Part shown: positions 1 through 64,000 of the stretch, one piece after another | Position numbering within the stretch: the first letter of the stretch is position 1 | How the letters are laid out: each line of letters opens with the position of its first letter | DNA from: a virus | Virus record (IMG/VR): IMGVR_UViG_3300027969_002881 | Location: 63,887 to 127,886 of that record | Strand: one strand, 5' to 3' | DNA length: 64,000 bases | Translations under genes and position numbers: made by a program | Notes under the pieces: model-generated | Told to the model about the DNA's origin: nothing | The model's input: the letters and a program-made list of their open reading frames with translations, nothing else | Databases searched by the model: none

Positions 1-415
1 ATACAATATCATAGTTATCACTGTTCAGCGTCAGTGATTCTTGCTGAAATATATTTTTAATTAAATTAAAGTTAGCACTTTTAGAGACATGTAGTTCCCA
101 TACTTGCCTAATAGTTAATTCTCTTGTCAATATTTTATCGCGAACATTTAAAATGTTTTCTCTTTGTCCATATAAAGAATCAACTTGCTCAGGATTATTC
201 ATAACGTCCCAAAAGAATTGTGCGTCCCATTTATCGCAAACGTCCAGAGTATGACTTGATTTCATGCCACTTAATATAGACAATGTACTTTTGCCAAAGG
301 CAGCACCCACTTCTAATATTCTGGTATTATCTGGTAATAATTTTACTAAGTTAGTAATTTGATCAGACTGTGTTTTGTTTATCCAGCCTGGGATATCATC
401 ATTTAATATCATCAT
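1..415 (-). CDS. Class I SAM-dependent methyltransferase, 3' end cut by the window edge (not in ORF track)
   Basis: Hand translation MMILNDDIPGWINKTQ...RILEVGAAFGKSTLSIL...LDVCDKW shows motif I (LEVGxxxG) and an acidic motif II; ATGA overlap with the upstream gene at 412-415. Confidence 0.75.
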   Translation of the reverse strand, partial: MMILNDDIPGWINKTQSDQITNLVKLLPDNTRILEVGAAFGKSTLSILSGMKSSHTLDVCDKWDAQFFWDVMNNPEQVDSLYGQRENILNVRDKILTRELTIRQVWELHVSKSANFNLIKNIFQQESLTLNSDNYDIV

Positions 416-1236
416 TTTTTAATTGTGGACATCATCGATAATCCACATTTCATAGTTACACCACTGGCAGGAAAGTTAACGCCTGCATGAGCTTGACAAC
501 GATCAAACACAATAATGCCGCCGCGCTTCCAGTTGTATACACCTTCTAATTCGAATCCTTCTAGCCACTTTTTATTAAAATGTCTAAAATATCTATTGTA
601 TATTTCATCGCTGATTGTTTGCCGATTCCAATCAACTTCCCAGATACTGCCATCACGTTTGTAGCATACTAAGTTATCATAATTGCGTACTGTATAGAAT
701 ACATTTGTATCATACTTAGGATCACCTTTAGCAAAGTTTGTTCCATACATTAGGAATCTGTTTTTAAAGATTGCTGTGCCGCAGTCTAATTCTGTGCTTT
801 CTCCTTTGTTCTTATCACAAACCCACAATGGGATAATAAACTGTTTTCCTGGAACACTGTTGCTGTCCTTTAATGTATTAGGATTACCTGTATCGATATG
901 CAAATTATAAGGCGTGGCCGTAATTAAAAAGTTACCTTCCCAAAGTGAGTCGTTGGTTAGTTCAGGAATAACTTCCTTTAATTTACCAAAAAATTTATCT
1001 TGAATGCGTTTATTATCTACATTGAAATGTAACGTTCCGTTGCGTTTAACTCTACGACTGCGATGTTCGCGATGCATTAAATCTTCTAACCAGACTAATT
1101 CTTCTTCATCAAAAACATTATCTACAGCATAGCTACTATCACTCCAGGTGCTCATCCACTTGAGATGTTCTGCAGAATCAACAGGGATAAATTCTTTTAC
1201 TAGATTATCTCCGTGTACGTATTCTAAATTAACCAT
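412..1236 (-). CDS. 2OG-Fe(II) oxygenase-superfamily protein
   Basis: HxD (NLHIDTG), FIIPL strand, distal His in IIVFDRCQAHAG. Confidence 0.6.
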   Translation of the reverse strand: MVNLEYVHGDNLVKEFIPVDSAEHLKWMSTWSDSSYAVDNVFDEEELVWLEDLMHREHRSRRVKRNGTLHFNVDNKRIQDKFFGKLKEVIPELTNDSLWEGNFLITATPYNLHIDTGNPNTLKDSNSVPGKQFIIPLWVCDKNKGESTELDCGTAIFKNRFLMYGTNFAKGDPKYDTNVFYTVRNYDNLVCYKRDGSIWEVDWNRQTISDEIYNRYFRHFNKKWLEGFELEGVYNWKRGGIIVFDRCQAHAGVNFPASGVTMKCGLSMMSTIKK

Positions 1237-1240
1237 GATA

Positions 1241-1996
1241 TTAATGTCCTTTTATGATATTTATTTGTTCTAAGATGTATTCTGCTAAAAATTTATAGGC
1301 ATGTTCGTCAAAATGCTTGCAGGAATATTGTTTAAAACCCGAATTCAATAAGAGTTGTGTCATGCCGAATGTACTGTCCCATGCATCTGCATATCTAATT
1401 ATGGGTAATTTTTTTCCTAATAAAGACATTTTGGGCAATACCTCTGGGTGTAATACAGTGGAAGTAAAAAAAGATTCTATATTTAAATCGTCTAGCACCG
1501 CCTTAAGAGAAAATAAACTGTTGCGTAAAATTTTTTCACTAAATATATCATCGTTAAAACTTTCGTAATGCATACGTACAAAGTCTGAGAATTTATGGTT
1601 AGTAAAGTCCAGGCACCACGAACCAATGCCGCCGGCTATAATTTCAGTATGTATAGTATCATAATGTAGTGGATCTTCTGGCACTATAGTCAATGTTCGA
1701 CCAGTATTATGATTGACTGGCAATTCAAATCTAGATAATTCTGATCCTGCAAAAATTACTAGATATTTTTCATTATGACTATACTCTTGCTCTAGATATT
1801 CATAGAGTACCCTAATTGAACGATAATTAGATCCTCCCGGTGCTCCTAAATTCACAGAAGTTTTAAAATTACCCGCTTTTTCTAATTGTCGAACCCAGCT
1901 TCTGTTATGGCAAGATTCTGCATTCAAATCATCTCCTAAATGACCGTATACAAAGCTATCACCAACTACAACAAGGGTTGTGTCATTGAATACCAT
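1241..1996 (-). CDS. SGNH/GDSL-like hydrolase or acyltransferase (copy 1 of 6)
   Basis: VVVGDSF block I, NLGAPGGSN block II, C-terminal CKHFDE His. Confidence 0.7.
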   Translation of the reverse strand: MVFNDTTLVVVGDSFVYGHLGDDLNAESCHNRSWVRQLEKAGNFKTSVNLGAPGGSNYRSIRVLYEYLEQEYSHNEKYLVIFAGSELSRFELPVNHNTGRTLTIVPEDPLHYDTIHTEIIAGGIGSWCLDFTNHKFSDFVRMHYESFNDDIFSEKILRNSLFSLKAVLDDLNIESFFTSTVLHPEVLPKMSLLGKKLPIIRYADAWDSTFGMTQLLLNSGFKQYSCKHFDEHAYKFLAEYILEQINIIKGH

Positions 1997-3389
1997 TGAA
2001 AATATCTTTCATTTCAGGAAACGTAGCATAGAAATCCGTGCCTCGCTGTTTATCCAAAAGTTCGATATATTCTTTCATTTCTGGTAAACGTACACTCCAG
2101 TCCTCGCTCTTAGCAAACTTGACCATACCGCGCAGACGTTCGATGCCATAGTCAGCGTTTAGCCACATCTCTTCAGTGACTTTGCCCTTATGCCATTCAG
2201 GGACACCTAGTTGCCAATTAGCTTTCCACCATGGAATAAATTCTTCATACTTGCGTTCAATTTCATCTTTAAACCATGCTGGCAATATTTTAACATTTAA
2301 GTGCGGTGGATGGTAAACAAAATGATAATTGATACCGCCTGCGCCAAATGGCCACATGTTAATCTTCTTAAAGCCGTGTTCAAGTTTCCATTTTAGGAAC
2401 TCTGGAATATAATAAATGTTTAATGCTTGTACTGCACAGGCAATAGAAACTTCTGTGTTAGATCCTGTTTCCTGATCTAACTGTCTAAATGCTTCCAAGT
2501 TTCTTCCCCATACACTTGGATAACGAATGTAATCATTTCTATCTTCGATGGCATCAACACTATAATGATAACGAACCAACTTAAAGTGACTCCACAATTC
2601 AAACAAGTCTTCACGCCATTCGACACCATTACTGTTGTATCGAATTTCCATGTCCTTGGCATAACCTCGTTTGATACATTCTTCGAGAATCATATAATGT
2701 TCTTCAATGATCAATGGTTCGCCACCTGCAAAATATAACTGTTTCATGTTAGGAATCTGTTCCCATAACTGTGTCCAGAACTCAGGATTGTTTTTATGCC
2801 AATTGTAACTAGCACCATTCTCTTTGCCTTTATTACCCCATTGCATTGTATCTTTGAGAGTTTCGTTTTTAATCTCTGGATACATTGTATTCCATTCAGG
2901 GACCCATAAACTGCTATCATGCGGGCTACACATTACGCAGGCCAGATTACATTTAGTACCAAAGCGCATGTCAATGTAAGCAATGTGCGGAGGAACTGAT
3001 CCATCTTCTTGTGTGTCTGCTAATAGCTTGTCAAGGTCGACACGTTCGCTCCAATATTTGGTTTCCCATTCACGCTTAGATTTATGGCCTTCTCGTTCTT
3101 CTTTATAACATTTAGTGCAACTAGCAGGTTCTTCCCCAGCAAGCATCTTAAGTCTAGTGTTTTTCATGTAGTCATTATTCCAACTACTTAGAAAGTCTGT
3201 GTGATTTAAGTTAGCAGGTTTGCCGTCGGCATTTTTCAGAATACCAACTTCTCCGCCATGGACTTTATCATTGGTTGCGCCCACTGAGCTGGCATTAGCA
3301 GTACAGCACACACGCATATGGCCATTGGGACGAGTGCTTAAATGTACCCATGGCAGGATGCAAAACGTTTTACTTATTTCTTTAGTCAT
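1983..3389 (-). CDS. Radical SAM protein with N-terminal twitch/SPASM domain
   Basis: FCILPW...RVCC...CTKCY auxiliary cluster motif, then CNLACVMC and FAGGEP. Confidence 0.9.
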   Translation of the reverse strand: MTKEISKTFCILPWVHLSTRPNGHMRVCCTANASSVGATNDKVHGGEVGILKNADGKPANLNHTDFLSSWNNDYMKNTRLKMLAGEEPASCTKCYKEEREGHKSKREWETKYWSERVDLDKLLADTQEDGSVPPHIAYIDMRFGTKCNLACVMCSPHDSSLWVPEWNTMYPEIKNETLKDTMQWGNKGKENGASYNWHKNNPEFWTQLWEQIPNMKQLYFAGGEPLIIEEHYMILEECIKRGYAKDMEIRYNSNGVEWREDLFELWSHFKLVRYHYSVDAIEDRNDYIRYPSVWGRNLEAFRQLDQETGSNTEVSIACAVQALNIYYIPEFLKWKLEHGFKKINMWPFGAGGINYHFVYHPPHLNVKILPAWFKDEIERKYEEFIPWWKANWQLGVPEWHKGKVTEEMWLNADYGIERLRGMVKFAKSEDWSVRLPEMKEYIELLDKQRGTDFYATFPEMKDIFNGIQ

Positions 3390-3394
3390 ATTAT

Positions 3395-3402
3395 TATTTA
3401 CT
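3395..3402 (-). promoter_or_regulatory. T4-late-type promoter variant AGTAAATA, 5 nt before the ATG at 3389
   Basis: TAAATA core in a 21-nt intergenic gap with the same spacing as other copies. Confidence 0.5.
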
Positions 3403-3410
3403 CGTATATT

Positions 3411-3713
3411 TTATATATTATTTTTATCTGCTCTATTTAATGCACTATCTGGATTTTCTGTACCACAAACCTTTAAACAAGTCTTAAACGGATCATCAGT
3501 TACCCAGCTTTGTTCTACTACAGCATACGCAGATTCAATTTGGTCTCGTGGATATGTGATAAACGCATGATCAAATTTGTCTCCCATGAATTCTTTTAGT
3601 GCTTCGTAGCGATTCTTGTCAGTGACTAACCAACAACACGGGGTTACTAGTCCTGTAAATTCTATAAAGGCACCAGGAAATTTTTTACAGTAAGGATTTA
3701 TTTTTGTAGTCAT
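3411..3713 (-). CDS. Stand-alone SPASM/twitch Fe-S binding domain
   Basis: YCKKF...GLVTPCCW...TCLKVCG matches the C-terminal domains of the neighbouring radical SAMs. Confidence 0.75.
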   Translation of the reverse strand: MTTKINPYCKKFPGAFIEFTGLVTPCCWLVTDKNRYEALKEFMGDKFDHAFITYPRDQIESAYAVVEQSWVTDDPFKTCLKVCGTENPDSALNRADKNNI

Positions 3714-4356
3714 TGAATTCTTTTTCTATTTCATTGAATGGTTTGGTGGTTGCCAACCAGGTATTTTCGTTGGTTTCATCTACTAGACTATGCTGTAGGA
3801 AAAATAAATCAAACCCCATAGTTTTACTTAGCTCATAACTTGATTTAATTGTATCTTGATTATAAGAAAATACCAAGTGTTTCCAATATATTTTTGGACC
3901 TGCGCCAAGTTGTTTTTTGTATTCGATACAGGTTCTAGCCGCGTTGCTCACATCATCCCATTTAGCGTTTATTCTATATTGGTTAAAATTATCGGGTGTG
4001 CCATCTATGCTGAATATTAATGTGTCGTTGGTATTCATCGACGACATCAATGATTGCCACCATTCAGTGCTTTTGCCACTGCCATTGGTATGTATCATGA
4101 TTACTAAATTAGCATCATTGTTCTTCAGTGACTGAATCAAACCCACAAGATCTTTTGAATATATTGGATCTCCCCAATTGCCACAAAATAATATTCTCTC
4201 AGGCTTAGCATCTATTAAGAACTTTTTAAAGTATTCAGTGTCTAGATCAAACATACTTTGAATGTATCTACCACCTACGCTAGTTCTTGCACATTCAGGA
4301 CATAACAGTCTACATCTGTTAGTTAAGCCCACATGTAAATCTTTAAAATTAAACAT
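3685..4356 (-). CDS. Radical SAM core lacking a C-terminal SPASM domain (start moved from 4380 to the ATG at 4356)
   Basis: CRLLCPEC, FCGNWGDP, HTNG, FSIDG. Confidence 0.85.
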   Translation of the reverse strand: MFNFKDLHVGLTNRCRLLCPECARTSVGGRYIQSMFDLDTEYFKKFLIDAKPERILFCGNWGDPIYSKDLVGLIQSLKNNDANLVIMIHTNGSGKSTEWWQSLMSSMNTNDTLIFSIDGTPDNFNQYRINAKWDDVSNAARTCIEYKKQLGAGPKIYWKHLVFSYNQDTIKSSYELSKTMGFDLFFLQHSLVDETNENTWLATTKPFNEIEKEFNDYKNKSLL

Positions 4357-4357
4357 A

Positions 4358-5422
4358 TTAAAGTACCTTATAATTTCCAATTGGAAGTTTTTCTAAATTC
4401 TTAACACTACAAACTTCTGTGCAACGATAAATTCTATCTTCTTTACCAAACCCATGTTCGGTTGATTTCCAACTTGCCACTAAATCATTGACATAAAATT
4501 CATGTTTCAATATATCACTTATACTGTTTTCACTGATATCATTCCATTTATCTGATCCATAAACTTCGTACAAACGTTTGAGTAGTATATCCATTTTACC
4601 TTGATCATTTGTAATCAAACCATTTTGCATAAAACAGCAGGGCCATAGTTTGCTGTCAAAACTAATAAAGTACATTTTCTTTTCTTTATTATTACAACAT
4701 ATATCGTTGTTTACTGTGTTTTTTAAGTTGTTATTAATATCAATCAATGATGACACTGGTATATGCCTATCTGCTATAGCGTTTTTACGCTGTTGCACTA
4801 CATCCAAGCCCAATGATGTAATCAAACTTCTATCATGTCTGCTGGCAAATTGACAAAAACCCATGTTAACACTGAGTTCTTTAGCCTGAGTTATTTGATG
4901 CTCATTCCATGGAAATATCAAATATTGCCAAAACGCTCTACCGCCTTCATTGATAAAAGTTTCTGCATTTTCCATGATCTTAGACCATGTGGTGTTTTGC
5001 CTATACAAATGGTTGGTGTCTTCTAAACCATCAATGCTGAATTTAAGCATATGATTATAATTCTTTTTTAACACAGCGGCTAATTTTTTCCAATATGCTA
5101 CATTACGCAAACTGGCATTTGTATGTATTATGATGTTATATCTACCAACTGTGCTGGCAAAATCTAAGAACTCTAGAAATTCAGGATGCATCAGCGGATC
5201 GTCGATTGTTCCGCAAAACTCTAATTCTTCTACAGTAGCAAACTCTGGTGCAGTTAAAATCTTTTTAAATACATCAAATGAAATATATTGTTTGTCTGGA
5301 ATTGAAAACTTCTTATTTAAAAACGTTCTGGCATCAGTTCTAACACAACCTAAACAAAGAGCATTACACATTGAACTTAGTTCAAATTGAAGTTTTGTTG
5401 GGCCTGTTAAATAATTATTCAT
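4358..5422 (-). CDS. Radical SAM/SPASM(twitch) protein
   Basis: CNALCLGC, CGTIDDP, HTNA, FSIDG; C-terminal C...WPCC...CTEVC. Confidence 0.9.
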   Translation of the reverse strand: MNNYLTGPTKLQFELSSMCNALCLGCVRTDARTFLNKKFSIPDKQYISFDVFKKILTAPEFATVEELEFCGTIDDPLMHPEFLEFLDFASTVGRYNIIIHTNASLRNVAYWKKLAAVLKKNYNHMLKFSIDGLEDTNHLYRQNTTWSKIMENAETFINEGGRAFWQYLIFPWNEHQITQAKELSVNMGFCQFASRHDRSLITSLGLDVVQQRKNAIADRHIPVSSLIDINNNLKNTVNNDICCNNKEKKMYFISFDSKLWPCCFMQNGLITNDQGKMDILLKRLYEVYGSDKWNDISENSISDILKHEFYVNDLVASWKSTEHGFGKEDRIYRCTEVCSVKNLEKLPIGNYKVL

Positions 5423-6375
5423 ATTTTTACCTTAGGTATCAATACGTCATTGGTACAGGTGCAATATTTAATTGTACATATCTCAGGAACTAACGCTGGC
5501 AATCCTTTAAAATCAATGATGTTACCAATTAGTTCGGCTTGGTTACAAGCACTTTTTCTAATATTTCCATAAGCATCAAGTAAGATGTGATTGATACCCA
5601 TTGTACATTCCCAACCAGTGAAAGTGTTCTTTAAATTATTAACATACTCAACTTCATCTAGATGCTCGACATGTCCATTGTCAAATTCTATAGAATTTTC
5701 TCCATAATAGTTATTTTCTGGTGGGGGGAATCCTGTTCCTTTAATTCCTAATCCACTATTAGCTTCTAACCATGCCAATTGTTCATTATTATATTCGTAG
5801 CTGGCATCACTTTGCTGACTTTCTCGTTTAAACACTCTACTAGGTTCTAATGTAATATCTTTAAAAGTTTTGAATCTCTCAAAAGCATCCTGTGATTTAG
5901 ACCACAGTGGCGGATACATAAGTGTAAATACTCCTACATTTGTTTGTGTGCCAATGTATTCGACTTTTTCGAATATACTGTCATCTACACTTTCTGGATG
6001 GTAACTGATAGTTACTTTGTAAATTTTTTTAGCATAATCTTTCCACCAATCTAAGCTTCGGCTGCCATTTGTGTTAACATATAAACACCAACCCTTTTCA
6101 TTACAAAACTCAATGATTGTTTCTAGACTAGGACTAATTGTAGGCTCGCCACCATTTAAAAAGATGTGTACGCTACGGCCGTGTAATTGTTCTGCTAATT
6201 TAATTAGAAAATCTTTTATAATTTTCGGATCTTCTAATTTATTTTTTAGAACATTTACTCCACGATGCAACAATTCAGGGCAGTAACTACAGTGATAAGT
6301 GCAAAGACTATTAATAGTCCAGTCCAAGACGAATCGATTGACTTCATTGTATATTTTAATAGGGTTCATTATCAA
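5419..6375 (-). CDS. Radical SAM/SPASM(twitch) protein
   Basis: CTYHCSYC, NGGEP, NTNG; C-terminal WECTMG...SAC...CTIKYCTC. Confidence 0.9.
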   Translation of the reverse strand: MIMNPIKIYNEVNRFVLDWTINSLCTYHCSYCPELLHRGVNVLKNKLEDPKIIKDFLIKLAEQLHGRSVHIFLNGGEPTISPSLETIIEFCNEKGWCLYVNTNGSRSLDWWKDYAKKIYKVTISYHPESVDDSIFEKVEYIGTQTNVGVFTLMYPPLWSKSQDAFERFKTFKDITLEPSRVFKRESQQSDASYEYNNEQLAWLEANSGLGIKGTGFPPPENNYYGENSIEFDNGHVEHLDEVEYVNNLKNTFTGWECTMGINHILLDAYGNIRKSACNQAELIGNIIDFKGLPALVPEICTIKYCTCTNDVLIPKVKI

Positions 6376-7549
6376 ACCATTCTATGTATTCTGGAAAAAC
6401 TGTTCTCCAGTTCGTATTTCTAATTGAGTCTATGTTAGTTATTGCTTTTCTAAACAATTTAGCATTAGATGTATCATTGGAAATATTAAATTTTAAATTA
6501 CTATACCAACCGTTGATAAATTTATGACCCACATTACTAGACTTGACATATTCTTCTAACTTAGTTAGTTCTGGTAGAAATCTATGATCTAATATCTCTG
6601 TTCTAAAAAACTTTTGATGCGGATAATTGTAATCAAACTTTATATTGTAAGATGAAAAGAATTTAACAAAGTCAACTATATTTACTATGCTAAACGGATT
6701 TATTGTTAATCTGATGTTATGTTGATCTGATTTTGAATTATGTATTTTGAAATTATCGACGAAATTACTCCAAACCAATCCTCCCCTAACATATTCAGCA
6801 CGTTCTTCTAAATTTTCTACGCTAGTAGTTATTAGTAATTTAAGATTATATTTGGACTTTAATTCTTTTACCATTTCATAAAAATGAAGTAAATTATGAA
6901 TATCAACATTTGTGTTCGTTGATATCGACATTCGTACTGATCTATCTTTGTCTTTTTCACAAAATGTTTGTAATATTGTTTTGATATTTTCATTGAAATT
7001 GTCAACAATAAATGGTTCTCCACCAGTGAGGCCAATCTCCATCACCTTCACTGAGCTAGGGATAGAATCGACGAATTGTATAATATGTTCAAAATTTATT
7101 ACTGGGTCTATTTTTTCTTTAGCCCAAGAGAATATTTCTCCAGTATCATTTTTTACCCAGCTACCGTATCTAGCAATAGAACTGCTTAACGTATAAGTGC
7201 AATAGTAACAAGTTTGATTGCATAGCGAGCTGGTTTGTAAATTTAAGTTTATAATGGTAGATGGTATTTGGCGACTAGTTCTCCAGCTAGCTTTTCCGGC
7301 TGCCTCTAAATCCCAACAATCTTTACATCTGGCAGTTTTAATTCCCTGTGATAATTCTGTTCTTGCTTTTATTGTTTCAGTGTTATTGCTAAAATAGTTA
7401 AAGCCTAATTCTTTTACTTCATTGATGTTTAACTGTATGGGTTCAAATTTGCAACAGTGACTCATTTCCCCGCTGATCAGATTTATATCGTAAGAGTTAT
7501 ATAATTCATTGCATTTAATCGCTGCCATGGATATCTTTCCATTTGACAT
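6356..7549 (-). CDS. Radical SAM protein with N-terminal twitch domain (start may be the ATG at 7528)
   Basis: C...SHCC...CKDCW, then CNQTCYYC and TGGEP. Confidence 0.85.
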   Translation of the reverse strand: MSNGKISMAAIKCNELYNSYDINLISGEMSHCCKFEPIQLNINEVKELGFNYFSNNTETIKARTELSQGIKTARCKDCWDLEAAGKASWRTSRQIPSTIINLNLQTSSLCNQTCYYCTYTLSSSIARYGSWVKNDTGEIFSWAKEKIDPVINFEHIIQFVDSIPSSVKVMEIGLTGGEPFIVDNFNENIKTILQTFCEKDKDRSVRMSISTNTNVDIHNLLHFYEMVKELKSKYNLKLLITTSVENLEERAEYVRGGLVWSNFVDNFKIHNSKSDQHNIRLTINPFSIVNIVDFVKFFSSYNIKFDYNYPHQKFFRTEILDHRFLPELTKLEEYVKSSNVGHKFINGWYSNLKFNISNDTSNAKLFRKAITNIDSIRNTNWRTVFPEYIEWFDNEPY

Positions 7550-8294
7550 AATACTCTATGTCTTTACTGGGCACAACAAAATCTGACAACATCAACGGTA
7601 ATTCAAATCTGTTATTTTCTATTGTATCTATTATTTTATTAGCTAGTATCATATTGTTTTCTTCTGATAAATGACACTTGCGATAGTCAGTGAAGTATTT
7701 ATCGTCTTTTATGTGACCAAAATTAATGTCATTATTTTTATATTTTTCTACAAAACCTAGACTATGCTGTTCCATAAATTGAACTTCTATTAGACTAGTC
7801 TCATCGCCAATATCTTCAACTGAATCGTTGAAACAATTAATAAAAATTGTATTGTTAGTAGATCTCTTAAGTTTGTCAAGCAATGCATAGTGAAATTCTT
7901 TTTCTACTTCGTAGTCTTTCCAATAAGCATAGTATGTTACCAGACTAGAATAAACATTTTTTAACAACTCGTAATTCTCAGGAGGGAATTTTTCATTACG
8001 CATTTGAAATGTCAATAGAGATGATAAGTTATTATAGCCCGCTCTAGACACATTTTCTTCTAAGAATTTAGAATATAATCTATGTGTTTCTGTAATTAAA
8101 AATATGTTTACATCGTATTTGTCATGATGTTCTTGGAACTTTTTGTAACTCCAATAAAAGCTAGTACCTTGTGCGGCATAATTAGTAACTGTATTATATT
8201 TTTCTTTAACTACATCAACCCAAGCAGGGCCTTGAATATCTCTAGACTCAATTTCATATGAAGCAAAGCTGTCGCCATATATTGCTATTCTCAT
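7515..8294 (-). CDS. SGNH-like protein (copy 2)
   Basis: IYGDSF, NYAAQGTS, C-terminal KCHLS. Confidence 0.65.
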   Translation of the reverse strand: MRIAIYGDSFASYEIESRDIQGPAWVDVVKEKYNTVTNYAAQGTSFYWSYKKFQEHHDKYDVNIFLITETHRLYSKFLEENVSRAGYNNLSSLLTFQMRNEKFPPENYELLKNVYSSLVTYYAYWKDYEVEKEFHYALLDKLKRSTNNTIFINCFNDSVEDIGDETSLIEVQFMEQHSLGFVEKYKNNDINFGHIKDDKYFTDYRKCHLSEENNMILANKIIDTIENNRFELPLMLSDFVVPSKDIEYYVKWKDIHGSD

Positions 8295-9466
8295 TTAAAC
8301 TGTTCCTCAAATGCATCATGTGTAGTGCCGCAAGTCTTGGCACATACTGCCAGTTTTCCTTCGGCACAGCTATTTTTATTCCAGCTATTAGGGATAATTT
8401 CCTGCATAAATTTACCTTCAACAACATGCTTAATGCTATGTTGTTTCAAGTCAAGTGAATCTAAGCCAGCTTCATTGATAGCGTTCCATATTTGACCGCC
8501 CTTAGCTTTCCAATACCAAACATACATTTGACCAGCTGTCCAACAACACGGTTGTAAATATCCTTCAGCTGTGACATAAATGCTTTTCTCTTCTGCTACT
8601 TTACATTTGATAGGTACAGTGTCCCAATACTTTTCCATGGGCTTTTTCTTTTCTGGATCAGCGGTAAATTTTTGAGCACCAACTCGACCTTTTAATCCAT
8701 TTACTGTAGTTATGAGATCATTTGGGTTTGTATTATCCTGTCTTTTAGCAATGTTTTCTAAATCTTTAATAGCGGCATTATGATATTTTGGATCAGTGGG
8801 CATTGTCAACAACGTAGTAGCAACTCCTTTGCGATTGCCAGCCTGATGGTCTTGTTTAACTTCGCCGCGAGTATTACTAAAAAATCTATTACTCTTTTTA
8901 ATGTTAAACTTTTCAAAGCCCATCTTAGTTGCTAATGTCTGTGCTTCTTCTACTTGATGTTCATTGTGTGCAAATACAATATAGTCCCAACGTGCTCTGC
9001 CGCCCGCATCTATAAATGCCTGAGCATTTTCCATTATCTTAGTCCACACAGTTCCTTGACGATATAAATGATTAGTGTCTTCTAATCCATCTACGCCAAA
9101 TATAACGTAACCTTTTTTTCCTATTACACCCGCAAGCTTGGCCCACCATTCAGGCTTTTTCATACTGCCATTTGTATGCATACTAAGATTAAGGCTTGAG
9201 TTATGTTCTCTAAAATAAGCAAACGCTTCTAATGTATCTGCAGCTACGGCGGGATCACCATAGTTGCCGCACATATACAATCTGTTTAACTGTTTAATAA
9301 ACTCTACAGGGAATATGTGTTTAATGTCAGCAATGCCGAGTTCTGCGCCGTGTAACAATGGGCTTACTTCGCCCCCATTTAAATTCCTAGCACACATAGG
9401 ACAAGAGGCATTACATGCTTCTGTCATTTCTAAATGCACAGTGGTAATATCACTGTAATTATACAT
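8291..9466 (-). CDS. Radical SAM/SPASM(twitch) protein
   Basis: CNASCPMC, CGNYGDP, HTNG, FGVDG; C-terminal KC...QPCC...CAKTC. Confidence 0.9.
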   Translation of the reverse strand: MYNYSDITTVHLEMTEACNASCPMCARNLNGGEVSPLLHGAELGIADIKHIFPVEFIKQLNRLYMCGNYGDPAVAADTLEAFAYFREHNSSLNLSMHTNGSMKKPEWWAKLAGVIGKKGYVIFGVDGLEDTNHLYRQGTVWTKIMENAQAFIDAGGRARWDYIVFAHNEHQVEEAQTLATKMGFEKFNIKKSNRFFSNTRGEVKQDHQAGNRKGVATTLLTMPTDPKYHNAAIKDLENIAKRQDNTNPNDLITTVNGLKGRVGAQKFTADPEKKKPMEKYWDTVPIKCKVAEEKSIYVTAEGYLQPCCWTAGQMYVWYWKAKGGQIWNAINEAGLDSLDLKQHSIKHVVEGKFMQEIIPNSWNKNSCAEGKLAVCAKTCGTTHDAFEEQFK

Positions 9467-10323
9467 TATTTTACTCCGTAAAGAGCGTACCTTTTATATT
9501 TAGGAAATGTAATTTCTCCGCGATAGTAAATTGTTGTCATTGGATACTTTCTTAAAAAGTCTGGCAACGTTTCGGAGTAATTAATATGCTCTTCAATGGG
9601 ATCGCTGTTATTTTCGATGAACACAGTTGTACCTGACTTTAATTTGTTAAACCATTCGGTGTCCATATGTTCACTGCTGGTATTGATAACCAAGTCTGCA
9701 TCTAGAATCTTATCATAGAAGGTTAGATTGTTTTCATGGTCAAAACAATCGTTGATAGATTTATTTTCAACGTAAGCATCTGGATTAATAATTTCTATCA
9801 ATTCGTTGATACTAGCATCTGGATCAATGCTAAACAATTTGTTATAATTAATGTCTTTAAGATATAGGCTATGATGTGTTAGCCAGCCGCCGATTAATAA
9901 TACGTTTGTAAAATTTAAGTTAAACTTGGACAAAATTTCAGCCATCCATATCTTACTAAGTACTTGACTTTTAGAAAAAATTATAGGTAATACAACTTCG
10001 TAACCTTCATCGATCATTTTAAAAAGTTTACGAATAAATTCATCTTCTGGCCATATAGAATATAAAGTACCAACAATATCTCTTGTAGTGACTTCGTCTA
10101 GTGAACATACATTTGTGTAAAAATTTAATCGATCTTCACGGAACGCTACTGGATACTTGTTATAGTCATCGGATATTAAATTTTTAAGAGACCATGGCTT
10201 TGATTGTTGATCTGCATATTTTAGATTTATAATATTTCTTATAAATTGCTTTTTTCTTACATCTTGTGTAAAATGAAAATATTTTTCTATTCCAAAAAGC
10301 CACGTGATTTTATCTGTGTCCAT
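9466..10323 (-). CDS. Putative class I SAM-dependent methyltransferase
   Basis: VLLIGGW motif I, SIDPD acidic motif, DLVINTSSEH. Confidence 0.6.
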   Translation of the reverse strand: MDTDKITWLFGIEKYFHFTQDVRKKQFIRNIINLKYADQQSKPWSLKNLISDDYNKYPVAFREDRLNFYTNVCSLDEVTTRDIVGTLYSIWPEDEFIRKLFKMIDEGYEVVLPIIFSKSQVLSKIWMAEILSKFNLNFTNVLLIGGWLTHHSLYLKDINYNKLFSIDPDASINELIEIINPDAYVENKSINDCFDHENNLTFYDKILDADLVINTSSEHMDTEWFNKLKSGTTVFIENNSDPIEEHINYSETLPDFLRKYPMTTIYYRGEITFPKYKRYALYGVK

Positions 10324-11023
10324 TTAATCCTATCCATTCTTTAAATTTATCTTCCAACCAAACAAAGTCATTGACTTTCATTGTATCATAGTCTTTGGAT
10401 GCCCAAAGACATCCTTCTCTGGCGCCCTGTATCGCAAAATATCCATATTGTGTTTCTAATCCTGCTTCGCACCACATTGTTAAACGATCTTGACTTTCCT
10501 GGTCATTGTTGTTTTTATTAATGCCTGCGCTGAGTTTGACTGCTTCCCTAAATGCTGTGCGCCATGTACTATATGGTGTGTAATTAAAACGATGTTCGCT
10601 GGCCAGTATGTTTAGTTTTATATAACCATCTGCTAGAGTAGTTGTCATATCTGGCTTGTCTAGTCTCTCAGCACTAAAGCAATCTTTGCTAAACAATTTG
10701 ATACCACCATGACCATACACTAATCCATTAATAGGATTTTTAGCACGAAATACTGCTACATATTTTGGTTTGAGTTCTATTTGTTTATCAAATGTAAATC
10801 CGTCTACGATCCAGCAATCGGCATCAACTACATAAAATCTGTCAGTACCACATAAATTAGCAACGTGCTTATGACTTTCAAATATTGTACCCACGCTGGC
10901 CACTGCTTCGGCCCATGGTGCAATAGATTGAAGTCTTTCCCAATTCTCATTAAGGTTGTCTTCGTCTGTGTATAGAAAATATACAGGTATATTCATATCA
11001 GTACTTGGGTAAAGTAAATCCAT
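10310..11023 (-). CDS. GT-A-like glycosyltransferase, LSYDEP family (start may be MNIPV at 10996)
   Basis: FYVVDAD DxD motif, NPINGLVYGHGGIKL, FREAVKL; paralog of 10998, 11995 and 30565. Confidence 0.6.
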   Translation of the reverse strand: MDLLYPSTDMNIPVYFLYTDEDNLNENWERLQSIAPWAEAVASVGTIFESHKHVANLCGTDRFYVVDADCWIVDGFTFDKQIELKPKYVAVFRAKNPINGLVYGHGGIKLFSKDCFSAERLDKPDMTTTLADGYIKLNILASEHRFNYTPYSTWRTAFREAVKLSAGINKNNNDQESQDRLTMWCEAGLETQYGYFAIQGAREGCLWASKDYDTMKVNDFVWLEDKFKEWIGLNGHR

Positions 11024-12023
11024 ATAATGGCAATGCGCTTTGATTTAATAACGCTGGCCAACCTACACCTTTGCCAGGACTGATATTCACATGTTTAAAC
11101 CATTCACTTTGTTCAGCATCTAACTCCGCTAGCGGCAAGCCTAGACTGTCTTTTAAATCTGTTAATAATTTACGATTATGACTTTCTAGGTATTCCCCAT
11201 GATTTAAAATTTGAGATTGTTGTTCCCAGAATGTGTTAAACCAATCATAGTCTGCAATTACTGTGTGATCGAAATTTTCTACATATAACTTATATGCCGC
11301 TAACCTTGCACCATATATAACCCAGGCACCATTTTCAATGTCTCGACCCACTGTCATCCATATTAACCAACGAGCATAATTAGCGGGATACATTTTATGT
11401 TTGAAATCTTCTAATGGAACTTTGTTACCTTGGTCCAGGCCCATCTTAATACCTTCACGGAATCCTGCTCTAAATGATTGCTTGGCACTGGAGTTATTGT
11501 GAACAACGCCGTATGTATTATTCATTTGCTTGTAGTTTTCAGGATCCCAGCAAAAGTCTACATTGTTTGTGCCATCTTCAGGGTTGGCAGCTTCATGACT
11601 TTTCATATTCATAACATGTTCAGTATACCATAGTTTAACGCCGCCATTGCCGTATACTAATCCATTGACAATATTACGACTACTCCAACTTAATGTAGCT
11701 TCTGCGATATCAGGAGTGAGTTCAACGCTTTTAGACCATATAGCTTTGTCTACTTTACAGTCAGCATCTACTGTAAAAAATCTAGGAGCATTTGAAACTC
11801 GTCCAGCTTCTTTATGGGCGGCGTCGAACCCTTTAACACCATGAACCCTGCGTATCTGTTGTGCGTTAGGATGATTGTCTAGCAAATATTGAAAGTTTTC
11901 ATCTGCATTAGGTTCATCGTAACTTAAAAAGACTACAGGGATATCTTTTAATTTTAATAAGGGATTTGGTTCCGTCTTATTAACTTTTATAATTTTATTT
12001 CCTAGAGAATTTAGTAAACTCAT
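10998..12023 (-). CDS. GT-A-like glycosyltransferase, LSYDEP family
   Basis: FLSYDEPNADEN, RVHGVKGFDAAH, FTVDAD, NGLVYGNGGVKLW, FREGIKM. Confidence 0.65.
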   Translation of the reverse strand: MSLLNSLGNKIIKVNKTEPNPLLKLKDIPVVFLSYDEPNADENFQYLLDNHPNAQQIRRVHGVKGFDAAHKEAGRVSNAPRFFTVDADCKVDKAIWSKSVELTPDIAEATLSWSSRNIVNGLVYGNGGVKLWYTEHVMNMKSHEAANPEDGTNNVDFCWDPENYKQMNNTYGVVHNNSSAKQSFRAGFREGIKMGLDQGNKVPLEDFKHKMYPANYARWLIWMTVGRDIENGAWVIYGARLAAYKLYVENFDHTVIADYDWFNTFWEQQSQILNHGEYLESHNRKLLTDLKDSLGLPLAELDAEQSEWFKHVNISPGKGVGWPALLNQSALPLYGFTLPKY

Positions 12024-12744
12024 TTTTCATCCATTCTAAATCATTAATAACACGCAAGGCTTCGACCTTGCCTGTATTTTTTAATCCATAGTTCCTGCCT
12101 TGTTTTGCACCGGCTATGGCATACTTACCAAAAGGTTGTTTTGCACCTTTAGTAGTCCATATTTTAAGACGTTGATTACTTTCTTCTACAACACGATTTA
12201 TAGCTTCGTCGTTATAGTTTAATTTATGCCTTAATTCTTCGTTGGTTAAATTAGAGGCTAGTTTAACACATTCGCGAAAGGCACTGCGCCACGTGCTAAA
12301 CTCGTCATAGTTAAATTTAGTAATATTACTTACTTGATCAAAGACTTTAATATTTAATCCAAATCCAGTGGTAAAGTCAACTGTGTCTGGATTTTTACTC
12401 AGTAAAGATTGCTTAGGTAACAGTTTAACGCCTCCGTGACCGTATGTCAAGTCATTTATAGGATTTATACTATTCCACAAACAGAGACATTCATTTTCTG
12501 GAATATCCCACCACTTCTTATATTTACTGGGTGTAAAGAAAAAATCAAAGTCATTTAATATAATTGCATCGCTGTCTACTACATAAAAATTGTTAGTAAG
12601 ACTACGACGAGCACATTCTTGATGTGCTGCCGTAAAACCAGTTATACCATTGACACGTCGAACATGTGGAACTTTCTCTTTAAGAAGTTCGTAATTTTCG
12701 TCAGCGTAAGGTTCGTTGTAACTAAGAAAGAAAACATCTAGCAT
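11995..12744 (-). CDS. GT-A-like glycosyltransferase, LSYDEP family
   Basis: FLSYNEPYADEN, VVDSD, LTYGHGGVKL, FRECVKL. Confidence 0.65.
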   Translation of the reverse strand: MLDVFFLSYNEPYADENYELLKEKVPHVRRVNGITGFTAAHQECARRSLTNNFYVVDSDAIILNDFDFFFTPSKYKKWWDIPENECLCLWNSINPINDLTYGHGGVKLLPKQSLLSKNPDTVDFTTGFGLNIKVFDQVSNITKFNYDEFSTWRSAFRECVKLASNLTNEELRHKLNYNDEAINRVVEESNQRLKIWTTKGAKQPFGKYAIAGAKQGRNYGLKNTGKVEALRVINDLEWMKNEFTKFSRK

Positions 12745-12752
12745 TATACGAG

Positions 12753-12760
12753 TATTTAAT
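12753..12760 (-). promoter_or_regulatory. T4-late-type promoter variant ATTAAATA
   Basis: TAAATA core in a 24-nt intergenic gap, 8 nt before the ATG at 12744. Confidence 0.45.
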
Positions 12761-12768
12761 ATTTTTAC

Positions 12769-14241
12769 TCATGATAATACAGGTACATTGTATTTCTTGT
12801 AAAAGTCTTTGGCATCTTTAAGATTGTTAACCATTGGCTGACCTTTGATGTTCAAGCTGGTATTCAATAACATTGGACAGCCAGTTTCACTGTACCAATT
12901 TTCTAATAGTTTACGGAAGCCCGGGCTGTCATTTTTGCCCACTGTTTGTACACGACTTGTTCCGTCTTTGTGTATGATAGCAGGAAACTCGTCAGGTCGA
13001 GTACAACGAGCAACAAACTGCATATATGGACTAGCGGTTATATTTGCGGGCATATCGAAATAGTCATGTACATGTTCTTCTAGGATTGCTGGTGCAAATG
13101 GTCTGAATTGCTGTCTTCGCTTGATTGCGTTGACTGTGTCTTTGATTTCGGAACCTCTAGGATCTGCCAATAAGCTTCGGTGCCCAAGAGCACGTGGTCC
13201 GAACTCAGCCTTGCCGCTAGCCACTCCCACAATTTTATCTCTTGTAAGTATACTAATAGTTTCATCAACTGGATATTCCTCGCCTATGTTTGTGCCGAGA
13301 TATGCTCCTGGCCACGTAACTTGCTCGCCAAAGAAAGCGGCCACTGCTCCGACACTACTTCCAGCATCTCCGGGGTTTGGCATAATCCAAACTCGGTCCC
13401 AGTCTCCTGTGATTTCACTGTTGGCCACACAGTTAAGAGCACAACCGCCCATTAATACAATGTTCTTGCTGGGCAAGTTTGCTCTAGCCCAACGACTAAT
13501 ACCTTGTAGTATTTCAGTGTACACTTGTTGAGTAGCGGCGGCTAAATCAAATGTATCTTGTTCGCTGAGTAAATCTAAACGCCAATCAGGACAGCCACGA
13601 TGCAAGTTACGTTTAAACTTAATTTCGGGTCCGTTGATTACACTGAAGAAATCTTCGTATATATCGGCTTTGTATTTGTTGGGGTCACCGTATGCTGCCA
13701 TGCCCATGAGAATATATTCTTCTTCATTGGGTTTTAATCCTATACGTTGTGTCATAGCACTGAACCAAAGTCCTAGACTATCCGGATAACCTTGTGTATA
13801 GACTTTCTTTAAGTCATTGCCCTGACCTTGCCATACAGTAAGAGTTTCAAACTCGCCAATACTGTCAATAACGACAACTGTAGCATCACTTAATCCGCTG
13901 GTATAATATCCTGCGGCAGCATGACTTTTGTGATGTTCACCGAAGTGTAAAGATTGTGTTAAATTATATTTTGCAAGATACGTTTTAACATCATTTTCTT
14001 TAGTTCTGTCGCCTTGCCCTGCCATAAATTGTCTAGCAGTTTTTAAGTCAGGATTTTCATACCAAACAATTAAGTCTGGTTTTCCATACTGTTCAGCATC
14101 CTGTATAATACCTGCACACAAGTCGCCATCGTTTTTAATTCCGCTATATCGTTCGCTGTGTGCCGCAAATTGTAATTGTTTATCGTGCCAAACGCTAACG
14201 GCAGCGTCGTGACTGTTGGCACTAATTCCCCAAATATTCAT
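12769..14241 (-). CDS. Carbamoyltransferase (NodU/CmcH family)
   Basis: HDAA, ERYS..K, HH.SHAA, DSIGE, MGMAAYG, GGCALNC, GDAG, EFGPRALGHRSLLADPR, KRRQQFRPFAP, LLNTSLN. Confidence 0.95.
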   Translation of the reverse strand: MNIWGISANSHDAAVSVWHDKQLQFAAHSERYSGIKNDGDLCAGIIQDAEQYGKPDLIVWYENPDLKTARQFMAGQGDRTKENDVKTYLAKYNLTQSLHFGEHHKSHAAAGYYTSGLSDATVVVIDSIGEFETLTVWQGQGNDLKKVYTQGYPDSLGLWFSAMTQRIGLKPNEEEYILMGMAAYGDPNKYKADIYEDFFSVINGPEIKFKRNLHRGCPDWRLDLLSEQDTFDLAAATQQVYTEILQGISRWARANLPSKNIVLMGGCALNCVANSEITGDWDRVWIMPNPGDAGSSVGAVAAFFGEQVTWPGAYLGTNIGEEYPVDETISILTRDKIVGVASGKAEFGPRALGHRSLLADPRGSEIKDTVNAIKRRQQFRPFAPAILEEHVHDYFDMPANITASPYMQFVARCTRPDEFPAIIHKDGTSRVQTVGKNDSPGFRKLLENWYSETGCPMLLNTSLNIKGQPMVNNLKDAKDFYKKYNVPVLS

Positions 14242-14381
14242 TTGTAAATAAAAGGGTCTCGTCGGCGTAGTTCTTCTAGGCGTTTTTTAAGTTGTTCTTC
14301 ATATTGCAACTCTTCCTGTGTTTTTTGTTTTTCTTCGACAACAGGTTGTTGGTCGGGTTGTTGATTAGTATTGTTTTCCAT
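14238..14381 (-). CDS. 47-aa peptide ending RRRDPFIYK (not in ORF track)
   Basis: Hand translation MENNTNQQPDQQPVVEEKQKTQEELQYEEQLKKRLEELRRRDPFIYK; ATGA-coupled to the carbamoyltransferase; TATAAATA 5 nt upstream. Confidence 0.8.
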   Translation of the reverse strand: MENNTNQQPDQQPVVEEKQKTQEELQYEEQLKKRLEELRRRDPFIYK

Positions 14382-14386
14382 AATAA

Positions 14387-14394
14387 TATTTATA
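14387..14394 (-). promoter_or_regulatory. T4 late promoter consensus TATAAATA
   Basis: Exact consensus in a 15-nt gap, 5 nt before the ATG at 14381. Confidence 0.7.
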
Positions 14395-14396
14395 GT

Positions 14397-14939
14397 TTAA
14401 TTAGCAGAATATAATTCAGGATATTCAACCAACACATGAATACCTTTTTGTTCGGTGGCTGTTTTATAAGCAGTGGAAATGTCTAAGGGGTTTTTTAAAT
14501 CATAAAACTTAGTGTTTGGGCACATACTTTTAAATTCTTCAAAGTAGCTACCTTTATGTTGATGTCCAGGATCTAAGGGCTTGTCGCTGCCTTTGCCCAA
14601 TCTAATCAATACATGAGCTTCTTTGCCAGTCATTAATTCAAATTTGTCCAAGTGATTCACTAATTGATTTGTTGCGCTGATAACAAAATCCCATCTTGGA
14701 TAAAAGCTAACAACTGTTTTGCCGGCCATCGCCAAGCCTAAACTCATACCCATTTGTGTTTCTTCCATTACGGGGAGTTCAATCATTTTGTCCTTAGGCA
14801 CATTGCCTAATGTTGTGCTCATTGGATTACCTGCGTAAACAATCTGTTGTCCAATAAAAAGAATATTGTCGTTAGCCGCTAGTACTGTCATAGCGGCAGT
14901 CAGTGCATCTTTATATGGCGTTAGTTGTGGTGTTGTCAT
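14397..14939 (-). CDS. ThDP enzyme E1-beta / transketolase pyrimidine-binding subunit, lacking the C-terminal domain
   Basis: ELPVMEETQMGMSLGLAMAG, RWDF, NQLVNHLDK, GHQH. Confidence 0.85.
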   Translation of the reverse strand: MTTPQLTPYKDALTAAMTVLAANDNILFIGQQIVYAGNPMSTTLGNVPKDKMIELPVMEETQMGMSLGLAMAGKTVVSFYPRWDFVISATNQLVNHLDKFELMTGKEAHVLIRLGKGSDKPLDPGHQHKGSYFEEFKSMCPNTKFYDLKNPLDISTAYKTATEQKGIHVLVEYPELYSAN

Positions 14940-14940
14940 T

Positions 14941-15801
14941 TTAAATTTCTCTTTCTAAATGTTTTATTATATTGTCTGCTATTACACGATGGCATTTCTT
15001 AGATGGGTGAAGATCTCCTGGAGTAACTTCGAACTCATTGACATCCCAATATATAGTAAGTTCAGGGTTAGTGTATCCTCTGAATTGATTATATTTGTCT
15101 TCCATCATATGTTCTATGCTAGGATAGTTATTGCCGTTGTAGTCGAATTTAATCATCCTACTTCTCAGCCAATCATCTTGTTCAATATATTTAACAAGGT
15201 CCATGGGCCAGCTCATTACATAAACTTTAACACCGTTGTCAGTGAAAGTTTGTAAAAATTCTTTGACATCTTGTATTTCTTTTTTCGTGGCACGATCAAT
15301 ATATTTGTCCAATGTTAAGTTATTGTCTACTAACCATTGCGGAAAGATTGGATTATTCATTACTTCATTATGAGTTACTTCATACAATGAGTCCAACCTA
15401 GTAAAGCTTTTTGCTCGCGGCCATTGCGTAAACTGATAAAATACATGACTTACATCTTCATAATTATACGTAGGAGGGGTAGCGGGATGATTACCTTTAT
15501 TTTTTTCTGGATCTGTTTTATCCATAAAACATCGTCTCCACCAATCATGTATACTATAGCTGGCGCCGCCATTCCATGGTTGGCAAAGTTCAAATGTGTT
15601 AAAATGATTTGCCACGAATCTAGGAAATCTAATGGACTTCATATATTCGATATGCGTGTCTTTAACTAGTTCAACTTTGTAGTGATTCAATGGAGGTTCC
15701 TCTAGTGTAGACATATTTGAATAATAATACAAACCTTGCCCCCATGTAAAGCTACATCCAGCAAAAATCATTCCCTTAGTAACTGGGCTCTGGCTTTTCA
15801 T
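14941..15801 (-). CDS. SGNH-like protein (copy 3)
   Basis: FAGCSFTWG block I, C-terminal GDLHP. Confidence 0.65.
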   Translation of the reverse strand: MKSQSPVTKGMIFAGCSFTWGQGLYYYSNMSTLEEPPLNHYKVELVKDTHIEYMKSIRFPRFVANHFNTFELCQPWNGGASYSIHDWWRRCFMDKTDPEKNKGNHPATPPTYNYEDVSHVFYQFTQWPRAKSFTRLDSLYEVTHNEVMNNPIFPQWLVDNNLTLDKYIDRATKKEIQDVKEFLQTFTDNGVKVYVMSWPMDLVKYIEQDDWLRSRMIKFDYNGNNYPSIEHMMEDKYNQFRGYTNPELTIYWDVNEFEVTPGDLHPSKKCHRVIADNIIKHLEREI

Positions 15802-16217
15802 TTATTTCTATTTGGCCAACTAATTTCCCAGTCTTTAAAGTCTGCTGCCAAGCAGTCTACTTTATAGTCCTTACGTCCGCCAACGCTTTCTTGAATTACG
15901 TTTTTACTAGTATTACGAATACCATTTAAGCCATGCGTTAATTCTAAGTTGTTGCCATCTTTAATGCCACGACGATAATTGCTTTCGTTGTGCCAAATAT
16001 GTAAATTCATTTGGCTTACAACTACTATAGCGCGAATAACATCAGCAGTAACTTCTACATCTTTTTCTTCTAGTATTAGTTGAATATCATGTACAATGGC
16101 AGAAATTTCTTCACTGTATTCTTGTTTGTGTTCAGGAATAAAAACTTCCTTAAGTTGAACGATGCTTAAACGATCGATCAAATCTCCTAGTGTATGCAAG
16201 TATTTTCTCTCAGTCAT
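15798..16217 (-). CDS. Small helical protein of the kind found in sugar-nucleotide clusters
   Basis: TLGDLIDRLSIVQLKE...NLHIWHNE...NGIRN; coupled to the epimerase genes. Confidence 0.6.
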   Translation of the reverse strand: MTERKYLHTLGDLIDRLSIVQLKEVFIPEHKQEYSEEISAIVHDIQLILEEKDVEVTADVIRAIVVVSQMNLHIWHNESNYRRGIKDGNNLELTHGLNGIRNTSKNVIQESVGGRKDYKVDCLAADFKDWEISWPNRNK

Positions 16218-17149
16218 AAATTTGTAAAGTTCCTGTTATTGAATGGAACAGTCATTTGATATGCACTGATCAATTGCTTGATACCATAGTCCAAATCAAA
16301 CATCGGTTTCCATCCTAGACTTTCTAACTTAGCGTTAGAAACTATGTAATTTCGTTTGTCGAAATCTTGTTTGAATTCATCTTGCTTAATCACTAATGCA
16401 GGAATTTGTTCTTTAATCTTTTCAGCTAATTCTAGTTTACTTATATTTGCTGTACTTAATCCTACATTGTATACTTGGCCGCGACATTTGTCATAATTAT
16501 CAATCATGAATTCAAATGTACGAGCAATGTCTTGTACATGGATATAGTTACGTTTAAAGTTTGCTTCAAACAATACCATATATCCATCTACCACTGCTTT
16601 GTAAACAAAGTCATTGACTAACAAGTCTTGGCGCATACGTGGACTTACACCAAACACAGTGGCAAGTCTTAGAATGACGCCATTACCTTTTTTAAGCACG
16701 TAATCTTCTGCGTCGCATTTAGTTTGTGCGTATAAGCTTAATGGCTTAAACGGACTTTCTTCAGTGATAATGTTTTCACTACTTCCATATTGACTATTTG
16801 TATTGGGCAATATCAGCATTTGATCATCACGCAACACATCGACGACATTTTTAATTTGTTCGTAGTTAACTTGTACCGTCAATTCTGGATTAGCTTTGCA
16901 GGCTGGCATGCCAACAATGGCTGCCAATGGAATAACTACGTCAGCCAAGCCAACTTGCTCAGTTAATAAATCTTTATCCCTGACATCACCTGCAATGAAA
17001 TGAAATTTAGGTTGTTTAAACAGATGTAATAGACTTGTTTGTTTATACATCAAGTTATCTAATACAGTAACTCGATGTCCTTTAAACAATAAATGTTCAG
17101 CTAATATGGATCCGAGATAGCCCGCTCCGCCTGTGATTAAAATTTTCAT
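16214..17149 (-). CDS. NAD-dependent NDP-sugar epimerase/dehydratase (extended SDR)
   Basis: TGGAGYLG, PLAAIVG, YAQTK (YxxxK), RLATVFG, RNYIHV. Confidence 0.9.
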   Translation of the reverse strand: MKILITGGAGYLGSILAEHLLFKGHRVTVLDNLMYKQTSLLHLFKQPKFHFIAGDVRDKDLLTEQVGLADVVIPLAAIVGMPACKANPELTVQVNYEQIKNVVDVLRDDQMLILPNTNSQYGSSENIITEESPFKPLSLYAQTKCDAEDYVLKKGNGVILRLATVFGVSPRMRQDLLVNDFVYKAVVDGYMVLFEANFKRNYIHVQDIARTFEFMIDNYDKCRGQVYNVGLSTANISKLELAEKIKEQIPALVIKQDEFKQDFDKRNYIVSNAKLESLGWKPMFDLDYGIKQLISAYQMTVPFNNRNFTNL

Positions 17150-18150
17150 GGTTTGCTATTTGGATCGTATTGGTCTTTGTTGGTTTTATACCATCTCATT
17201 GCATTGTGTAATGCATCGCGTAGTTCGTATTTTGGTTTCCAGCCCAATGCGTTAATTTTCTCTGAACTTAACAATCTCACTGAGATCATGAATGCTTTGT
17301 TATTAACATATTCAATGGGATTTTCATTATTATCCAACTCTCTAAGCATGTGAAGCACTTCATTCACTGTATAACCTTTTCCATAGCATACATTATATAT
17401 ATCATACTTGTCAACATTTTCTGCAACAAATACAATGCCGTCTGCCATGTCTTCAACGTGTAGTAAGTCACGAACATCTTTGCCGTCGCCCCATACTGGA
17501 ATAGGATTTAATCCGTCTGCTACTTTACGAATACTAGCAGGTGTTACGTGACACTTTTCATAGTCAAACTTATCATTGGGACCAAACGCATTACTAGGAC
17601 GAATGATAACGCATTGCATTGGATTATGAATCTGATTACTGAAAAAATCACATAATGCTTCACTGTAACGCTTCATACCACCCACAGCCTTGTATACTGG
17701 AATTAAAGGAGTGCTGTTAATATCAATGCCTTCATGACAATATTCATCACCCATGTCTGGGTATACTGTATTTGAACTAATGAATACAAATTTCTTAACG
17801 CCATTGCGCCAGCTATGTTCCATTAAGTTTGTATTCATTTCAATGTTAGGTGTAACATGTAGTAAAGGATTAAATTTAGTGTCCAATGCGTTACTGGTAT
17901 TTGCCGCGCAATGAATAACAACATCAACGTCTTTACTGACTTTTTCACAGAACTCAGCTGTGCGTAGATCACCATGGTGATTCTCTACTGTTTCCCATCC
18001 GTAAAAGTCTTTACGCAATGTTCTGCTATAAGTTGTACTGCGTACATTCTTATAGCCTTTTTCAAATAATGTTCTTAATATGTGGCTGCCAATAAATCCT
18101 GAGGCGCCCGTAACTAAAATTTTGTCTGTTTTTTTCATTTTATTTTCCAA
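17146..18150 (-). CDS. GDP-L-fucose-synthase-like NDP-sugar epimerase/reductase
   Basis: TGASGFIG, ISSNTVY, RPSNAFGPNDKF...HV, WGDGKDVRDLLHVED. Confidence 0.8.
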   Translation of the reverse strand: MENKMKKTDKILVTGASGFIGSHILRTLFEKGYKNVRSTTYSRTLRKDFYGWETVENHHGDLRTAEFCEKVSKDVDVVIHCAANTSNALDTKFNPLLHVTPNIEMNTNLMEHSWRNGVKKFVFISSNTVYPDMGDEYCHEGIDINSTPLIPVYKAVGGMKRYSEALCDFFSNQIHNPMQCVIIRPSNAFGPNDKFDYEKCHVTPASIRKVADGLNPIPVWGDGKDVRDLLHVEDMADGIVFVAENVDKYDIYNVCYGKGYTVNEVLHMLRELDNNENPIEYVNNKAFMISVRLLSSEKINALGWKPKYELRDALHNAMRWYKTNKDQYDPNSKP

Positions 18151-19126
18151 TATAGTTTTCTATGGTTTTCTTAATACCATCTCGCAATGTAGTTCTGGGT
18201 AACATATTATATTTACGTTGCTTATCCGCACTTAGGCAGCGCACAGGGTCGCCATTTGTCTTTGTTTCATCCCAAATAATTTGTTTTTCTTCACCACTGA
18301 TTTCTTTGTATACATCAATGATAGTTTCAATTGTTTCTTTAATGCTAACTGCTGTACCGCAACCAAAGTTAACAATGTCTTTGACTTCTTTGGTAACTGC
18401 GTCAATACTGGCCTGAGCAACATCATCACCAAACACAAAGTCACGGCGAGCACTGCCGTTGCCCCAACATGTAATGCTATTGCCCGGAACATTTTTCAAT
18501 TTCCAAATGTTAGAACTGATAACTGTGGCATCTTCTGCAAAGTTGTCATTGATACCATAAATGTTACTTGGGCGAATAACTGTCCAATTATCCCAGCCAT
18601 ATTGTACTGTTAGAGATTCCAAGGTTGCTTCGCCCATGCGCTTGGTCCAGCCTGGATACCAGTCATTGCGACTGGGAGTTGTCTTCCAAACATCGTCTTC
18701 GTTCATTAGTTCAGCAGGCTGATAAACGCCCACGCTACTTAGATATACAAACCAATCTACTTTAGCATCAAACGCTGCCTTAATCATGTTAGTGTTGAAC
18801 ATTAACATAGGGAACAAATAATCGCAGGGTTGTTTACTACTGCGAGCCGGACTACCTTTAACTCCGGCAATGTGTAACACAATATTAACTTCTTTCTTAA
18901 ATAACTCTTCGCAGTTATGCAAATAAGTTAAATCGCAGTTAATAAACTCCACTACATTGGAATACTTGTCACATACTTCTTTTAGTTTAGGACTTTGTCT
19001 AATGTCCACAGCATATACTTTGCTGGCGCCTTCATGAACGCTTTTTTCAACTGCTGGTACTCCGACTAGGCCACTGGCCCCTGTTACCAATACTACTTTG
19101 TTTTCAAATTTCATTTTAAATACCAC
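18140..19126 (-). CDS. NDP-sugar epimerase/reductase (extended SDR)
   Basis: TGASGLVG, LSSVGVY, YPGWTK, RPSNIYG, WGNGSARRDF. Confidence 0.85.
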   Translation of the reverse strand: MVFKMKFENKVVLVTGASGLVGVPAVEKSVHEGASKVYAVDIRQSPKLKEVCDKYSNVVEFINCDLTYLHNCEELFKKEVNIVLHIAGVKGSPARSSKQPCDYLFPMLMFNTNMIKAAFDAKVDWFVYLSSVGVYQPAELMNEDDVWKTTPSRNDWYPGWTKRMGEATLESLTVQYGWDNWTVIRPSNIYGINDNFAEDATVISSNIWKLKNVPGNSITCWGNGSARRDFVFGDDVAQASIDAVTKEVKDIVNFGCGTAVSIKETIETIIDVYKEISGEEKQIIWDETKTNGDPVRCLSADKQRKYNMLPRTTLRDGIKKTIENYIGK

Positions 19127-20556
19127 TTTCTTATATCGTTAAATGTTTTCTCAAATGGGTTATACTCACCAAAAGTCTTTGCATGATTGTGGTTGTATAT
19201 TAAAACTTCCCTGAGCTGATAATATATATCATGTATTTCACTTAGTGATAACGCCGACAGCCTGGCAATCTCTGATTCGATTAAATTAAGCCGTTGTTTA
19301 AAATCAGTGCATTCATCATAAGCTTCGTTGATCAATGGACTAAAAGTTTTAAACCCTAAGTCCCGTAATGTTTTTAATGTGTATGGATTACCAATTACAA
19401 TAAATGGTTGTAAATTAATAATTGGATGGTGAAATGTTTTTTCACTGATAAAAGGAAACTCGCCGCCGCCATACTCAAATGATGTTTCATTGACAATGTT
19501 AATGTATGATTCGGCAAAAAATTCTTTATTGTTATTGTTGAGATCGAAGCCATGCTTTTGATCTATAGGTAAATGAGCAGTATCAATCTCAAGCGGCAAT
19601 CTAGTGGCTATAGAATCAACCATTGATTCTAGCTCTGGAGATTCTCCTACATAATGCGCTATCGCATTATAGATTTTAAGTTTATCGGTATAATCGTGTA
19701 ATGCTACAAAACTAAAAATACCATCATCTAGTAGTTTGTACTTGACTGCCATGTATGCACTTAACCAACGATGAGGTCTTTGCATATTCCTATTCATACA
19801 AATAAATCTTTTACTGCGAATATATTCTTTGTCTAAATCTTCTGGTTTAACATAGTCAGATTTATAACCCAATGAACCGACTCTGGGATATTCATTGAAC
19901 TTATCTGCTAGTTGATTCAACACTACATAACCATTTGTTATTTTTATTTTGCTATTGGGATATGCGTCATAATGACTGTTAAATGTATTGCCTGCTATAA
20001 TGACAATGTTCTTTCCGTCTATTCCGTACTGATTAAAGTATTTTTCTGTTTCTACTAAGTTTTCAGAATGTTCCATTGGATCATGAATCATGTTCAATAT
20101 CAATTTAATATTACCAGTTTGTAATCCCAACAACACCTTAGGATCTAACGTATCTATAAAGCTATATGTATATTCTACCCCATTCAACATAATTGAATAG
20201 TCGGCAAAAATTGAGTTCAATGTAAAGCAAATTTCAACAGGATAGAGATACATTGAGTTATCATATACTATCTCGTCGACAGTGATTATATTGTCAATGC
20301 CATTGGTTAGTTTGTAGTAATTATAGAAGTTTTTATGGGCCACGTGCGCCAACCATGTTGTCGAATCGTTTTGTGCTCTTAGATCATCTATTATATCTCC
20401 CTGTGATTTTGTTACATCATCATTGAGTTTACCTAATATATAATCATTGACTACTGAAGGCAATCCGTTTATTAAAAACTCGTTGCCTTGATAATTAACA
20501 TAAGAACCGCTGTAAATTATTTTTATATCGCGATTAAAGTTGTTGAATAAACTCAT
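19111..20556 (-). CDS. Putative GT-B-like glycosyltransferase, HR/SEK family (GT10-like C-terminus)
   Basis: FICMNRNMQRPHR, INIVNET, FISEKTFHHPIINLQPFIVIG, YDE; paralog of 20534 and 23817. Confidence 0.5.
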   Translation of the reverse strand: MSLFNNFNRDIKIIYSGSYVNYQGNEFLINGLPSVVNDYILGKLNDDVTKSQGDIIDDLRAQNDSTTWLAHVAHKNFYNYYKLTNGIDNIITVDEIVYDNSMYLYPVEICFTLNSIFADYSIMLNGVEYTYSFIDTLDPKVLLGLQTGNIKLILNMIHDPMEHSENLVETEKYFNQYGIDGKNIVIIAGNTFNSHYDAYPNSKIKITNGYVVLNQLADKFNEYPRVGSLGYKSDYVKPEDLDKEYIRSKRFICMNRNMQRPHRWLSAYMAVKYKLLDDGIFSFVALHDYTDKLKIYNAIAHYVGESPELESMVDSIATRLPLEIDTAHLPIDQKHGFDLNNNNKEFFAESYINIVNETSFEYGGGEFPFISEKTFHHPIINLQPFIVIGNPYTLKTLRDLGFKTFSPLINEAYDECTDFKQRLNLIESEIARLSALSLSEIHDIYYQLREVLIYNHNHAKTFGEYNPFEKTFNDIRKWYLK

Positions 20557-21943
20557 AAACTATTTTATATGGATTAGTGTCTTTGAAACTTTCAAAGTGG
20601 TTTCTATTATGGATTAATATGTCTGTCATTTCATAATATAACTTATGTAATTCTTCTTGACTTAATGCATTTAATTTTAATATTTCAGATTCTATCATTT
20701 GCATTCTTTTAAGATAGTCTGTTTCTAGATCATAGCTTTCATCGATATAAGGACTAAAAGTTTTAAAACCTAGACTTTGTAAATGCCTCAATGAACCATA
20801 GTCGCCGACAAAAATAAAAGGTTGTAGATTAATAATAGGCCTAAATGTTTTCTCTGAAAAGAAAGGGCCATTTTCTATGGGACCAAAAAAGCTTGTTTCA
20901 GACGTAATATGAAAATAAGTATCTGCATACCATTCTTTTTTATTGTTATCAGTGACGAAACCCCTTTTTTGATCAGGTGACAATTGATCAGTATCTATCT
21001 CATAGGGTAATAAATTTATCACTGAATTAACTTCACCATCAGAGATTGAATTAGTAGTCAATGACGTTATACTATGTCTAATATGCTCTTCATTGTCTGC
21101 TGTATTAACAAAACTATAAATGCTGTTCTTTAATAAATCATGCTTTATTGCCATGTGTGCTAGATAATATCTATGCGTTCTCATTGACCTATTAAAGCAT
21201 AAGAATTTTTTGGGTCTAATCTTCAACGGATCTAAATCATCTTCACGCATGATATCAGATTCATAGCCCAATGATGTGATTCTAGGAAACTCATTTAATC
21301 CTTTGGCCTGCTGTTGTAATGGAAGATTTCCATATGTAAAATTAGCCTTACTGTCAGGAAAATGCTGTTTATGTGTTAATAATTCATTGCCAAATATAAC
21401 GATCAGGTTGGCGGCACTGATGCCTAATTTTTCCAGTCTCAATTCTATATCATTTACACTGGGTGAGTAATGTCCAGGATCATGCATATTACAGACAACA
21501 ATTTTTACTTTGTTATTCCGCAAATGATTAATTATCGGCTCTATGATTTCTTCAAATGAATAGCTAACTGTGGTGCCATCTAAATCCACTGACGTAATGT
21601 CATTCAATGCATTAATAGATGTTGCTATTTCAATTGGAAATATGTATGTAACATTGTCATCGCCAGGGTCAATTTCATATACTGGTACAACATTGCTTGC
21701 TCCGTTGTTGTTTAAGAAATAATAATGGAAATTGCCAAGATTGTAAGCCATGTTCCAGCCAATCTTAGAATCTGCTTTAAGCAGATCTATACAATTATGC
21801 GGGTTTAACTCATTGACATCATTGATATATTTTTTATCAATGTGATTCATTACCGATTGCGGTATGCCATTGCTGAAATAAAGTCTCTCACCGTTGGGTT
21901 TAGTATATATGTGAGAGTATACTGCTTTTAAAATACGACCCAT
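20534..21943 (-). CDS. Putative GT-B-like glycosyltransferase, HR/SEK family
   Basis: FLCFNRSMRTHR, FHITSET, FSEKTFRPIINLQPFIFVG, IDESYD. Confidence 0.5.
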   Translation of the reverse strand: MGRILKAVYSHIYTKPNGERLYFSNGIPQSVMNHIDKKYINDVNELNPHNCIDLLKADSKIGWNMAYNLGNFHYYFLNNNGASNVVPVYEIDPGDDNVTYIFPIEIATSINALNDITSVDLDGTTVSYSFEEIIEPIINHLRNNKVKIVVCNMHDPGHYSPSVNDIELRLEKLGISAANLIVIFGNELLTHKQHFPDSKANFTYGNLPLQQQAKGLNEFPRITSLGYESDIMREDDLDPLKIRPKKFLCFNRSMRTHRYYLAHMAIKHDLLKNSIYSFVNTADNEEHIRHSITSLTTNSISDGEVNSVINLLPYEIDTDQLSPDQKRGFVTDNNKKEWYADTYFHITSETSFFGPIENGPFFSEKTFRPIINLQPFIFVGDYGSLRHLQSLGFKTFSPYIDESYDLETDYLKRMQMIESEILKLNALSQEELHKLYYEMTDILIHNRNHFESFKDTNPYKIVYEFIQQL

Positions 21944-22557
21944 TTGCCTGTTCCATAATGCGGGAATTTGGATTTGTATTCATACCAAATCACATCTTCA
22001 GGAATATCACGTTTGTGATTCCATGTTGCTACTGTGGGTGTATTGGTAGATACTGCGTTATCCTCTACAACAAAATATAGGGGCAAATTAAAGTTTCTAG
22101 CATACTTGTGTATTTCATAAAAGACTCCGCTTTCAAAACTCATGTCTCCAATAAAACACCAAACTTTTTCATCACTGCCATTATCTTTGATTGCCTGTGC
22201 AACTCCTAGCGCAATAGATAATGTTCCGCCCACAATGGCGCTGGAATAAAATTTATTGTCTAAGTTACATATAGTAATACTTTTACCGGCTAATATATCT
22301 TGTTCAATGACTGAAGGATCGATGCCTTTAAGTAGTGCATGGTAATGACTACGCCATGTAGAAAACACCCAATCATCTGTTTTAATTCTCTTAAAAATTT
22401 CAATTAACGGCTCTTCGTTGCCGTTTGATAAGTGTACTGGACCACGAATTTTAGCAGTTTCCCAATGGCTTACAATCTTATCCTCAAACGCAATTAAATC
22501 TTCTTTGCTTAGAGTAATTGGTCGCACAACTTCATATTTGTCAATGTTTTTAATCAT
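21928..22557 (-). CDS. ThDP enzyme E1-alpha-like subunit (minimal)
   Basis: GPVHLSNGNE, WRSHYHAL, SSAIVGG, ThDP motif GDMS...EDN. Confidence 0.85.
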   Translation of the reverse strand: MIKNIDKYEVVRPITLSKEDLIAFEDKIVSHWETAKIRGPVHLSNGNEEPLIEIFKRIKTDDWVFSTWRSHYHALLKGIDPSVIEQDILAGKSITICNLDNKFYSSAIVGGTLSIALGVAQAIKDNGSDEKVWCFIGDMSFESGVFYEIHKYARNFNLPLYFVVEDNAVSTNTPTVATWNHKRDIPEDVIWYEYKSKFPHYGTGKWVVF

Positions 22558-22566
22558 ATTTGTCTT

Positions 22567-23820
22567 TCATCTATCTCTTGCTTGTAACACTGGCTTATCT
22601 GTAGGCCATTCAATATTGACTCTCTTGTCGTTCCATTTGAGCACACCTTGATTTTTTTCATCAACATATTCTCCTGGATAAAATAAATTATAATGAAATA
22701 TACAATCTGTTAACGCATAGTGCCCGTTTGCAAAGCCTGGTGGTATTAACACTTGGTCCCGAGTGGATTCGGAGATTATATAGCTTTCCCATTTGCCATA
22801 ATTAGGACTTGATTTTCTTACATCAACTAACACAAGATAAATGTCGCCCACCAACGCCTGTACTAATTTCCAAGTTTTTTTATCATAATGTAAGCCACGC
22901 AATACGCCTTGATATGATTTGCTAAATCTCCCATGTATATTAATGTCGTTTGGTAATAATTTCATAATGGGATGAGTTTCACTATGGAATGTTGTAAATA
23001 TTTCTCCTCGATATTCTTTATAAACGCTGGGATGATATATTGGTACATCTGTGCCAAATTTATCTAGATATGAGACATCGAAAGAGTCCCACTGGCGTTG
23101 TTTATAATTTTTACCAGTGCTAGTAGTACTGATAGTTTCTGTAGTATTATCAATTGTCATAGTTTCGTCGGTGTTGCTTGTATCATATTCTGTAAATTTA
23201 ATACCATTTAAGCAATATAATACATCGTTTTGATTTGGGTCAGACATCCTAGTATAACCTAAATTTTTTAATTCATTGTCGAACTCGTGTCTTGTTGTGC
23301 CATTTTTATAATGGCCGAATCCAGCGACTTCTACCCATATGCATTTTGGCTTAAAATTTCCCATACTGGTAATAATTTTAAATTCTGCGCCTTCGGCATC
23401 GATGTGTAACACATCGGGCGACACATTAAACTTTTGACAAAAGCTTTCTAGTCTATAGCTTTGTACTTCATAGGGATCGCTGTATTTTTTTCCGTGTGAT
23501 TCAAATGGCACATCTTCAAGTTTAAACATACTGCCTGACCATGGATGCAGATTACCAAATTGAGTAGAAGAAGGATTAAACTGAACTAATCCGTCTATGT
23601 CCGAAAATGCATATTTAAAATAGTGAATATTAAATTTGGCAGCAAGTGGTTCATTACTCGCATGCCAATACTCAAACGGTTCAAACGCATATATTTCTGC
23701 TGTAGGAATTAATTCTCGAACTTTACGCGACGTATCTAATAAGGCGCATCCTATTTCAAAGAATACAAATTTTTCATTTGGAAAGTTTTCTTTGACCCAA
23801 TTTAAATTTAAAAAGCTCAC
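22567..23820 (-). CDS. Fusion of an FkbM-family methyltransferase and an RmlC-like dTDP-4-dehydrorhamnose 3,5-epimerase
   Basis: N-half FEIG, AFEP, LHIDAEGAE; C-half EYRG, VLRGLHY, KLV, IPPGFANGH, WND; GTG start overlapping the upstream TGA. Confidence 0.85.
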   Translation of the reverse strand: MSFLNLNWVKENFPNEKFVFFEIGCALLDTSRKVRELIPTAEIYAFEPFEYWHASNEPLAAKFNIHYFKYAFSDIDGLVQFNPSSTQFGNLHPWSGSMFKLEDVPFESHGKKYSDPYEVQSYRLESFCQKFNVSPDVLHIDAEGAEFKIITSMGNFKPKCIWVEVAGFGHYKNGTTRHEFDNELKNLGYTRMSDPNQNDVLYCLNGIKFTEYDTSNTDETMTIDNTTETISTTSTGKNYKQRQWDSFDVSYLDKFGTDVPIYHPSVYKEYRGEIFTTFHSETHPIMKLLPNDINIHGRFSKSYQGVLRGLHYDKKTWKLVQALVGDIYLVLVDVRKSSPNYGKWESYIISESTRDQVLIPPGFANGHYALTDCIFHYNLFYPGEYVDEKNQGVLKWNDKRVNIEWPTDKPVLQARDR

Positions 23821-25253
23821 GAATTTATTCTTTCATGAAGATACTTAATAAAATCTTCTGTCGTTTTATCAGTTTTATACAATGTCAATAAATGCTCTCT
23901 ATTATGTACAAGAATATCTTCCATACTCCAATACCAGTCATGTAATTGTTCTTTACTCATGCTACATATTTTTTTAATTTGCTCATAGACCATGGCAACT
24001 CTTTTACTAGTATCCTGTTCTACATCATAACTTTCGTCAATGAAACCGCTGAATGTCTTAAAACCCATTTCTCTTAACAGTTGTAATGCTCCGGGAAATG
24101 ATACAAACAAGAATGGCAAATAATTTGCTATAGGTTTGCATATTTTTTCAGTGACTGATTTGTAGGGTCCGTCGGTATACGTTTCTGTACAGATATAAAA
24201 ATAAGCATTGTTATATGAAGTGACCTGTGTGTCAGTCCAAGAACTAACGCTATTGAACGTATCAGTGGGTTCATCATTGAGTGACTTTGGTAATCGATTA
24301 AGTAGACGTTTTAATTTTTCTTCAGTTAAATTGAATCCATACTTGTTGTTGAATTCACTGAGTATAGTGTCATAATATTTAAAATCTGACAACCAGCTCC
24401 AATCGCCAATATCTAATAGATTATCTTCATTCATTGCTAGGGCAAGAGCTACTCGATGTTCTCTGGATCTTCTTATTTTAAACAAGAATGAATTAGGTCT
24501 GATTGTATGTCGTGATGAGTCAAATCTTTCTGGGTCAGTTCGGCCTTCTCTTGTTTGCATATAAAAATAGCTGGTATTACTGATGACAAACGGCCAACTT
24601 TTAACGATCAACATCTGTTCACTGTCAGTGAACCACGACTTATAAACTTCTTCGGCATTAAATGTATTAAAAGCCAGCACGACTTGACTTTTTGGAATAC
24701 CGCTGTATTCCAATGAAGTATGTAAATTTTCATAGCTAGATTTGGAAACAAAGTTCTCTTGTGCATAGTCCAAGACAATTAATGCGCGGCCACTTTTTAC
24801 ATCATCTAACGCATCTGCTGACATATATTTCCAAAAGAAATTGCCAGCTATTTTTGTGTTGTTAAAGGCAGCGCCGCAAAAAGCATCTATATGGGGGCTA
24901 ATTTTTATAGGGTATATGTATTTGTTAGTTCGTCTGCGTCCAAAATATAAACTTTCTTCTGTTGCATCAACTAATTCCATACAGGGGCCTTGATTCAAAT
25001 GAGTGCCTGGTGCTGTGTTTGGCCACGTACCAAAGCTTTTATCAAACATAAAAGATAATACAGTATCAGTATCTGATCCCATGGGAGATTGTTGTTCAAA
25101 TATACCACAATCTCTGATCTTAGTTGTATGCATACTGTGCAAATAATTAACTATTCCTAATTCTGTTTGTAGCGCATTTGCTAGCATTGAATTAGGAAAT
25201 ACATAATCGTAAAATAAGGGTAATTGTACTTTATCCATTGTTAATATATGCAT
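23817..25253 (-). CDS. Putative GT-B-like glycosyltransferase, HR/SEK family
   Basis: FLFKIRRSREHR, FYICTET, VTEKICKPIANYLPFLFVS, IDESYD. Confidence 0.5.
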   Translation of the reverse strand: MHILTMDKVQLPLFYDYVFPNSMLANALQTELGIVNYLHSMHTTKIRDCGIFEQQSPMGSDTDTVLSFMFDKSFGTWPNTAPGTHLNQGPCMELVDATEESLYFGRRRTNKYIYPIKISPHIDAFCGAAFNNTKIAGNFFWKYMSADALDDVKSGRALIVLDYAQENFVSKSSYENLHTSLEYSGIPKSQVVLAFNTFNAEEVYKSWFTDSEQMLIVKSWPFVISNTSYFYMQTREGRTDPERFDSSRHTIRPNSFLFKIRRSREHRVALALAMNEDNLLDIGDWSWLSDFKYYDTILSEFNNKYGFNLTEEKLKRLLNRLPKSLNDEPTDTFNSVSSWTDTQVTSYNNAYFYICTETYTDGPYKSVTEKICKPIANYLPFLFVSFPGALQLLREMGFKTFSGFIDESYDVEQDTSKRVAMVYEQIKKICSMSKEQLHDWYWSMEDILVHNREHLLTLYKTDKTTEDFIKYLHERINS

Positions 25254-26004
25254 AATCGAATTTTGTTCTAAATTCTTTATTAAACTTGTTTTCCATGTTG
25301 ATTTGACCCGTATAATCGAAATTTCTATTCCACCTGTTTACATTTTTTCTTGTTTTAGTTGTGTTAAATCTAGGAAAAAATTCTTCAATGTATTTAAGAT
25401 AAACATTCGTACTTGGGTGCCCGTCAACGTGTTGTATATCTTCCCAAAACGGACTATCGTAATATTGATTTTTCTTTTTCCATTCATCCAGAGTAATATC
25501 GACATCCAGTGTGTTATATATTTCATCAGCCATTGGTTGAATGAAATAACTGACATTGGCAGTGCCGTCGATATAAGCAGAATTGTCTATGCCCATAACT
25601 ATATGATGTTTAATGTTTTTTAATATTTGTTTGATTACTTTAACAGCTATCCAGGATTGATATACTGCCCAATCATCGCTCCACATATTTTTAACAAATT
25701 CAACAGTAACAGGATCATTGGTATTTTGATTATAAGAATGCAAATCACCTTTTGTTTGCCAATTGGAATTCGGTGGCAGATAACTAAATCTTCCAAACCC
25801 AGTTAACATTACAATAACAAAATCAGTATCTGGATTAAAGTTATACGTGTGATTAGCTTCTACTATTTTATTCATGATATAAATGTTAGAGCAGCCTGCA
25901 CGACCATAATTGTAGTACTCTTCAAAATTTATACCAATTAAATCTGCCCATGTAGCATAAGCATAACTTGTATAACTGCAACCAAAGGCAAAACATCTTT
26001 TCAT
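25231..26004 (-). CDS. SGNH-like protein (copy 4)
   Basis: FAFGCSYT, NYGRAGCSN, VDGHP. Confidence 0.7.
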   Translation of the reverse strand: MKRCFAFGCSYTSYAYATWADLIGINFEEYYNYGRAGCSNIYIMNKIVEANHTYNFNPDTDFVIVMLTGFGRFSYLPPNSNWQTKGDLHSYNQNTNDPVTVEFVKNMWSDDWAVYQSWIAVKVIKQILKNIKHHIVMGIDNSAYIDGTANVSYFIQPMADEIYNTLDVDITLDEWKKKNQYYDSPFWEDIQHVDGHPSTNVYLKYIEEFFPRFNTTKTRKNVNRWNRNFDYTGQINMENKFNKEFRTKFDYAYINNG

Positions 26005-26888
26005 ATTAATTTATTTACTAAGGGAAATAATATATCTTTACACCACACATCATAGCCTAGCTGACTTGGATGAAAGCCATCCTGTGCAAAGTATTCTCGA
26101 TTATATTTAGTTTGTAAACTTTTTCTATTGTCGTGTGATAATAATATTGCGTCATCTTCAGAAACATCAATGAATTTATGTAAGTATTCAAACATGCCCT
26201 GAGATATTGTATTTGTATGATCAAACTGTTTGTACAAATAATTTACAATTTCATGATCTTTATGTTTAATAATATCTTCATATACATGCTTCATGAAGAA
26301 TTGATTAATTAGTTTAATGCCATGTAACTTACAAAAGTTTTGAAGCATAATAATATTCTCTAAACTCGAGTGTGTTTTGCCAACACCATTAACTTCCTTA
26401 TCCAGCAAATAATGCTGTTGTACAAAGTCTAAATTAGAGTCACTGCCATTAACAGTTAGATACCATCCACCGGATTTATTGTATTTGAATTCTGATCCGT
26501 TTTTGGTATAAAATATACCATCACCTTCTATATGATCATTGGTAAGATTCAAAAACTGATCAGTCATTCCACCGTAGAAGTCGGGCCAATCATTGACCAT
26601 GCGTTCTATTACTAAGGGATTATCGACAAACCAAGATTTTCTGCTGGTTCCACTCCACATCACGACAACTAATATTTTATTTTTATTAATGCCTGATTCA
26701 ATGGCAGATAATATAGCAGACATTACACGCTTTTGTATAAGCTCTTGTCCACTACTATTTCGACCTGTGTGATTTGTAGTTAAGTTATGATTTTTTGAAC
26801 GCAATAACTGTGTAATGCCACCTACCCAGCCGTTGTCATCGTCACCGGTACTAAAACTACACCCTCCGGTGATTAAATGCCGAATCAT
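26001..26888 (-). CDS. SGNH-like protein (copy 5)
   Basis: ITGGCSFS, GRNSSG, QDGFHP. Confidence 0.7.
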   Translation of the reverse strand: MIRHLITGGCSFSTGDDDNGWVGGITQLLRSKNHNLTTNHTGRNSSGQELIQKRVMSAILSAIESGINKNKILVVVMWSGTSRKSWFVDNPLVIERMVNDWPDFYGGMTDQFLNLTNDHIEGDGIFYTKNGSEFKYNKSGGWYLTVNGSDSNLDFVQQHYLLDKEVNGVGKTHSSLENIIMLQNFCKLHGIKLINQFFMKHVYEDIIKHKDHEIVNYLYKQFDHTNTISQGMFEYLHKFIDVSEDDAILLSHDNRKSLQTKYNREYFAQDGFHPSQLGYDVWCKDILFPLVNKLI

Positions 26889-27550
26889 ATTAATCTAATA
26901 TCTCTTAAGAATAATTTTATTTTCCTAGCTAGTTCAGCATGTGCTTCTTCGTTGGGGTGATACCCATCTTTACATTTCATATCTTTTTCTGTGCAATAAA
27001 CATTGAATATAGATTTATCATGTCCCAATACAAATTTCTTTGTAGGTAGTAATTTAATTAAATTCTTGTATTGATCTTCAAATGGTTCTCTGTCTAAGTA
27101 GCCTTCTAAGAACGAGTTAACAAATGCATACTGTATATTTCTAGATTCTAGGAAAGATGATACAAAGATTTGTTGCATGTAATATTCCATTAGGCCTTCA
27201 TAGTCATTATACATGTGTTCATACCACACATCTTTCATTTTTTTAAGATATGGTTCGTAAGGATCATGACCCAGTAATACATTTTCCCATATTTTCTTTT
27301 CTGGAAAATAAACTGCTGTGCGTGAAATACCAGTCCAGGAAAACACAACTAATGTTTTTTCGGGATTAGGTATATCAGCATAATCGTTCAGCAAATTTAT
27401 TATGCTGAGTTTATTCGATCCGCCTGGTATACCTCTATTGGTCACTGGCGTTTTCATTAATTCACCTAGTTTGGCAGGCCAGGCGTCGCTGTTTGCTACT
27501 CCATCGCCAGCTGTAAAGCTGTCTCCATATGCATAAATCTTATCGATCAT
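26885..27550 (-). CDS. SGNH-like protein (copy 6)
   Basis: AYGDSFTAG, NRGIPGGSN, KDGYHP. Confidence 0.8.
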   Translation of the reverse strand: MIDKIYAYGDSFTAGDGVANSDAWPAKLGELMKTPVTNRGIPGGSNKLSIINLLNDYADIPNPEKTLVVFSWTGISRTAVYFPEKKIWENVLLGHDPYEPYLKKMKDVWYEHMYNDYEGLMEYYMQQIFVSSFLESRNIQYAFVNSFLEGYLDREPFEDQYKNLIKLLPTKKFVLGHDKSIFNVYCTEKDMKCKDGYHPNEEAHAELARKIKLFLRDIRLI

Positions 27551-28985
27551 TTTCCCTATATACTCCTATTTCGGCAAAAGATATTCCGGATTGCTCGACT
27601 AATTTAATAATCTCATAATTTTTATTAAGTTCTATACTTTCATACCAATCAGCAATTTCCGGAAAAGTATTAATTATGTTTTTGTTTCTTCTAGCATCAT
27701 ACTGCGAATAGAAACTCTTAAAGTCATGAAACAATGCAGACTTATCATGCGTAGTAGATACATGTCCAGTTTGAACAACTTCTAAATAGTCAATTAGTCT
27801 TTTGATACTGGCTTTCTCACCAGCTTCTAAATACTGACTATCTTTGTGTAAATCATACCACGTAGATAGTCTTGATTGAACTTCGTCTTTGAGATCGTTG
27901 GGCAATGTAATTGGACTCATGTATGCAGGCCAGCGCAGTATGTTTAGATCCAGATAAGGTCTATTATTGCCGTACTTTGCTTTGAGTTCCAGCATATCGT
28001 CCATGAACTCAGTGATACTGAACAAACACAGATTAGATATCGTCATCATGATTGTGACATTTCTAAATTTAGCATTTTCAATAAAGTTAACCAAGTTACT
28101 GCGCCATACTTGATAGTCCATGCCATCACGTAGATACTCTGCATGTAAGCCGAAGCTTTCATTACTGGTAAACAAATCAAATTCTCTAACTGGCAGTGTT
28201 TTAGTTACTTCAATTAATCGTTCCAGTGCCCTAGGGCTTGATCCAAGATTACTGTTAACCGCAAAGCGGATGTCCACGTATTCATGCTGTTGCATTATTT
28301 CAATAAAGCGCCAGAAGTTTTGACTTACTGTGCATTCTCCGCCGGTGATACGTAGCTCTTGTAGGCTCTTAGATAATTCAGGCCACCATTCAAAGAAAGC
28401 TTCTACATAAGGATTGTCATCTAAATGTTTTCCATATGCTGTACTCCAAGAACCATCAGTTTGGTATGCGCCACCACCACCACCTTGGGCAATAAAATTC
28501 TGGTAAGGTCCATTCTTATTAATGTCCTGACTCCATGCTGTGCTGTAACCTGCGTTACAGTAACTACAAGCAAAATTACATTGTCTATCGAAACTGATCT
28601 CTAATGTTTTGAGATTAACATCGTCAGCCCAGTTCATGTCCTGGATCTTTTTAATATCTTCTGCGCTGTATATAATACTTTTATTAATACGATCACTGAT
28701 ATTATCTCTGCCAATGCCTTCTACTTTCCAACAATAGCCGCACTCTGCTGGCTTTTTGCCTTCCAGCATCATCTTACGCATACGCTTTTTATGATCAGTG
28801 TTATGTAATGCGCTGGGATTATAACTGATTTCACTGACATCAATTGAATGAGGCAAAGGCAAATGACAACTACCTGTATAGCCTGATCCTAAAAAGATAC
28901 TGGCGTTATACCATTTGGCCGCGCAAAAGCTAGGACTGATCGAGTTGAGATTCTCATCTCTCCATTTAATTAAGTCATCAGACAT
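27540..28985 (-). CDS. Radical SAM protein with N-terminal twitch domain
   Basis: FCAAKW...SCH...ECGYCW, CNFACSYC, ITGGE. Confidence 0.9.
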   Translation of the reverse strand: MSDDLIKWRDENLNSISPSFCAAKWYNASIFLGSGYTGSCHLPLPHSIDVSEISYNPSALHNTDHKKRMRKMMLEGKKPAECGYCWKVEGIGRDNISDRINKSIIYSAEDIKKIQDMNWADDVNLKTLEISFDRQCNFACSYCNAGYSTAWSQDINKNGPYQNFIAQGGGGGAYQTDGSWSTAYGKHLDDNPYVEAFFEWWPELSKSLQELRITGGECTVSQNFWRFIEIMQQHEYVDIRFAVNSNLGSSPRALERLIEVTKTLPVREFDLFTSNESFGLHAEYLRDGMDYQVWRSNLVNFIENAKFRNVTIMMTISNLCLFSITEFMDDMLELKAKYGNNRPYLDLNILRWPAYMSPITLPNDLKDEVQSRLSTWYDLHKDSQYLEAGEKASIKRLIDYLEVVQTGHVSTTHDKSALFHDFKSFYSQYDARRNKNIINTFPEIADWYESIELNKNYEIIKLVEQSGISFAEIGVYRENDR

Positions 28986-30555
28986 CTTTGTTAACTACCT
29001 TTTGTTTCATCTCTTTACAGATGTTATAAAATTCTGTGTACTCTGGATATACTTCTAAAAAGTTCGTACCATAGCGACGATCTAAATCATTGACAAAGTC
29101 ATAGAACTTGGCACGATTTAGTGCAAAATCTTTATTGCCTTCCAAATCATTTTTAGAATTGTAAGTGATATTCAAACATACACGCTTGAACTTTTCCAGC
29201 TCGAACTCTTCAAAAGCATGATGCATTTTCCAAGTCTTAACTTGTGTGGTATGATCCGCCATGTAGTTGATACTTGGTATCAAATACTCTTGAATAAGAT
29301 CTTTACTGGCCCATTGTGCATCTAAGAACGTGGGGTTGCGTAAATAAGGTAAGTCAATGCCATTGATACTAGGATGACTTGTAGTCTTTTTATCTCTATC
29401 TGTGTACGACTCTCCTGGCCAAGCAAAGTTAAAACCTGTTTCTTTTTCCCACATTTTTGCAATTGTTGGATTGGGGTTATATTTCTTTCTAAGTTCAAGC
29501 TGCCACTCAAATAATTTTTGTATGCTGGAAATACTCAGAATGTTAAACGTAACCATTGTGGTAATTCTAATATTGCCCATTTGCATGATTTGTTCGTAAC
29601 GCTTGCAGAACTTTTCAAAGTCCAGGCCTGGGCGTAAGTATTCAGCACGTTCACCCCAACCATCGACACTGGTAAAGATAGTTAGTTTCTTAATATAGTT
29701 ACCACGACTTAAAATCTCAGCACGTTCAATGAACTTGTCCCACAACTTATCAGGTACGCCCAAGTTAGTATTAATACTAAGTTCGAGTTCTGGATTCGGA
29801 TTATCAATAAACCAATCCATACTTTTATATGTTTCTTTACTTAACAGTGGCTCGCCACCTGTAATACGAAACACATGTAAGTGTTTGTAAGCTTCAGGCC
29901 ACCATTTCCAAAATGCGTCAATATAAGGATTGAATTCGTTGTTCTTATAACTTAAACTATCTAAGTCGGGTTGCCAGCCCTGTGCCCATACGGTATGATC
30001 TGTATTTTCCAACAACTTAACTGGACCATTTTGTTTTAGTTCTTCTACCCACTTGCTACTGTACTCAGGGCCACAGTATACGCATTTAAAGTTACATACA
30101 TTACTAAAGTCTACTTCGAGATAGCTTGGGTAAAAGTCTTTGTTAGGATCACTGGCTTGAACTTCATCATGCTTTTCTAATGCCCATGGTTCTAAACTCT
30201 TGTAGAATCTATCACTGGGACTTTTGTTATCTTCAACACGCCAGCAGTAGTCACATTCACTTGGGCGTTGACCTTCCAACATTTCTTTTCTAGCTTGTTT
30301 AAGTATACTGGTATTAAACAATGCTCCTGGATTCTTTTGTATTTCTGCCAATGGAATCTTATGTGGCACTGGATGGTGACAACTGTGTGTCATTCCTGTA
30401 CCCAGGTGCATGGTAACTTGTGTAAACTTTGCCAAGCAAAAACCTGGACCAGTGCTGTCTAATAGTTCTTTTGTTTTGTCAATATTTGGTCCTGTACGAG
30501 CAACTTTATTATCATATCCGATATCCCAATTGATATCGCTGAGTTTCTTTTTCAT
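28978..30555 (-). CDS. Radical SAM protein with N-terminal twitch domain
   Basis: FCLAKF...SCH...ECDYCW, CNFKCVYC, ITGGEP. Confidence 0.9.
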   Translation of the reverse strand: MKKKLSDINWDIGYDNKVARTGPNIDKTKELLDSTGPGFCLAKFTQVTMHLGTGMTHSCHHPVPHKIPLAEIQKNPGALFNTSILKQARKEMLEGQRPSECDYCWRVEDNKSPSDRFYKSLEPWALEKHDEVQASDPNKDFYPSYLEVDFSNVCNFKCVYCGPEYSSKWVEELKQNGPVKLLENTDHTVWAQGWQPDLDSLSYKNNEFNPYIDAFWKWWPEAYKHLHVFRITGGEPLLSKETYKSMDWFIDNPNPELELSINTNLGVPDKLWDKFIERAEILSRGNYIKKLTIFTSVDGWGERAEYLRPGLDFEKFCKRYEQIMQMGNIRITTMVTFNILSISSIQKLFEWQLELRKKYNPNPTIAKMWEKETGFNFAWPGESYTDRDKKTTSHPSINGIDLPYLRNPTFLDAQWASKDLIQEYLIPSINYMADHTTQVKTWKMHHAFEEFELEKFKRVCLNITYNSKNDLEGNKDFALNRAKFYDFVNDLDRRYGTNFLEVYPEYTEFYNICKEMKQKVVNKDV

Positions 30556-30564
30556 ATTTTGCCT

Positions 30565-31548
30565 TTAATTTATGCTGTTATCTACTTGGCTCTCTTTGAC
30601 CAGAGCACCTAACCTTGGAGGGTTAATAAAACTCTCCTTAAACATTCTACTGCCATTGGCATCCAATTCTGCAACCTCTAAGTTTAATTTTGTTCTTAAT
30701 TCTTGACCGAATTTGTAAATTTCTTTTTTTAGTTTTTCAGAATCATAGTTCCAGCCTGTGGCATTACATCTGCCGCCTTCTCCTTTGAACTGGGGTTGAA
30801 TACTTTCTTTCCAGAAGTTATCATGCCAGTCAAAGTCTCTACAATCCGTAAAATCAAAACTGTCTTTAGCAAGATTAGTTAAGTAAGCGCCAAGTCTAGT
30901 GCCGAACATTGCCCAGGCGCCGTTCTCCACATCGGCTCCAACACTACTCCAAACTAAGAATCTTTTATAATTGCGTTCATGTACTTGTTCTTTTAAACGT
31001 CTAGGGTCAACAGTTACACCGCCATTAAGCAACAGCTTAACGCCTTCACGAAATCCTGCTCTATATGCTTGATATGCACTGGCATTATTATGTACATCAC
31101 AGTAAATATTATTCATTTGGAAATAATAAATGTCCCAACAGAAATCAACTTTTGCTTTTGGATCATCTGCATTTTCGTGAGTACGCATTTGTTCTACTAC
31201 ATGCTTGGGCCACATCTTAATGCCGCCGTTACCGTATACCAATCCGTTGATTGCGTTTTTACCGGCCCAACTGACAATATCATGATGACCAATTTTACTC
31301 ATATCTAATTCAAGACCAAAGAAATCATCACGAACAATGTTATCTGCATCAATGGTAATGAAGCGATCTGTTTCAGCCACTCTTGCGGCTTCCTTGTGTG
31401 CATTATCAAACCCCTTAACACCATGTACACGTTTGGCCCATGGGGCTTTTTCTAATAGGTTTGCATAATTCTTATCTGCATTTGGTTCATCGTAACTTAA
31501 AAATACGATATCAAAACTGGTAATAGGTACTGACATTTGCGTCCTCAA
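30565..31548 (-). CDS. GT-A-like glycosyltransferase, LSYDEP family
   Basis: FLSYDEPNADKN, RVHGVKGFDNAH, TIDAD, NGLVYGNGGIKMW, FREGVKL. Confidence 0.65.
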   Translation of the reverse strand: MRTQMSVPITSFDIVFLSYDEPNADKNYANLLEKAPWAKRVHGVKGFDNAHKEAARVAETDRFITIDADNIVRDDFFGLELDMSKIGHHDIVSWAGKNAINGLVYGNGGIKMWPKHVVEQMRTHENADDPKAKVDFCWDIYYFQMNNIYCDVHNNASAYQAYRAGFREGVKLLLNGGVTVDPRRLKEQVHERNYKRFLVWSSVGADVENGAWAMFGTRLGAYLTNLAKDSFDFTDCRDFDWHDNFWKESIQPQFKGEGGRCNATGWNYDSEKLKKEIYKFGQELRTKLNLEVAELDANGSRMFKESFINPPRLGALVKESQVDNSIN

Positions 31549-32476
31549 TATGTAAATGGTGATAATTTGAAATTATCTTAACAGGTGTCTTTGATTTTAA
31601 TGTTAATTCGACTAGTTTAAAATCATCTAATTCGTTTGTATTTAAAGTTATACTATCTAAAATTTGACTAGGATCATTGCTGTCAAAGACATAAAATGTT
31701 ATTTCTTTGTCCAAATTAAAATTTTGAGTTCCTCTCATAGCACTTTGAATTTGTAGCTTGTTACCCGTTTGTTTATACACTAATAAAGGTTTAAAACCTA
31801 CTGTTGCAATCGGAACGTAATACGGCTCTTTATCTATACTAACCTTAAAGTCATGATTATAATGTAAAAATCCTAGATTGTCAAATTTTATATGTTCATT
31901 AGGTAACCATTTGCAGGGGAAAGTCTGGGCATGATTGGAAAATAGTTCTTTAATGTTTAATTCGAGTGTATCATACAACCTACTGGGCTCTTTTTTGTCT
32001 ATACAAAAAATTTCCATTTTATCAGGCATGTTTTCCAATTGAAATTCTGTTGTGTTTTCTTTTGTATATTCTTGCTTAAAATTATCATAGATAAAATTAA
32101 CGTTGATCTTTTTAGTAATTAAGTCACAATGTAAGTGGATAAAGTTATCTCCATCTGTTTCACCATAGACGTAATCAAATTCCCACCGTCTGCGATCTTG
32201 ATGCTTGTATAAAATTCTTGATTCTGAATCATGATCATATTTTATTCTTAATTTATGTAATGGTGACTTATTATAAAATATTTCTTTAATAAGGTCGTTT
32301 TCTTCAATTTCTAAAGTAGTACGGCGTGGGTCCTCATTGAGAACATTATGTGGAGATACTCCTAATACTTGATATGTTAATTTGTCATACTCAACATAAA
32401 ATTTACTATTCTTAATTTTTTTCTTTTTAAGAATAGTCTTTTGGATGTCAAATTCATCATCATTGATATTATTCAT
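31511..32476 (-). CDS. Hypothetical protein
   Basis: 321-aa ORF coupled to its neighbours; no recognised motif. Confidence 0.75.
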   Translation of the reverse strand: MNNINDDEFDIQKTILKKKKIKNSKFYVEYDKLTYQVLGVSPHNVLNEDPRRTTLEIEENDLIKEIFYNKSPLHKLRIKYDHDSESRILYKHQDRRRWEFDYVYGETDGDNFIHLHCDLITKKINVNFIYDNFKQEYTKENTTEFQLENMPDKMEIFCIDKKEPSRLYDTLELNIKELFSNHAQTFPCKWLPNEHIKFDNLGFLHYNHDFKVSIDKEPYYVPIATVGFKPLLVYKQTGNKLQIQSAMRGTQNFNLDKEITFYVFDSNDPSQILDSITLNTNELDDFKLVELTLKSKTPVKIISNYHHLHIEDANVSTYYQF

Positions 32477-33316
32477 TTAAATAAATTTTTTTCTTAGGTT
32501 AGTCAGTGTGTCGGTGGTTAACCATGCACCAGTGCTATATTTAACTAAACCTAATTGAACATAATTTTCAATTTTTATATCACCTTGATCATTTACCCAA
32601 TATGATAAAAATTCAGACCATGGTTTTTTTGACCATTGATCGTTAACATAACTATTTTCTCTAATGCTTAGATCAATTAAATTAACAAAGTCAAACTTTG
32701 TTATTTTGAGTCCAAGTATTTTGTACATCAATGACATTAACCATTCTGGCCAAATATATTGCGGAAACGGAGGCATGGCATTATTTTCTTTATCTTCAAA
32801 AAAATCAATAAATTCATTTTGATTATAATGTGATGAAATTAACACTGCCATGCCAAACACATAGTCACAGCCTTTGTCCTTGTTAAAATATATTGCATCT
32901 ATTATCGATCCTTCTCCAAAACTTTTTTGTTCAACGGATCCTTCAGTATATAAGGAATAATCTAACAATTCTCCATTAAAATTAGATCTAGTTTTTGGCA
33001 TAACAATACTGTTCATGCCTCTTAAATTTTCCCATACATCTACGTTGAAGTTAGTTAAAATCTGATCGGGATTAAATGCAATAGTATTTGTATACGGGCT
33101 TGCTAATAAAGAATGAAAATACGTCGATGCTATAACCTCAGAAGGTTCTAAATAAATTTCTTGATCGATATACAATAAATATTTTTTTAGATTATCTTCG
33201 TGTGCTATAATACTAATAGGCCGTTCTTTGTCAAACAGCCTAATACTCTTGATCAACAGTTCAACCTGTGTCAAGTTTTTTATTTTACAATCAACTATTA
33301 AATAGCCTTCATTCAT
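32477..33316 (-). CDS. Divergent nucleotide-diphospho-sugar transferase-like protein
   Basis: LLASPYTNTIAFNPD aligns with KSPYNKTLMIDVD of the adjacent gene; DxD is degenerate. Confidence 0.45.
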   Translation of the reverse strand: MNEGYLIVDCKIKNLTQVELLIKSIRLFDKERPISIIAHEDNLKKYLLYIDQEIYLEPSEVIASTYFHSLLASPYTNTIAFNPDQILTNFNVDVWENLRGMNSIVMPKTRSNFNGELLDYSLYTEGSVEQKSFGEGSIIDAIYFNKDKGCDYVFGMAVLISSHYNQNEFIDFFEDKENNAMPPFPQYIWPEWLMSLMYKILGLKITKFDFVNLIDLSIRENSYVNDQWSKKPWSEFLSYWVNDQGDIKIENYVQLGLVKYSTGAWLTTDTLTNLRKKFI

Positions 33317-34205
33317 ATATCATTTGTTTTATTTTAGGGTAATGTCTTAAAATAGCCATCTTATTCATGACATGGACATTTTCATTTTTAACTCTACTGG
33401 CAATGTTTTTCCATAGTTCTTTAGGATCAGGACAAACTAAAATCATATCATTGATTTCTTTGAAGTCTGCTATATCGTCGATTTGTTCACTGAAGCGCAT
33501 GACTTTACCCGGAAGCTCATGAATTAAATTACCTTGTCTGTGTCCATTTAAAATGTGTACAGCAATACTTACAGCATAGTCGGTTCGAAATAGCACACCC
33601 GGGAACTTATATAACCATTTGTAATAGTTATAATTTTCCTTTACGTGTTCCCATACTCCAAAGAATAGCTTGGCTAGTTCGCTGTCGCTTCTCCAGTATA
33701 CAGCCGTTGACCACCACATGTCGACGCCATCTGGATGTAGTTTCTGTTCCCAAATACGAGGTTTATAATTTCGAACACTCATTGCATGTTTGTACATAGC
33801 AACTTCGCTGTCTGTGTCAAAAATAGCATCTAACGTGTCATTGCCAATCAAATAGTCAACGTCGATCATTAATGTTTTGTTATAAGGACTTTTAGCAAAA
33901 ATACTGTGCTTATTTTTATTATTAAATTGCGTGGTAAATTCATTCCATGGACTGTCACGATGTGTTCGTGTATTACGTTCGTGCGTTACGTTGTCAATGA
34001 TAATGTGATTAAAAGTTTTAGCCGCGAGATCCGGAGTTAGTTCTGACTGTAATGAATCGAAAGTTGGTTGATCGGTTAACAAAGTTACATGATTGTTATT
34101 CATATGCAACTTAACACATCTAGCCGCAACTAATGCTAGTTTTTCATAATCAATTTTTCCGTTGTTATAGGCAATAAGCAATATGCCAGAATCAAATTTA
34201 CTCAT
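33309..34205 (-). CDS. Nucleotide-diphospho-sugar transferase (GT-A, GT8-like)
   Basis: GILLIAYN, SPYNKTLMIDVDY (DxD), WWSTAVYW, FRTDYAVSIA. Confidence 0.65.
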   Translation of the reverse strand: MSKFDSGILLIAYNNGKIDYEKLALVAARCVKLHMNNNHVTLLTDQPTFDSLQSELTPDLAAKTFNHIIIDNVTHERNTRTHRDSPWNEFTTQFNNKNKHSIFAKSPYNKTLMIDVDYLIGNDTLDAIFDTDSEVAMYKHAMSVRNYKPRIWEQKLHPDGVDMWWSTAVYWRSDSELAKLFFGVWEHVKENYNYYKWLYKFPGVLFRTDYAVSIAVHILNGHRQGNLIHELPGKVMRFSEQIDDIADFKEINDMILVCPDPKELWKNIASRVKNENVHVMNKMAILRHYPKIKQMIYE

Positions 34206-34563
34206 TTAAGCCAACCAACCCTTTAGTGTCCCGTTGTTTTTTAAGCTTTTCATTTTCCACGTAATATTCGTTTAATGCTTCTGTGTAAGCACTGAAAAGT
34301 TTTTCGTGGAATTCTTTGATGTCAGTAACCAGTACTGGGTTTTCGTTATCGTCTAAAAATATATAACGCTCAACGTTCATATCCAATAGTTGTTTAACAA
34401 AATTAAGTAATTCTATTTTCGCCGTAAACAGTGAACTCATGTAACCAATGGTTAACATAGTGTTCATACGTTGTTTAAGATTCAGCTTTTGGTTGTTTAG
34501 TGTTAACCTATAGTTACTAAATTCCAAAGCCGCTTTAAGTTTATCGTCCATCCAGAGCTCCAT
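34198..34563 (-). CDS. Hypothetical phage protein
   Basis: 121-aa helical ORF (KAALEFSNYRLTLNNQK); late promoter upstream. Confidence 0.75.
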   Translation of the reverse strand: MELWMDDKLKAALEFSNYRLTLNNQKLNLKQRMNTMLTIGYMSSLFTAKIELLNFVKQLLDMNVERYIFLDDNENPVLVTDIKEFHEKLFSAYTEALNEYYVENEKLKKQRDTKGLVGLNE

Positions 34564-34581
34564 TATGTGCTATTTTAATTT

Positions 34582-34589
34582 TATTTATA
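34582..34589 (-). promoter_or_regulatory. T4 late promoter consensus TATAAATA at the head of the tailoring cluster
   Basis: Exact consensus in a 52-nt gap, 18 nt upstream of the ATG at 34563. Confidence 0.65.
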
Positions 34590-34615
34590 TCACAAAACAG
34601 CAATTATGACAAAGT

Positions 34616-35701
34616 TTAAACAGGTTGTTCCGTGTAATTGTAAAGATCGACGTTGTCGGATATACTTCTCAAAATATCAATTGTTGATTGTACAATGCCT
34701 ATAATCGAGTTTTTAAGCTGTGACCTCTGAGATTGATTAACATTATATCCATTTCTTGCTAGTTCATTGACCAATTCAACTGTTGCTTGTTCGGCTAATT
34801 CGCTAATTGGTGGCAACCCTGAAAAATCAATTCCATAATTAATTTGTGATACACGTAGTGTTGTTCTGGTATATCGTTTGCCATTTTGTATAAAAGAAGT
34901 TTGTGTTGTAAATTTAGCAGGTTGTCCTGCTAAACAGACTGCCTGGGTATTTGATCCAATGTAATTATTAATAGCCGAGTTAAAATCATTGACTACGGAA
35001 TTTAGTCCAGTTGTGATATCTGAATCTGTGATAGTAATCCCGAGTATGCTACCTAAATCTCTAAAACCTTGACGAACTGAGGAATTATTTACAACGTTAT
35101 TTCTTTCAGTGTTATCTATTAATACATTGGCTTTAGTGATATCACCTATCCATCCTGTAAAGTTACCTCCTTCTACGAATAACGTAAAGTCGCCATTTGA
35201 TTGTGTCCAATTCATTGTCCTAGTTATGACATTAACAGGAGGGACATAACCACAGGATATACTGTTTAGCGTATCTTCGTTATAACTACCACCTGTGCCA
35301 TTTGCTTTAGTTACTCTATATGTGTAAGTTCCTTGTATGCATCCTTGACTTAATATTGTACCTGCGGCTGGATACGTAGGGGGAGCAACATACCCACATG
35401 TCACACTGTTTAGTGTATCTTCATTATATACGCCGCCCGACCCATTTGCTTTAGTTACTCTGTATGTATAAGTGCCAGGAACACAGCCTTGACTTACAAT
35501 GGTTCCTGCTGGAGTAAATGAAGTATCGTTAATTGTAATAGGAGCACTTAAATTTCCAATGACTTGGCCGCGAACAGAGTCCTTACGAATTTGAACGGAC
35601 ATCGTTTTCTGACCTTCAGTTAGTTGATCTGAATCGACGATTACAGTAAAACTACCAGTATTGTTGTTAACAATAAACGACCCGCTCTTAGATTCTGCCA
35701 T
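34616..35701 (-). CDS. Putative fibre-tip or adhesin virion protein
   Basis: Starts with the C-terminal half of a Calx-beta/Ig-like module, has two Cys-containing repeats, follows the fibre genes; SD AAGGA. Confidence 0.6.
   Translation of the reverse strand: MAESKSGSFIVNNNTGSFTVIVDSDQLTEGQKTMSVQIRKDSVRGQVIGNLSAPITINDTSFTPAGTIVSQGCVPGTYTYRVTKANGSGGVYNEDTLNSVTCGYVAPPTYPAAGTILSQGCIQGTYTYRVTKANGTGGSYNEDTLNSISCGYVPPVNVITRTMNWTQSNGDFTLFVEGGNFTGWIGDITKANVLIDNTERNNVVNNSSVRQGFRDLGSILGITITDSDITTGLNSVVNDFNSAINNYIGSNTQAVCLAGQPAKFTTQTSFIQNGKRYTRTTLRVSQINYGIDFSGLPPISELAEQATVELVNELARNGYNVNQSQRSQLKNSIIGIVQSTIDILRSISDNVDLYNYTEQPV
35244..35509 (-). repeat. Two direct repeats of about 122 nt (144-nt period) encoding GT(I)xSQGCxxGTYTYRVTKANGxGGxYNEDTLNSxxCGYV
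   Basis: Visible at DNA and protein level (ttactct.tatgt.taag, gtatcttc.ttata). Confidence 0.9.
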
Positions 35702-35709
35702 ATATTTCC

Positions 35710-36882
35710 TTAACTAATATTAGATGTCCAATATAATGTTGTTCCATTAGGTACATTAGTAGTATTAACTGTAAATGTAACATTACCGCCTTCATTTACA
35801 CTAGAACTACTTGCCACTGGGCTAGCTGTTGGCACAGGCGGTGTATACGACGAACCTGAATATGTAGGACCGGTAATATTAAATGAAGCAGAGTTGTTTG
35901 ACTTTGACGTTGCTTTATTACTTTCGACGTACAGAGTATGATTACCAGTAACTGGCGATGTATTGGCGCAACTCAAACGAACGGTTAATATTAATTGTAC
36001 TGGCCCATCTACATAATTTGAACCGGTTGTTACTACTCTACCGTAAATTCGAATTTTTTGACTACCTGCCCCACTGTTGCCATAGCCGTAGGATCCGTAT
36101 CCATAGCCGTATCCGTAGCCATATCCGTAGCCATCATAACAATTGCCATAGCCATAGCCATAGCCATAACTATCGCCATAACCATAGCCGCCGCCGGCAC
36201 GACAGTTAACTGTCAATAGTAATTGATCAGTATCATTTAAATCTTCAAAGCCTTTGCCTTCGCTGATAATATTAGCAGTTGTGGACAATGTATTATCTAA
36301 ATTAAAGTTAACTGTGCCTAAACGATTATAAACATACGCCCAACTTGTTGCCAAATTATTACCACCATTTGACAATAAATTTAATCTAATAGAACTACCA
36401 CTGTTAAAATAGTAACGAGCTTTTTCGTAATTATCAAAACCCAAGTTGACAGTATAAGTTAATGTGCCAGAAAAACCAGTAGTATGTGAAACGTTTCCTA
36501 ATATACCAATGGCGGTTTGTCCTATTGCGGCTATATTTTTCTTAGGATCAATATCTAACAACACGGTGTCTAAGTCTTGCCAAATACTTGCAGTGATCTT
36601 TTGACCACTAACAACCCTGTCTAATTCATATTGTCCACCTACATGATCAGAGCTTAAATTGAGACGATCAACAACTTGGTTAACTAATGCGGCACTAACT
36701 TTAGTTCCAACGTTTACTGAATTTGCTTCTGCATTTCCCCAGCCATAGGCTTGTAATGCTCGTCTAACTAAGTTAGCAGTTGGTATACTTGTTGGATAAT
36801 TGTCGGCAAAGACTTTGTTGGTTCTACTAACCAACGCATTATAATCATTCGCTGTAATCTTTTTACCGACTGCTACTACCAT
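35710..36882 (-). CDS. Virion structural (fibre/collar-like) protein with a Gly-Tyr repeat
   Basis: Repeated VGxKITA motifs, GY tract, C-terminal VNEGGNVTFTVNTTNV half-domain. Confidence 0.7.
   Translation of the reverse strand: MVVAVGKKITANDYNALVSRTNKVFADNYPTSIPTANLVRRALQAYGWGNAEANSVNVGTKVSAALVNQVVDRLNLSSDHVGGQYELDRVVSGQKITASIWQDLDTVLLDIDPKKNIAAIGQTAIGILGNVSHTTGFSGTLTYTVNLGFDNYEKARYYFNSGSSIRLNLLSNGGNNLATSWAYVYNRLGTVNFNLDNTLSTTANIISEGKGFEDLNDTDQLLLTVNCRAGGGYGYGDSYGYGYGYGNCYDGYGYGYGYGYGYGSYGYGNSGAGSQKIRIYGRVVTTGSNYVDGPVQLILTVRLSCANTSPVTGNHTLYVESNKATSKSNNSASFNITGPTYSGSSYTPPVPTASPVASSSSVNEGGNVTFTVNTTNVPNGTTLYWTSNIS
36079..36195 (-). repeat. Low-complexity (Gly-Tyr)n tract, 39 aa (18 Gly, 15 Tyr)
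   Basis: GGGYGYGDSYGYGYGYGNCYDGYGYGYGYGYGYGSYGYG; degenerate ccatag/ccgtat hexamers. Confidence 0.95.
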
Positions 36883-37841
36883 TATTTAACGCCTACCGCG
36901 ACTTCAACTAATCCAACATCCTCTGTGTCTTTTGATCTAATTGCTCTGCCGATAATAGCTGCCGGATCATAATGATCTGCTGCCATACCAACTCCGCTGA
37001 TATCACTGGGAACAATACGTTGACCTGCTCGAATAGTACCTTTAACTAAACAAGGTACTCGACCTTTTAGTGCAACGGGATAAGCATGTTCTTGCATTTT
37101 CATTCTGCTGTTTAATAAAAAGCCAGGGGCTGTACTGATAACACCGAATACTTCATCGTCCCATGCTTTAATTGTTTTTGTGATCTCTTGCTCACCGCCC
37201 AACCGAACCAAGGTACCCGGCAATAATGGAGTATCAGCACGATAAATCTCTGCCATGTCCGCAAATTCAGCTTCAACTGTTCTGCCACGCAACTTGAAGT
37301 TGCCCCAGGTTTCTTCTCCTACGTCTGCTGTGCCGCTTTGATTTAAATTAATACCCTGGCCTATGTCTGGAAAACCAGCAGCTAAACCTGAATCAGGGCC
37401 GCCTGGAGTATATGTACCAGCATCACTGCTCATGACAGCAACAACTATTTTGTTAACAACAAATTGCATTGCAGGGTGAAGGCCACCATTGGTATCAGTG
37501 ATATTACCAATCTTAATGCCAGTCTTTTTGCCACCGATTAAATCTCTTCCGCCTAATGGACTCCATCCGCCTGCTGTGTAAATATTAATAACTTCGTTGA
37601 CACTATCATACCATAGTTGACCAATGATAGGGTTTACTAATTTTGTATCTTCTGGCTGGTATGTAGTAAGGCTTCCTGGGCTAGAAAAGTGTTCTAACAT
37701 TTGAACTAGGTTTTCCGCCATGATTTCGCCGTATCCGGCATAATTCTTACCTATAAGCTTTATAGGTGTGGTTATATCAACTGTTCTATCTGCCAGAATA
37801 GTTAATCTAGTGCCGTCTGTTTTAGTTACATCATATGCCAT
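36882..37841 (-). CDS. Tail fibre/baseplate protein with a C-terminal intramolecular-chaperone-like (peptidase G2 type) domain
   Basis: N-terminal LIGKNYAGYGE...ENL, GQLWYD; C-terminal ADMAEIY...GVIST.PG...VALKGRVPC...IIGRA. Confidence 0.7.
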   Translation of the reverse strand: MAYDVTKTDGTRLTILADRTVDITTPIKLIGKNYAGYGEIMAENLVQMLEHFSSPGSLTTYQPEDTKLVNPIIGQLWYDSVNEVINIYTAGGWSPLGGRDLIGGKKTGIKIGNITDTNGGLHPAMQFVVNKIVVAVMSSDAGTYTPGGPDSGLAAGFPDIGQGINLNQSGTADVGEETWGNFKLRGRTVEAEFADMAEIYRADTPLLPGTLVRLGGEQEITKTIKAWDDEVFGVISTAPGFLLNSRMKMQEHAYPVALKGRVPCLVKGTIRAGQRIVPSDISGVGMAADHYDPAAIIGRAIRSKDTEDVGLVEVAVGVK

Positions 37842-37864
37842 CTATCGAAATTCCTTTAATATAA

Positions 37865-37872
37865 TATTTATC
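37865..37872 (-). promoter_or_regulatory. Late-type promoter variant GATAAATA
   Basis: TAAATA core in a 34-nt gap, upstream of SD AAGGA and the ATG at 37841. Confidence 0.5.
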
Positions 37873-37875
37873 TAA

Positions 37876-38448
37876 TTACATTCTGATGCGTAAAGTATAT
37901 ATTACTTGTATTACGCGATTTGCGGATTTTGTCACAGGACTAAACGCCACGTGACTTAGCAGTAAACCTGTGTTTGATCCAGTTGTACCTCTACTTTTTA
38001 ATCCTATTTCATTGAAAATTAATTCTCCAGAGTTATTGACTGGCTGATTTTCTTCTAATGTACATGTTACTATTAAATCAGTATACGTTAAGCCTTCGTT
38101 GTGCTCAATTGATATATTATTTCTAGTTGTATCATCATTATTCGACTCGTCTAAATCGTCGACGATTTTGTAATATATTGGATTATACAAGTCTGCTAAC
38201 AGGCCCAATTCCAAATTTTGTTCTACATCTTTAACCGTTGTACTACCAGTTTCGTCAATAACAACCCCGCCATTGCCCATGTGTAATTCATAGATATACT
38301 GACTGTTATTTCCCTGCAGCATCCTGGCCACAATTAAACTCATTGTTTCAGAATTTATAGCATTATGTACATCCAACAGCAGTTCTCCCGTGCCAAGATC
38401 TACTATCTTAACAAATCCTTCAATGTTTAATTTTATTTGGCTCAGCAT
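37876..38448 (-). CDS. Virion/baseplate-associated protein
   Basis: Beta-rich, FNEIGL motif reminiscent of fibre-attachment proteins; SD AAGGA; context. Confidence 0.6.
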   Translation of the reverse strand: MLSQIKLNIEGFVKIVDLGTGELLLDVHNAINSETMSLIVARMLQGNNSQYIYELHMGNGGVVIDETGSTTVKDVEQNLELGLLADLYNPIYYKIVDDLDESNNDDTTRNNISIEHNEGLTYTDLIVTCTLEENQPVNNSGELIFNEIGLKSRGTTGSNTGLLLSHVAFSPVTKSANRVIQVIYTLRIRM

Positions 38449-38464
38449 GTGTTTTCCTTACATT

Positions 38465-38484
38465 TATTTAATCTTATATTTAAC
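38465..38484 (-). promoter_or_regulatory. Two late-type TAAATA cores (ATTAAATA and GTTAAATA)
   Basis: Both lie in the 35-nt gap upstream of the ATG at 38448. Confidence 0.4.
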
Positions 38485-41400
38485 TATACATTTAATATTA
38501 ATACACCATTTTCGTAGATCATCAACTCTTCGCTAATTTCCATTGCTACTGGATCGATTACAGTTCTATTAACTGTACCGGCACGTATTTTATCTCTATA
38601 TGATTTTACTGTATTGTAAAAATTAGTAAGTACAGTGATCTGATCTCGTTGTAAATAGTCGTCTGATTCCAATGTAGAACTAATCAAGTTAACTGGTTCA
38701 ATTGTACTAGACTTTGCTAGCCAATCTACACCAATTTGTTCGCTCATTACATAGCGGAACATTGTACACATAATTTTACTATAATACTTGGAATATTGCC
38801 CAGTGAAAATTTCGTAGCGCAATGAATCCAAAATAGCATTATATACGCTGTTGAGATCATAGTCCCATGGCACTTTATCCCAGCTAATGGTATCCCATGA
38901 ACTCAAACTCCACGGAGCATACAAGTCACTGGTAAATTCAATTGCTCCTTTGGTTTTATATACAGGAGCAAAACTACCGTCAACATTTTTTTCATATATT
39001 GTATAATCACGTATACCTGTGTTGATTTTAATGTAAGCGCCAGCAGTTACCGTAGTTGTATAAATGTCAGCAGTTGACTCTAATACTAAGGAAATTTCTT
39101 TAGTAGAGTCAAATGATTCACTTTGATAATCAATGTATTTCCAAAATTTAGGTACGTCAATGATTTCATCGCCAACAACATAAAACTCATTGTTAAGTCT
39201 GGTATTGCCCCACGCATCGATATTAGAAATATTGACGTTTACCATTATATCATTCAATTTCTTAATAAACGTTCTTCTTGCTTCTAGTGTGTCATCGAAC
39301 CAACTTTGAATATATGGACGAACTAAATTACCCAATCTGCCATATGGATGTAGATTAAAAATGTCAGGAACATTTTTTGTTATATTGAAATCTAATGTAT
39401 TACGTGTCGGATCTATATCTCTGACACTTAAACTTCCGGCTGGTAATACTTGCCACTTAACAGGATTCCATGCTCCAGTGGTAGCCGCTTTGCACACATA
39501 GATGTTATCATTATAAGTCGCAATGTCCAAATAGGTATAATTTACAGAAACTTGATAGCCTTGTATTGGAAGTTTTTGCCAGGCATCCGCATTAAATGTT
39601 CCTGTAGTTCTATAACGACAAACATAGAAGTATCCATTATACTTGACAAGATCATCTTGCGTATATGTATTGGCAACATTGTAATTTGCGTACTCTGCTT
39701 GTCTTCTATAGAAGATGTGTGCGCTTAAACTATCTCGCAGTCTAACATGTAACCACTCAGGAATAGTTTCAACAGTATTATCTTCAGATATAAAAATCCA
39801 TTGCTGATGCTTTTCATTGCCTTTAGATTTTTTCTTAATCTGTACCACTGTACTTGTATTATTCAAGTACGGCTGAATTCCTTTAAGTATAATGGCGTTA
39901 TTGCTGATAGGTGCCCACCATGGAATGCCTGCGGCACTAGGATTTAACAAGACTTTGCTTAATTGCTCAGTTGTATATACTCTGGATTGCTTACTTTGTT
40001 CTGTAATAACATTTTTATTCTTAACCCAGAAATAGTAAACAGTATATGTTTCCCCATTGGCATAATCTTCTTCTTCGACCCAATGGTAATTATCAGTATT
40101 AATTGCGCGGTCAATATAAACTTCGCCAGATGCAACTTGATCAAAGGCAACTAGTCCTTTTTCCACCATTTTATTCCACTGACTAGGAGGTACTGGACTT
40201 TTTGTCCATTCATATACATCAGGTAATTTGCCATTGACAGTTGTACCCCAATATTTTTCCTTGGTCAGTTCGTCGCCGCTTTCATAGTCGCTGAACTGAA
40301 CCGTGCTTATGTCCCACCAACGTTTTCCGATGTATTCTTCATGCCAACCCATGCTGGAGTAGATTGCTTTGTACGTATCAGTTGATCTATTATACTTTGC
40401 TGGATCTACACGATTCATAACATCGATGTCATTTTTAAAAACATCCGGTATATACATCTTCTTTGGATCAAATAAATCTAGCTTTGCGACTGTTCTATTT
40501 TCCGCGTAATCATAGATAATTAAATGTTCTATATCACTGGGATCTACTGGCATGCTTTCGGATTTTATTGGAGCTCCGTCCCAATCTCTGCTGTCATACA
40601 CTTCATAATTACCGTAATCGTATGTAGCTTCTTTTTTGTCTAAATTTAGACTGTCATCTATTATAGCTATAGGCCAAGTTGGATTATAACCACTAGGTGT
40701 ATCAGGCTTTGCCAATGATGTTTGTCCGATGGCATTGGTAAACGGATTGTATTTCTTTTTCCAAGAATAACCATATTCACTAGCATCTAAGCCAGTCGCA
40801 AGTATATAGTCATTGTGATTTTTAAATCTAACCGGTTTAAATGTAAATATTTTACCAGTGTAACAATTATCGCCTATTACGGCATTTATAAAGAACTGCG
40901 TTTCTTTCGCGGGCCCTACTCCCAGTGATTGTATTTTCCAGATACCGTCAACACCAGTATTAGAAAGACTAGCATTGACAATTAATACATAGTCGCCGAC
41001 ACTTAACTTGTGTGGTTTATTTGTAGTAGCTCTTGCTTTGCTAAAATCATCAGGGCCTGGACAAATTTCCAGTATACTGAGTTCAAGGTCGACGGTCTGT
41101 AATACTTGCCATGTACCAGGTTTGAATATACTCATGCCTTCTCCAGATAAATCTGGATTTGGTTTATAGTAATTTCCTACGTATATATTAGGTAAATGTG
41201 GTTCATCGATTTGACTAAACTTATCATTATTCTGAGACCATGTGTTTGGACTTACTGTTGTTTTAGCGTAATACAGCTTTCCATTTATTCTAACCTGATC
41301 ATATTGTTTATAACTAGCACTTTCATTATAAGCGGGTATGTTCCATAGTTCAGAAAAATTATCATATAAATCTGGAAGGTTGTCTAAAGTTTCTACTGAT

Positions 41401-44400
41401 AAGTCAGTGTCGCCTGCAAACAATGGGCCACCTGTTGCCAAGTCTCTGTATGTTCTATCGAATGTATTAAAAGTTAAATCTTTGTTAAATGGTCGATGAA
41501 CCCATCGCTTGCTGTTATTTTTGAAATATAAAATACTGCCATTGGTTGCTGATGCAGCTTTATCGATGAATTTAACTACTTGAGACGGCTTAGATGGATG
41601 ACGAATATCACTGGATAGCATTTCAAATTCATAATATTCTATATTTTTTGTATTACCTATTTCGCCCAATCTAACCATGTATTCTTCATAGGGCTTCGAT
41701 TGAGATTCATCAGTGTGTGTCAAAGGTGCTAGTTTGTTAAAAACTTCAACCGTTCCTTTTGTGTAAGTGATGGCATTCTTAAATAACGTTTCATTTTCTT
41801 CTTGTAAGAATAGTTGTCGCAATTCTGGATTCCTATTTAAACCAAATTGTGCTTTACTTGCTTCTATGACATTGCTATCTAAGATGACATTTTCGATGTC
41901 TAACAAGTTTCTTCCTTGTTCGGCCATAGTGTCATAGTTAGGGATAATACCAGTTGATGTAATTACATATCCGGGCGCATAATAAGTACCGTCCCAGTCT
42001 TGGCTTTTCTTTCCGCCAATTACGAAACTACGTTTAGTTGTACTTTGTTCCGGCAAGAAGTATACATCGTTGAATACGCTGGTAGAATTTAAATGTACTA
42101 CAGTTTCAAAAGAACTAAATGTTAGCTTAATGCCGTAAATAGATCTGTTGCTATCTTTTGTTTTGATAACAACTCTATTACCATCACTAAAACGATTAAC
42201 TAATAAATCTTTACTGAATAAAGGTTTATTATTTCTGTCCACACATTGTCCTACATTTTCATTTGTGCCTTCTAGATTATCTAAGTGGCCAACAATGTCT
42301 TTAATCACTAATTGATCTGCACCTGGATTTAAATCAATATAGCTACCTGCTGCCAATGGAGCATTGCTCCAGAATACAAATTGTTTGGCACTTAATTGCC
42401 AATCTCGAATGTCTCCGCCTTCTGGTTCTTCAAAAACAAATCCAACACTTTCTAAATATTTTCCATAGCCTATTAATAAATCAAACACGTCTTGTCGATT
42501 TTTATATCGTTCTCCGTAGTTTTGATAATACAACTCAGAGATATATGTATTCTTTTGTTTAAATGTAACATCGCCTACTGTTATTGCTGTAGTACTACTG
42601 TTATCGGCTGGTAAAAAAGCTGGCAAGTAACCGTCTTCAGTGGCAAAGCCAGTAACTGAATAATATTCGCCATCCCATATGATTCTAACTCCGCTGTAGA
42701 ATATTTCTTTGTCGGGATAATGATTTATAGTTCTAACGTCGTAACTTTCTTCAGGCACAAACAACGTAATACGTTGACTGTTAATGCTGGTGCTTTGAAT
42801 ACGCACATTATCTTTGTTAGTAAAACCATTTAATAAAAATTCTTTTTTAACTTTGATATTATTAAACTTATCAATGACTTCTGCTTTGTAATCTTTGTTG
42901 TTTAGTATGCAGAATTCTGAGAATAAACTTTCTATACCACTGGTATAAATTGTTTCTCCATCGACTACTTTTCTATGATAGTCGTGTTCAATATTACCTT
43001 GCTGCCAATATAATGTAGTACGATCAAGTTTGTGACCCCATTCATTGACTATCGTCTGTCCTGGTACCCAATTTGTGTTGACATATTGTGCGGGATTACG
43101 AAGATACCACATTTTGGCCTTGGCAGCAAGACCCCATTGTGTGTTGTAAAATACATTTTCGTATGGGCTAACTTCACCTGGTAGCCAAGATGCATCGGCG
43201 TCCTGGACTATCAGCCACAACCAACTCAATTGATCTGGTGACAATAAATTACCATTGTTATCAATTGGAAAGTTTTGTTCTATAGACAAATCGTTACATT
43301 TTGCAAATTTAGGATTAATTACTTTGGTGGTTGGTGTCCCGACATTACCAGTACGCAATGCTTTTTCCAATTCTACTCTTTTAGCTGGATCAGTCCATGA
43401 ATAGTTAGCGTCCCACCAACCCGGTTTTAATGTGTATCCTAACATTTCCCATGGATGCGTATGAGGGCGATCTGTGTCAAATAAGAATTGATATATCAAT
43501 CTCCATGAACCTGTTATACTATAAACATCCTCACCAGTGCCTAATTTATATATGTAAGTAAATCCATTGTTAACATCATAGTCGTCATTTGGCATTAAAA
43601 ACAAATTGTTTTGATTCAGCCATTGTTTAGTCTCGTTCAACATTATTTGTCTAACTGAACCTAGACCTTTGTCAAGTAATCTAAAATAACCAGGAATGCT
43701 CTCAATGTAATTTCTAAAGTTATTAATTTTTACATCTCGTGTTATACTACTCCATACTGCTAATTCGTATTCATACATCAGTTGCTCTACAGTATTTGTA
43801 GGATAGTCACTGGCATCGACGCCGTCTTCTAAATAGAATTTAGTGCCATCATGGCGATGCATAAAATATTTGCCGGGAGTGGTAGTGTCTTCTAAAATCT
43901 CTGGCATATATACTGGCGCTAAACCAATCTTAGCCAAGCTAGCTGGTATTTGAGATTTATATCTACCATACCATTGCTTGATATTAACAATTTTGCCAGC
44001 AAAGTCATTACTAAATCGGATCTGTGTATATTCATTCGCTCCAATGGTTAACGTGTAATCAACGTCTCGTTTTAAATAACGTTTATTGTAAGTTAGTTGT
44101 AATATTAATTCTTTACCTGCACGATGGGAAATATATTCAAAATTACCAGTGAGATCAAATACTAACTCATTATCAACAGCAAAATCTATTTCTCTATAAT
44201 TGTCTAGCTTTTCTCCCCAGCCCATCATATTACTGTGAGTCCAGAATGTATTACTATCAGCAGTTGTTACATAAATTCTAGAAATAGCCATTGTCAATAA
44301 GTCATGGCTTGAATATGTAGTTTCATTGACCGAGTTGATTACTGCTTCTACTTCTACTTTAAGTTTGTTTAAGAAACTATCATAGTGCTTGCCTTGACGT

Positions 44401-47018
44401 ATTAATAAGTCTCCTAAATCGAATGGCATATTAGTAGAAGCAATTGCAAATTTACTCAGTGGCTCGTTATGCTTTAGCAATGTACCGCCGCCTAAATATG
44501 CCGTTTGTAACAGCGAGTCGCTGTCAAAAAATTCTCTGATATTTGTAGAATTTGATTTAACACTCGTGGCATGCTGATATAGACTATAATAATTAATCTC
44601 AGATAATTTTTGATTCAATGGATTAACTGTCAATGACATTGGCGCTGTTCTATTTGTTGGCCATGTTACTATACTGTTGACTAGCACTTTATCGCCGGAT
44701 TTAATTTTTTTGTCAAGAGTATTAGTGGCAATCAACTGTTGATTTGAATCTAATGAACCGTCAGGTAATGTTATGTCAGATATTACATATTCGTAACCAT
44801 TGAATATAGGATTTGTCTGATCCTTGGCGTATATGTCTTGCAAAAATCTCCACTTGTTAATGGGCTTGACAAGAGCTGTTCTGTACAACGATCCATATTT
44901 CCATATTAATTTAGTATTTTCAGCATATAATTCATTGTCGATATAAGATGTTCCGGACAAAATACTGTCGGATAAATCTAATTCTATTATGCCGTTAGCT
45001 GTGCCATTATTGATACAATAAGGTTCTTCCAATGGCACTAGCGTTGTAATATTATTAACTATAGACGTCTTAAAGAATGTTATAGTCGCTGGCAAATCAT
45101 GACACACTACTTTGACCGATCCGCCGGATACCATAGGAATCAGTGATTCAAAGTTGTTATAACCTCTTCTACTAGAAAATTCCACTAACCCATAACCATT
45201 TACATCAAAATAAAATCTTAATATCTTTTTAGTATCGTAATATATATGTATTGTAGTAAATCCAGAAGCAATGGGACTTATTTTGCCGGACCATGGTTCT
45301 TCCGCTGAACTTTCATATTGTAAATCTTGTGTTTGTTTTGTAAAATTCAATCCTTTTCTATTTTGATAGAAAGGAACTATTCTGCCAGAATAATTATATC
45401 CATACGGACCGTTTAATGTAATATTTTCTCCAGTGATTGGATCACTATAAGAATAAGATTCGTCGACATTTGTTATAAATTTTAATTGATTTGGACTAAC
45501 TGCGCTGGTATTATTTTCATCAATTAAATCAAAATCAATACTACTTACTTTAATATTTTTAGCAAGTACACTATCGTAGATCGTACCATCTTCATAACCC
45601 AATATAATCCCGCCATTGAATTGTGTTTCATTCAAATCTTCTAAATTATCTTCGTTGCTTTTAAAGAATTGAGATAATAAGTTTTGATTGGGAGTTGTTT
45701 TATTTTGGGCCAAGCGCCATTTATTATTTTTATATATAACTCTGTGATAGCGTAAATCTGTTTTAGCAATAATAAGAGCACCATCATTGTCTACGCTACT
45801 ATGTACTTTAGTAAATGTAATGCCAGTGCTGACGCCGGTGGCTCGATAAATTCCTTCAGTATCTTCAAATACTATAAGGTCATTATTTTGTATTGTATAA
45901 CCATATCCATCTTTTAACGTTGTTCTTGGGGGACTTTGATATACATTTTTTGTATATGGTAAAATACTTTTAATTTCTGCTTTAGTGGTACTTGGCCAAT
46001 TATATATTTTAACTCCTCTTAGAAAGGTAATAATAGGACGTTTAGCTTTATTTTGTACCGTGACAAATTCTTCTAGACTTATATTTAAAAATTTAGCAAC
46101 AGTTTTAATAGTAGTGATATGATACCAATGATCTATCACTTGCCAATGGTTAGGCTGAGAAGTTTTCTCCTGCGTTATATATTCAGGTTCGCTGGTAACA
46201 ATCATACTACCGTCCCAAACTTCACTGGCCCATTTAATTGCCGGTGGATCATCAAACTCATTGGTTTTATCCCACGGACGTTTTTTTAGCCAACTATTTG
46301 GAATTCTTTTATCTATAGCAGTTGCAGGAAGCAAAGATATGCCATCACCTACGCCATAAACGTAATATAATTTAGGCTCGTTTTCATCTACGGTTTCATA
46401 TGCTGTATCAACATTACCAGTAAAATACACAGTCATACCATTTTGTAATTCCAATGTTTGACCTGTCAGATCATCAACTACACTGGCAAACGGCCGAGAT
46501 ATAATATTATCAGCAATACTATACTTGTTGGTATTGTTAGGACCCGGATTGGCATGTACACGACATGCTGGCATATCGTTGGCAATCCAGTAAAATAAGT
46601 TATAGTCTGTTAATCTTATTGGATTAATTGGTAATTCTAAGACATTAATGTCTTTATCTAACATAACACCATCTTTCAACGGCGAACCTTTAATGGTTAA
46701 ATAATTTTCAATGTCGATGTAAGAACTCTTACCTAAATAGTTGTCACTGGAATCTGAAATCACAAGCATGTTATTAGCTTGGCTCTCTCGACGAATTTCG
46801 TTGCTTTCAACCTTTAAGAATTCTTCTGGCCTATTGCTTGCAGATCTTAGGCCATAAGTTTCTTTAAAAGGCAATAATTGTCCTTTACTAGTCATTACGT
46901 CTAGCGTAGAGTCTAACATTTTTTTGTTAGGCTCTGTGTTAAAAATGTTAGGTAGTAATTTATAGTTACTAACTTTTTGTGCTAGTTGTTGATTTGGTTT
47001 TTTACTTTGTCTGCTCAT
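38484..47018 (-). CDS. Giant (2844 aa) baseplate wedge-type virion protein
   Basis: Uninterrupted ORF directly after the gp6-like gene; carbohydrate-binding-like repeats near the C-terminus. Confidence 0.75.
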   Translation of the reverse strand: MSRQSKKPNQQLAQKVSNYKLLPNIFNTEPNKKMLDSTLDVMTSKGQLLPFKETYGLRSASNRPEEFLKVESNEIRRESQANNMLVISDSSDNYLGKSSYIDIENYLTIKGSPLKDGVMLDKDINVLELPINPIRLTDYNLFYWIANDMPACRVHANPGPNNTNKYSIADNIISRPFASVVDDLTGQTLELQNGMTVYFTGNVDTAYETVDENEPKLYYVYGVGDGISLLPATAIDKRIPNSWLKKRPWDKTNEFDDPPAIKWASEVWDGSMIVTSEPEYITQEKTSQPNHWQVIDHWYHITTIKTVAKFLNISLEEFVTVQNKAKRPIITFLRGVKIYNWPSTTKAEIKSILPYTKNVYQSPPRTTLKDGYGYTIQNNDLIVFEDTEGIYRATGVSTGITFTKVHSSVDNDGALIIAKTDLRYHRVIYKNNKWRLAQNKTTPNQNLLSQFFKSNEDNLEDLNETQFNGGIILGYEDGTIYDSVLAKNIKVSSIDFDLIDENNTSAVSPNQLKFITNVDESYSYSDPITGENITLNGPYGYNYSGRIVPFYQNRKGLNFTKQTQDLQYESSAEEPWSGKISPIASGFTTIHIYYDTKKILRFYFDVNGYGLVEFSSRRGYNNFESLIPMVSGGSVKVVCHDLPATITFFKTSIVNNITTLVPLEEPYCINNGTANGIIELDLSDSILSGTSYIDNELYAENTKLIWKYGSLYRTALVKPINKWRFLQDIYAKDQTNPIFNGYEYVISDITLPDGSLDSNQQLIATNTLDKKIKSGDKVLVNSIVTWPTNRTAPMSLTVNPLNQKLSEINYYSLYQHATSVKSNSTNIREFFDSDSLLQTAYLGGGTLLKHNEPLSKFAIASTNMPFDLGDLLIRQGKHYDSFLNKLKVEVEAVINSVNETTYSSHDLLTMAISRIYVTTADSNTFWTHSNMMGWGEKLDNYREIDFAVDNELVFDLTGNFEYISHRAGKELILQLTYNKRYLKRDVDYTLTIGANEYTQIRFSNDFAGKIVNIKQWYGRYKSQIPASLAKIGLAPVYMPEILEDTTTPGKYFMHRHDGTKFYLEDGVDASDYPTNTVEQLMYEYELAVWSSITRDVKINNFRNYIESIPGYFRLLDKGLGSVRQIMLNETKQWLNQNNLFLMPNDDYDVNNGFTYIYKLGTGEDVYSITGSWRLIYQFLFDTDRPHTHPWEMLGYTLKPGWWDANYSWTDPAKRVELEKALRTGNVGTPTTKVINPKFAKCNDLSIEQNFPIDNNGNLLSPDQLSWLWLIVQDADASWLPGEVSPYENVFYNTQWGLAAKAKMWYLRNPAQYVNTNWVPGQTIVNEWGHKLDRTTLYWQQGNIEHDYHRKVVDGETIYTSGIESLFSEFCILNNKDYKAEVIDKFNNIKVKKEFLLNGFTNKDNVRIQSTSINSQRITLFVPEESYDVRTINHYPDKEIFYSGVRIIWDGEYYSVTGFATEDGYLPAFLPADNSSTTAITVGDVTFKQKNTYISELYYQNYGERYKNRQDVFDLLIGYGKYLESVGFVFEEPEGGDIRDWQLSAKQFVFWSNAPLAAGSYIDLNPGADQLVIKDIVGHLDNLEGTNENVGQCVDRNNKPLFSKDLLVNRFSDGNRVVIKTKDSNRSIYGIKLTFSSFETVVHLNSTSVFNDVYFLPEQSTTKRSFVIGGKKSQDWDGTYYAPGYVITSTGIIPNYDTMAEQGRNLLDIENVILDSNVIEASKAQFGLNRNPELRQLFLQEENETLFKNAITYTKGTVEVFNKLAPLTHTDESQSKPYEEYMVRLGEIGNTKNIEYYEFEMLSSDIRHPSKPSQVVKFIDKAASATNGSILYFKNNSKRWVHRPFNKDLTFNTFDRTYRDLATGGPLFAGDTDLSVETLDNLPDLYDNFSELWNIPAYNESASYKQYDQVRINGKLYYAKTTVSPNTWSQNNDKFSQIDEPHLPNIYVGNYYKPNPDLSGEGMSIFKPGTWQVLQTVDLELSILEICPGPDDFSKARATTNKPHKLSVGDYVLIVNASLSNTGVDGIWKIQSLGVGPAKETQFFINAVIGDNCYTGKIFTFKPVRFKNHNDYILATGLDASEYGYSWKKKYNPFTNAIGQTSLAKPDTPSGYNPTWPIAIIDDSLNLDKKEATYDYGNYEVYDSRDWDGAPIKSESMPVDPSDIEHLIIYDYAENRTVAKLDLFDPKKMYIPDVFKNDIDVMNRVDPAKYNRSTDTYKAIYSSMGWHEEYIGKRWWDISTVQFSDYESGDELTKEKYWGTTVNGKLPDVYEWTKSPVPPSQWNKMVEKGLVAFDQVASGEVYIDRAINTDNYHWVEEEDYANGETYTVYYFWVKNKNVITEQSKQSRVYTTEQLSKVLLNPSAAGIPWWAPISNNAIILKGIQPYLNNTSTVVQIKKKSKGNEKHQQWIFISEDNTVETIPEWLHVRLRDSLSAHIFYRRQAEYANYNVANTYTQDDLVKYNGYFYVCRYRTTGTFNADAWQKLPIQGYQVSVNYTYLDIATYNDNIYVCKAATTGAWNPVKWQVLPAGSLSVRDIDPTRNTLDFNITKNVPDIFNLHPYGRLGNLVRPYIQSWFDDTLEARRTFIKKLNDIMVNVNISNIDAWGNTRLNNEFYVVGDEIIDVPKFWKYIDYQSESFDSTKEISLVLESTADIYTTTVTAGAYIKINTGIRDYTIYEKNVDGSFAPVYKTKGAIEFTSDLYAPWSLSSWDTISWDKVPWDYDLNSVYNAILDSLRYEIFTGQYSKYYSKIMCTMFRYVMSEQIGVDWLAKSSTIEPVNLISSTLESDDYLQRDQITVLTNFYNTVKSYRDKIRAGTVNRTVIDPVAMEISEELMIYENGVLILNV

Positions 47019-50000
47019 CGGCCGATCCTAATGTTGCTGTCAGTGATTTCTGAAATAACTATAATGTCATTTACATTTGCTACGCTAGTAACAACTTCAT
47101 TCCTATCGGGCTGAATTTGGAACAGCGTACCGAATTTACTTTCTTGGCTTAGTGGTACAATAACCACACTGCTCAAATCTGTACTTAAACTTGTGTGTAT
47201 GTATGCTGCCAACTCGGTAAAGTAAAAAATTTCTCCGAAGTTAAAGTTGCCCGGAGTAAAAAATTTATCAAGGGCTGCAATAACTTTACTTTTTATTTCA
47301 CTGTCAGTTAACTTACTCTTAGAATTTTTAACTACTTTAAATTGTGCTTGAAATTCTTGTGAAGCTAACGCACCGAACAACGGCTTAAATTTAACAGGGT
47401 GGAATATAATTTCATCTGTCATCATTTTATAACTTAACAGGCCAGCGAAACTATTTCTTAATTCTTCAGTTGTTTGCGGCAACGGTGCTGGTACAGTCAC
47501 ATTGCCTGTTTTCTTCCAAGTATTATAATCATCATTGTAACTCTTTGTCAACACATAAGCATCAATTATATTTGTGAGACTAGGATCCAGTGACTGGTCA
47601 ATATCAACAGAGTGTTGCCATTTAAATGGCATTTCGTTAATTCCTGGAACTACTTTTCCCGGTAATCCAGCGCCGGGCACTGCTTCACCTGGAATTGGGA
47701 ACAAATAAGTAAAATCACCTTCATTATAATCAATTAAGGTTAATTTGTTGTCATTAACCACTGAGATAAAATGTTCAGGGTCATCTGGTAAAAAGTCATT
47801 GTCCAAGTCCAATGGAGTAACTTTAACTTTGCTATTGTCTGTGTAGCCATCATCATAAACGTAATAGCCACTGATTTTATAAGACTTAGATTCTTGTATT
47901 TTATTATTTGCGTCTAATTTCAATAAGCTAATAATGTCTTTGCTTATTGGCGCAAAACTAGGATTAAACGTAGGACTCCAATTGATATTGTAGAATCTAA
48001 TAAGTTCATCACTACCAAAAATATATTCAAGTTGGCGAATACTAATCTTCCAACCTGCTCCGTCTCGGATACATGCTATTAGCCATTCATTATTATTGCT
48101 GGTTCTATTCCAAGTTGATTCGACATCAACAAGATTATTAATTATTGTCCATCTAGGAGTTATGTTATCGAATTTTAATGCAAAGTTTTCTTTTGCATTT
48201 AATTTATCGATAATTGTAGCTCTGGTTAAATCATCAAACACTCGTGTAAATGGTGGCAGGATTTCTTTAATTAAATCCATAGATGTTATAGATTTGCTGA
48301 TTTCAACAGTACCCATACCATTTACTAATAAGCCACTATAAACATAATCTAGATCCTCGATACCTAAACCATCGCCTTTGACATCATATACGTTGGCCCA
48401 ACGATTGACACCTTCGAATGTTTGTAACCTTAGCACTGAACCCGGACGCAACGAACGCAATTCACCACCGGTGGTAAAGCCTAACTTAACTGGAGCTTCG
48501 TTGCCATTGGATTCTGAAATATAACCATTGCTACTATTAGCATCGTTATATGCAACTCTCCAGCGATAGTCTAATACTTTATAAACTTTAGATCCAGCTG
48601 TGTGCTTTGCTGATACTGTACCTTGTGCGGCACGTTGAACACCAATGAACTTTGTGCTATTTTGCATGCCAGTGTAAGTAAACAACTCGTTGTCAATCAT
48701 TAACATACCACCATTGATATCAAGGTTATCATATGGATCATCAGTGTTTGTATGATTAACTATCAATGAACTCAAAATATCATTGACTCCAATTTCATTA
48801 GTCAATGTTGTATAGTAAATTGTTTTTCCAATATTAACTGTAGGGAAATAGTTTAAAGCATCATTTCCTGTTACACCAGTCAAGTTTAATTTACCGTAGT
48901 AAAAATTCAACAATCCTACATTGCTTAGTTTGCTTTCGATATACTCATCTAATAAATCAACTGTTCTACGAGTGCTGTCATCAGCAACAAATGTATTTTT
49001 TACAGCCTCTTCTTTATACAAATATCCGTCATCAGCAAATTCTACCAATGGGCGATTTTTTCCCGTGGGATCTTTTAAATCCACATAACGACTATGTCCG
49101 CTGAATGTTCTATTCTCTGCTTTAAGCACTAATACGTCATTGTTCAATGTTGGTAAAAAGCCATTATAGTCGTCGGCAGTGACCATTCTGTTTTTGCTGT
49201 AAAATGCTTCTGGTGCATTACGTTTAATTTCATCCACTGATTCAGAAGGCAATCCGGTGACCATGTTGTCCTGCAACTCCATTGTCAATGACAACATCTG
49301 ACTTTGATTATCCGCATTGCGGTACATTATATCAAACGTAACGTTATTAATTTCTCCGGACTTGACTCTGATAAAATTGTTTTCTGCTGTTCTATACCAT
49401 ACTCGTATATTGCCGGTCGGCACGTTAGTAAATGTTCCATCACCAAATTTAATACTGGTTATGTCAGCATCGCTATATATTACTTCATATAAATCTTTGT
49501 TTGCTGATCCGTATTCATTGACCACAATGTTACTGAAGTCCAAATTACTAACACGACTCCATGTCTTAATAACTGATCCATTATCGTCTATGGTCTGTAC
49601 ATAAAAATCTTCTTCACTGACATTGTCGGTCATTGGAATATCTATAACGGTATTGGCTACTGGACTAGTCATCACTTCTATGGTGTTAGAAATATATCCT
49701 TGTTTAGCTAAAAAGAAAAAGCCAGTTTTTGTACTGCCAACACCTTTGCCGTCATTTCTGTACATAACGCTAAATGCTGTGTTGTAATCTGGTTCTACCT
49801 GAGAAATAATTCCTGCGGTATTAATATCAACGGGCACTAGGTCAAAGTTCAATTGAAATCCATCTACCGTAGCAGGGATAGGAAAATTGACAATAGAATT
49901 TGTATTGTTAAAATTATATATTTCGTAGACTGTGCTGTTTATGCTATTTGTTGTTCTTTTGACTGGATTGCCAAATTTATTATTGTCACCAAATGCTGCA

Positions 50001-50482
50001 TTCATAACTCTGATAAATCGTTCGTATTCTAGTTCGCTGGGATCACTGCCCCACTGAATAGTTTTATTAGATAAGTTAATACCGGTACTGTCAAGGATTT
50101 GATCACTGCTAACAGCACTTACTACTTTCATGAATCCTTGAGCTGGGCGAACACGCTTGGGTTTATAACTAAGCATACGTGCAATACGCAATACACTTTC
50201 ACGTTTTTCTGCTGTGTCTAAAATATTTTCCCTGGCGTTTAAATCCATACGGAATGCTAAGTTTTGTCCTACGTAGGCCACTAAGTCAAGTAACGCAATG
50301 AATTCACTGTTTTGGATGTAATCATTGTATTCTTCAGGATAGTTAGTTTGCATGTATGTAACCATGCTCTGACGTAACGTGTCAAAATCATAACTAATGA
50401 ATTCAGCATTTTTAAAGCTGGAATAAACTATACTCCAATCTTCTGCCCCATATAAATTTTCTTGTCTAATTGCTTTTGGCAT
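47015..50482 (-). CDS. gp6: Baseplate wedge subunit, T4 gp6-like
   Basis: SYDFDTLR...SEFIALLDLVAY...ENILDTA...SV, FGDG, ESVDEIK.NAP..F..KNRMVTADDY. Confidence 0.88.
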   Translation of the reverse strand: MPKAIRQENLYGAEDWSIVYSSFKNAEFISYDFDTLRQSMVTYMQTNYPEEYNDYIQNSEFIALLDLVAYVGQNLAFRMDLNARENILDTAEKRESVLRIARMLSYKPKRVRPAQGFMKVVSAVSSDQILDSTGINLSNKTIQWGSDPSELEYERFIRVMNAAFGDNNKFGNPVKRTTNSINSTVYEIYNFNNTNSIVNFPIPATVDGFQLNFDLVPVDINTAGIISQVEPDYNTAFSVMYRNDGKGVGSTKTGFFFLAKQGYISNTIEVMTSPVANTVIDIPMTDNVSEEDFYVQTIDDNGSVIKTWSRVSNLDFSNIVVNEYGSANKDLYEVIYSDADITSIKFGDGTFTNVPTGNIRVWYRTAENNFIRVKSGEINNVTFDIMYRNADNQSQMLSLTMELQDNMVTGLPSESVDEIKRNAPEAFYSKNRMVTADDYNGFLPTLNNDVLVLKAENRTFSGHSRYVDLKDPTGKNRPLVEFADDGYLYKEEAVKNTFVADDSTRRTVDLLDEYIESKLSNVGLLNFYYGKLNLTGVTGNDALNYFPTVNIGKTIYYTTLTNEIGVNDILSSLIVNHTNTDDPYDNLDINGGMLMIDNELFTYTGMQNSTKFIGVQRAAQGTVSAKHTAGSKVYKVLDYRWRVAYNDANSSNGYISESNGNEAPVKLGFTTGGELRSLRPGSVLRLQTFEGVNRWANVYDVKGDGLGIEDLDYVYSGLLVNGMGTVEISKSITSMDLIKEILPPFTRVFDDLTRATIIDKLNAKENFALKFDNITPRWTIINNLVDVESTWNRTSNNNEWLIACIRDGAGWKISIRQLEYIFGSDELIRFYNINWSPTFNPSFAPISKDIISLLKLDANNKIQESKSYKISGYYVYDDGYTDNSKVKVTPLDLDNDFLPDDPEHFISVVNDNKLTLIDYNEGDFTYLFPIPGEAVPGAGLPGKVVPGINEMPFKWQHSVDIDQSLDPSLTNIIDAYVLTKSYNDDYNTWKKTGNVTVPAPLPQTTEELRNSFAGLLSYKMMTDEIIFHPVKFKPLFGALASQEFQAQFKVVKNSKSKLTDSEIKSKVIAALDKFFTPGNFNFGEIFYFTELAAYIHTSLSTDLSSVVIVPLSQESKFGTLFQIQPDRNEVVTSVANVNDIIVISEITDSNIRIGR

Positions 50483-50487
50483 TACTC

Positions 50488-50880
50488 TTATCCTTGTAGT
50501 CTGCTTACTGCGGTGTCACGATTAAATGTGGCAATAAGCTCAGTTAATGTTGCTGTAGGAACATAATTTAATATAATTGCTACTGTAATAATTTGTGAAT
50601 CAATGTCTTCTCTGACATCTAATTGTTTTAATTCTAGTCTAGGGTCTTTGGTCAATATTCGTAGCATGTCTTCCTGAATCAACTCAATGATTTGTTCAGA
50701 CATAGGATCAAACAACAAATCCCAGATTATACTACCAAAATCTGGACTCATGATTCTTTCGCCTTTTCGAGTATATAACTCGTTTAAAAGGTCCTGTTTA
50801 GCAAGGTCAATATCATATAATTTGAAGTTGCCCCACTGTTTGTTTACTGTACTAAAGCCTTTAAATTTACGCATACTCAT
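50488..50880 (-). CDS. gp25: Baseplate wedge subunit, T4 gp25-like (start moved from 51066; 50874 also possible)
   Basis: LAKQDLLNELYTRKGERIMSPDFGSIIWDLLFDP...DPRL. Confidence 0.9.
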   Translation of the reverse strand: MSMRKFKGFSTVNKQWGNFKLYDIDLAKQDLLNELYTRKGERIMSPDFGSIIWDLLFDPMSEQIIELIQEDMLRILTKDPRLELKQLDVREDIDSQIITVAIILNYVPTATLTELIATFNRDTAVSRLQG

Positions 50881-50881
50881 A

Positions 50882-50889
50882 TTTATTAT
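50882..50889 (-). promoter_or_regulatory. Late-type promoter variant AATAAATA heading the gp25-gp6 operon
   Basis: TAAATA core immediately upstream of the gp25-like gene. Confidence 0.5.
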
Positions 50890-50923
50890 AAAATAATATA
50901 AGTAGTTAACGATAGGACACACT

Positions 50924-51142
50924 ATGAACAAAAATGATTGGCAAAAAAGAAATATCCCGGATACCGTTGATATCATTTGTGAAAATAATAGGAAAGCAAT
51001 GACTGCCAATGTCATTGATATGAACGATAGGCTGTTAATCGCCGCTATACAAGGCGTTAAGATCACACTAGTCAGTCAGCATGAAAATGGCGTTTATGCT
51101 GGCAAAATGGGCGGCCTGGATTTAATTTACAAGTCAAAATAA
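50924..51142 (+). CDS. Small hypothetical protein
   Basis: 72 aa, AGGA upstream, ends at a terminator. Confidence 0.7.
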   Translation: MNKNDWQKRNIPDTVDIICENNRKAMTANVIDMNDRLLIAAIQGVKITLVSQHENGVYAGKMGGLDLIYKSK

Positions 51143-51162
51143 AAGGGGCCTTGCCCCTTTTT
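51141..51162. terminator. Bidirectional intrinsic terminator
   Basis: AAAAGGGGC-CTT-GCCCCTTTT hairpin between convergent genes, with U-tracts on both strands. Confidence 0.85.
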
Positions 51163-51703
51163 ATCTTGTTGCTTCTTTTGGTACATCGCTGTACCCTAAA
51201 TATTCTCCCCAAGCAGGATCTCTTAACGAGTATGGAATGACCATTTTGGCAGCCCTGACCATTTGCCAATAGTTAGGTTCTTTTGGCACTGTTAATGGTT
51301 CAATTACTTTGGCGCCTTTTAACCAATTACAAGTACCACAGCAAGTAACAAGATTGCTCCACGAACTGCTGCCGCCTTTGCTTTTTGGTTTAACATGGTC
51401 CAGTGTTAAATCTTTGACCTGAAACTGTTCTCCGCAGTATTGGCAAGTATAATTGTCACGGAGATATACCATTCTACGATTAAACAATACTTTTTGGCGT
51501 GGTCGAACATAACGTTTAGTCATAACAACACTGGGGACTTTTAATTCCAAATGCTGGCTATGAACGGTCCAATCATCGTATTCCTTGATTACCATGACCT
51601 TGTTCAAATAAAGTAACTTGACTGCCAATTGCCAATCAATCACACTGGGAGGCAACATGCTCAACGGAGCACCGTCGTGGTTTAAAACTAATGTATCGCT
51701 CAT
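51161..51703 (-). CDS. HNH endonuclease with Zn-binding cysteines (start moved to MSDTLVLN)
   Basis: RDNYTCQYCG, LTLDHVKPKSKGG...NLVTCCGTCNWLKG. Confidence 0.92.
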   Translation of the reverse strand: MSDTLVLNHDGAPLSMLPPSVIDWQLAVKLLYLNKVMVIKEYDDWTVHSQHLELKVPSVVMTKRYVRPRQKVLFNRRMVYLRDNYTCQYCGEQFQVKDLTLDHVKPKSKGGSSSWSNLVTCCGTCNWLKGAKVIEPLTVPKEPNYWQMVRAAKMVIPYSLRDPAWGEYLGYSDVPKEATR

Positions 51704-51756
51704 GCTGTAAAAATATTTATTTTTGGTATCAAATAGCACAGATGCTAATAAAAATA

Positions 51757-51785
51757 ATTATACAACATTAAATACATTGTGTCAA
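51757..51785 (-). promoter_or_regulatory. Perfect sigma70 promoter TTGACA-N17-TATAAT driving the HNH gene
   Basis: Read directly on the minus strand. Confidence 0.85.
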
Positions 51786-51815
51786 CAGACATTCTGTAAA
51801 GAAAGGAGCTGAAAA

Positions 51816-52025
51816 ATGAACATAGATTCTATAGAGCATCACATACGCACGTTGGACAATCAGCACACCGATATTGCTCGCAAATTAGACGCAATACTTT
51901 CCCAAAAAAGTTGGGACGAGTTTGAAGTAGAAGATCTTAAAAAACAAAAGCTTAAATTAAAAGATGAACTATCAATTATGTATCGCAAACGATACGACTT
52001 AATGCATGAACACGATTACGATTAA
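51816..52025 (+). CDS. DUF465/YdcH-like coiled-coil protein
   Basis: LDNQHTDIARKL...LKKQKLKLKDEL; SD AAGGAG. Confidence 0.7.
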   Translation: MNIDSIEHHIRTLDNQHTDIARKLDAILSQKSWDEFEVEDLKKQKLKLKDELSIMYRKRYDLMHEHDYD

Positions 52026-52449
52026 CTTTACTCTATCTAGACTAGATTCTGTTATAGAATCTTTAAAAAAACTATCCACTGATTATCATACTAAATCAGT
52101 GGATAGTTATCCTTATGAAGTTTATAAAGAACATGATGCAAAAAACTTAGCTTGTTTACAAGCTATAAATTATTTGTCCAATATTAAAGAGTTAAAAGAA
52201 ATAGAAATTGGTTATACTGGTCATGACTTAAATGTTGAATACCAAACGCAGAGATACAGCCAATTAGAAAAATTTCATTTTATTAGTAATGATGAAGACC
52301 GTACAGATCTTTATAAAGCCTTATCAAGCTTACAAACCGAACTAATACAAAACAAGTACAGACGAGAAAATAGCAGATTAATCATGTTTGATGTAGATTT
52401 GCCAGAAAATATTGCTAACTTACTTACTACATATGGGTTTATTAAATAG
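52006..52449 (+). CDS. Hypothetical protein
   Basis: 147-aa ORF overlapping the upstream stop. Confidence 0.65.
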   Translation: MNTITINFTLSRLDSVIESLKKLSTDYHTKSVDSYPYEVYKEHDAKNLACLQAINYLSNIKELKEIEIGYTGHDLNVEYQTQRYSQLEKFHFISNDEDRTDLYKALSSLQTELIQNKYRRENSRLIMFDVDLPENIANLLTTYGFIK

Positions 52450-52475
52450 ACACAAATTTAATTATATAGTATAAT
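52447..52475 (+). promoter_or_regulatory. sigma70 promoter TAGACA-N17-TATAAT
   Basis: Near-consensus, upstream of 52507. Confidence 0.75.
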
Positions 52476-52506
52476 ACCTACTTGTCCACAACTTGTAGGT
52501 ATTTTT

Positions 52507-52797
52507 ATGAATGTAGCAAATTATATACGTAAGTATGCAAAAACGGGTTCAGGTAAAATAGTTATTATTAAAAAAGACAATATTAATAGCACACATAAAT
52601 GGGTAGAGTATGCGTTAGATATTGTAGATATGTCTGCATTACTAATGCAAACAAATAATTTAAATGACAAATATGCATTAATGGACGCATTAGATACTGC
52701 CCAACGTAAAAAAGATTGGCATTATCGTCAAAAAAACTTTCGTTTACAAGATGCCATGCGTATTTTTGAGGCCGCAAAATACATTGCCAAAAAGTAA
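52507..52797 (+). CDS. Hypothetical early protein
   Basis: 96-aa ORF downstream of a sigma70 promoter. Confidence 0.7.
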   Translation: MNVANYIRKYAKTGSGKIVIIKKDNINSTHKWVEYALDIVDMSALLMQTNNLNDKYALMDALDTAQRKKDWHYRQKNFRLQDAMRIFEAAKYIAKK

Positions 52798-52826
52798 TTG
52801 GCACAAATTCACTTTTGTGTTATAAT
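52798..52826 (+). promoter_or_regulatory. sigma70 promoter TTGGCA-N17-TATAAT with extended -10 TG
   Basis: Near-consensus, upstream of SD AAGGAG and the ATG at 52854. Confidence 0.75.
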
Positions 52827-52853
52827 ATACACTTGTTCAACAAAGGAGTTACT

Positions 52854-53120
52854 ATGCCTACTTTAACTGCCGCACAAAGCGCACAAATTAATAACACTGA
52901 AGTATACACTTTAGATTATGAGGCAGAAGCACTGCAAAGTTACGAGGACACCGGCGAGGACTTAATGGACGAGCTCGAGGTACGTGCAACAAATATTATT
53001 TTAGAACAAACAAACTGGGACGCCCGAGAAGATTTAGGTGGCATCACCGTTTATTTCAAAGATAACACTTTAGTTGCATTCTACGATTACGAGCAATTTA
53101 AAGGTACCATTTTTAATTGA
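52854..53120 (+). CDS. Acidic hypothetical early protein (start moved to the ATG at 52854)
   Basis: SD AAGGAG before MPTLTAAQ. Confidence 0.75.
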   Translation: MPTLTAAQSAQINNTEVYTLDYEAEALQSYEDTGEDLMDELEVRATNIILEQTNWDAREDLGGITVYFKDNTLVAFYDYEQFKGTIFN

Positions 53121-53145
53121 CACATATTCTCTATGCTGTTATAAT
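53117..53145 (+). promoter_or_regulatory. Perfect sigma70 promoter TTGACA-N17-TATAAT with extended -10 TG
   Basis: Directly upstream of the DNA ligase gene. Confidence 0.85.
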
Positions 53146-53175
53146 GATAGCATAGAGAATTTTTATGGAACCAAT

Positions 53176-54489
53176 ATGGACAAACCTTGGCAAGTTATCA
53201 GCGATTTGGAAATTCATTCCAGTCGCTTAAACAAAGAAGCTATTATTCAAGTTCAAGCAGAAGCAGGCAATAACGAATTTTTCGAAGGCTGTAGGCTAGC
53301 ACTTGATCCCATGATTACATTTGGGCTTAAACAAATACCGGAGAAAACAGATGAAGATGGCGTTGGCATGGATTGGGATAGTTTTAGTCTCATTATCACT
53401 GGCTTTGTTAATCGCAGTCTCACAGGCAACCTTGCACGTGATACCGTTAATAAAATGATGGCCAGTGCCACTAAGGCACAGTGGAATGGTTGGTATCGTC
53501 GTATCCTTATCAAGGACCTACGCTGTGGTACCAGTGAAAAAACAATTAACAAGGTTGTGGAAAAGAAATATGATAGTTATAGCATCCCTATTTTTGGTTG
53601 TCAGCTTGCTCATGATAGTGCTAATCATGAAAGTAAAGTTACTGGCCAGAGACTTATCGAAGTCAAACTTGATGGGGTTCGTATTATTACTATTGTCCAT
53701 CCCGACGGCCGTGTTGATCAATTTAGCCGTAATGGTAAAGAACTGGTAAACTTTCCGCATATTAAAAAACAGTTTGCCAGCATCGCAGATTCGTTGCTTG
53801 AGCCCTGGGTGTTCGACGGCGAAATTATGAGCAGTAGTTTCCAAGACTTAATGAAGCAGGTACATCGTAAAAGTGATGTTGATGCCAATGATGCTGTACT
53901 TCACTTATTTGATTGTATTCCTCTTTGTCATTTCGAACAAGGACAGTGGAATGCTACACAGGAATTCCGTAGCAATCATTTAAAAGAATTTGTAGAACAT
54001 CATCAGGACTCGTTGCCCAATGTAACAATGGTGGGACAAGAATTAGTTGATTTGGATTCCAACGCAGGTCAACAAAAGTATAAAAAGATTAATGCACTGG
54101 CCATCGAAGGCGGCTATGAAGGCATTATGATTAAGGACCCAATGGCTCCTTATGAATGCAAGCGCAGTTATGCTTGGCTAAAACTAAAGCCTTTTATTGA
54201 AGTAAGCTTGGAGGTACAAGGTGTCGAAGAAGGAACAGGACGAAATGAAGGACGATTGGGCGCACTCATCTGCGGTGGAGACGACGGAGGGCGGTATATT
54301 CAAGTCAATTGCGGTAGTGGGTTCACTGATAACGACCGCATTGATTATTGGAATAATCGTAATAACCTTTTTGGAGCAGTGGTTGAGGTAAGAGCAGATG
54401 CTATTACACAGAATCAAGACGGAACGTATAGTTTAAGATTTCCTAGATTTTTACGTTTCCGTGGATTTGAAGCAGGAGAAAAATTATAA
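53176..54489 (+). CDS. ATP-dependent DNA ligase (start moved to MDKPW)
   Basis: EVKLDGVR (KxDG), FDGEI, EGIMIK, WLKLK, SLRFPRF. Confidence 0.95.
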   Translation: MDKPWQVISDLEIHSSRLNKEAIIQVQAEAGNNEFFEGCRLALDPMITFGLKQIPEKTDEDGVGMDWDSFSLIITGFVNRSLTGNLARDTVNKMMASATKAQWNGWYRRILIKDLRCGTSEKTINKVVEKKYDSYSIPIFGCQLAHDSANHESKVTGQRLIEVKLDGVRIITIVHPDGRVDQFSRNGKELVNFPHIKKQFASIADSLLEPWVFDGEIMSSSFQDLMKQVHRKSDVDANDAVLHLFDCIPLCHFEQGQWNATQEFRSNHLKEFVEHHQDSLPNVTMVGQELVDLDSNAGQQKYKKINALAIEGGYEGIMIKDPMAPYECKRSYAWLKLKPFIEVSLEVQGVEEGTGRNEGRLGALICGGDDGGRYIQVNCGSGFTDNDRIDYWNNRNNLFGAVVEVRADAITQNQDGTYSLRFPRFLRFRGFEAGEKL

Positions 54490-54656
54490 TGGATAAGAAT
54501 ACAATAGAGTATCTCCGAGAGATTAATAAACACATGGACTATGTTATCACCGACTTAGGTAACGGGCGAGTTCATATCGTCAGTGAATTCCAAAAATTTG
54601 ATTTTGAATTTGACACTATAAAAGAAGCACTAGCATTCATTACAGATATTAATTAA
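54489..54656 (+). CDS. 55-aa hypothetical protein (not in ORF track)
   Basis: MDKNTIEYLREINKH...ALAFITDIN; TAATG overlap with the ligase stop. Confidence 0.65.
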   Translation: MDKNTIEYLREINKHMDYVITDLGNGRVHIVSEFQKFDFEFDTIKEALAFITDIN

Positions 54657-54671
54657 ACTAGGAGGTCGTCT

Positions 54672-54884
54672 ATGAATGAAAAAATGGAAGATCTACTATA
54701 TAAAGCAGGATTAACTGCCAATGGATGCTGGGATAAAATGGATCATTATGATCAACAAGCCATTGAAAAACTTGCACAATTGATTGTCATTGAATGTGCT
54801 AACATCGTAGAAAATGAGGGTCGTTTTTTAAGATACACTACACTGGCAGACAAAATAAGAAATATATATGGGAAATCAAACTGA
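54672..54884 (+). CDS. Hypothetical protein
   Basis: SD GGAGG; 70 aa. Confidence 0.7.
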   Translation: MNEKMEDLLYKAGLTANGCWDKMDHYDQQAIEKLAQLIVIECANIVENEGRFLRYTTLADKIRNIYGKSN

Positions 54885-55107
54885 TTACTTTGAACGCATT
54901 GGTTATAAACCAACTTGGCACATCGGTGACCGTGTAATTGGCAAGTGGAACAAGATTCCATTTGTTGGTACTGTGGGCAACGATACAAAGATTAATGACA
55001 TAGAAGGTCCTAGAATTAGTGTGCATTTAGATTTGCCAATAAAGTTTGACAAAAAATATTACTATGTTATAATAGTAAAACACAAGGACATCAAGTCCTT
55101 TACATAA
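54868..55107 (+). CDS. Hypothetical SH3/KOW-like beta-barrel protein
   Basis: IGDRVIGKWNKIPFVGTV. Confidence 0.6.
   Translation: MGNQTDYFERIGYKPTWHIGDRVIGKWNKIPFVGTVGNDTKINDIEGPRISVHLDLPIKFDKKYYYVIIVKHKDIKSFT
55046..55073 (+). promoter_or_regulatory. sigma70 promoter TTGACA-N16-TATAAT with extended -10 TG, inside a CDS
   Basis: Both consensus hexamers present; upstream of 55121. Confidence 0.6.
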
Positions 55108-55120
55108 ACTAAGACTGTCT

Positions 55121-55435
55121 ATGAAAAACTGGCTTCGACATAAATTACATAACTTTATTTTTGCGCCTGACGAACAGCCGACCCCGTATGACAATAGAAA
55201 AATGTCTGCTACCTCTCTTGGCAGAGGCAACAATCATATTCATACATTGAGCAATGAAACAGAGCCTTTAAGATTTACAATATACAATGCTTCGGGCGGC
55301 AAAATTGTCGAAATTAATCACTACGATCAAAAAACAGATAGACATCATACGAGCCTACACATTATTACCAGTGACGAAGACTTCGGAGAAGAGCTTGGAA
55401 AGATTGCCTTTGTCGAGCTCCTTAAAAAAGGATGA
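55121..55435 (+). CDS. Hypothetical protein
   Basis: 104-aa ORF. Confidence 0.7.
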   Translation: MKNWLRHKLHNFIFAPDEQPTPYDNRKMSATSLGRGNNHIHTLSNETEPLRFTIYNASGGKIVEINHYDQKTDRHHTSLHIITSDEDFGEELGKIAFVELLKKG

Positions 55436-55436
55436 T

Positions 55437-55685
55437 ATGAAAAATAATATGCTTACTGAAAAAGAAATTGGTTCAATACTTGCCGCACAGTTGATGAGTG
55501 CTGTGAGAAATGATGAGTATGCTTATGTAAGTGAAGTCAGCACACATTACTCCCATTTGAAAGACCCGGGCAAAAAGATCATGGCAGAGCTTGTAGAACT
55601 AATGTTTAGTAAAGCTGTTGAACTCGATAAACAACGCAGACAACAGGACGCTGAACAACTTGTAATGAATAATCTTAAAAAATGA
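55437..55685 (+). CDS. Hypothetical protein (start moved from 55287)
   Basis: The ATG at 55437 follows AAGGA and the upstream stop. Confidence 0.65.
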   Translation: MKNNMLTEKEIGSILAAQLMSAVRNDEYAYVSEVSTHYSHLKDPGKKIMAELVELMFSKAVELDKQRRQQDAEQLVMNNLKK

Positions 55686-55840
55686 AATGCACTACTTGTA
55701 GACAAGAATATTCGATACTCTGTGATTACAATCAAGGCAGGTGTCCGCATCACAGACCTATAATTAACACTCACTCGATGAGATTTTATAACCTTTTTCA
55801 AAGTATTAAAAATGTTTTCAGTCGCAAAAACAAAGATTAA
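55682..55840 (+). CDS. 52-aa Cys/His (Zn-binding-like) microprotein (not in ORF track)
   Basis: MKCTTCRQEYSILCDYNQGRCPHH...; ATGA overlap with the upstream stop. Confidence 0.65.
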   Translation: MKCTTCRQEYSILCDYNQGRCPHHRPIINTHSMRFYNLFQSIKNVFSRKNKD

Positions 55841-56036
55841 AACTATTCGTCCTGGCGATCCTGATTTTACTATCGTCGACGGATTTATGATGGCCGATAG
55901 AGCAGGTTTTGAAATCTCTAACAATATGCCCTACGAATATAAATTGATAATTTATGAATGTCTTAAAAATAAATGGTTAAAGCCTATTGCTCATCAACCG
56001 GTACACGAACACTTTATGGAAGAACTAACAAAATGA
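55812..56036 (+). CDS. Hypothetical protein
   Basis: 74 aa, ATGA-coupled to the MazG-like gene. Confidence 0.65.
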   Translation: MFSVAKTKIKTIRPGDPDFTIVDGFMMADRAGFEISNNMPYEYKLIIYECLKNKWLKPIAHQPVHEHFMEELTK

Positions 56037-56395
56037 CAAATCCCTTTAAGGATCAAGAAACATTTATGACTGCCTGTGATCAACAGGTCAATACACATTC
56101 TGTTTCACAGTATAATATGTATTTGAATCTCATTGACGAAGAACACACCGAACTCAAAGAAGCCATACAAGCAAATGATCAAGTTGAACAACTAGATGCA
56201 CTGATTGATATCTTAGTTGTTACTATTGGTGCAATCCATAGTGCGGGCTTTGATGGCGAAGGTGCTTGGAAAGAAGTTATGCGAACTAACTTTGCTAAAA
56301 TTGATCCTACTACCGGAAAAGTTCGTAAACGTGAAGATGGCAAAGTATTAAAACCACAAGGCTGGACTGCACCTGATCTAAGACCATTTGTTTAA
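56033..56395 (+). CDS. MazG/PRA-PH-like nucleoside-triphosphate pyrophosphohydrolase (start moved to MTNPF)
   Basis: LIDEEHTEL...EQLDALIDILVV...EVMRTNFAK...REDGKVLKP. Confidence 0.85.
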   Translation: MTNPFKDQETFMTACDQQVNTHSVSQYNMYLNLIDEEHTELKEAIQANDQVEQLDALIDILVVTIGAIHSAGFDGEGAWKEVMRTNFAKIDPTTGKVRKREDGKVLKPQGWTAPDLRPFV

Positions 56396-58581
56396 TATGG
56401 CCATGGCGGCTGTTGAATTGCAATAACTTGTGATATGTTGCCAGTAATAACATTAGATTGAATAATAGAATTGGTAGCAAAACTTAAAACAGGTAACGAC
56501 TCTCCGGTTTGCTTGAAGTAACCACTTCCGGCTGCAAGAACTTGCTGTGGAGTCATTGGATTTCCTGTTTGTTTATTTAATTGCCCTTTGGCAATTTGTT
56601 CTTTAATCTGCTTTAATCCGTTTTCCACAACTTGCTCTTCGGTTGCAATTTTTCCATAATCGTTATTAGCCATCATTGCGGCCTCTTGTATTCTTCGTGG
56701 TCTATCTCTTTCGTCGGCTGCAATAAAACTTGCAGCTCTATCCCATTCGCCGTTCTTATACATACTGGTTAAATCAATTTTTTCACCTTTAACATAAGCA
56801 TAACTTGCATCTCCTGTTTGATTTTGAAAACTTATTAAACTATCAAATGCATTTTGTGGAATTGTCGACACTCCTGTTCCTGATAATAATTTTTTAAGAC
56901 TTCTTTCATTCTTTTTCAAATCATTGCCAAATAATTCGTTGGCCCTTGATGCAGTGATTCCGTTTAATAGGATAGGATCTAATTTATTAGCTGCCACTGT
57001 GTCTAATATCTTTGTATTTGATTTTTCTTTTAAACTCTTAGAAAAATCAGCGTCTGTTAATATATTAGATAATTCTTCTCTTTCAGCTTCTGCATTTTGT
57101 CTATTTAATTTAGCAGTTTCTTCATCGGGTTCATCTGGACCAGCGGCAGGCTCGTCTGCAATATTACTAGCAAAGCCGCCGCTTTGTCCTTCACCATCAT
57201 CGTAATTAACAGGAACATATTTGTTATTTTCTTTAATCTTTGCTTGAGCATCTTCACTAGTAACTGCTTCATTTAAAGGAACTTCAGTAGCATCTGCCGG
57301 TCTCTTAGAAATAGGGGCTGCCTCTTCATTTGGCTCTGGCTGCCGAGGAGTTTTTGACGGTGCAGGATCGGCTTGCATTTGTTGATTACCTGGGCCTACT
57401 GGGCTAATCGAACCGCTGTGACCATGCCATGGTTCGTGTTCTGGTACTGTAGTACATACACTCTCTGTAACGCCTTGATTAACAATTAAAGAATTTAATA
57501 CAAACGATTCTGTTATAGCGGCATATGGTCCATTCATATGGATAATTCCTGCAGTTTCATAATGAGCAATATTACTATTAATATTACTAGTAGATATACT
57601 AGTTATTGTAGTATCAACTCCTGCTAAAGTTTTTACATTTGCTCCAGCTTCGACTTGAATATCGTTGGCTGCTTTAATATTAATGTTTGCACCGGATTCT
57701 ATATTAATATCTTTATCTGCATAAAAATTTAAATTTTCTTGTGTTCGTATACTAATATCTTTACTTCCGTAAATATGAATTCTGCCGTCGGCACTTAATT
57801 CTAACCAGCTTTCACCTGCTTTACTAATAATATAAACGTGGCCGCTGGTATCGTCTAAAAGTAATTGTGTTCCGTTGGTAGTACGAAGTCTAATTAATTT
57901 ACTATTACCGTCTTTATCTCCATCATCCATTACAAATTGATGTTGACCCGGTGTTAATAATCCAATTACCTTACTTGGAGTTTCTCTGGTAACACTACTA
58001 GAGGTTGTTCCCCTTATCGGATCATCTGCCAAGCCTTGTTGAGTTAGAGCATCACTCATTGGTTTATGTTCTACATATTTTTCTAAATCGGCGTCGCTAT
58101 CTTTTTTATTTTTTGGTGCCGCTGGTTTATTTTCTCCTGACCAAGTATTTTTAGCAGGTATACCAGGAATACTTACTTGTGTGCCACGTTGGAATAAACA
58201 AGCAAACCAATACCCTTTGTCTAATTTACCTGCGGCAAAACCAATTAACACTCTTGCTTCTAAGTCCGGAGGTACTGCCCAAAAGCCATAACTTTTCATA
58301 GTATCAGAATATTCTTTTACATTAGTACCTTGTTCGTATATACTGGTTGAGCCGCCGAATGGACTAGCATAGCTAACACTAATCCAAGCGGATTCTTCGT
58401 CTGGGTCTCCGCCAAACTCTTCTACCCATACTTGCAATCTGCCCATGTTTTGAGTATCGTCGTTGCGTTTAACTACTCCGACATATATACCAGGACTACT
58501 AGCAATGCCTTTATTGTTAGTATTTCCTGCATAATTTTGTGGGACTTTTTTCTGTCCTAGTGGATTCATTGGACCTACCAT
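56392..58581 (-). CDS. gp5: Baseplate spike/hub protein, T4 gp5-like, with a degenerate GH24 lysozyme-like C-terminal domain
   Basis: OB-fold GIYVGVV...MGRLQVWV, YGFWAVPPD, beta-helix repeats, HEPWHGH, QNAFDSLISF...RRIQEA. Confidence 0.85.
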   Translation of the reverse strand: MVGPMNPLGQKKVPQNYAGNTNNKGIASSPGIYVGVVKRNDDTQNMGRLQVWVEEFGGDPDEESAWISVSYASPFGGSTSIYEQGTNVKEYSDTMKSYGFWAVPPDLEARVLIGFAAGKLDKGYWFACLFQRGTQVSIPGIPAKNTWSGENKPAAPKNKKDSDADLEKYVEHKPMSDALTQQGLADDPIRGTTSSSVTRETPSKVIGLLTPGQHQFVMDDGDKDGNSKLIRLRTTNGTQLLLDDTSGHVYIISKAGESWLELSADGRIHIYGSKDISIRTQENLNFYADKDINIESGANINIKAANDIQVEAGANVKTLAGVDTTITSISTSNINSNIAHYETAGIIHMNGPYAAITESFVLNSLIVNQGVTESVCTTVPEHEPWHGHSGSISPVGPGNQQMQADPAPSKTPRQPEPNEEAAPISKRPADATEVPLNEAVTSEDAQAKIKENNKYVPVNYDDGEGQSGGFASNIADEPAAGPDEPDEETAKLNRQNAEAEREELSNILTDADFSKSLKEKSNTKILDTVAANKLDPILLNGITASRANELFGNDLKKNERSLKKLLSGTGVSTIPQNAFDSLISFQNQTGDASYAYVKGEKIDLTSMYKNGEWDRAASFIAADERDRPRRIQEAAMMANNDYGKIATEEQVVENGLKQIKEQIAKGQLNKQTGNPMTPQQVLAAGSGYFKQTGESLPVLSFATNSIIQSNVITGNISQVIAIQQPPWPY

Positions 58582-61509
58582 TTAAATATTTCCTCTTTTT
58601 GCTTTTTTAGTAATGTAGTCACTGGGTGTGCCTTTCCAATCACTAGGTAATAATAATCTATCCTGGCCTTGCTGGCCAAATGATGGCACGCCTGCACCAA
58701 AATTATAATATTCAGTTGTCGCTTTAACGCCTTCATTAAATGAATTATATTTGGTATACGTTCCTGTTTTAACGTCGTAGCCCAAGCCTGCTGGATTATT
58801 TACAGCAGCCGGTCCAGGACGCTGAGTATTGTTACGTTTCCAGTCTTCTAAGCCACCGCTACCGCTTTTTTGTAATGCTTCTCCAGTTAGAGTATCAGCA
58901 GGATACGGTTTGTAATTTTTAATACCTGCTTCTGCATATGATTCTGCTGTAATTTTATTAGTATGCTCAAAGTGGGCTTTTGTTTCGGCAATATACTGTT
59001 CTTTGGCCTGTGCATAAGCGGTTTCTTTATTTAAATTAGGATGATCTTCCATTAGTTTTTTAGCTTTGGCTACAGGATCATTTACAACCGGCGCTGGATT
59101 GTCTACTAGTTTGTTTCTATAAATATCTCTGGCATTCATTACTGGCGTAGAAGAATTTATCTCGCCTTCTCCACGTTGTACTCCGGCGGCACCCATAGCA
59201 TTGTCGCCAGATAAATTATCTAATTGGGCGGCACCCGATCTTTCCTTCTTTGCTTGTTGACGTAACTCATTGACACGATCTGCTTCTCTTTCAGGATCGT
59301 TGATCATGTTTTCCATAAACTTTTCAAACGTCAGTTCACCAAAAACGCCCCTAGGTAAAATATAACTAGGTATGGTTAAATCTTTTCTTGCTTTTAATTT
59401 TTGTGTCCATTTACCTTCTTTAAATGAGTTAGTTACTCCCCATACTTGATAGATACCAAGTATTTGATCAGTAGTATTGAACAGCATAGTATCATTAGAA
59501 TCCCAATCTATAGTCGGTGCTTGGCTATTAAAGTAAAATAGGTTTGCGCCTTTATAATTTTGAGCCTGGCCGTAGTCACCCCATGCGTTTACTCTAGTAT
59601 TCCAATCTTCATCTAAACTAGGTAATGTAGATTCTATTAACTGTTTAATTTGGGCGTCGTTGCTACTGGAAAATTGAATTTTATCTAATTGATCTTTGCC
59701 AACTAACATTACATTAGGCATGCCTAACCAATAAGGATCTCCGAAAATTTCCATTTCCATATCAATCAAGTCTCTAGGAGCAAGCAAAACTGTAAAGATT
59801 TTTTCCATTAACTTTTCGTTTTCTGCTTTTACAATATCAATATCTTCTCCGATTGCGTCTGGCTCCATTCGTGGTCTTAAACTAGAATAATTAACAGACA
59901 AAATTTCATTATAGATTTTTTTAAAATCTATATCTTCTGCAAATTTTGATTTTATTGCCGCAAATAATTCTGATCTGTTGTTAACAGAATTAGTTGGCTT
60001 GGCAGCTTTTTCTTTTGCTCGTAATTGATTTTCTTTTTCAAGAATAGAAGCATTAAGAGTTTCTATATATTTTTAGATCGTTTCGTTTCTTGAACTATCT
60101 GAACCTTTTCTATTAATTTCTTTAGTGGCGGCGGCAGCACTTTGTCGTAATTCTTTAATTTCTTTTTTTGCGACTCCATTTTTATCATTTTGCACATACG
60201 GCGTAGCATCTTTTTTATAATTCTGAGGATTCATTTTTCCTGGTCCAGACACACCTCTATCTGTCCATATAACAGGAAAACTAGGCAAGGCATAACTTTG
60301 ATTAAATTGCAAATCCACTTTAATGATTTCCGTGTTTAATCCAGTATAATTGTGATAGTATACTTTGCGTAATAAGCCTTCTTGTATATAGTATTTTAAC
60401 TTTCCAAGTACTTTACTTTTACTGCTTTGTTTATTCAGTATGTCAAGCTCGTCTGGATACTGATACATATTTGGTTGATCTGCTAAGAAAATTAAGAAAA
60501 TATGTTTAACTGCATAGCGGCCACGAATATAGTCAAAGTTTTTATTAACTGTATAAGTTTCGATTCTAAAAAATTGATATGGCTTGCCCATATTATCTTC
60601 TATAATTTTCTTATTAGCTTCGCTACTACCACTAGCACCTGGTTTTTGGCCTTGGCCTTTACCAGGTAATAAATCAGAAACTTCTTTAGTACTCATCAGC
60701 ACTCGGTTGATCCAAGAAATAATAGTAGTACCTGGACGAGCGGTGATATCCCATTTTTGTTTTCCAAACCAACTGCTACCAAAAGATTCTTTAACTCCGG
60801 GATCGGCTTTGCCTTTAGTTGTAAAGGTAAATTTTTCTACATCGGGCTGAACAAGGAAATGATATTCATCGTGAAACGGATCAGATTCTGCTGGATGGGC
60901 GCCACCCGGGCTACTAACAGAGCCTGCTTTCTGTCTTGACTCTGCATATTTGTATTCTTTAGTTTCTAATTGAATACTAAGTTGTTCGAAGAATGTTTTA
61001 ATATTCTCTGCTTTAATTTTTGTAGTGTCTTTAATTGGCTGAACTAGATCGGTTTGACTATGATGATTAGAATGTATAAATTTCAATACATATTCGCTGC
61101 CTTTTTCACTGACACTACTTTTAACATCTGTTGCCACTAACATGATTGGCCATATATATTTCATTGGACTATCGACACCAGTCGAACTAATATAATTTTC
61201 TGCTAGGATTTCTATCTCTAATAAAAATCTAGCATCTAAGTGATTTTCACAGCCTACTTTGAAAGCTGCCGCTCTGATATAATCAAAGAAGGTAAAGCCC
61301 ATAGGCTCAAAGATTTTTAAATCTCCGTAGCCATTGTAAGCTAGACTTGTTTGGAAGTTAGGACTTATTAAGTTCTCCCAATTAATTTCACCCATAACAA
61401 ATCGGCCTGTTGTTGCAGTTTCCGCAATAACTACGCCCATTCTAGGATCAAGATCATTGATGTTTTGTGGATTAATTATAGTTAATCTTGAATAATATGT
61501 ATCTGCCAT
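58582..61509 (-). CDS. Baseplate hub-like protein (gp27/gp44-like): one reading frame broken by a single in-frame TAA at 60073-60075
   Basis: ORFs 60073-61509 and 58582-59901 are in the same frame; the 57 codons between them are open; C-terminal DLIDMEMEIFGDPYWL and GIYQV...SFKEGKWTQKL hub-type motifs. Confidence 0.7.
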
Positions 61510-61511
61510 TA

Positions 61512-62141
61512 TTAACCGCCGTCGTGTAAAATATGTCTTGGATTTATTAACACACCGACTTCCGATCTCGGCGGTCTAGGTCTTGGATTACTACCTGGAC
61601 CTGTTTTATTATTTTCTTTTTCTCTTGCTGCTTGTAATTCTGGTAAGGTTTTACCTGGTGGTTGAGCAGGAGTGGTGGTAGGTTTTGCAGGCCTATTTTT
61701 ATCACTGCTCGGAGTTGATGTTAATAAACTTCCATTATTTTTTTCGAAACTTGCAATATCTGCATCGTCTCTAGGAGGAACAGGTACACCGTTTTTTCTT
61801 TTTTCAAAATGAAGATGGGCGCCCGATGTCGAGCCAGTATTTCCGCTATACCCTATTAATTCTCCTTTAGGTATAGTTTCTCCTACTTTATAATTTCCAG
61901 GATTATTATCATCTAAATGTCCAAATATATATTCTTTACTAGCATCATTGGGATCTTTAACATATATAGCTTTTCCGTATCCAGTAGAACCACTATCTGT
62001 TATTCTAGAAACTTTTAAATTTTGATTAGCGTAAATAGGGCTGCCAACTGGTGCTCGTAAATCTATGCCGGTATGATTCTCACCGCACGTCGGACAAGGT
62101 TTTGGTCGTTTGCCGAATTCAGATGTAACGCCAGCCATCAA
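61512..62141 (-). CDS. M23-family metallopeptidase with a Pro-rich tail
   Basis: HTGIDL (HxxxD), FGHL, GYSGNTGSTSGAHLHFE (HxH). Confidence 0.92.
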   Translation of the reverse strand: MMAGVTSEFGKRPKPCPTCGENHTGIDLRAPVGSPIYANQNLKVSRITDSGSTGYGKAIYVKDPNDASKEYIFGHLDDNNPGNYKVGETIPKGELIGYSGNTGSTSGAHLHFEKRKNGVPVPPRDDADIASFEKNNGSLLTSTPSSDKNRPAKPTTTPAQPPGKTLPELQAAREKENNKTGPGSNPRPRPPRSEVGVLINPRHILHDGG

Positions 62142-62461
62142 TTAACTCCTGCGAGTTTTTCTAACAATGCTGTATCTCTTGGAACTAGTACTGTTAGTCC
62201 TGCTGTAAAATCCCAAATAGGATCTTTAATTAAATCTGCATTAGCCAGTGCAATGATCCACCAATATCTACTAGAACCATATTGCTGGTAACTGAATAAA
62301 TCTATTCTATTTTCACATTCCATTGGAACAATTACTTGATCTCCGGTACTTGTGGTTAAAATTGGTAGTTTTGCAATATCTAAATAAAATTTACGGTATC
62401 TACTATCTCGTAAATAACTTTTGGTATCATACATTATGCCAGAAAAATTTGATACGGCCAT
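62138..62461 (-). CDS. Baseplate gp53-like / LysM-type protein
   Basis: NRIDLFSYQQYGSSRYWWIIALAN...DPIWDF..G. Confidence 0.8.
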   Translation of the reverse strand: MAVSNFSGIMYDTKSYLRDSRYRKFYLDIAKLPILTTSTGDQVIVPMECENRIDLFSYQQYGSSRYWWIIALANADLIKDPIWDFTAGLTVLVPRDTALLEKLAGVN

Positions 62462-62463
62462 AA

Positions 62464-63183
62464 TTAAATGTATCCTTTACTATTTAATTTTCCAGCGGCA
62501 AAATCTTGAAGTGTAAAATTATTCACCGTTTTATATATATTTTGTTGCACTAATAATCCTATAGAAATAGTAAAAAATACAGGAAGGTAAATTTCTTTCG
62601 GACGTGTTCCGGTGACTACCATCTCCGGTGTATCTATTCTTCTAGGATCATTTAATGCAAAATCAGCGGTACTCTGTCCTGCACCTGCCCCATTTTGATT
62701 TATATTATTTGTAGCAATTTCAGGACGTCTTACTGTTTCTAAGTCTTTGTATAGATCACTGTCTGGATCTACTTTTCCTTTAACATAATCTATATCTTCT
62801 GGAAATGTCATGTTAAATTTACTAATAACTACCGGTACATTATCAAAGACTTGATTGCCGTAGGCAAAGAAACGTAATATTCTCGGAGGTAATCCTCTAT
62901 CTGGATCATTTCTGCCATAGTTCATTTTAGTATATGTTCGTAGAAATCGCAAAGCATACGCACTTAAATTAAAATGTTCGCTGGTATGGGCACTGAACTT
63001 ACAAGTCATATTGATACTGGGATTTTCAGTTCTGCCATAGCCATATGTTTGATAGTTAGTATGGCTCATGGCATAACTATCATATTTGACTTCTTGTCCA
63101 TATTCAATCTGAGGTGTATACGGGAAATCTAACTTTTTTAGATTGCCAATGGGATTTCTTGGTTGTAAATATACTGTACTCAT
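62464..63183 (-). CDS. Tail-tube initiator (gp48/gp54-like); start moved from 63324 to MSTVYLQ
   Basis: FPYTPQI, YGRTENPSI, PPRILRFFAYG, NVPVVI..F..TFPEDIDY; late promoter 5 nt upstream. Confidence 0.7.
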   Translation of the reverse strand: MSTVYLQPRNPIGNLKKLDFPYTPQIEYGQEVKYDSYAMSHTNYQTYGYGRTENPSINMTCKFSAHTSEHFNLSAYALRFLRTYTKMNYGRNDPDRGLPPRILRFFAYGNQVFDNVPVVISKFNMTFPEDIDYVKGKVDPDSDLYKDLETVRRPEIATNNINQNGAGAGQSTADFALNDPRRIDTPEMVVTGTRPKEIYLPVFFTISIGLLVQQNIYKTVNNFTLQDFAAGKLNSKGYI

Positions 63184-63188
63184 AACTA

Positions 63189-63196
63189 TATTTATA
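63189..63196 (-). promoter_or_regulatory. T4 late promoter consensus TATAAATA
   Basis: Exact consensus, 5 nt before the ATG at 63183. Confidence 0.75.
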
Positions 63197-63227
63197 GTAA
63201 AATAATGTATAGTTTTAATGAAAAGAC

Positions 63228-63257
63228 TTGACATCAGTAATAAAAATGTGTTATTAT
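63228..63257 (+). promoter_or_regulatory. sigma70 promoter TTGACA-N18-TATTAT with extended -10 TG
   Basis: Directly upstream of the ATG at 63263. Confidence 0.65.
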
Positions 63258-63262
63258 ATGTT

Positions 63263-64000
63263 ATGGCAACATCACAAGCAAACCCCTTAGCAAAACAGTA
63301 CTTGACTAACAAGGAACTACTCAAAGAAATACATTTGAGTAAAAATCGTTATAGCAGTTATTCCTTACCGGAATATGGTGACTACGATTTAATTCTACCC
63401 AGTGTAGATAAGATTAATATCAGAACTATTGCTGATGCTAAACGGACCAAGGCATTACGTCTTAGCCAATTAGCATTAGTAGAAGCACAAAAGATTAATC
63501 CTAAAACTAAACTAGCAGAAGTAGAAATCGACTATAAAAAAATTCTGAAGACTGATGTAGTCTTTAGAATTATGACACACGATCATGTGCCTTTAGAGCC
63601 AGGACGTAAAAAGACTCCTAAGAACAGAGGAGACCATCATAGTAAATGTAATTTTCCTCCATTTCAACATTTTAAATTCAGCACTGAAGATGGTGCAGGT
63701 AAAGATGATTTAATCTGCGTAGGCAAGTCGCACTGGAAAGGTGACATGGACACCGGCGAGTTTAGTTTAGAAGGATCGATGACCAATAAACTTGCTAAAA
63801 GTTTTATGTTACTCTGCGAACGATACAGCATGAGATTTAACTGGCGTGGCTACACTTATGTAGATGAAATGCGAAGTCAAGCATTACTACAATTATCACA
63901 GATAGGACTACAATTCGATGAATCAAAATCGCAGAACCCTTTTGCGTATTATACTGCCGCTATTGACAACAGTTTCACTCGCATCCTTAATATTGAAAAG
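63263..64000 (+). CDS. gp55: Late-transcription sigma factor, T4 gp55-like (runs off the window; not in ORF track)
   Basis: Hand translation of 246 open codons: YLTNKELLKEI...NWRGYTYVDEMRSQALLQLSQIGLQFDESKSQNPFAYYTAAIDNSFTRILNIEK. Confidence 0.9.
   Translation, partial: MATSQANPLAKQYLTNKELLKEIHLSKNRYSSYSLPEYGDYDLILPSVDKINIRTIADAKRTKALRLSQLALVEAQKINPKTKLAEVEIDYKKILKTDVVFRIMTHDHVPLEPGRKKTPKNRGDHHSKCNFPPFQHFKFSTEDGAGKDDLICVGKSHWKGDMDTGEFSLEGSMTNKLAKSFMLLCERYSMRFNWRGYTYVDEMRSQALLQLSQIGLQFDESKSQNPFAYYTAAIDNSFTRILNIEK

Follow-up and report, generated by a model that had tools for sequence, protein, structure and literature searches.

A modular fibre-side block of sugar-building and tailoring genes in a freshwater jumbo myophage, with a possible role in virion decoration

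Introduction

What does a jumbo phage do with dozens of overlapping radical SAM, SGNH, glycosyltransferase-like and NDP-sugar genes placed directly behind its tail fibres, and on which acceptor would their products act? The window analysed here, a 64,000-nt stretch of a viral record (IMGVR_UViG_3300027969_002881, positions 63,887 to 127,886), comes from a freshwater Rak2/GAP32-like jumbo myophage. A first-pass annotation had read its first ~34 kb as one late, cytoplasmic pathway building a branched, methylated, carbamoylated or acylated, radical-SAM-modified glycan on virion proteins, and as the best candidate for an undescribed system.

Results

The 37 co-directional minus-strand ORFs, mostly overlapping, tile window positions 2-34563 (Table 1), in agreement with the roughly 37 genes first described over 1-34589 and with enzyme counts near those claimed. 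The single ~34 kb cluster needs revision, however, since the block continues 15.4 kb past the window start, to about window position -15397, and is modular. As a whole it spans about 50 kb, with roughly 53 genes and 16 radical-SAM-like genes, and window 1-34563 is the larger share of it. Module 1, the head adjoining the fibres, opens with p121 and a glycogenin-like GT-A; two proteins without assignment, a further GT-A and a radical SAM enzyme of the N-terminal-twitch type complete it. Module 2 is a conserved cassette predicted to serve a branched deoxysugar. It contains three NDP-sugar SDRs and an FkbM-RmlC fusion, a minimal ThDP enzyme split over two genes, p139 and one SGNH protein, together with two or three GT10-like transferases of GT-B fold. 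In module 3 the tailoring enzymes stand in arrays, radical SAM and SGNH proteins beside methyltransferase-like and oxygenase-like ones, and module 4 pairs a microprotein with an O-carbamoyltransferase.

Table 1. Features of the block and its fibre-side flank, in window coordinates; all lie on the minus strand.
Position	Feature	Support
2-415	Class I methyltransferase-like (weak)	Pfam Methyltransf_24 E 0.006, below cut-off
412-1236	Possible 2OG/Fe oxygenase, 274 aa, virus-only family	HxD...H motif by eye
1241-1996	SGNH-like hydrolase (GDS type)	Weak DUF6071; N-terminal VGDSF motif
1983-3389	Radical SAM, N-terminal twitch family	NF033640 420 bits; Pfam Radical_SAM
3411-3713	100-aa Cys-motif piece
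3685-4380	Short radical SAM core (231 aa)	Pfam Radical_SAM 26 bits
4358-5422	Radical SAM (SPASM/twitch-like generic)	phrog_21308 E 1e-22
5419-6375	Small radical SAM (STM4011/viperin/QueE-like, weak)	Pfam Radical_SAM 31.5 bits
6356-7549	Radical SAM, divergent N-terminal twitch type	NF033640 154 bits, just below cut-off
7515-8294	SGNH-like (GDS type)	Motif only: YGDSF at N-terminus
8291-9466	Radical SAM with C-terminal Cys-rich domain	Pfam Radical_SAM 31.4 bits
9466-10323	Candidate Rossmann/methyltransferase-like protein	Homolog of RsoM2USA_347; tblastn match to one related locus
10310-11023	Family A GT-A-like glycosyltransferase	Paralogy, invariant DxD
10998-12023	Family A GT-A-like glycosyltransferase (modelled member)	AF2 pLDDT 83
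11995-12744	Family A GT-A-like glycosyltransferase	Paralogy, DxD
12769-14241	NodU/NovN/TobZ-type O-carbamoyltransferase	Pfam Carbam_trans_N 119 bits, Carbam_trans_C 181 bits
14238-14381	Unannotated 47-aa microprotein	Conserved C-terminal tail ...ELR(K/R)RDPF(I/V)Y
14387-14394	Late-promoter-like motif TATAAATA	5 nt before microprotein start
14397-14939	ThDP enzyme beta-like subunit (pyrimidine-binding domain only)	Pfam Transket_pyr 30.8 bits
14941-15801	SGNH-like (GCS type)	Motif only: AGCSFTWG, DLHPS; in 28 loci
15798-16217	p139, helical, virus-only	Highly conserved, up to 96% identity across loci
16214-17149	NDP-sugar SDR (GalE/4,6-dehydratase-like)	Pfam Epimerase 118 bits; NCBIfam
17146-18150	NDP-sugar SDR (GDP-fucose-synthase-like)	Pfam Epimerase 160 bits; NCBIfam
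18140-19126	NDP-sugar SDR (GDP-fucose-synthase-like)	Pfam Epimerase 121 bits; NCBIfam
19111-20556	Family B GT-B-fold, GT10-like transferase (modelled member)	AF2 pLDDT 90
20534-21943	Family B GT-B-fold transferase	38% identical to 19111-20556
21928-22557	ThDP enzyme alpha-like subunit (minimal, 209 aa)	Pfam E1_dh 50.9 bits
22567-23820	FkbM methyltransferase fused to RmlC-type 3,5-epimerase	Pfam; TIGR01444 above cut-off; rmlC 114 bits
23817-25253	Family B GT-B-fold transferase	Paralogy
25231-26004	SGNH-like (GCS type)	Motif only; in 15 loci
26001-26888	SGNH-like (GCS type)	Weak DUF6071, motifs
26885-27550	SGNH/DUF6071 hydrolase	Pfam DUF6071 35 bits, above cut-off
27540-28985	Radical SAM, N-terminal twitch family	NF033640 286 bits
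28978-30555	Radical SAM, N-terminal twitch family	NF033640 310 bits; ortholog of RsoM2USA_349
30565-31548	Family A GT-A-like transferase	Ortholog of RsoM2USA_350
31511-32476	321-aa protein
32477-33316	279-aa protein, possible ninth GT
33309-34205	GT8/glycogenin-like GT-A candidate	Ortholog of RsoM2USA_353
34198-34563	p121, small helical protein opening the block	Ortholog of RsoM2USA_354
34582-34589	Late-promoter-like motif TATAAATA	18 nt before p121
34616-37841	Three fibre-like genes directly upstream of the block	PHROG tail-fibre matches
38484-50482	2844-aa virion structural protein and 1155-aa baseplate wedge	phrog_10938, phrog_10646

The PHROG matches bear out the placement of the cluster directly behind fibre and baseplate genes, and the block shares its transcription direction with the baseplate, giant structural protein (the structural genes being Rak2/GAP32/Atu_ph07-like) and fibre genes that precede it. 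The product of the fibre gene at 36882-37841 ends in a fibre-type C-terminus and the gene is preceded by an ATAAATA of its own, and the gene at 35710-36882 carries a (GY)n tract confined to close relatives. Synteny extends to the cultured Ralstonia jumbo phage RsoM2USA, in which the order fibre, p121, GT8-like, further genes, GT-A and radical SAM recurs, and in which the head module follows a baseplate wedge, a giant virion protein confirmed by MS, and fibres. The same head-module order was found in six further loci at 25-42% identity. Two close relatives retain the entire arrangement, and the order GT-A, N-twitch radical SAM, GT-B, cassette recurs in many loci.

None of the glycosyltransferase-like genes has a Pfam match. 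They include two unannotated paralog families, one of four genes modelled as GT-A with an invariant DxD (family A) and one of three modelled as GT-B (family B). A structural search of these families, named beforehand as a possible refutation of the glycan reading, points to transferase folds: all top Foldseek matches of the family A model (10998-12023) are GT-A (B4GALNT1: VIA Z 10.9, rmsd 3.1, 147 aligned), and all those of the family B model (19111-20556) are GT-B. The latter model, however, is equally close to fucosyltransferases (FucT 2nzx, VIA Z 11.0) and to the T4 DNA glucosyltransferases (BGT 10.9, AGT 10.5), which counts against a virion-protein acceptor. With 33309-34205, whose D115/D117 are invariant and whose 19 profile matches in the PDB are all glycogenin (best E 0.03, weak, spanning the DxD region), eight of the roughly nine transferases claimed are supported by fold or profile; 32477-33316 is a possible ninth. 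The neighbouring 31511-32476 has no Pfam or PHROG match and no homolog in the related loci.

Pfam and NCBIfam recover the three SDRs, the RmlC (as the FkbM fusion), both ThDP subunits and the carbamoyltransferase expected from the first reading. The ThDP beta-like gene occurs in 58 of 77 related loci, and an Atlas search with p139 yields solely viral hypothetical clusters. Family B was confirmed in at least 501 of 600 matched stretches of a viral collection. Across 185,579 prokaryote species genomes it turned up at just 11 loci, of which several are short, low-GC MAG contigs with cassette genes. The core cassette is common in uncultured phages and nearly absent from cells.

The window's eight radical SAM genes (seven by Pfam, 4358-5422 by PHROG) match the count first given, and three or four are of the NCBIfam N-terminal-twitch type (NF033640 cut-off, 170 bits). 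Those at 3685-4380, 4358-5422 and 8291-9466 are paralogs. The 3411-3713 piece overlaps 3685-4380 by 29 nt, its G.V.PCCW motif aligns with residues 297-309 of the paralog 8291-9466, and it probably represents the C-terminal portion, bearing the auxiliary cluster, that has split off from the upstream radical SAM gene 3685-4380. Support for the other tailoring enzymes is uneven. Among six proposed SGNH proteins one has a clear Pfam match (26885-27550), two have weak matches and three were recognised by motif (GDS/GCS with DxxH-like); 7515-8294 has a paralog at genome 49040-49753. For the three proposed methyltransferase domains FkbM is solid, but 2-415, the N-terminal 138 aa of a 210-aa ORF crossing the window start (genome 63669-64301), and 9466-10323 (best PDB profile match MJ0882, E 0.6) are weak. 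The putative oxygenase at 412-1236 keeps its motif but has no match in Pfam, PHROG or the PDB, and its Atlas lead is DUF6445 (14% share).

The carbamoyltransferase matches NovN in the PDB (E 6e-85), and its gene is ATGA-coupled to that of the microprotein, a conserved gene missed in the earlier gene reading. A complex model of the two scored 0.78 against 0.00 for the best control, and docking into the enzyme is predicted for the microprotein, in which one Tyr is invariant. The pair also occurs between primase and helicase in phages without sugar genes, so that the carbamoylated glycan once proposed is weakened; enzyme and microprotein form a two-gene module of their own. About half of the related loci lack the microprotein, as does RsoM2USA, where the carbamoyltransferase lies ~90 kb from the head module. 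In most loci the microprotein's neighbour is the carbamoyltransferase, not a GT or radical SAM gene.

As first noted by eye, membrane machinery is absent from the cluster. A Kyte-Doolittle scan detected no TM-like segment in any cluster ORF, and no block ORF had a Pfam match to a flippase, polymerase or initiating transferase. Bac_transf and NTP_transferase were found neither in the record, itself about 35% complete, nor in two relatives (48% and 65% complete) or RsoM2USA. Across 79 related loci, just 7 of 1578 proteins have at least three TM-like segments; all seven are short (109-204 aa) and lack a match among the proteins of the window's block. These observations support a predicted soluble, cytoplasmic set of sugar-building and tailoring enzymes. 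The sole hydrophobic stretch among cluster ORFs is a Rossmann strand-helix in the SDR 16214-17149. We would like to note that many O-antigen transferases lack TM segments and are also soluble, and the absence of such segments is therefore compatible with action on host lipid-linked intermediates.

The motif TATAAATA and the TAAATA cores lie where they were first placed, at the cluster head (34582), at 14387, and in intergenic gaps at about 12753 and 3395. In the window overall TATAAATA is depleted (4 observed, 12.45 expected). In the 128 kb record, 13 of 23 copies of ATAAATA precede a start on their own strand by 0-45 nt, where 0.6 would be expected. This predicted late promoter precedes one fibre gene (36882-37841) and four block genes, three of them within the window (p121, the microprotein and, at 21 nt, 412-1236). 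Sigma-70-like sites and terminators occurred at chance level only. In the related phages CBB and GAP32, which have a gp55-like sigma factor, ATAAATA stands before structural genes (PMC5259590), and the block is predicted to carry the lineage's late-promoter motif, as do the structural genes upstream.

Discussion

We tentatively favour, at somewhat less than an even chance, a late cytoplasmic pathway that decorates virion proteins, probably the fibres. What we infer of its sugar chemistry, timing and acceptor is as follows. Since the phage has no nucleotidyltransferase, the pathway would start from a host NDP-hexose, which would be dehydrated and epimerised, receive a two-carbon branch from the ThDP enzyme, and be reduced and methylated. 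Soluble transferases would place this and other sugars on the acceptor in the cytoplasm late in infection, and radical SAM and SGNH enzymes would afterwards tailor the product. The likeliest acceptor would be a protein of the virion surface, with the fibre proteins, whose genes lie immediately upstream, as prime candidates. Of the first-pass proposal, the soluble set of sugar enzymes, the fibre adjacency, the predicted late motif and the transferase folds are supported by the sequence. Carbamoylation and the picture of one pathway are weakened, the latter because the block is a mosaic of modules found separately elsewhere. Also against virion proteins, no acceptor motif conserved across lineages was found, and in other lineages the cassette adjoins a terminase or a cytidylyltransferase-domain giant protein, not fibres. 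The low completeness of the record (about 35%) further tempers the reading.

The strongest rival, unlikely but credible, is remodelling of the host envelope, in which the soluble enzymes would act on undecaprenyl-linked O-antigen or capsule intermediates and host flippase and ligase would carry the altered glycan out, for example to block superinfection or to keep progeny from sticking to debris. RmlC- and Fcl-type deoxysugar genes are typical of O-antigen loci, the solubility of many O-antigen transferases fits, and the literature interprets in this way both the glycosyltransferase and radical SAM cassettes of the pelagimyophage 'host recognition cluster' (PMC7029224) and cyanophage LPS genes (PMC12801897). 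However, initiating transferase, flippase, polymerase and ligase are absent from the block and three related records, the predicted promoter motifs are late rather than early, and the same cassette gene order occurs in phages probably infecting very different hosts. The near absence of family B, the hallmark transferase family, from cellular genomes further argues against its having been copied from O-antigen loci of hosts.

Rather unlikely is that the block is no single pathway and that a hypervariable dumping ground behind the fibres has collected independent mobile cassettes with separate substrates, namely the cassette for the deoxysugar, the radical SAM arrays and the microprotein-carbamoyltransferase pair. 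The pair's occurrence beside replication genes, the head module standing alone in RsoM2USA, loci with the cassette alone, internal promoter motifs at 14387 and 1258, and pelagimyophage relatives differing by radical SAM cassette gain or loss (PMC7029224) would all fit. Nevertheless, genes overlap tightly even across module borders, the GT-A to cassette order is widely shared, and the two close relatives preserve the full arrangement.

Slightly more doubtful still is a glycopeptide- or oligosaccharide-type metabolite, peptide-linked (possibly on the microprotein) or free, instead of virion decoration. The enzymes recall the toolkits with which actinomycetes make oligosaccharides and aminoglycosides (NovN/TobZ-type carbamoyltransferase, E1-like ThDP pair, FkbM, twitch/SPASM radical SAM), the peptide S-glycosyltransferases SunS and ThuS are among the structural neighbours of family A, the block has a glycogenin-like GT, and the microprotein is predicted to dock. 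Against this, no exporter, immunity gene or peptidase was found in the block, and the patchy distribution of the microprotein and its usual neighbour do not fit. DNA hypermodification, in which the transferases would glycosylate modified phage bases and the remaining enzymes would tailor the sugar thus attached, is very improbable despite the T4-like fold of family B and the pair's place within some replication modules, as a thymidylate-synthase-type hydroxymethylase is absent from the record and two relatives (48% and 65% complete), the block is linked with late motifs and fibre genes, not with replication genes, and at least eight transferases and 16 radical SAM genes exceed, to our knowledge, any known DNA glycan.

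Virion decoration thus remains our preferred, tentative reading. The case for an undescribed system is weakened because similar fibre-side cassettes were reported earlier: pelagimyophages carry glycosyltransferase and radical SAM cassettes beside their fibres, read there as modifying the host O-chain (PMC7029224).

Extent of the block and identity of the phage

The window forms the last 64 kb of a record of 127,886 bp (CheckV completeness 35%). By ORF listing, 37 minus-strand ORFs tile positions 2-34563, most of them overlapping by a few bases, and the layout of the whole record shows the same-strand block running 15.4 kb past the window start, to genome position 48489. This continuation (genome 48489-63886) holds eight more radical SAM genes. 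A plus-strand insert inside the block (genome 55840-60101) has its own ATAAATA at its start and contains a 687-aa fusion protein with an N-terminal-twitch radical SAM ("N-twitch") part.

The genes upstream of the block encode a gp5-like hub, a 1155-aa baseplate wedge, a 2844-aa virion protein and fibre-like proteins. The nearest relatives of the baseplate wedge are those of Atu_ph07, SCTP-2, GAP32, PA5oct and CBB, which are Rak2-like jumbo myophages. Near-identical DNA was found in freshwater and lake metagenomes from several studies, and megablast of 18 kb against GenBank phages gave no match. A paper on a "moraphage" was set aside, as it concerns a different lineage. An HNH homing-endonuclease-like gene lies between the baseplate wedge block and divergent plus-strand genes.

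Radical SAM and sugar enzymes

Pfam, PHROGs and NCBIfam agree on almost every item of the enzyme list drawn up in the first-pass annotation. The eight radical SAM genes reported for the window were all recovered, seven via Pfam and the eighth via PHROGs, for which it was the single match over 20 unannotated ORFs. The NCBIfam model NF033640 (N-terminal-twitch radical SAM; whole-protein curated cut-off 170 bits) gave 16 radical-SAM-like matches in the whole record, nine of them above the family cut-off, and all-against-all BLAST grouped 14 + 2 radical SAM genes over the ~50 kb block. For Pfam PF04055 (Radical_SAM) the gathering score is 29.5 bits, and the window's genes fall on both sides of it (see table). 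A search for papers on the function of the N-terminal-twitch family found none.

Within 3411-4380, a 231-aa radical SAM gene and a 100-aa ORF share an overlap of 29 nt; the pair resembles a split or frameshifted copy of the 354-391-aa paralogs, since the small ORF carries the G.V.PCCW auxiliary-cluster motif. The clusters of two related loci (L013 4162-6402 and L068 13955-16210) include ~745-aa radical SAM proteins of a B12-binding, class B methyltransferase-like type, of which the window has none. In another phage (L080 18187-19257), IscA-like and NifU-like Fe-S assembly genes lie near the deoxysugar cassette, which would suit a need to load radical SAM clusters.

Features of the block and of the adjoining virion genes (window coordinates), with counterparts in the cultured Ralstonia jumbo phage RsoM2USA
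Feature	Coordinates	Strand	Score or remark	RsoM2USA
Candidate 2OG oxygenase	412-1236	-		
N-twitch radical SAM	1983-3389	-	NF033640 420 bits, above cut-off; PF04055 gathering score reached	
Small ORF of split radical SAM pair	3411-3713	-	100 aa	
Radical SAM of split pair	3685-4380	-	231 aa; PF04055 match under gathering score	
Radical SAM	5419-6375	-	PF04055 gathering score reached	
Radical SAM	6356-7549	-	NF033640 154 bits, under cut-off; PF04055 match under gathering score	
Radical SAM	8291-9466	-	PF04055 gathering score reached	
Candidate methyltransferase	9466-10323	-		ORF347
Family A, GT-A-like	10310-11023, 10998-12023, 11995-12744, 30565-31548	-	Invariant D86 and D88	ORF350, ORF348
Carbamoyltransferase	12769-14241	-	Pfam domains 119 and 181 bits, both above cut-off	
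Microprotein	14238-14381	-	47 aa	
p139, small cassette protein	15798-16217	-		
Family B, GT10-like	19111-20556, 20534-21943, 23817-25253	-		
N-twitch radical SAM	27540-28985	-	NF033640 286 bits, above cut-off; PF04055 match under gathering score	
N-twitch radical SAM	28978-30555	-	NF033640 310 bits, above cut-off; PF04055 gathering score reached	
N-twitch radical SAM				ORF349
GT8/glycogenin-like gene	33309-34205	-	Invariant D115 and D117	ORF353
p121, first gene of block	34198-34563	-		ORF354
Fibre-like protein with (GY)n tract	35710-36882	-	Tract at residues ~235-275	
Fibre gene	36882-37841			
HNH homing-endonuclease-like gene	51161-51739	-		

The sugar enzymes named in the first-pass annotation are likewise present: three NDP-sugar SDRs, two of them nearest to GDP-fucose synthase (Pfam, NCBIfam); RmlC, as an FkbM-RmlC fusion; a 209-aa E1-alpha-like and a 180-aa E1-beta-like ThDP subunit; and a carbamoyltransferase of the NodU/NovN/TobZ type. 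The RmlC domain scores 113.8 bits in Pfam, above the cut-off, but 114 bits against the TIGR01221 equivalog cut-off of 155.75, so we take it as a member of the family and as a candidate dTDP-4-dehydrorhamnose 3,5-epimerase. The six SGNH proteins fared unevenly, with one clear in Pfam, two weak, and three recognized on N-terminal GDS/GCS and C-terminal DxxH-like motifs alone. For the candidate 2OG oxygenase, phmmer against the PDB gave no match and the Atlas only a DUF6445 lead with a 14% share, and the best PDB match of the candidate methyltransferase has an E value of only 0.6. Of the three methyltransferase domains in the first-pass annotation, the second and third are thus putative, like the oxygenase. 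For p139, the Atlas returned viral hypothetical clusters only.

The ThDP alpha subunit aligns to profile positions 8-169 of 300, the beta subunit consists of the pyrimidine-binding domain only, and Pfam found no pyruvate dehydrogenase E2 or E3 partner among the cluster ORFs. A pyruvate dehydrogenase E1 was rejected on the minimal size of both subunits and the absence of E2/E3 from the cluster. By analogy, the split enzyme is one that would work like the sugar-branching type.

Two putative viral glycosyltransferase families

The first-pass annotation had counted about nine glycosyltransferase-like genes, a claim that required testing because none of them has a Pfam match. Eight candidates are now backed at the fold or profile level. 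For family B (three genes), every top Foldseek PDB match of the AlphaFold model (pLDDT 90) is a GT-B glycosyltransferase. In VIA alignments the H. pylori alpha-1,3-fucosyltransferase (2nzx; Z 11.0, rmsd 4.9, 273 aligned), T4 beta-glucosyltransferase (Z 10.9) and FUT9 were tied at the top. An invariant block, E357, T358 ... E372, K373, resembles the GT10 donor motif FxxxFENSxxxxYxTEK, by eye only. Family B shares the GT-B fold with GT10 fucosyltransferases and T4 DNA glucosyltransferases, and by eye its SETSF...FFSEKTF block recalls the GT10 motif; in contrast to them, it has an extra N-terminal region of ~100 aa and is an essentially viral family. No Pfam family, Glyco_transf_10 included, matched it at E 0.01, no PDB sequence matched with profiles A1 or A3, and tblastn against GenBank phages found nothing.

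Family A (four genes) has an invariant DxD and a model with a GT-A fold (pLDDT 83). Its Foldseek and VIA neighbours include B4GALNT1 (Z 10.9), STIV A197, WrtF, Mimivirus R699, PBCV-1 A64R and two peptide S-glycosyltransferases, ThuS and SunS. Scores almost as good came from IspD-type nucleotidyltransferases, which have this fold too, so that the model supports a GT-A fold and transferase activity stays putative. The window's four proteins gave no Pfam GT2 match; among more than 6000 homologs, a few carry PF00535 or PF13641.

PDB sequence and profile searches with both families returned nothing meaningful, and hhalign of 14 unannotated ORFs against the two family profiles detected no relation. 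The profile of the GT8/glycogenin-like gene and its relatives matched only glycogenins in the PDB, weakly (E 0.03-0.7), across the nucleotide-binding/DxD region. Structural search had been proposed as one way to refute the GT-like families as transferases; the neighbours that Foldseek and VIA returned are GT-B and GT-A enzymes.

A microprotein coupled to the carbamoyltransferase

A 155-nt gap at 14242-14396 was found to hold an unannotated ORF of 47 aa. It starts 5 nt past TATAAATA, and its stop overlaps the start of the carbamoyltransferase gene in an ATGA. The last 16 residues have the consensus KK(R/K)(L/I)xEL(R/K)KRDPF(I/V)Y, after which come 0-3 residues; 37 of 79 related loci contain this tail, each a single time. 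Its 30 distinct nucleotide versions keep R-D-P-F and the final Y throughout while using all synonymous codons, which argues that selection acts on the protein. A 30-nt degenerate pattern of the tail, with less than one chance match by estimate, retrieved at least 120 viral contigs from IMG/VR. Among the matches listed, the gene directly downstream is a carbamoyltransferase in 44 of 111 loci, and the one directly upstream in 10. In one phage group the pair has a Toprim primase on one side and a DnaB helicase on the other, and sugar genes are absent. Various enzymes, among them GatZ/KbaZ-like, HAD-like and cytidylyltransferase-like ones, also carry the tail as a C-terminal fusion. In RsoM2USA an SGNH-like gene takes the place ahead of the carbamoyltransferase, and the microprotein is absent there. 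A ribosome-arrest leader peptide was set aside, because different genes follow the microprotein, a variable 0-3 residues separate the motif from the stop, and full enzymes bear the tail at their C-termini.

Complex prediction for the microprotein and the carbamoyltransferase scored 0.78, compared to 0.00 for the best control. Of 80 solved complexes 58 attained this score, as did 2 of 110 mismatched pairs; the alignments were made for this analysis, so these calibration counts apply only approximately. The runs agree in at least 64% of contacts (partner pLDDT at least 63) and place tail residues 42-47 against carbamoyltransferase residues 10-11, 71-76, 127-128, 158-172 and 213-230, in the N-terminal half and next to the invariant H11, D126 and H214. 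The prediction supports binding of the microprotein to this half of the enzyme, as a subunit, docking tag or substrate.

The enzyme itself has full-length homology to NovN (PDB E 6e-85) and does not reach the NodU equivalog cut-off of NCBIfam. While the gene is confirmed, the carbamoylated glycan that the first-pass annotation had read from it is weakened by the microprotein module, which is also found in loci without sugar genes; given this pairing and module context, the glycan may not be a substrate of the carbamoyltransferase at all.

Distribution and gene order

An IMG/VR scan with the family B profile gave at least 501 confirmed matches among the 600 stretches listed. Cassette content was assessed by tblastn of the window's proteins against 77 loci drawn from the family B matches listed. 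The conserved core comprises ThDP beta (58 loci), the SDRs (49-67), ThDP alpha (53), FkbM-RmlC (49) and N-twitch radical SAM (~50); p139 is present in 24, with identity up to 96%. Gene maps show a recurrent order: GT-B, FkbM-RmlC, ThDP alpha, GT-B, SDR3, SDR2, SDR1, p139, SGNH, ThDP beta. A prokaryote genome collection of 185,579 species yielded only 11 family B loci, several of them short, low-GC MAG contigs carrying cassette genes; true bacterial contigs, from Caulobacter and Azospirillum, carry distant copies only. Given this scarcity, the cassette is essentially viral, and its frequency in IMG/VR together with its near absence from cells points to a common, unstudied viral function in lakes and oceans.

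Linkage to the fibre genes

The only cultured phage found to carry family A together with N-twitch radical SAM is RsoM2USA. There, a mini-version of the block's head (ORF347-354) follows the baseplate wedge (ORF362), the giant protein (ORF361) and the fibres, with fibre and baseplate genes spanning ORF355-362; ORF361 has been confirmed in virions by mass spectrometry (PMC8504454). The order fibre, p121, GT8-like, two unknowns, GT-A, radical SAM recurs in six further related loci (L005, L059, L068, L073, L161 and L188); in L188, the protein upstream of the p121-type order is an esterase plus Ig-domain protein. A second small group in RsoM2USA (123467-130403, locus L202; ORF199-204), far from its fibre module, comprises an N-twitch radical SAM gene (ORF202), an SGNH-like gene of the GCS type (ORF200) and a carbamoyltransferase (ORF199).

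The deoxysugar cassette of other lineages has different neighbours, namely the terminase and a giant protein with a cytidylyltransferase domain. The synteny across jumbo phages that the first-pass annotation had proposed to check therefore splits: the adjacency of head module and fibres recurs, whereas the link does not extend to every module. In a third lineage, represented by L086 (895-5271), L162 (6407-11914) and L091 (3613-5865), the cassette is followed by proteins of 750-1835 aa with a cytidylyltransferase-like domain, which occupies the N-terminus of the two largest and lies inside the 750-aa protein. Further on are a pair of small genes and the gene for the large terminase.

One of the fibre-like proteins contains a (GY)n-NCYD-(GY)n tract with ~18 tyrosines, then a Ser/Thr/Pro-rich stretch. 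As the glycogenin-like gene lies ~1.5 kb downstream, the tract might be a site of tyrosine modification or cross-linking. It is kept in two close relatives with varying repeat number and is absent from the other related loci and RsoM2USA; as a conserved acceptor it was rejected, being confined to these three phages.

A predicted late-promoter motif

The motif noticed at the head of the cluster, TATAAATA/ATAAATA, indeed precedes p121. TATAAATA is rarer in the window than expected (4 versus 12.45). ATAAATA occurs 23 times in the 128 kb record, and 13 of the 23 sit 0-45 nt upstream of a same-strand start, compared to 0.6 expected from random placement (maximum 4 in 300 trials), an arrangement of the kind expected for a T4-type late transcription unit. 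It precedes a fibre gene and four block genes: p121, the microprotein, the candidate 2OG oxygenase and one outside the window. In the related phages CBB and GAP32, ATAAATA stands ahead of structural genes, and a gp55-like sigma factor is present (PMC5259590). Scans for sigma-70-like promoters and intrinsic terminators were at chance level. From the placement of the motif, we reasonably infer that the block would be expressed late.

Starting sugars and export

No cluster ORF has a TM-like segment, and Pfam matched no flippase, polymerase or undecaprenyl-phosphate initiating transferase among them, as the first-pass annotation had judged by eye; Bac_transf is absent from four records. These results, with no transporter match, also led us to reject a surface polysaccharide pathway of the Wzx/Wzy or ABC type. 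Searches of the record, of two close relatives (completeness 48% and 65%) and of RsoM2USA turned up no initiating phosphoglycosyltransferase and no sugar-1-phosphate nucleotidyltransferase. The pathway must thus begin from host NDP-sugars, without an export route of its own, and the block is self-contained only in part.

Proposed pathway and acceptor

What the analysis establishes directly is which genes are present, their folds, their synteny, where the motif lies and that membrane machinery is lacking; around this a pathway can be proposed. A host NDP-hexose would be converted to an NDP-4-keto-6-deoxyhexose and epimerised, then gain a two-carbon branch, be reduced and be methylated. GT10-like enzymes would transfer the branched deoxysugar, GT-A enzymes would add more sugars, twitch-type radical SAM enzymes would tailor the product, and SGNH proteins would add or remove acyl groups. 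The sugar chemistry is drawn from the established enzymology of YerE/AviB-type ThDP enzymes, RmlC, Fcl-type reductases and FkbM O-methyltransferases. Among characterised twitch-type radical SAM enzymes, BtrN and others oxidise carbons of carbohydrates, and some catalyse epimerisation at such carbons.

Late motifs, the conserved adjacency of head module and fibres, the lack of export machinery and the viral nature of the key families lead us to favour virion proteins, chiefly the fibres, as the acceptor, tentatively and at somewhat less than an even chance. Remodelling of the host envelope is unlikely; the "host recognition cluster" of pelagimyophages and cyanomyophages, with its glycosyltransferases, deoxysugar genes and radical SAM cassettes, has been read as host O-chain modification (PMC7029224). 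The block is modular and widespread, and we regard it as quite unlikely that it is a mosaic of unrelated cassettes. A peptide or small-molecule product, with peptide S-glycosyltransferases among the family A neighbours, appears improbable. DNA modification is the least probable reading, T4 beta-glucosyltransferase being a family B neighbour but a hydroxymethylase-type enzyme missing from three partial records.

A more specific and highly doubtful proposal is a tyrosine-primed glycoconjugate. Its acceptor would be a tyrosine, either the invariant one in the microprotein tail or one in the (GY)n loop of the fibre-like protein, with a glycogenin-like start on Tyr and extension with the C-branched deoxysugar by the viral transferases. 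The N-twitch array would rewrite the glycan at unactivated carbons, and the microprotein tail would dock in the carbamoyltransferase as substrate or carrier. If true, a virus would here be equipping its own particle with a peptide-scaffolded, radical-SAM-tailored glycan.

Should virion proteins prove to be the target, the block would represent by far the most elaborate phage glycosylation system known. It would combine up to 16 radical SAM enzymes with a rare-sugar synthesis of its own, and would bear on how phages recognise hosts, evade defences and can be engineered. The block also reveals three uncharacterised families: GT10-like family B, the N-twitch radical SAM proteins and the microprotein-carbamoyltransferase pair. 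RsoM2USA, being cultured and having the head module, could serve for first experiments.

Comparison with known systems

In YerE (yersiniose) and the E1-like pairs AviB1/AviB2 and AlmDI/DII, a ThDP enzyme adds a two-carbon branch to an NDP-4-keto-6-deoxyhexose, and the bacterial genes sit beside a 3,5-epimerase, ketoreductases and a methyltransferase. The ThDP pair of the block appears similar in having the same kinds of enzymes alongside; it differs in its minimal subunits (209 and 180 aa), a beta subunit without the C-terminal domain, and genes 7 kb apart. Similarly, the carbamoyltransferase shares full-length homology and both Pfam domains with NovN, GdmN and TobZ, whereas here it is translationally coupled to a conserved microprotein predicted to bind its N-terminal half. 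We know of no such partner for the characterised O-carbamoyltransferases.

Giant viruses (PBCV-1 A64R, Mimivirus fibril glycans) offer a parallel in that the virus encodes enzymes which, independently of membranes, make rare methylated sugars and attach them to structural proteins, and A64R and Mimivirus R699 are structural neighbours of family A at the fold level only (Z about 9). Those are, in contrast, eukaryotic viruses, and their glycosylation is not known to involve radical SAM arrays.

In the Che8-type system, phage-encoded cytoplasmic glycosyltransferases decorate virion proteins late in infection, according to the account of Freeman et al. 2023 cited in PMC12619734. The block likewise encodes putative cytoplasmic transferases, the virion target here being a proposal. 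Unlike Che8, which reportedly uses few transferases and host sugars, with capsid and tail-tube C-termini as acceptors, the block has at least eight candidate transferases, its own deoxysugar synthesis and radical SAM tailoring.

Another close description is that of the pelagimyophage "host recognition cluster" (Zaragoza-Solas et al. 2020, PMC7029224), also a large hypervariable region past tail fibres and a giant structural protein. HTVC008M and many cyanophages have homologs of the carbamoyltransferase. The present phage differs in being Rak2/GAP32-like, from fresh water, and in having far more radical SAM genes. The earlier cluster was described by annotation alone, and family B, p139 and the microprotein were not recognized there. 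Particle glycosylation in phages and giant viruses is already known, as are, by annotation, glycosyltransferase/radical SAM cassettes beside myophage fibres (PMC7029224). New here are the fold-level support for two putative viral transferase families, a cassette that is restricted to viruses and constant in gene order, the size of the N-twitch radical SAM array, the synteny with a cultured phage, and the microprotein-carbamoyltransferase module.
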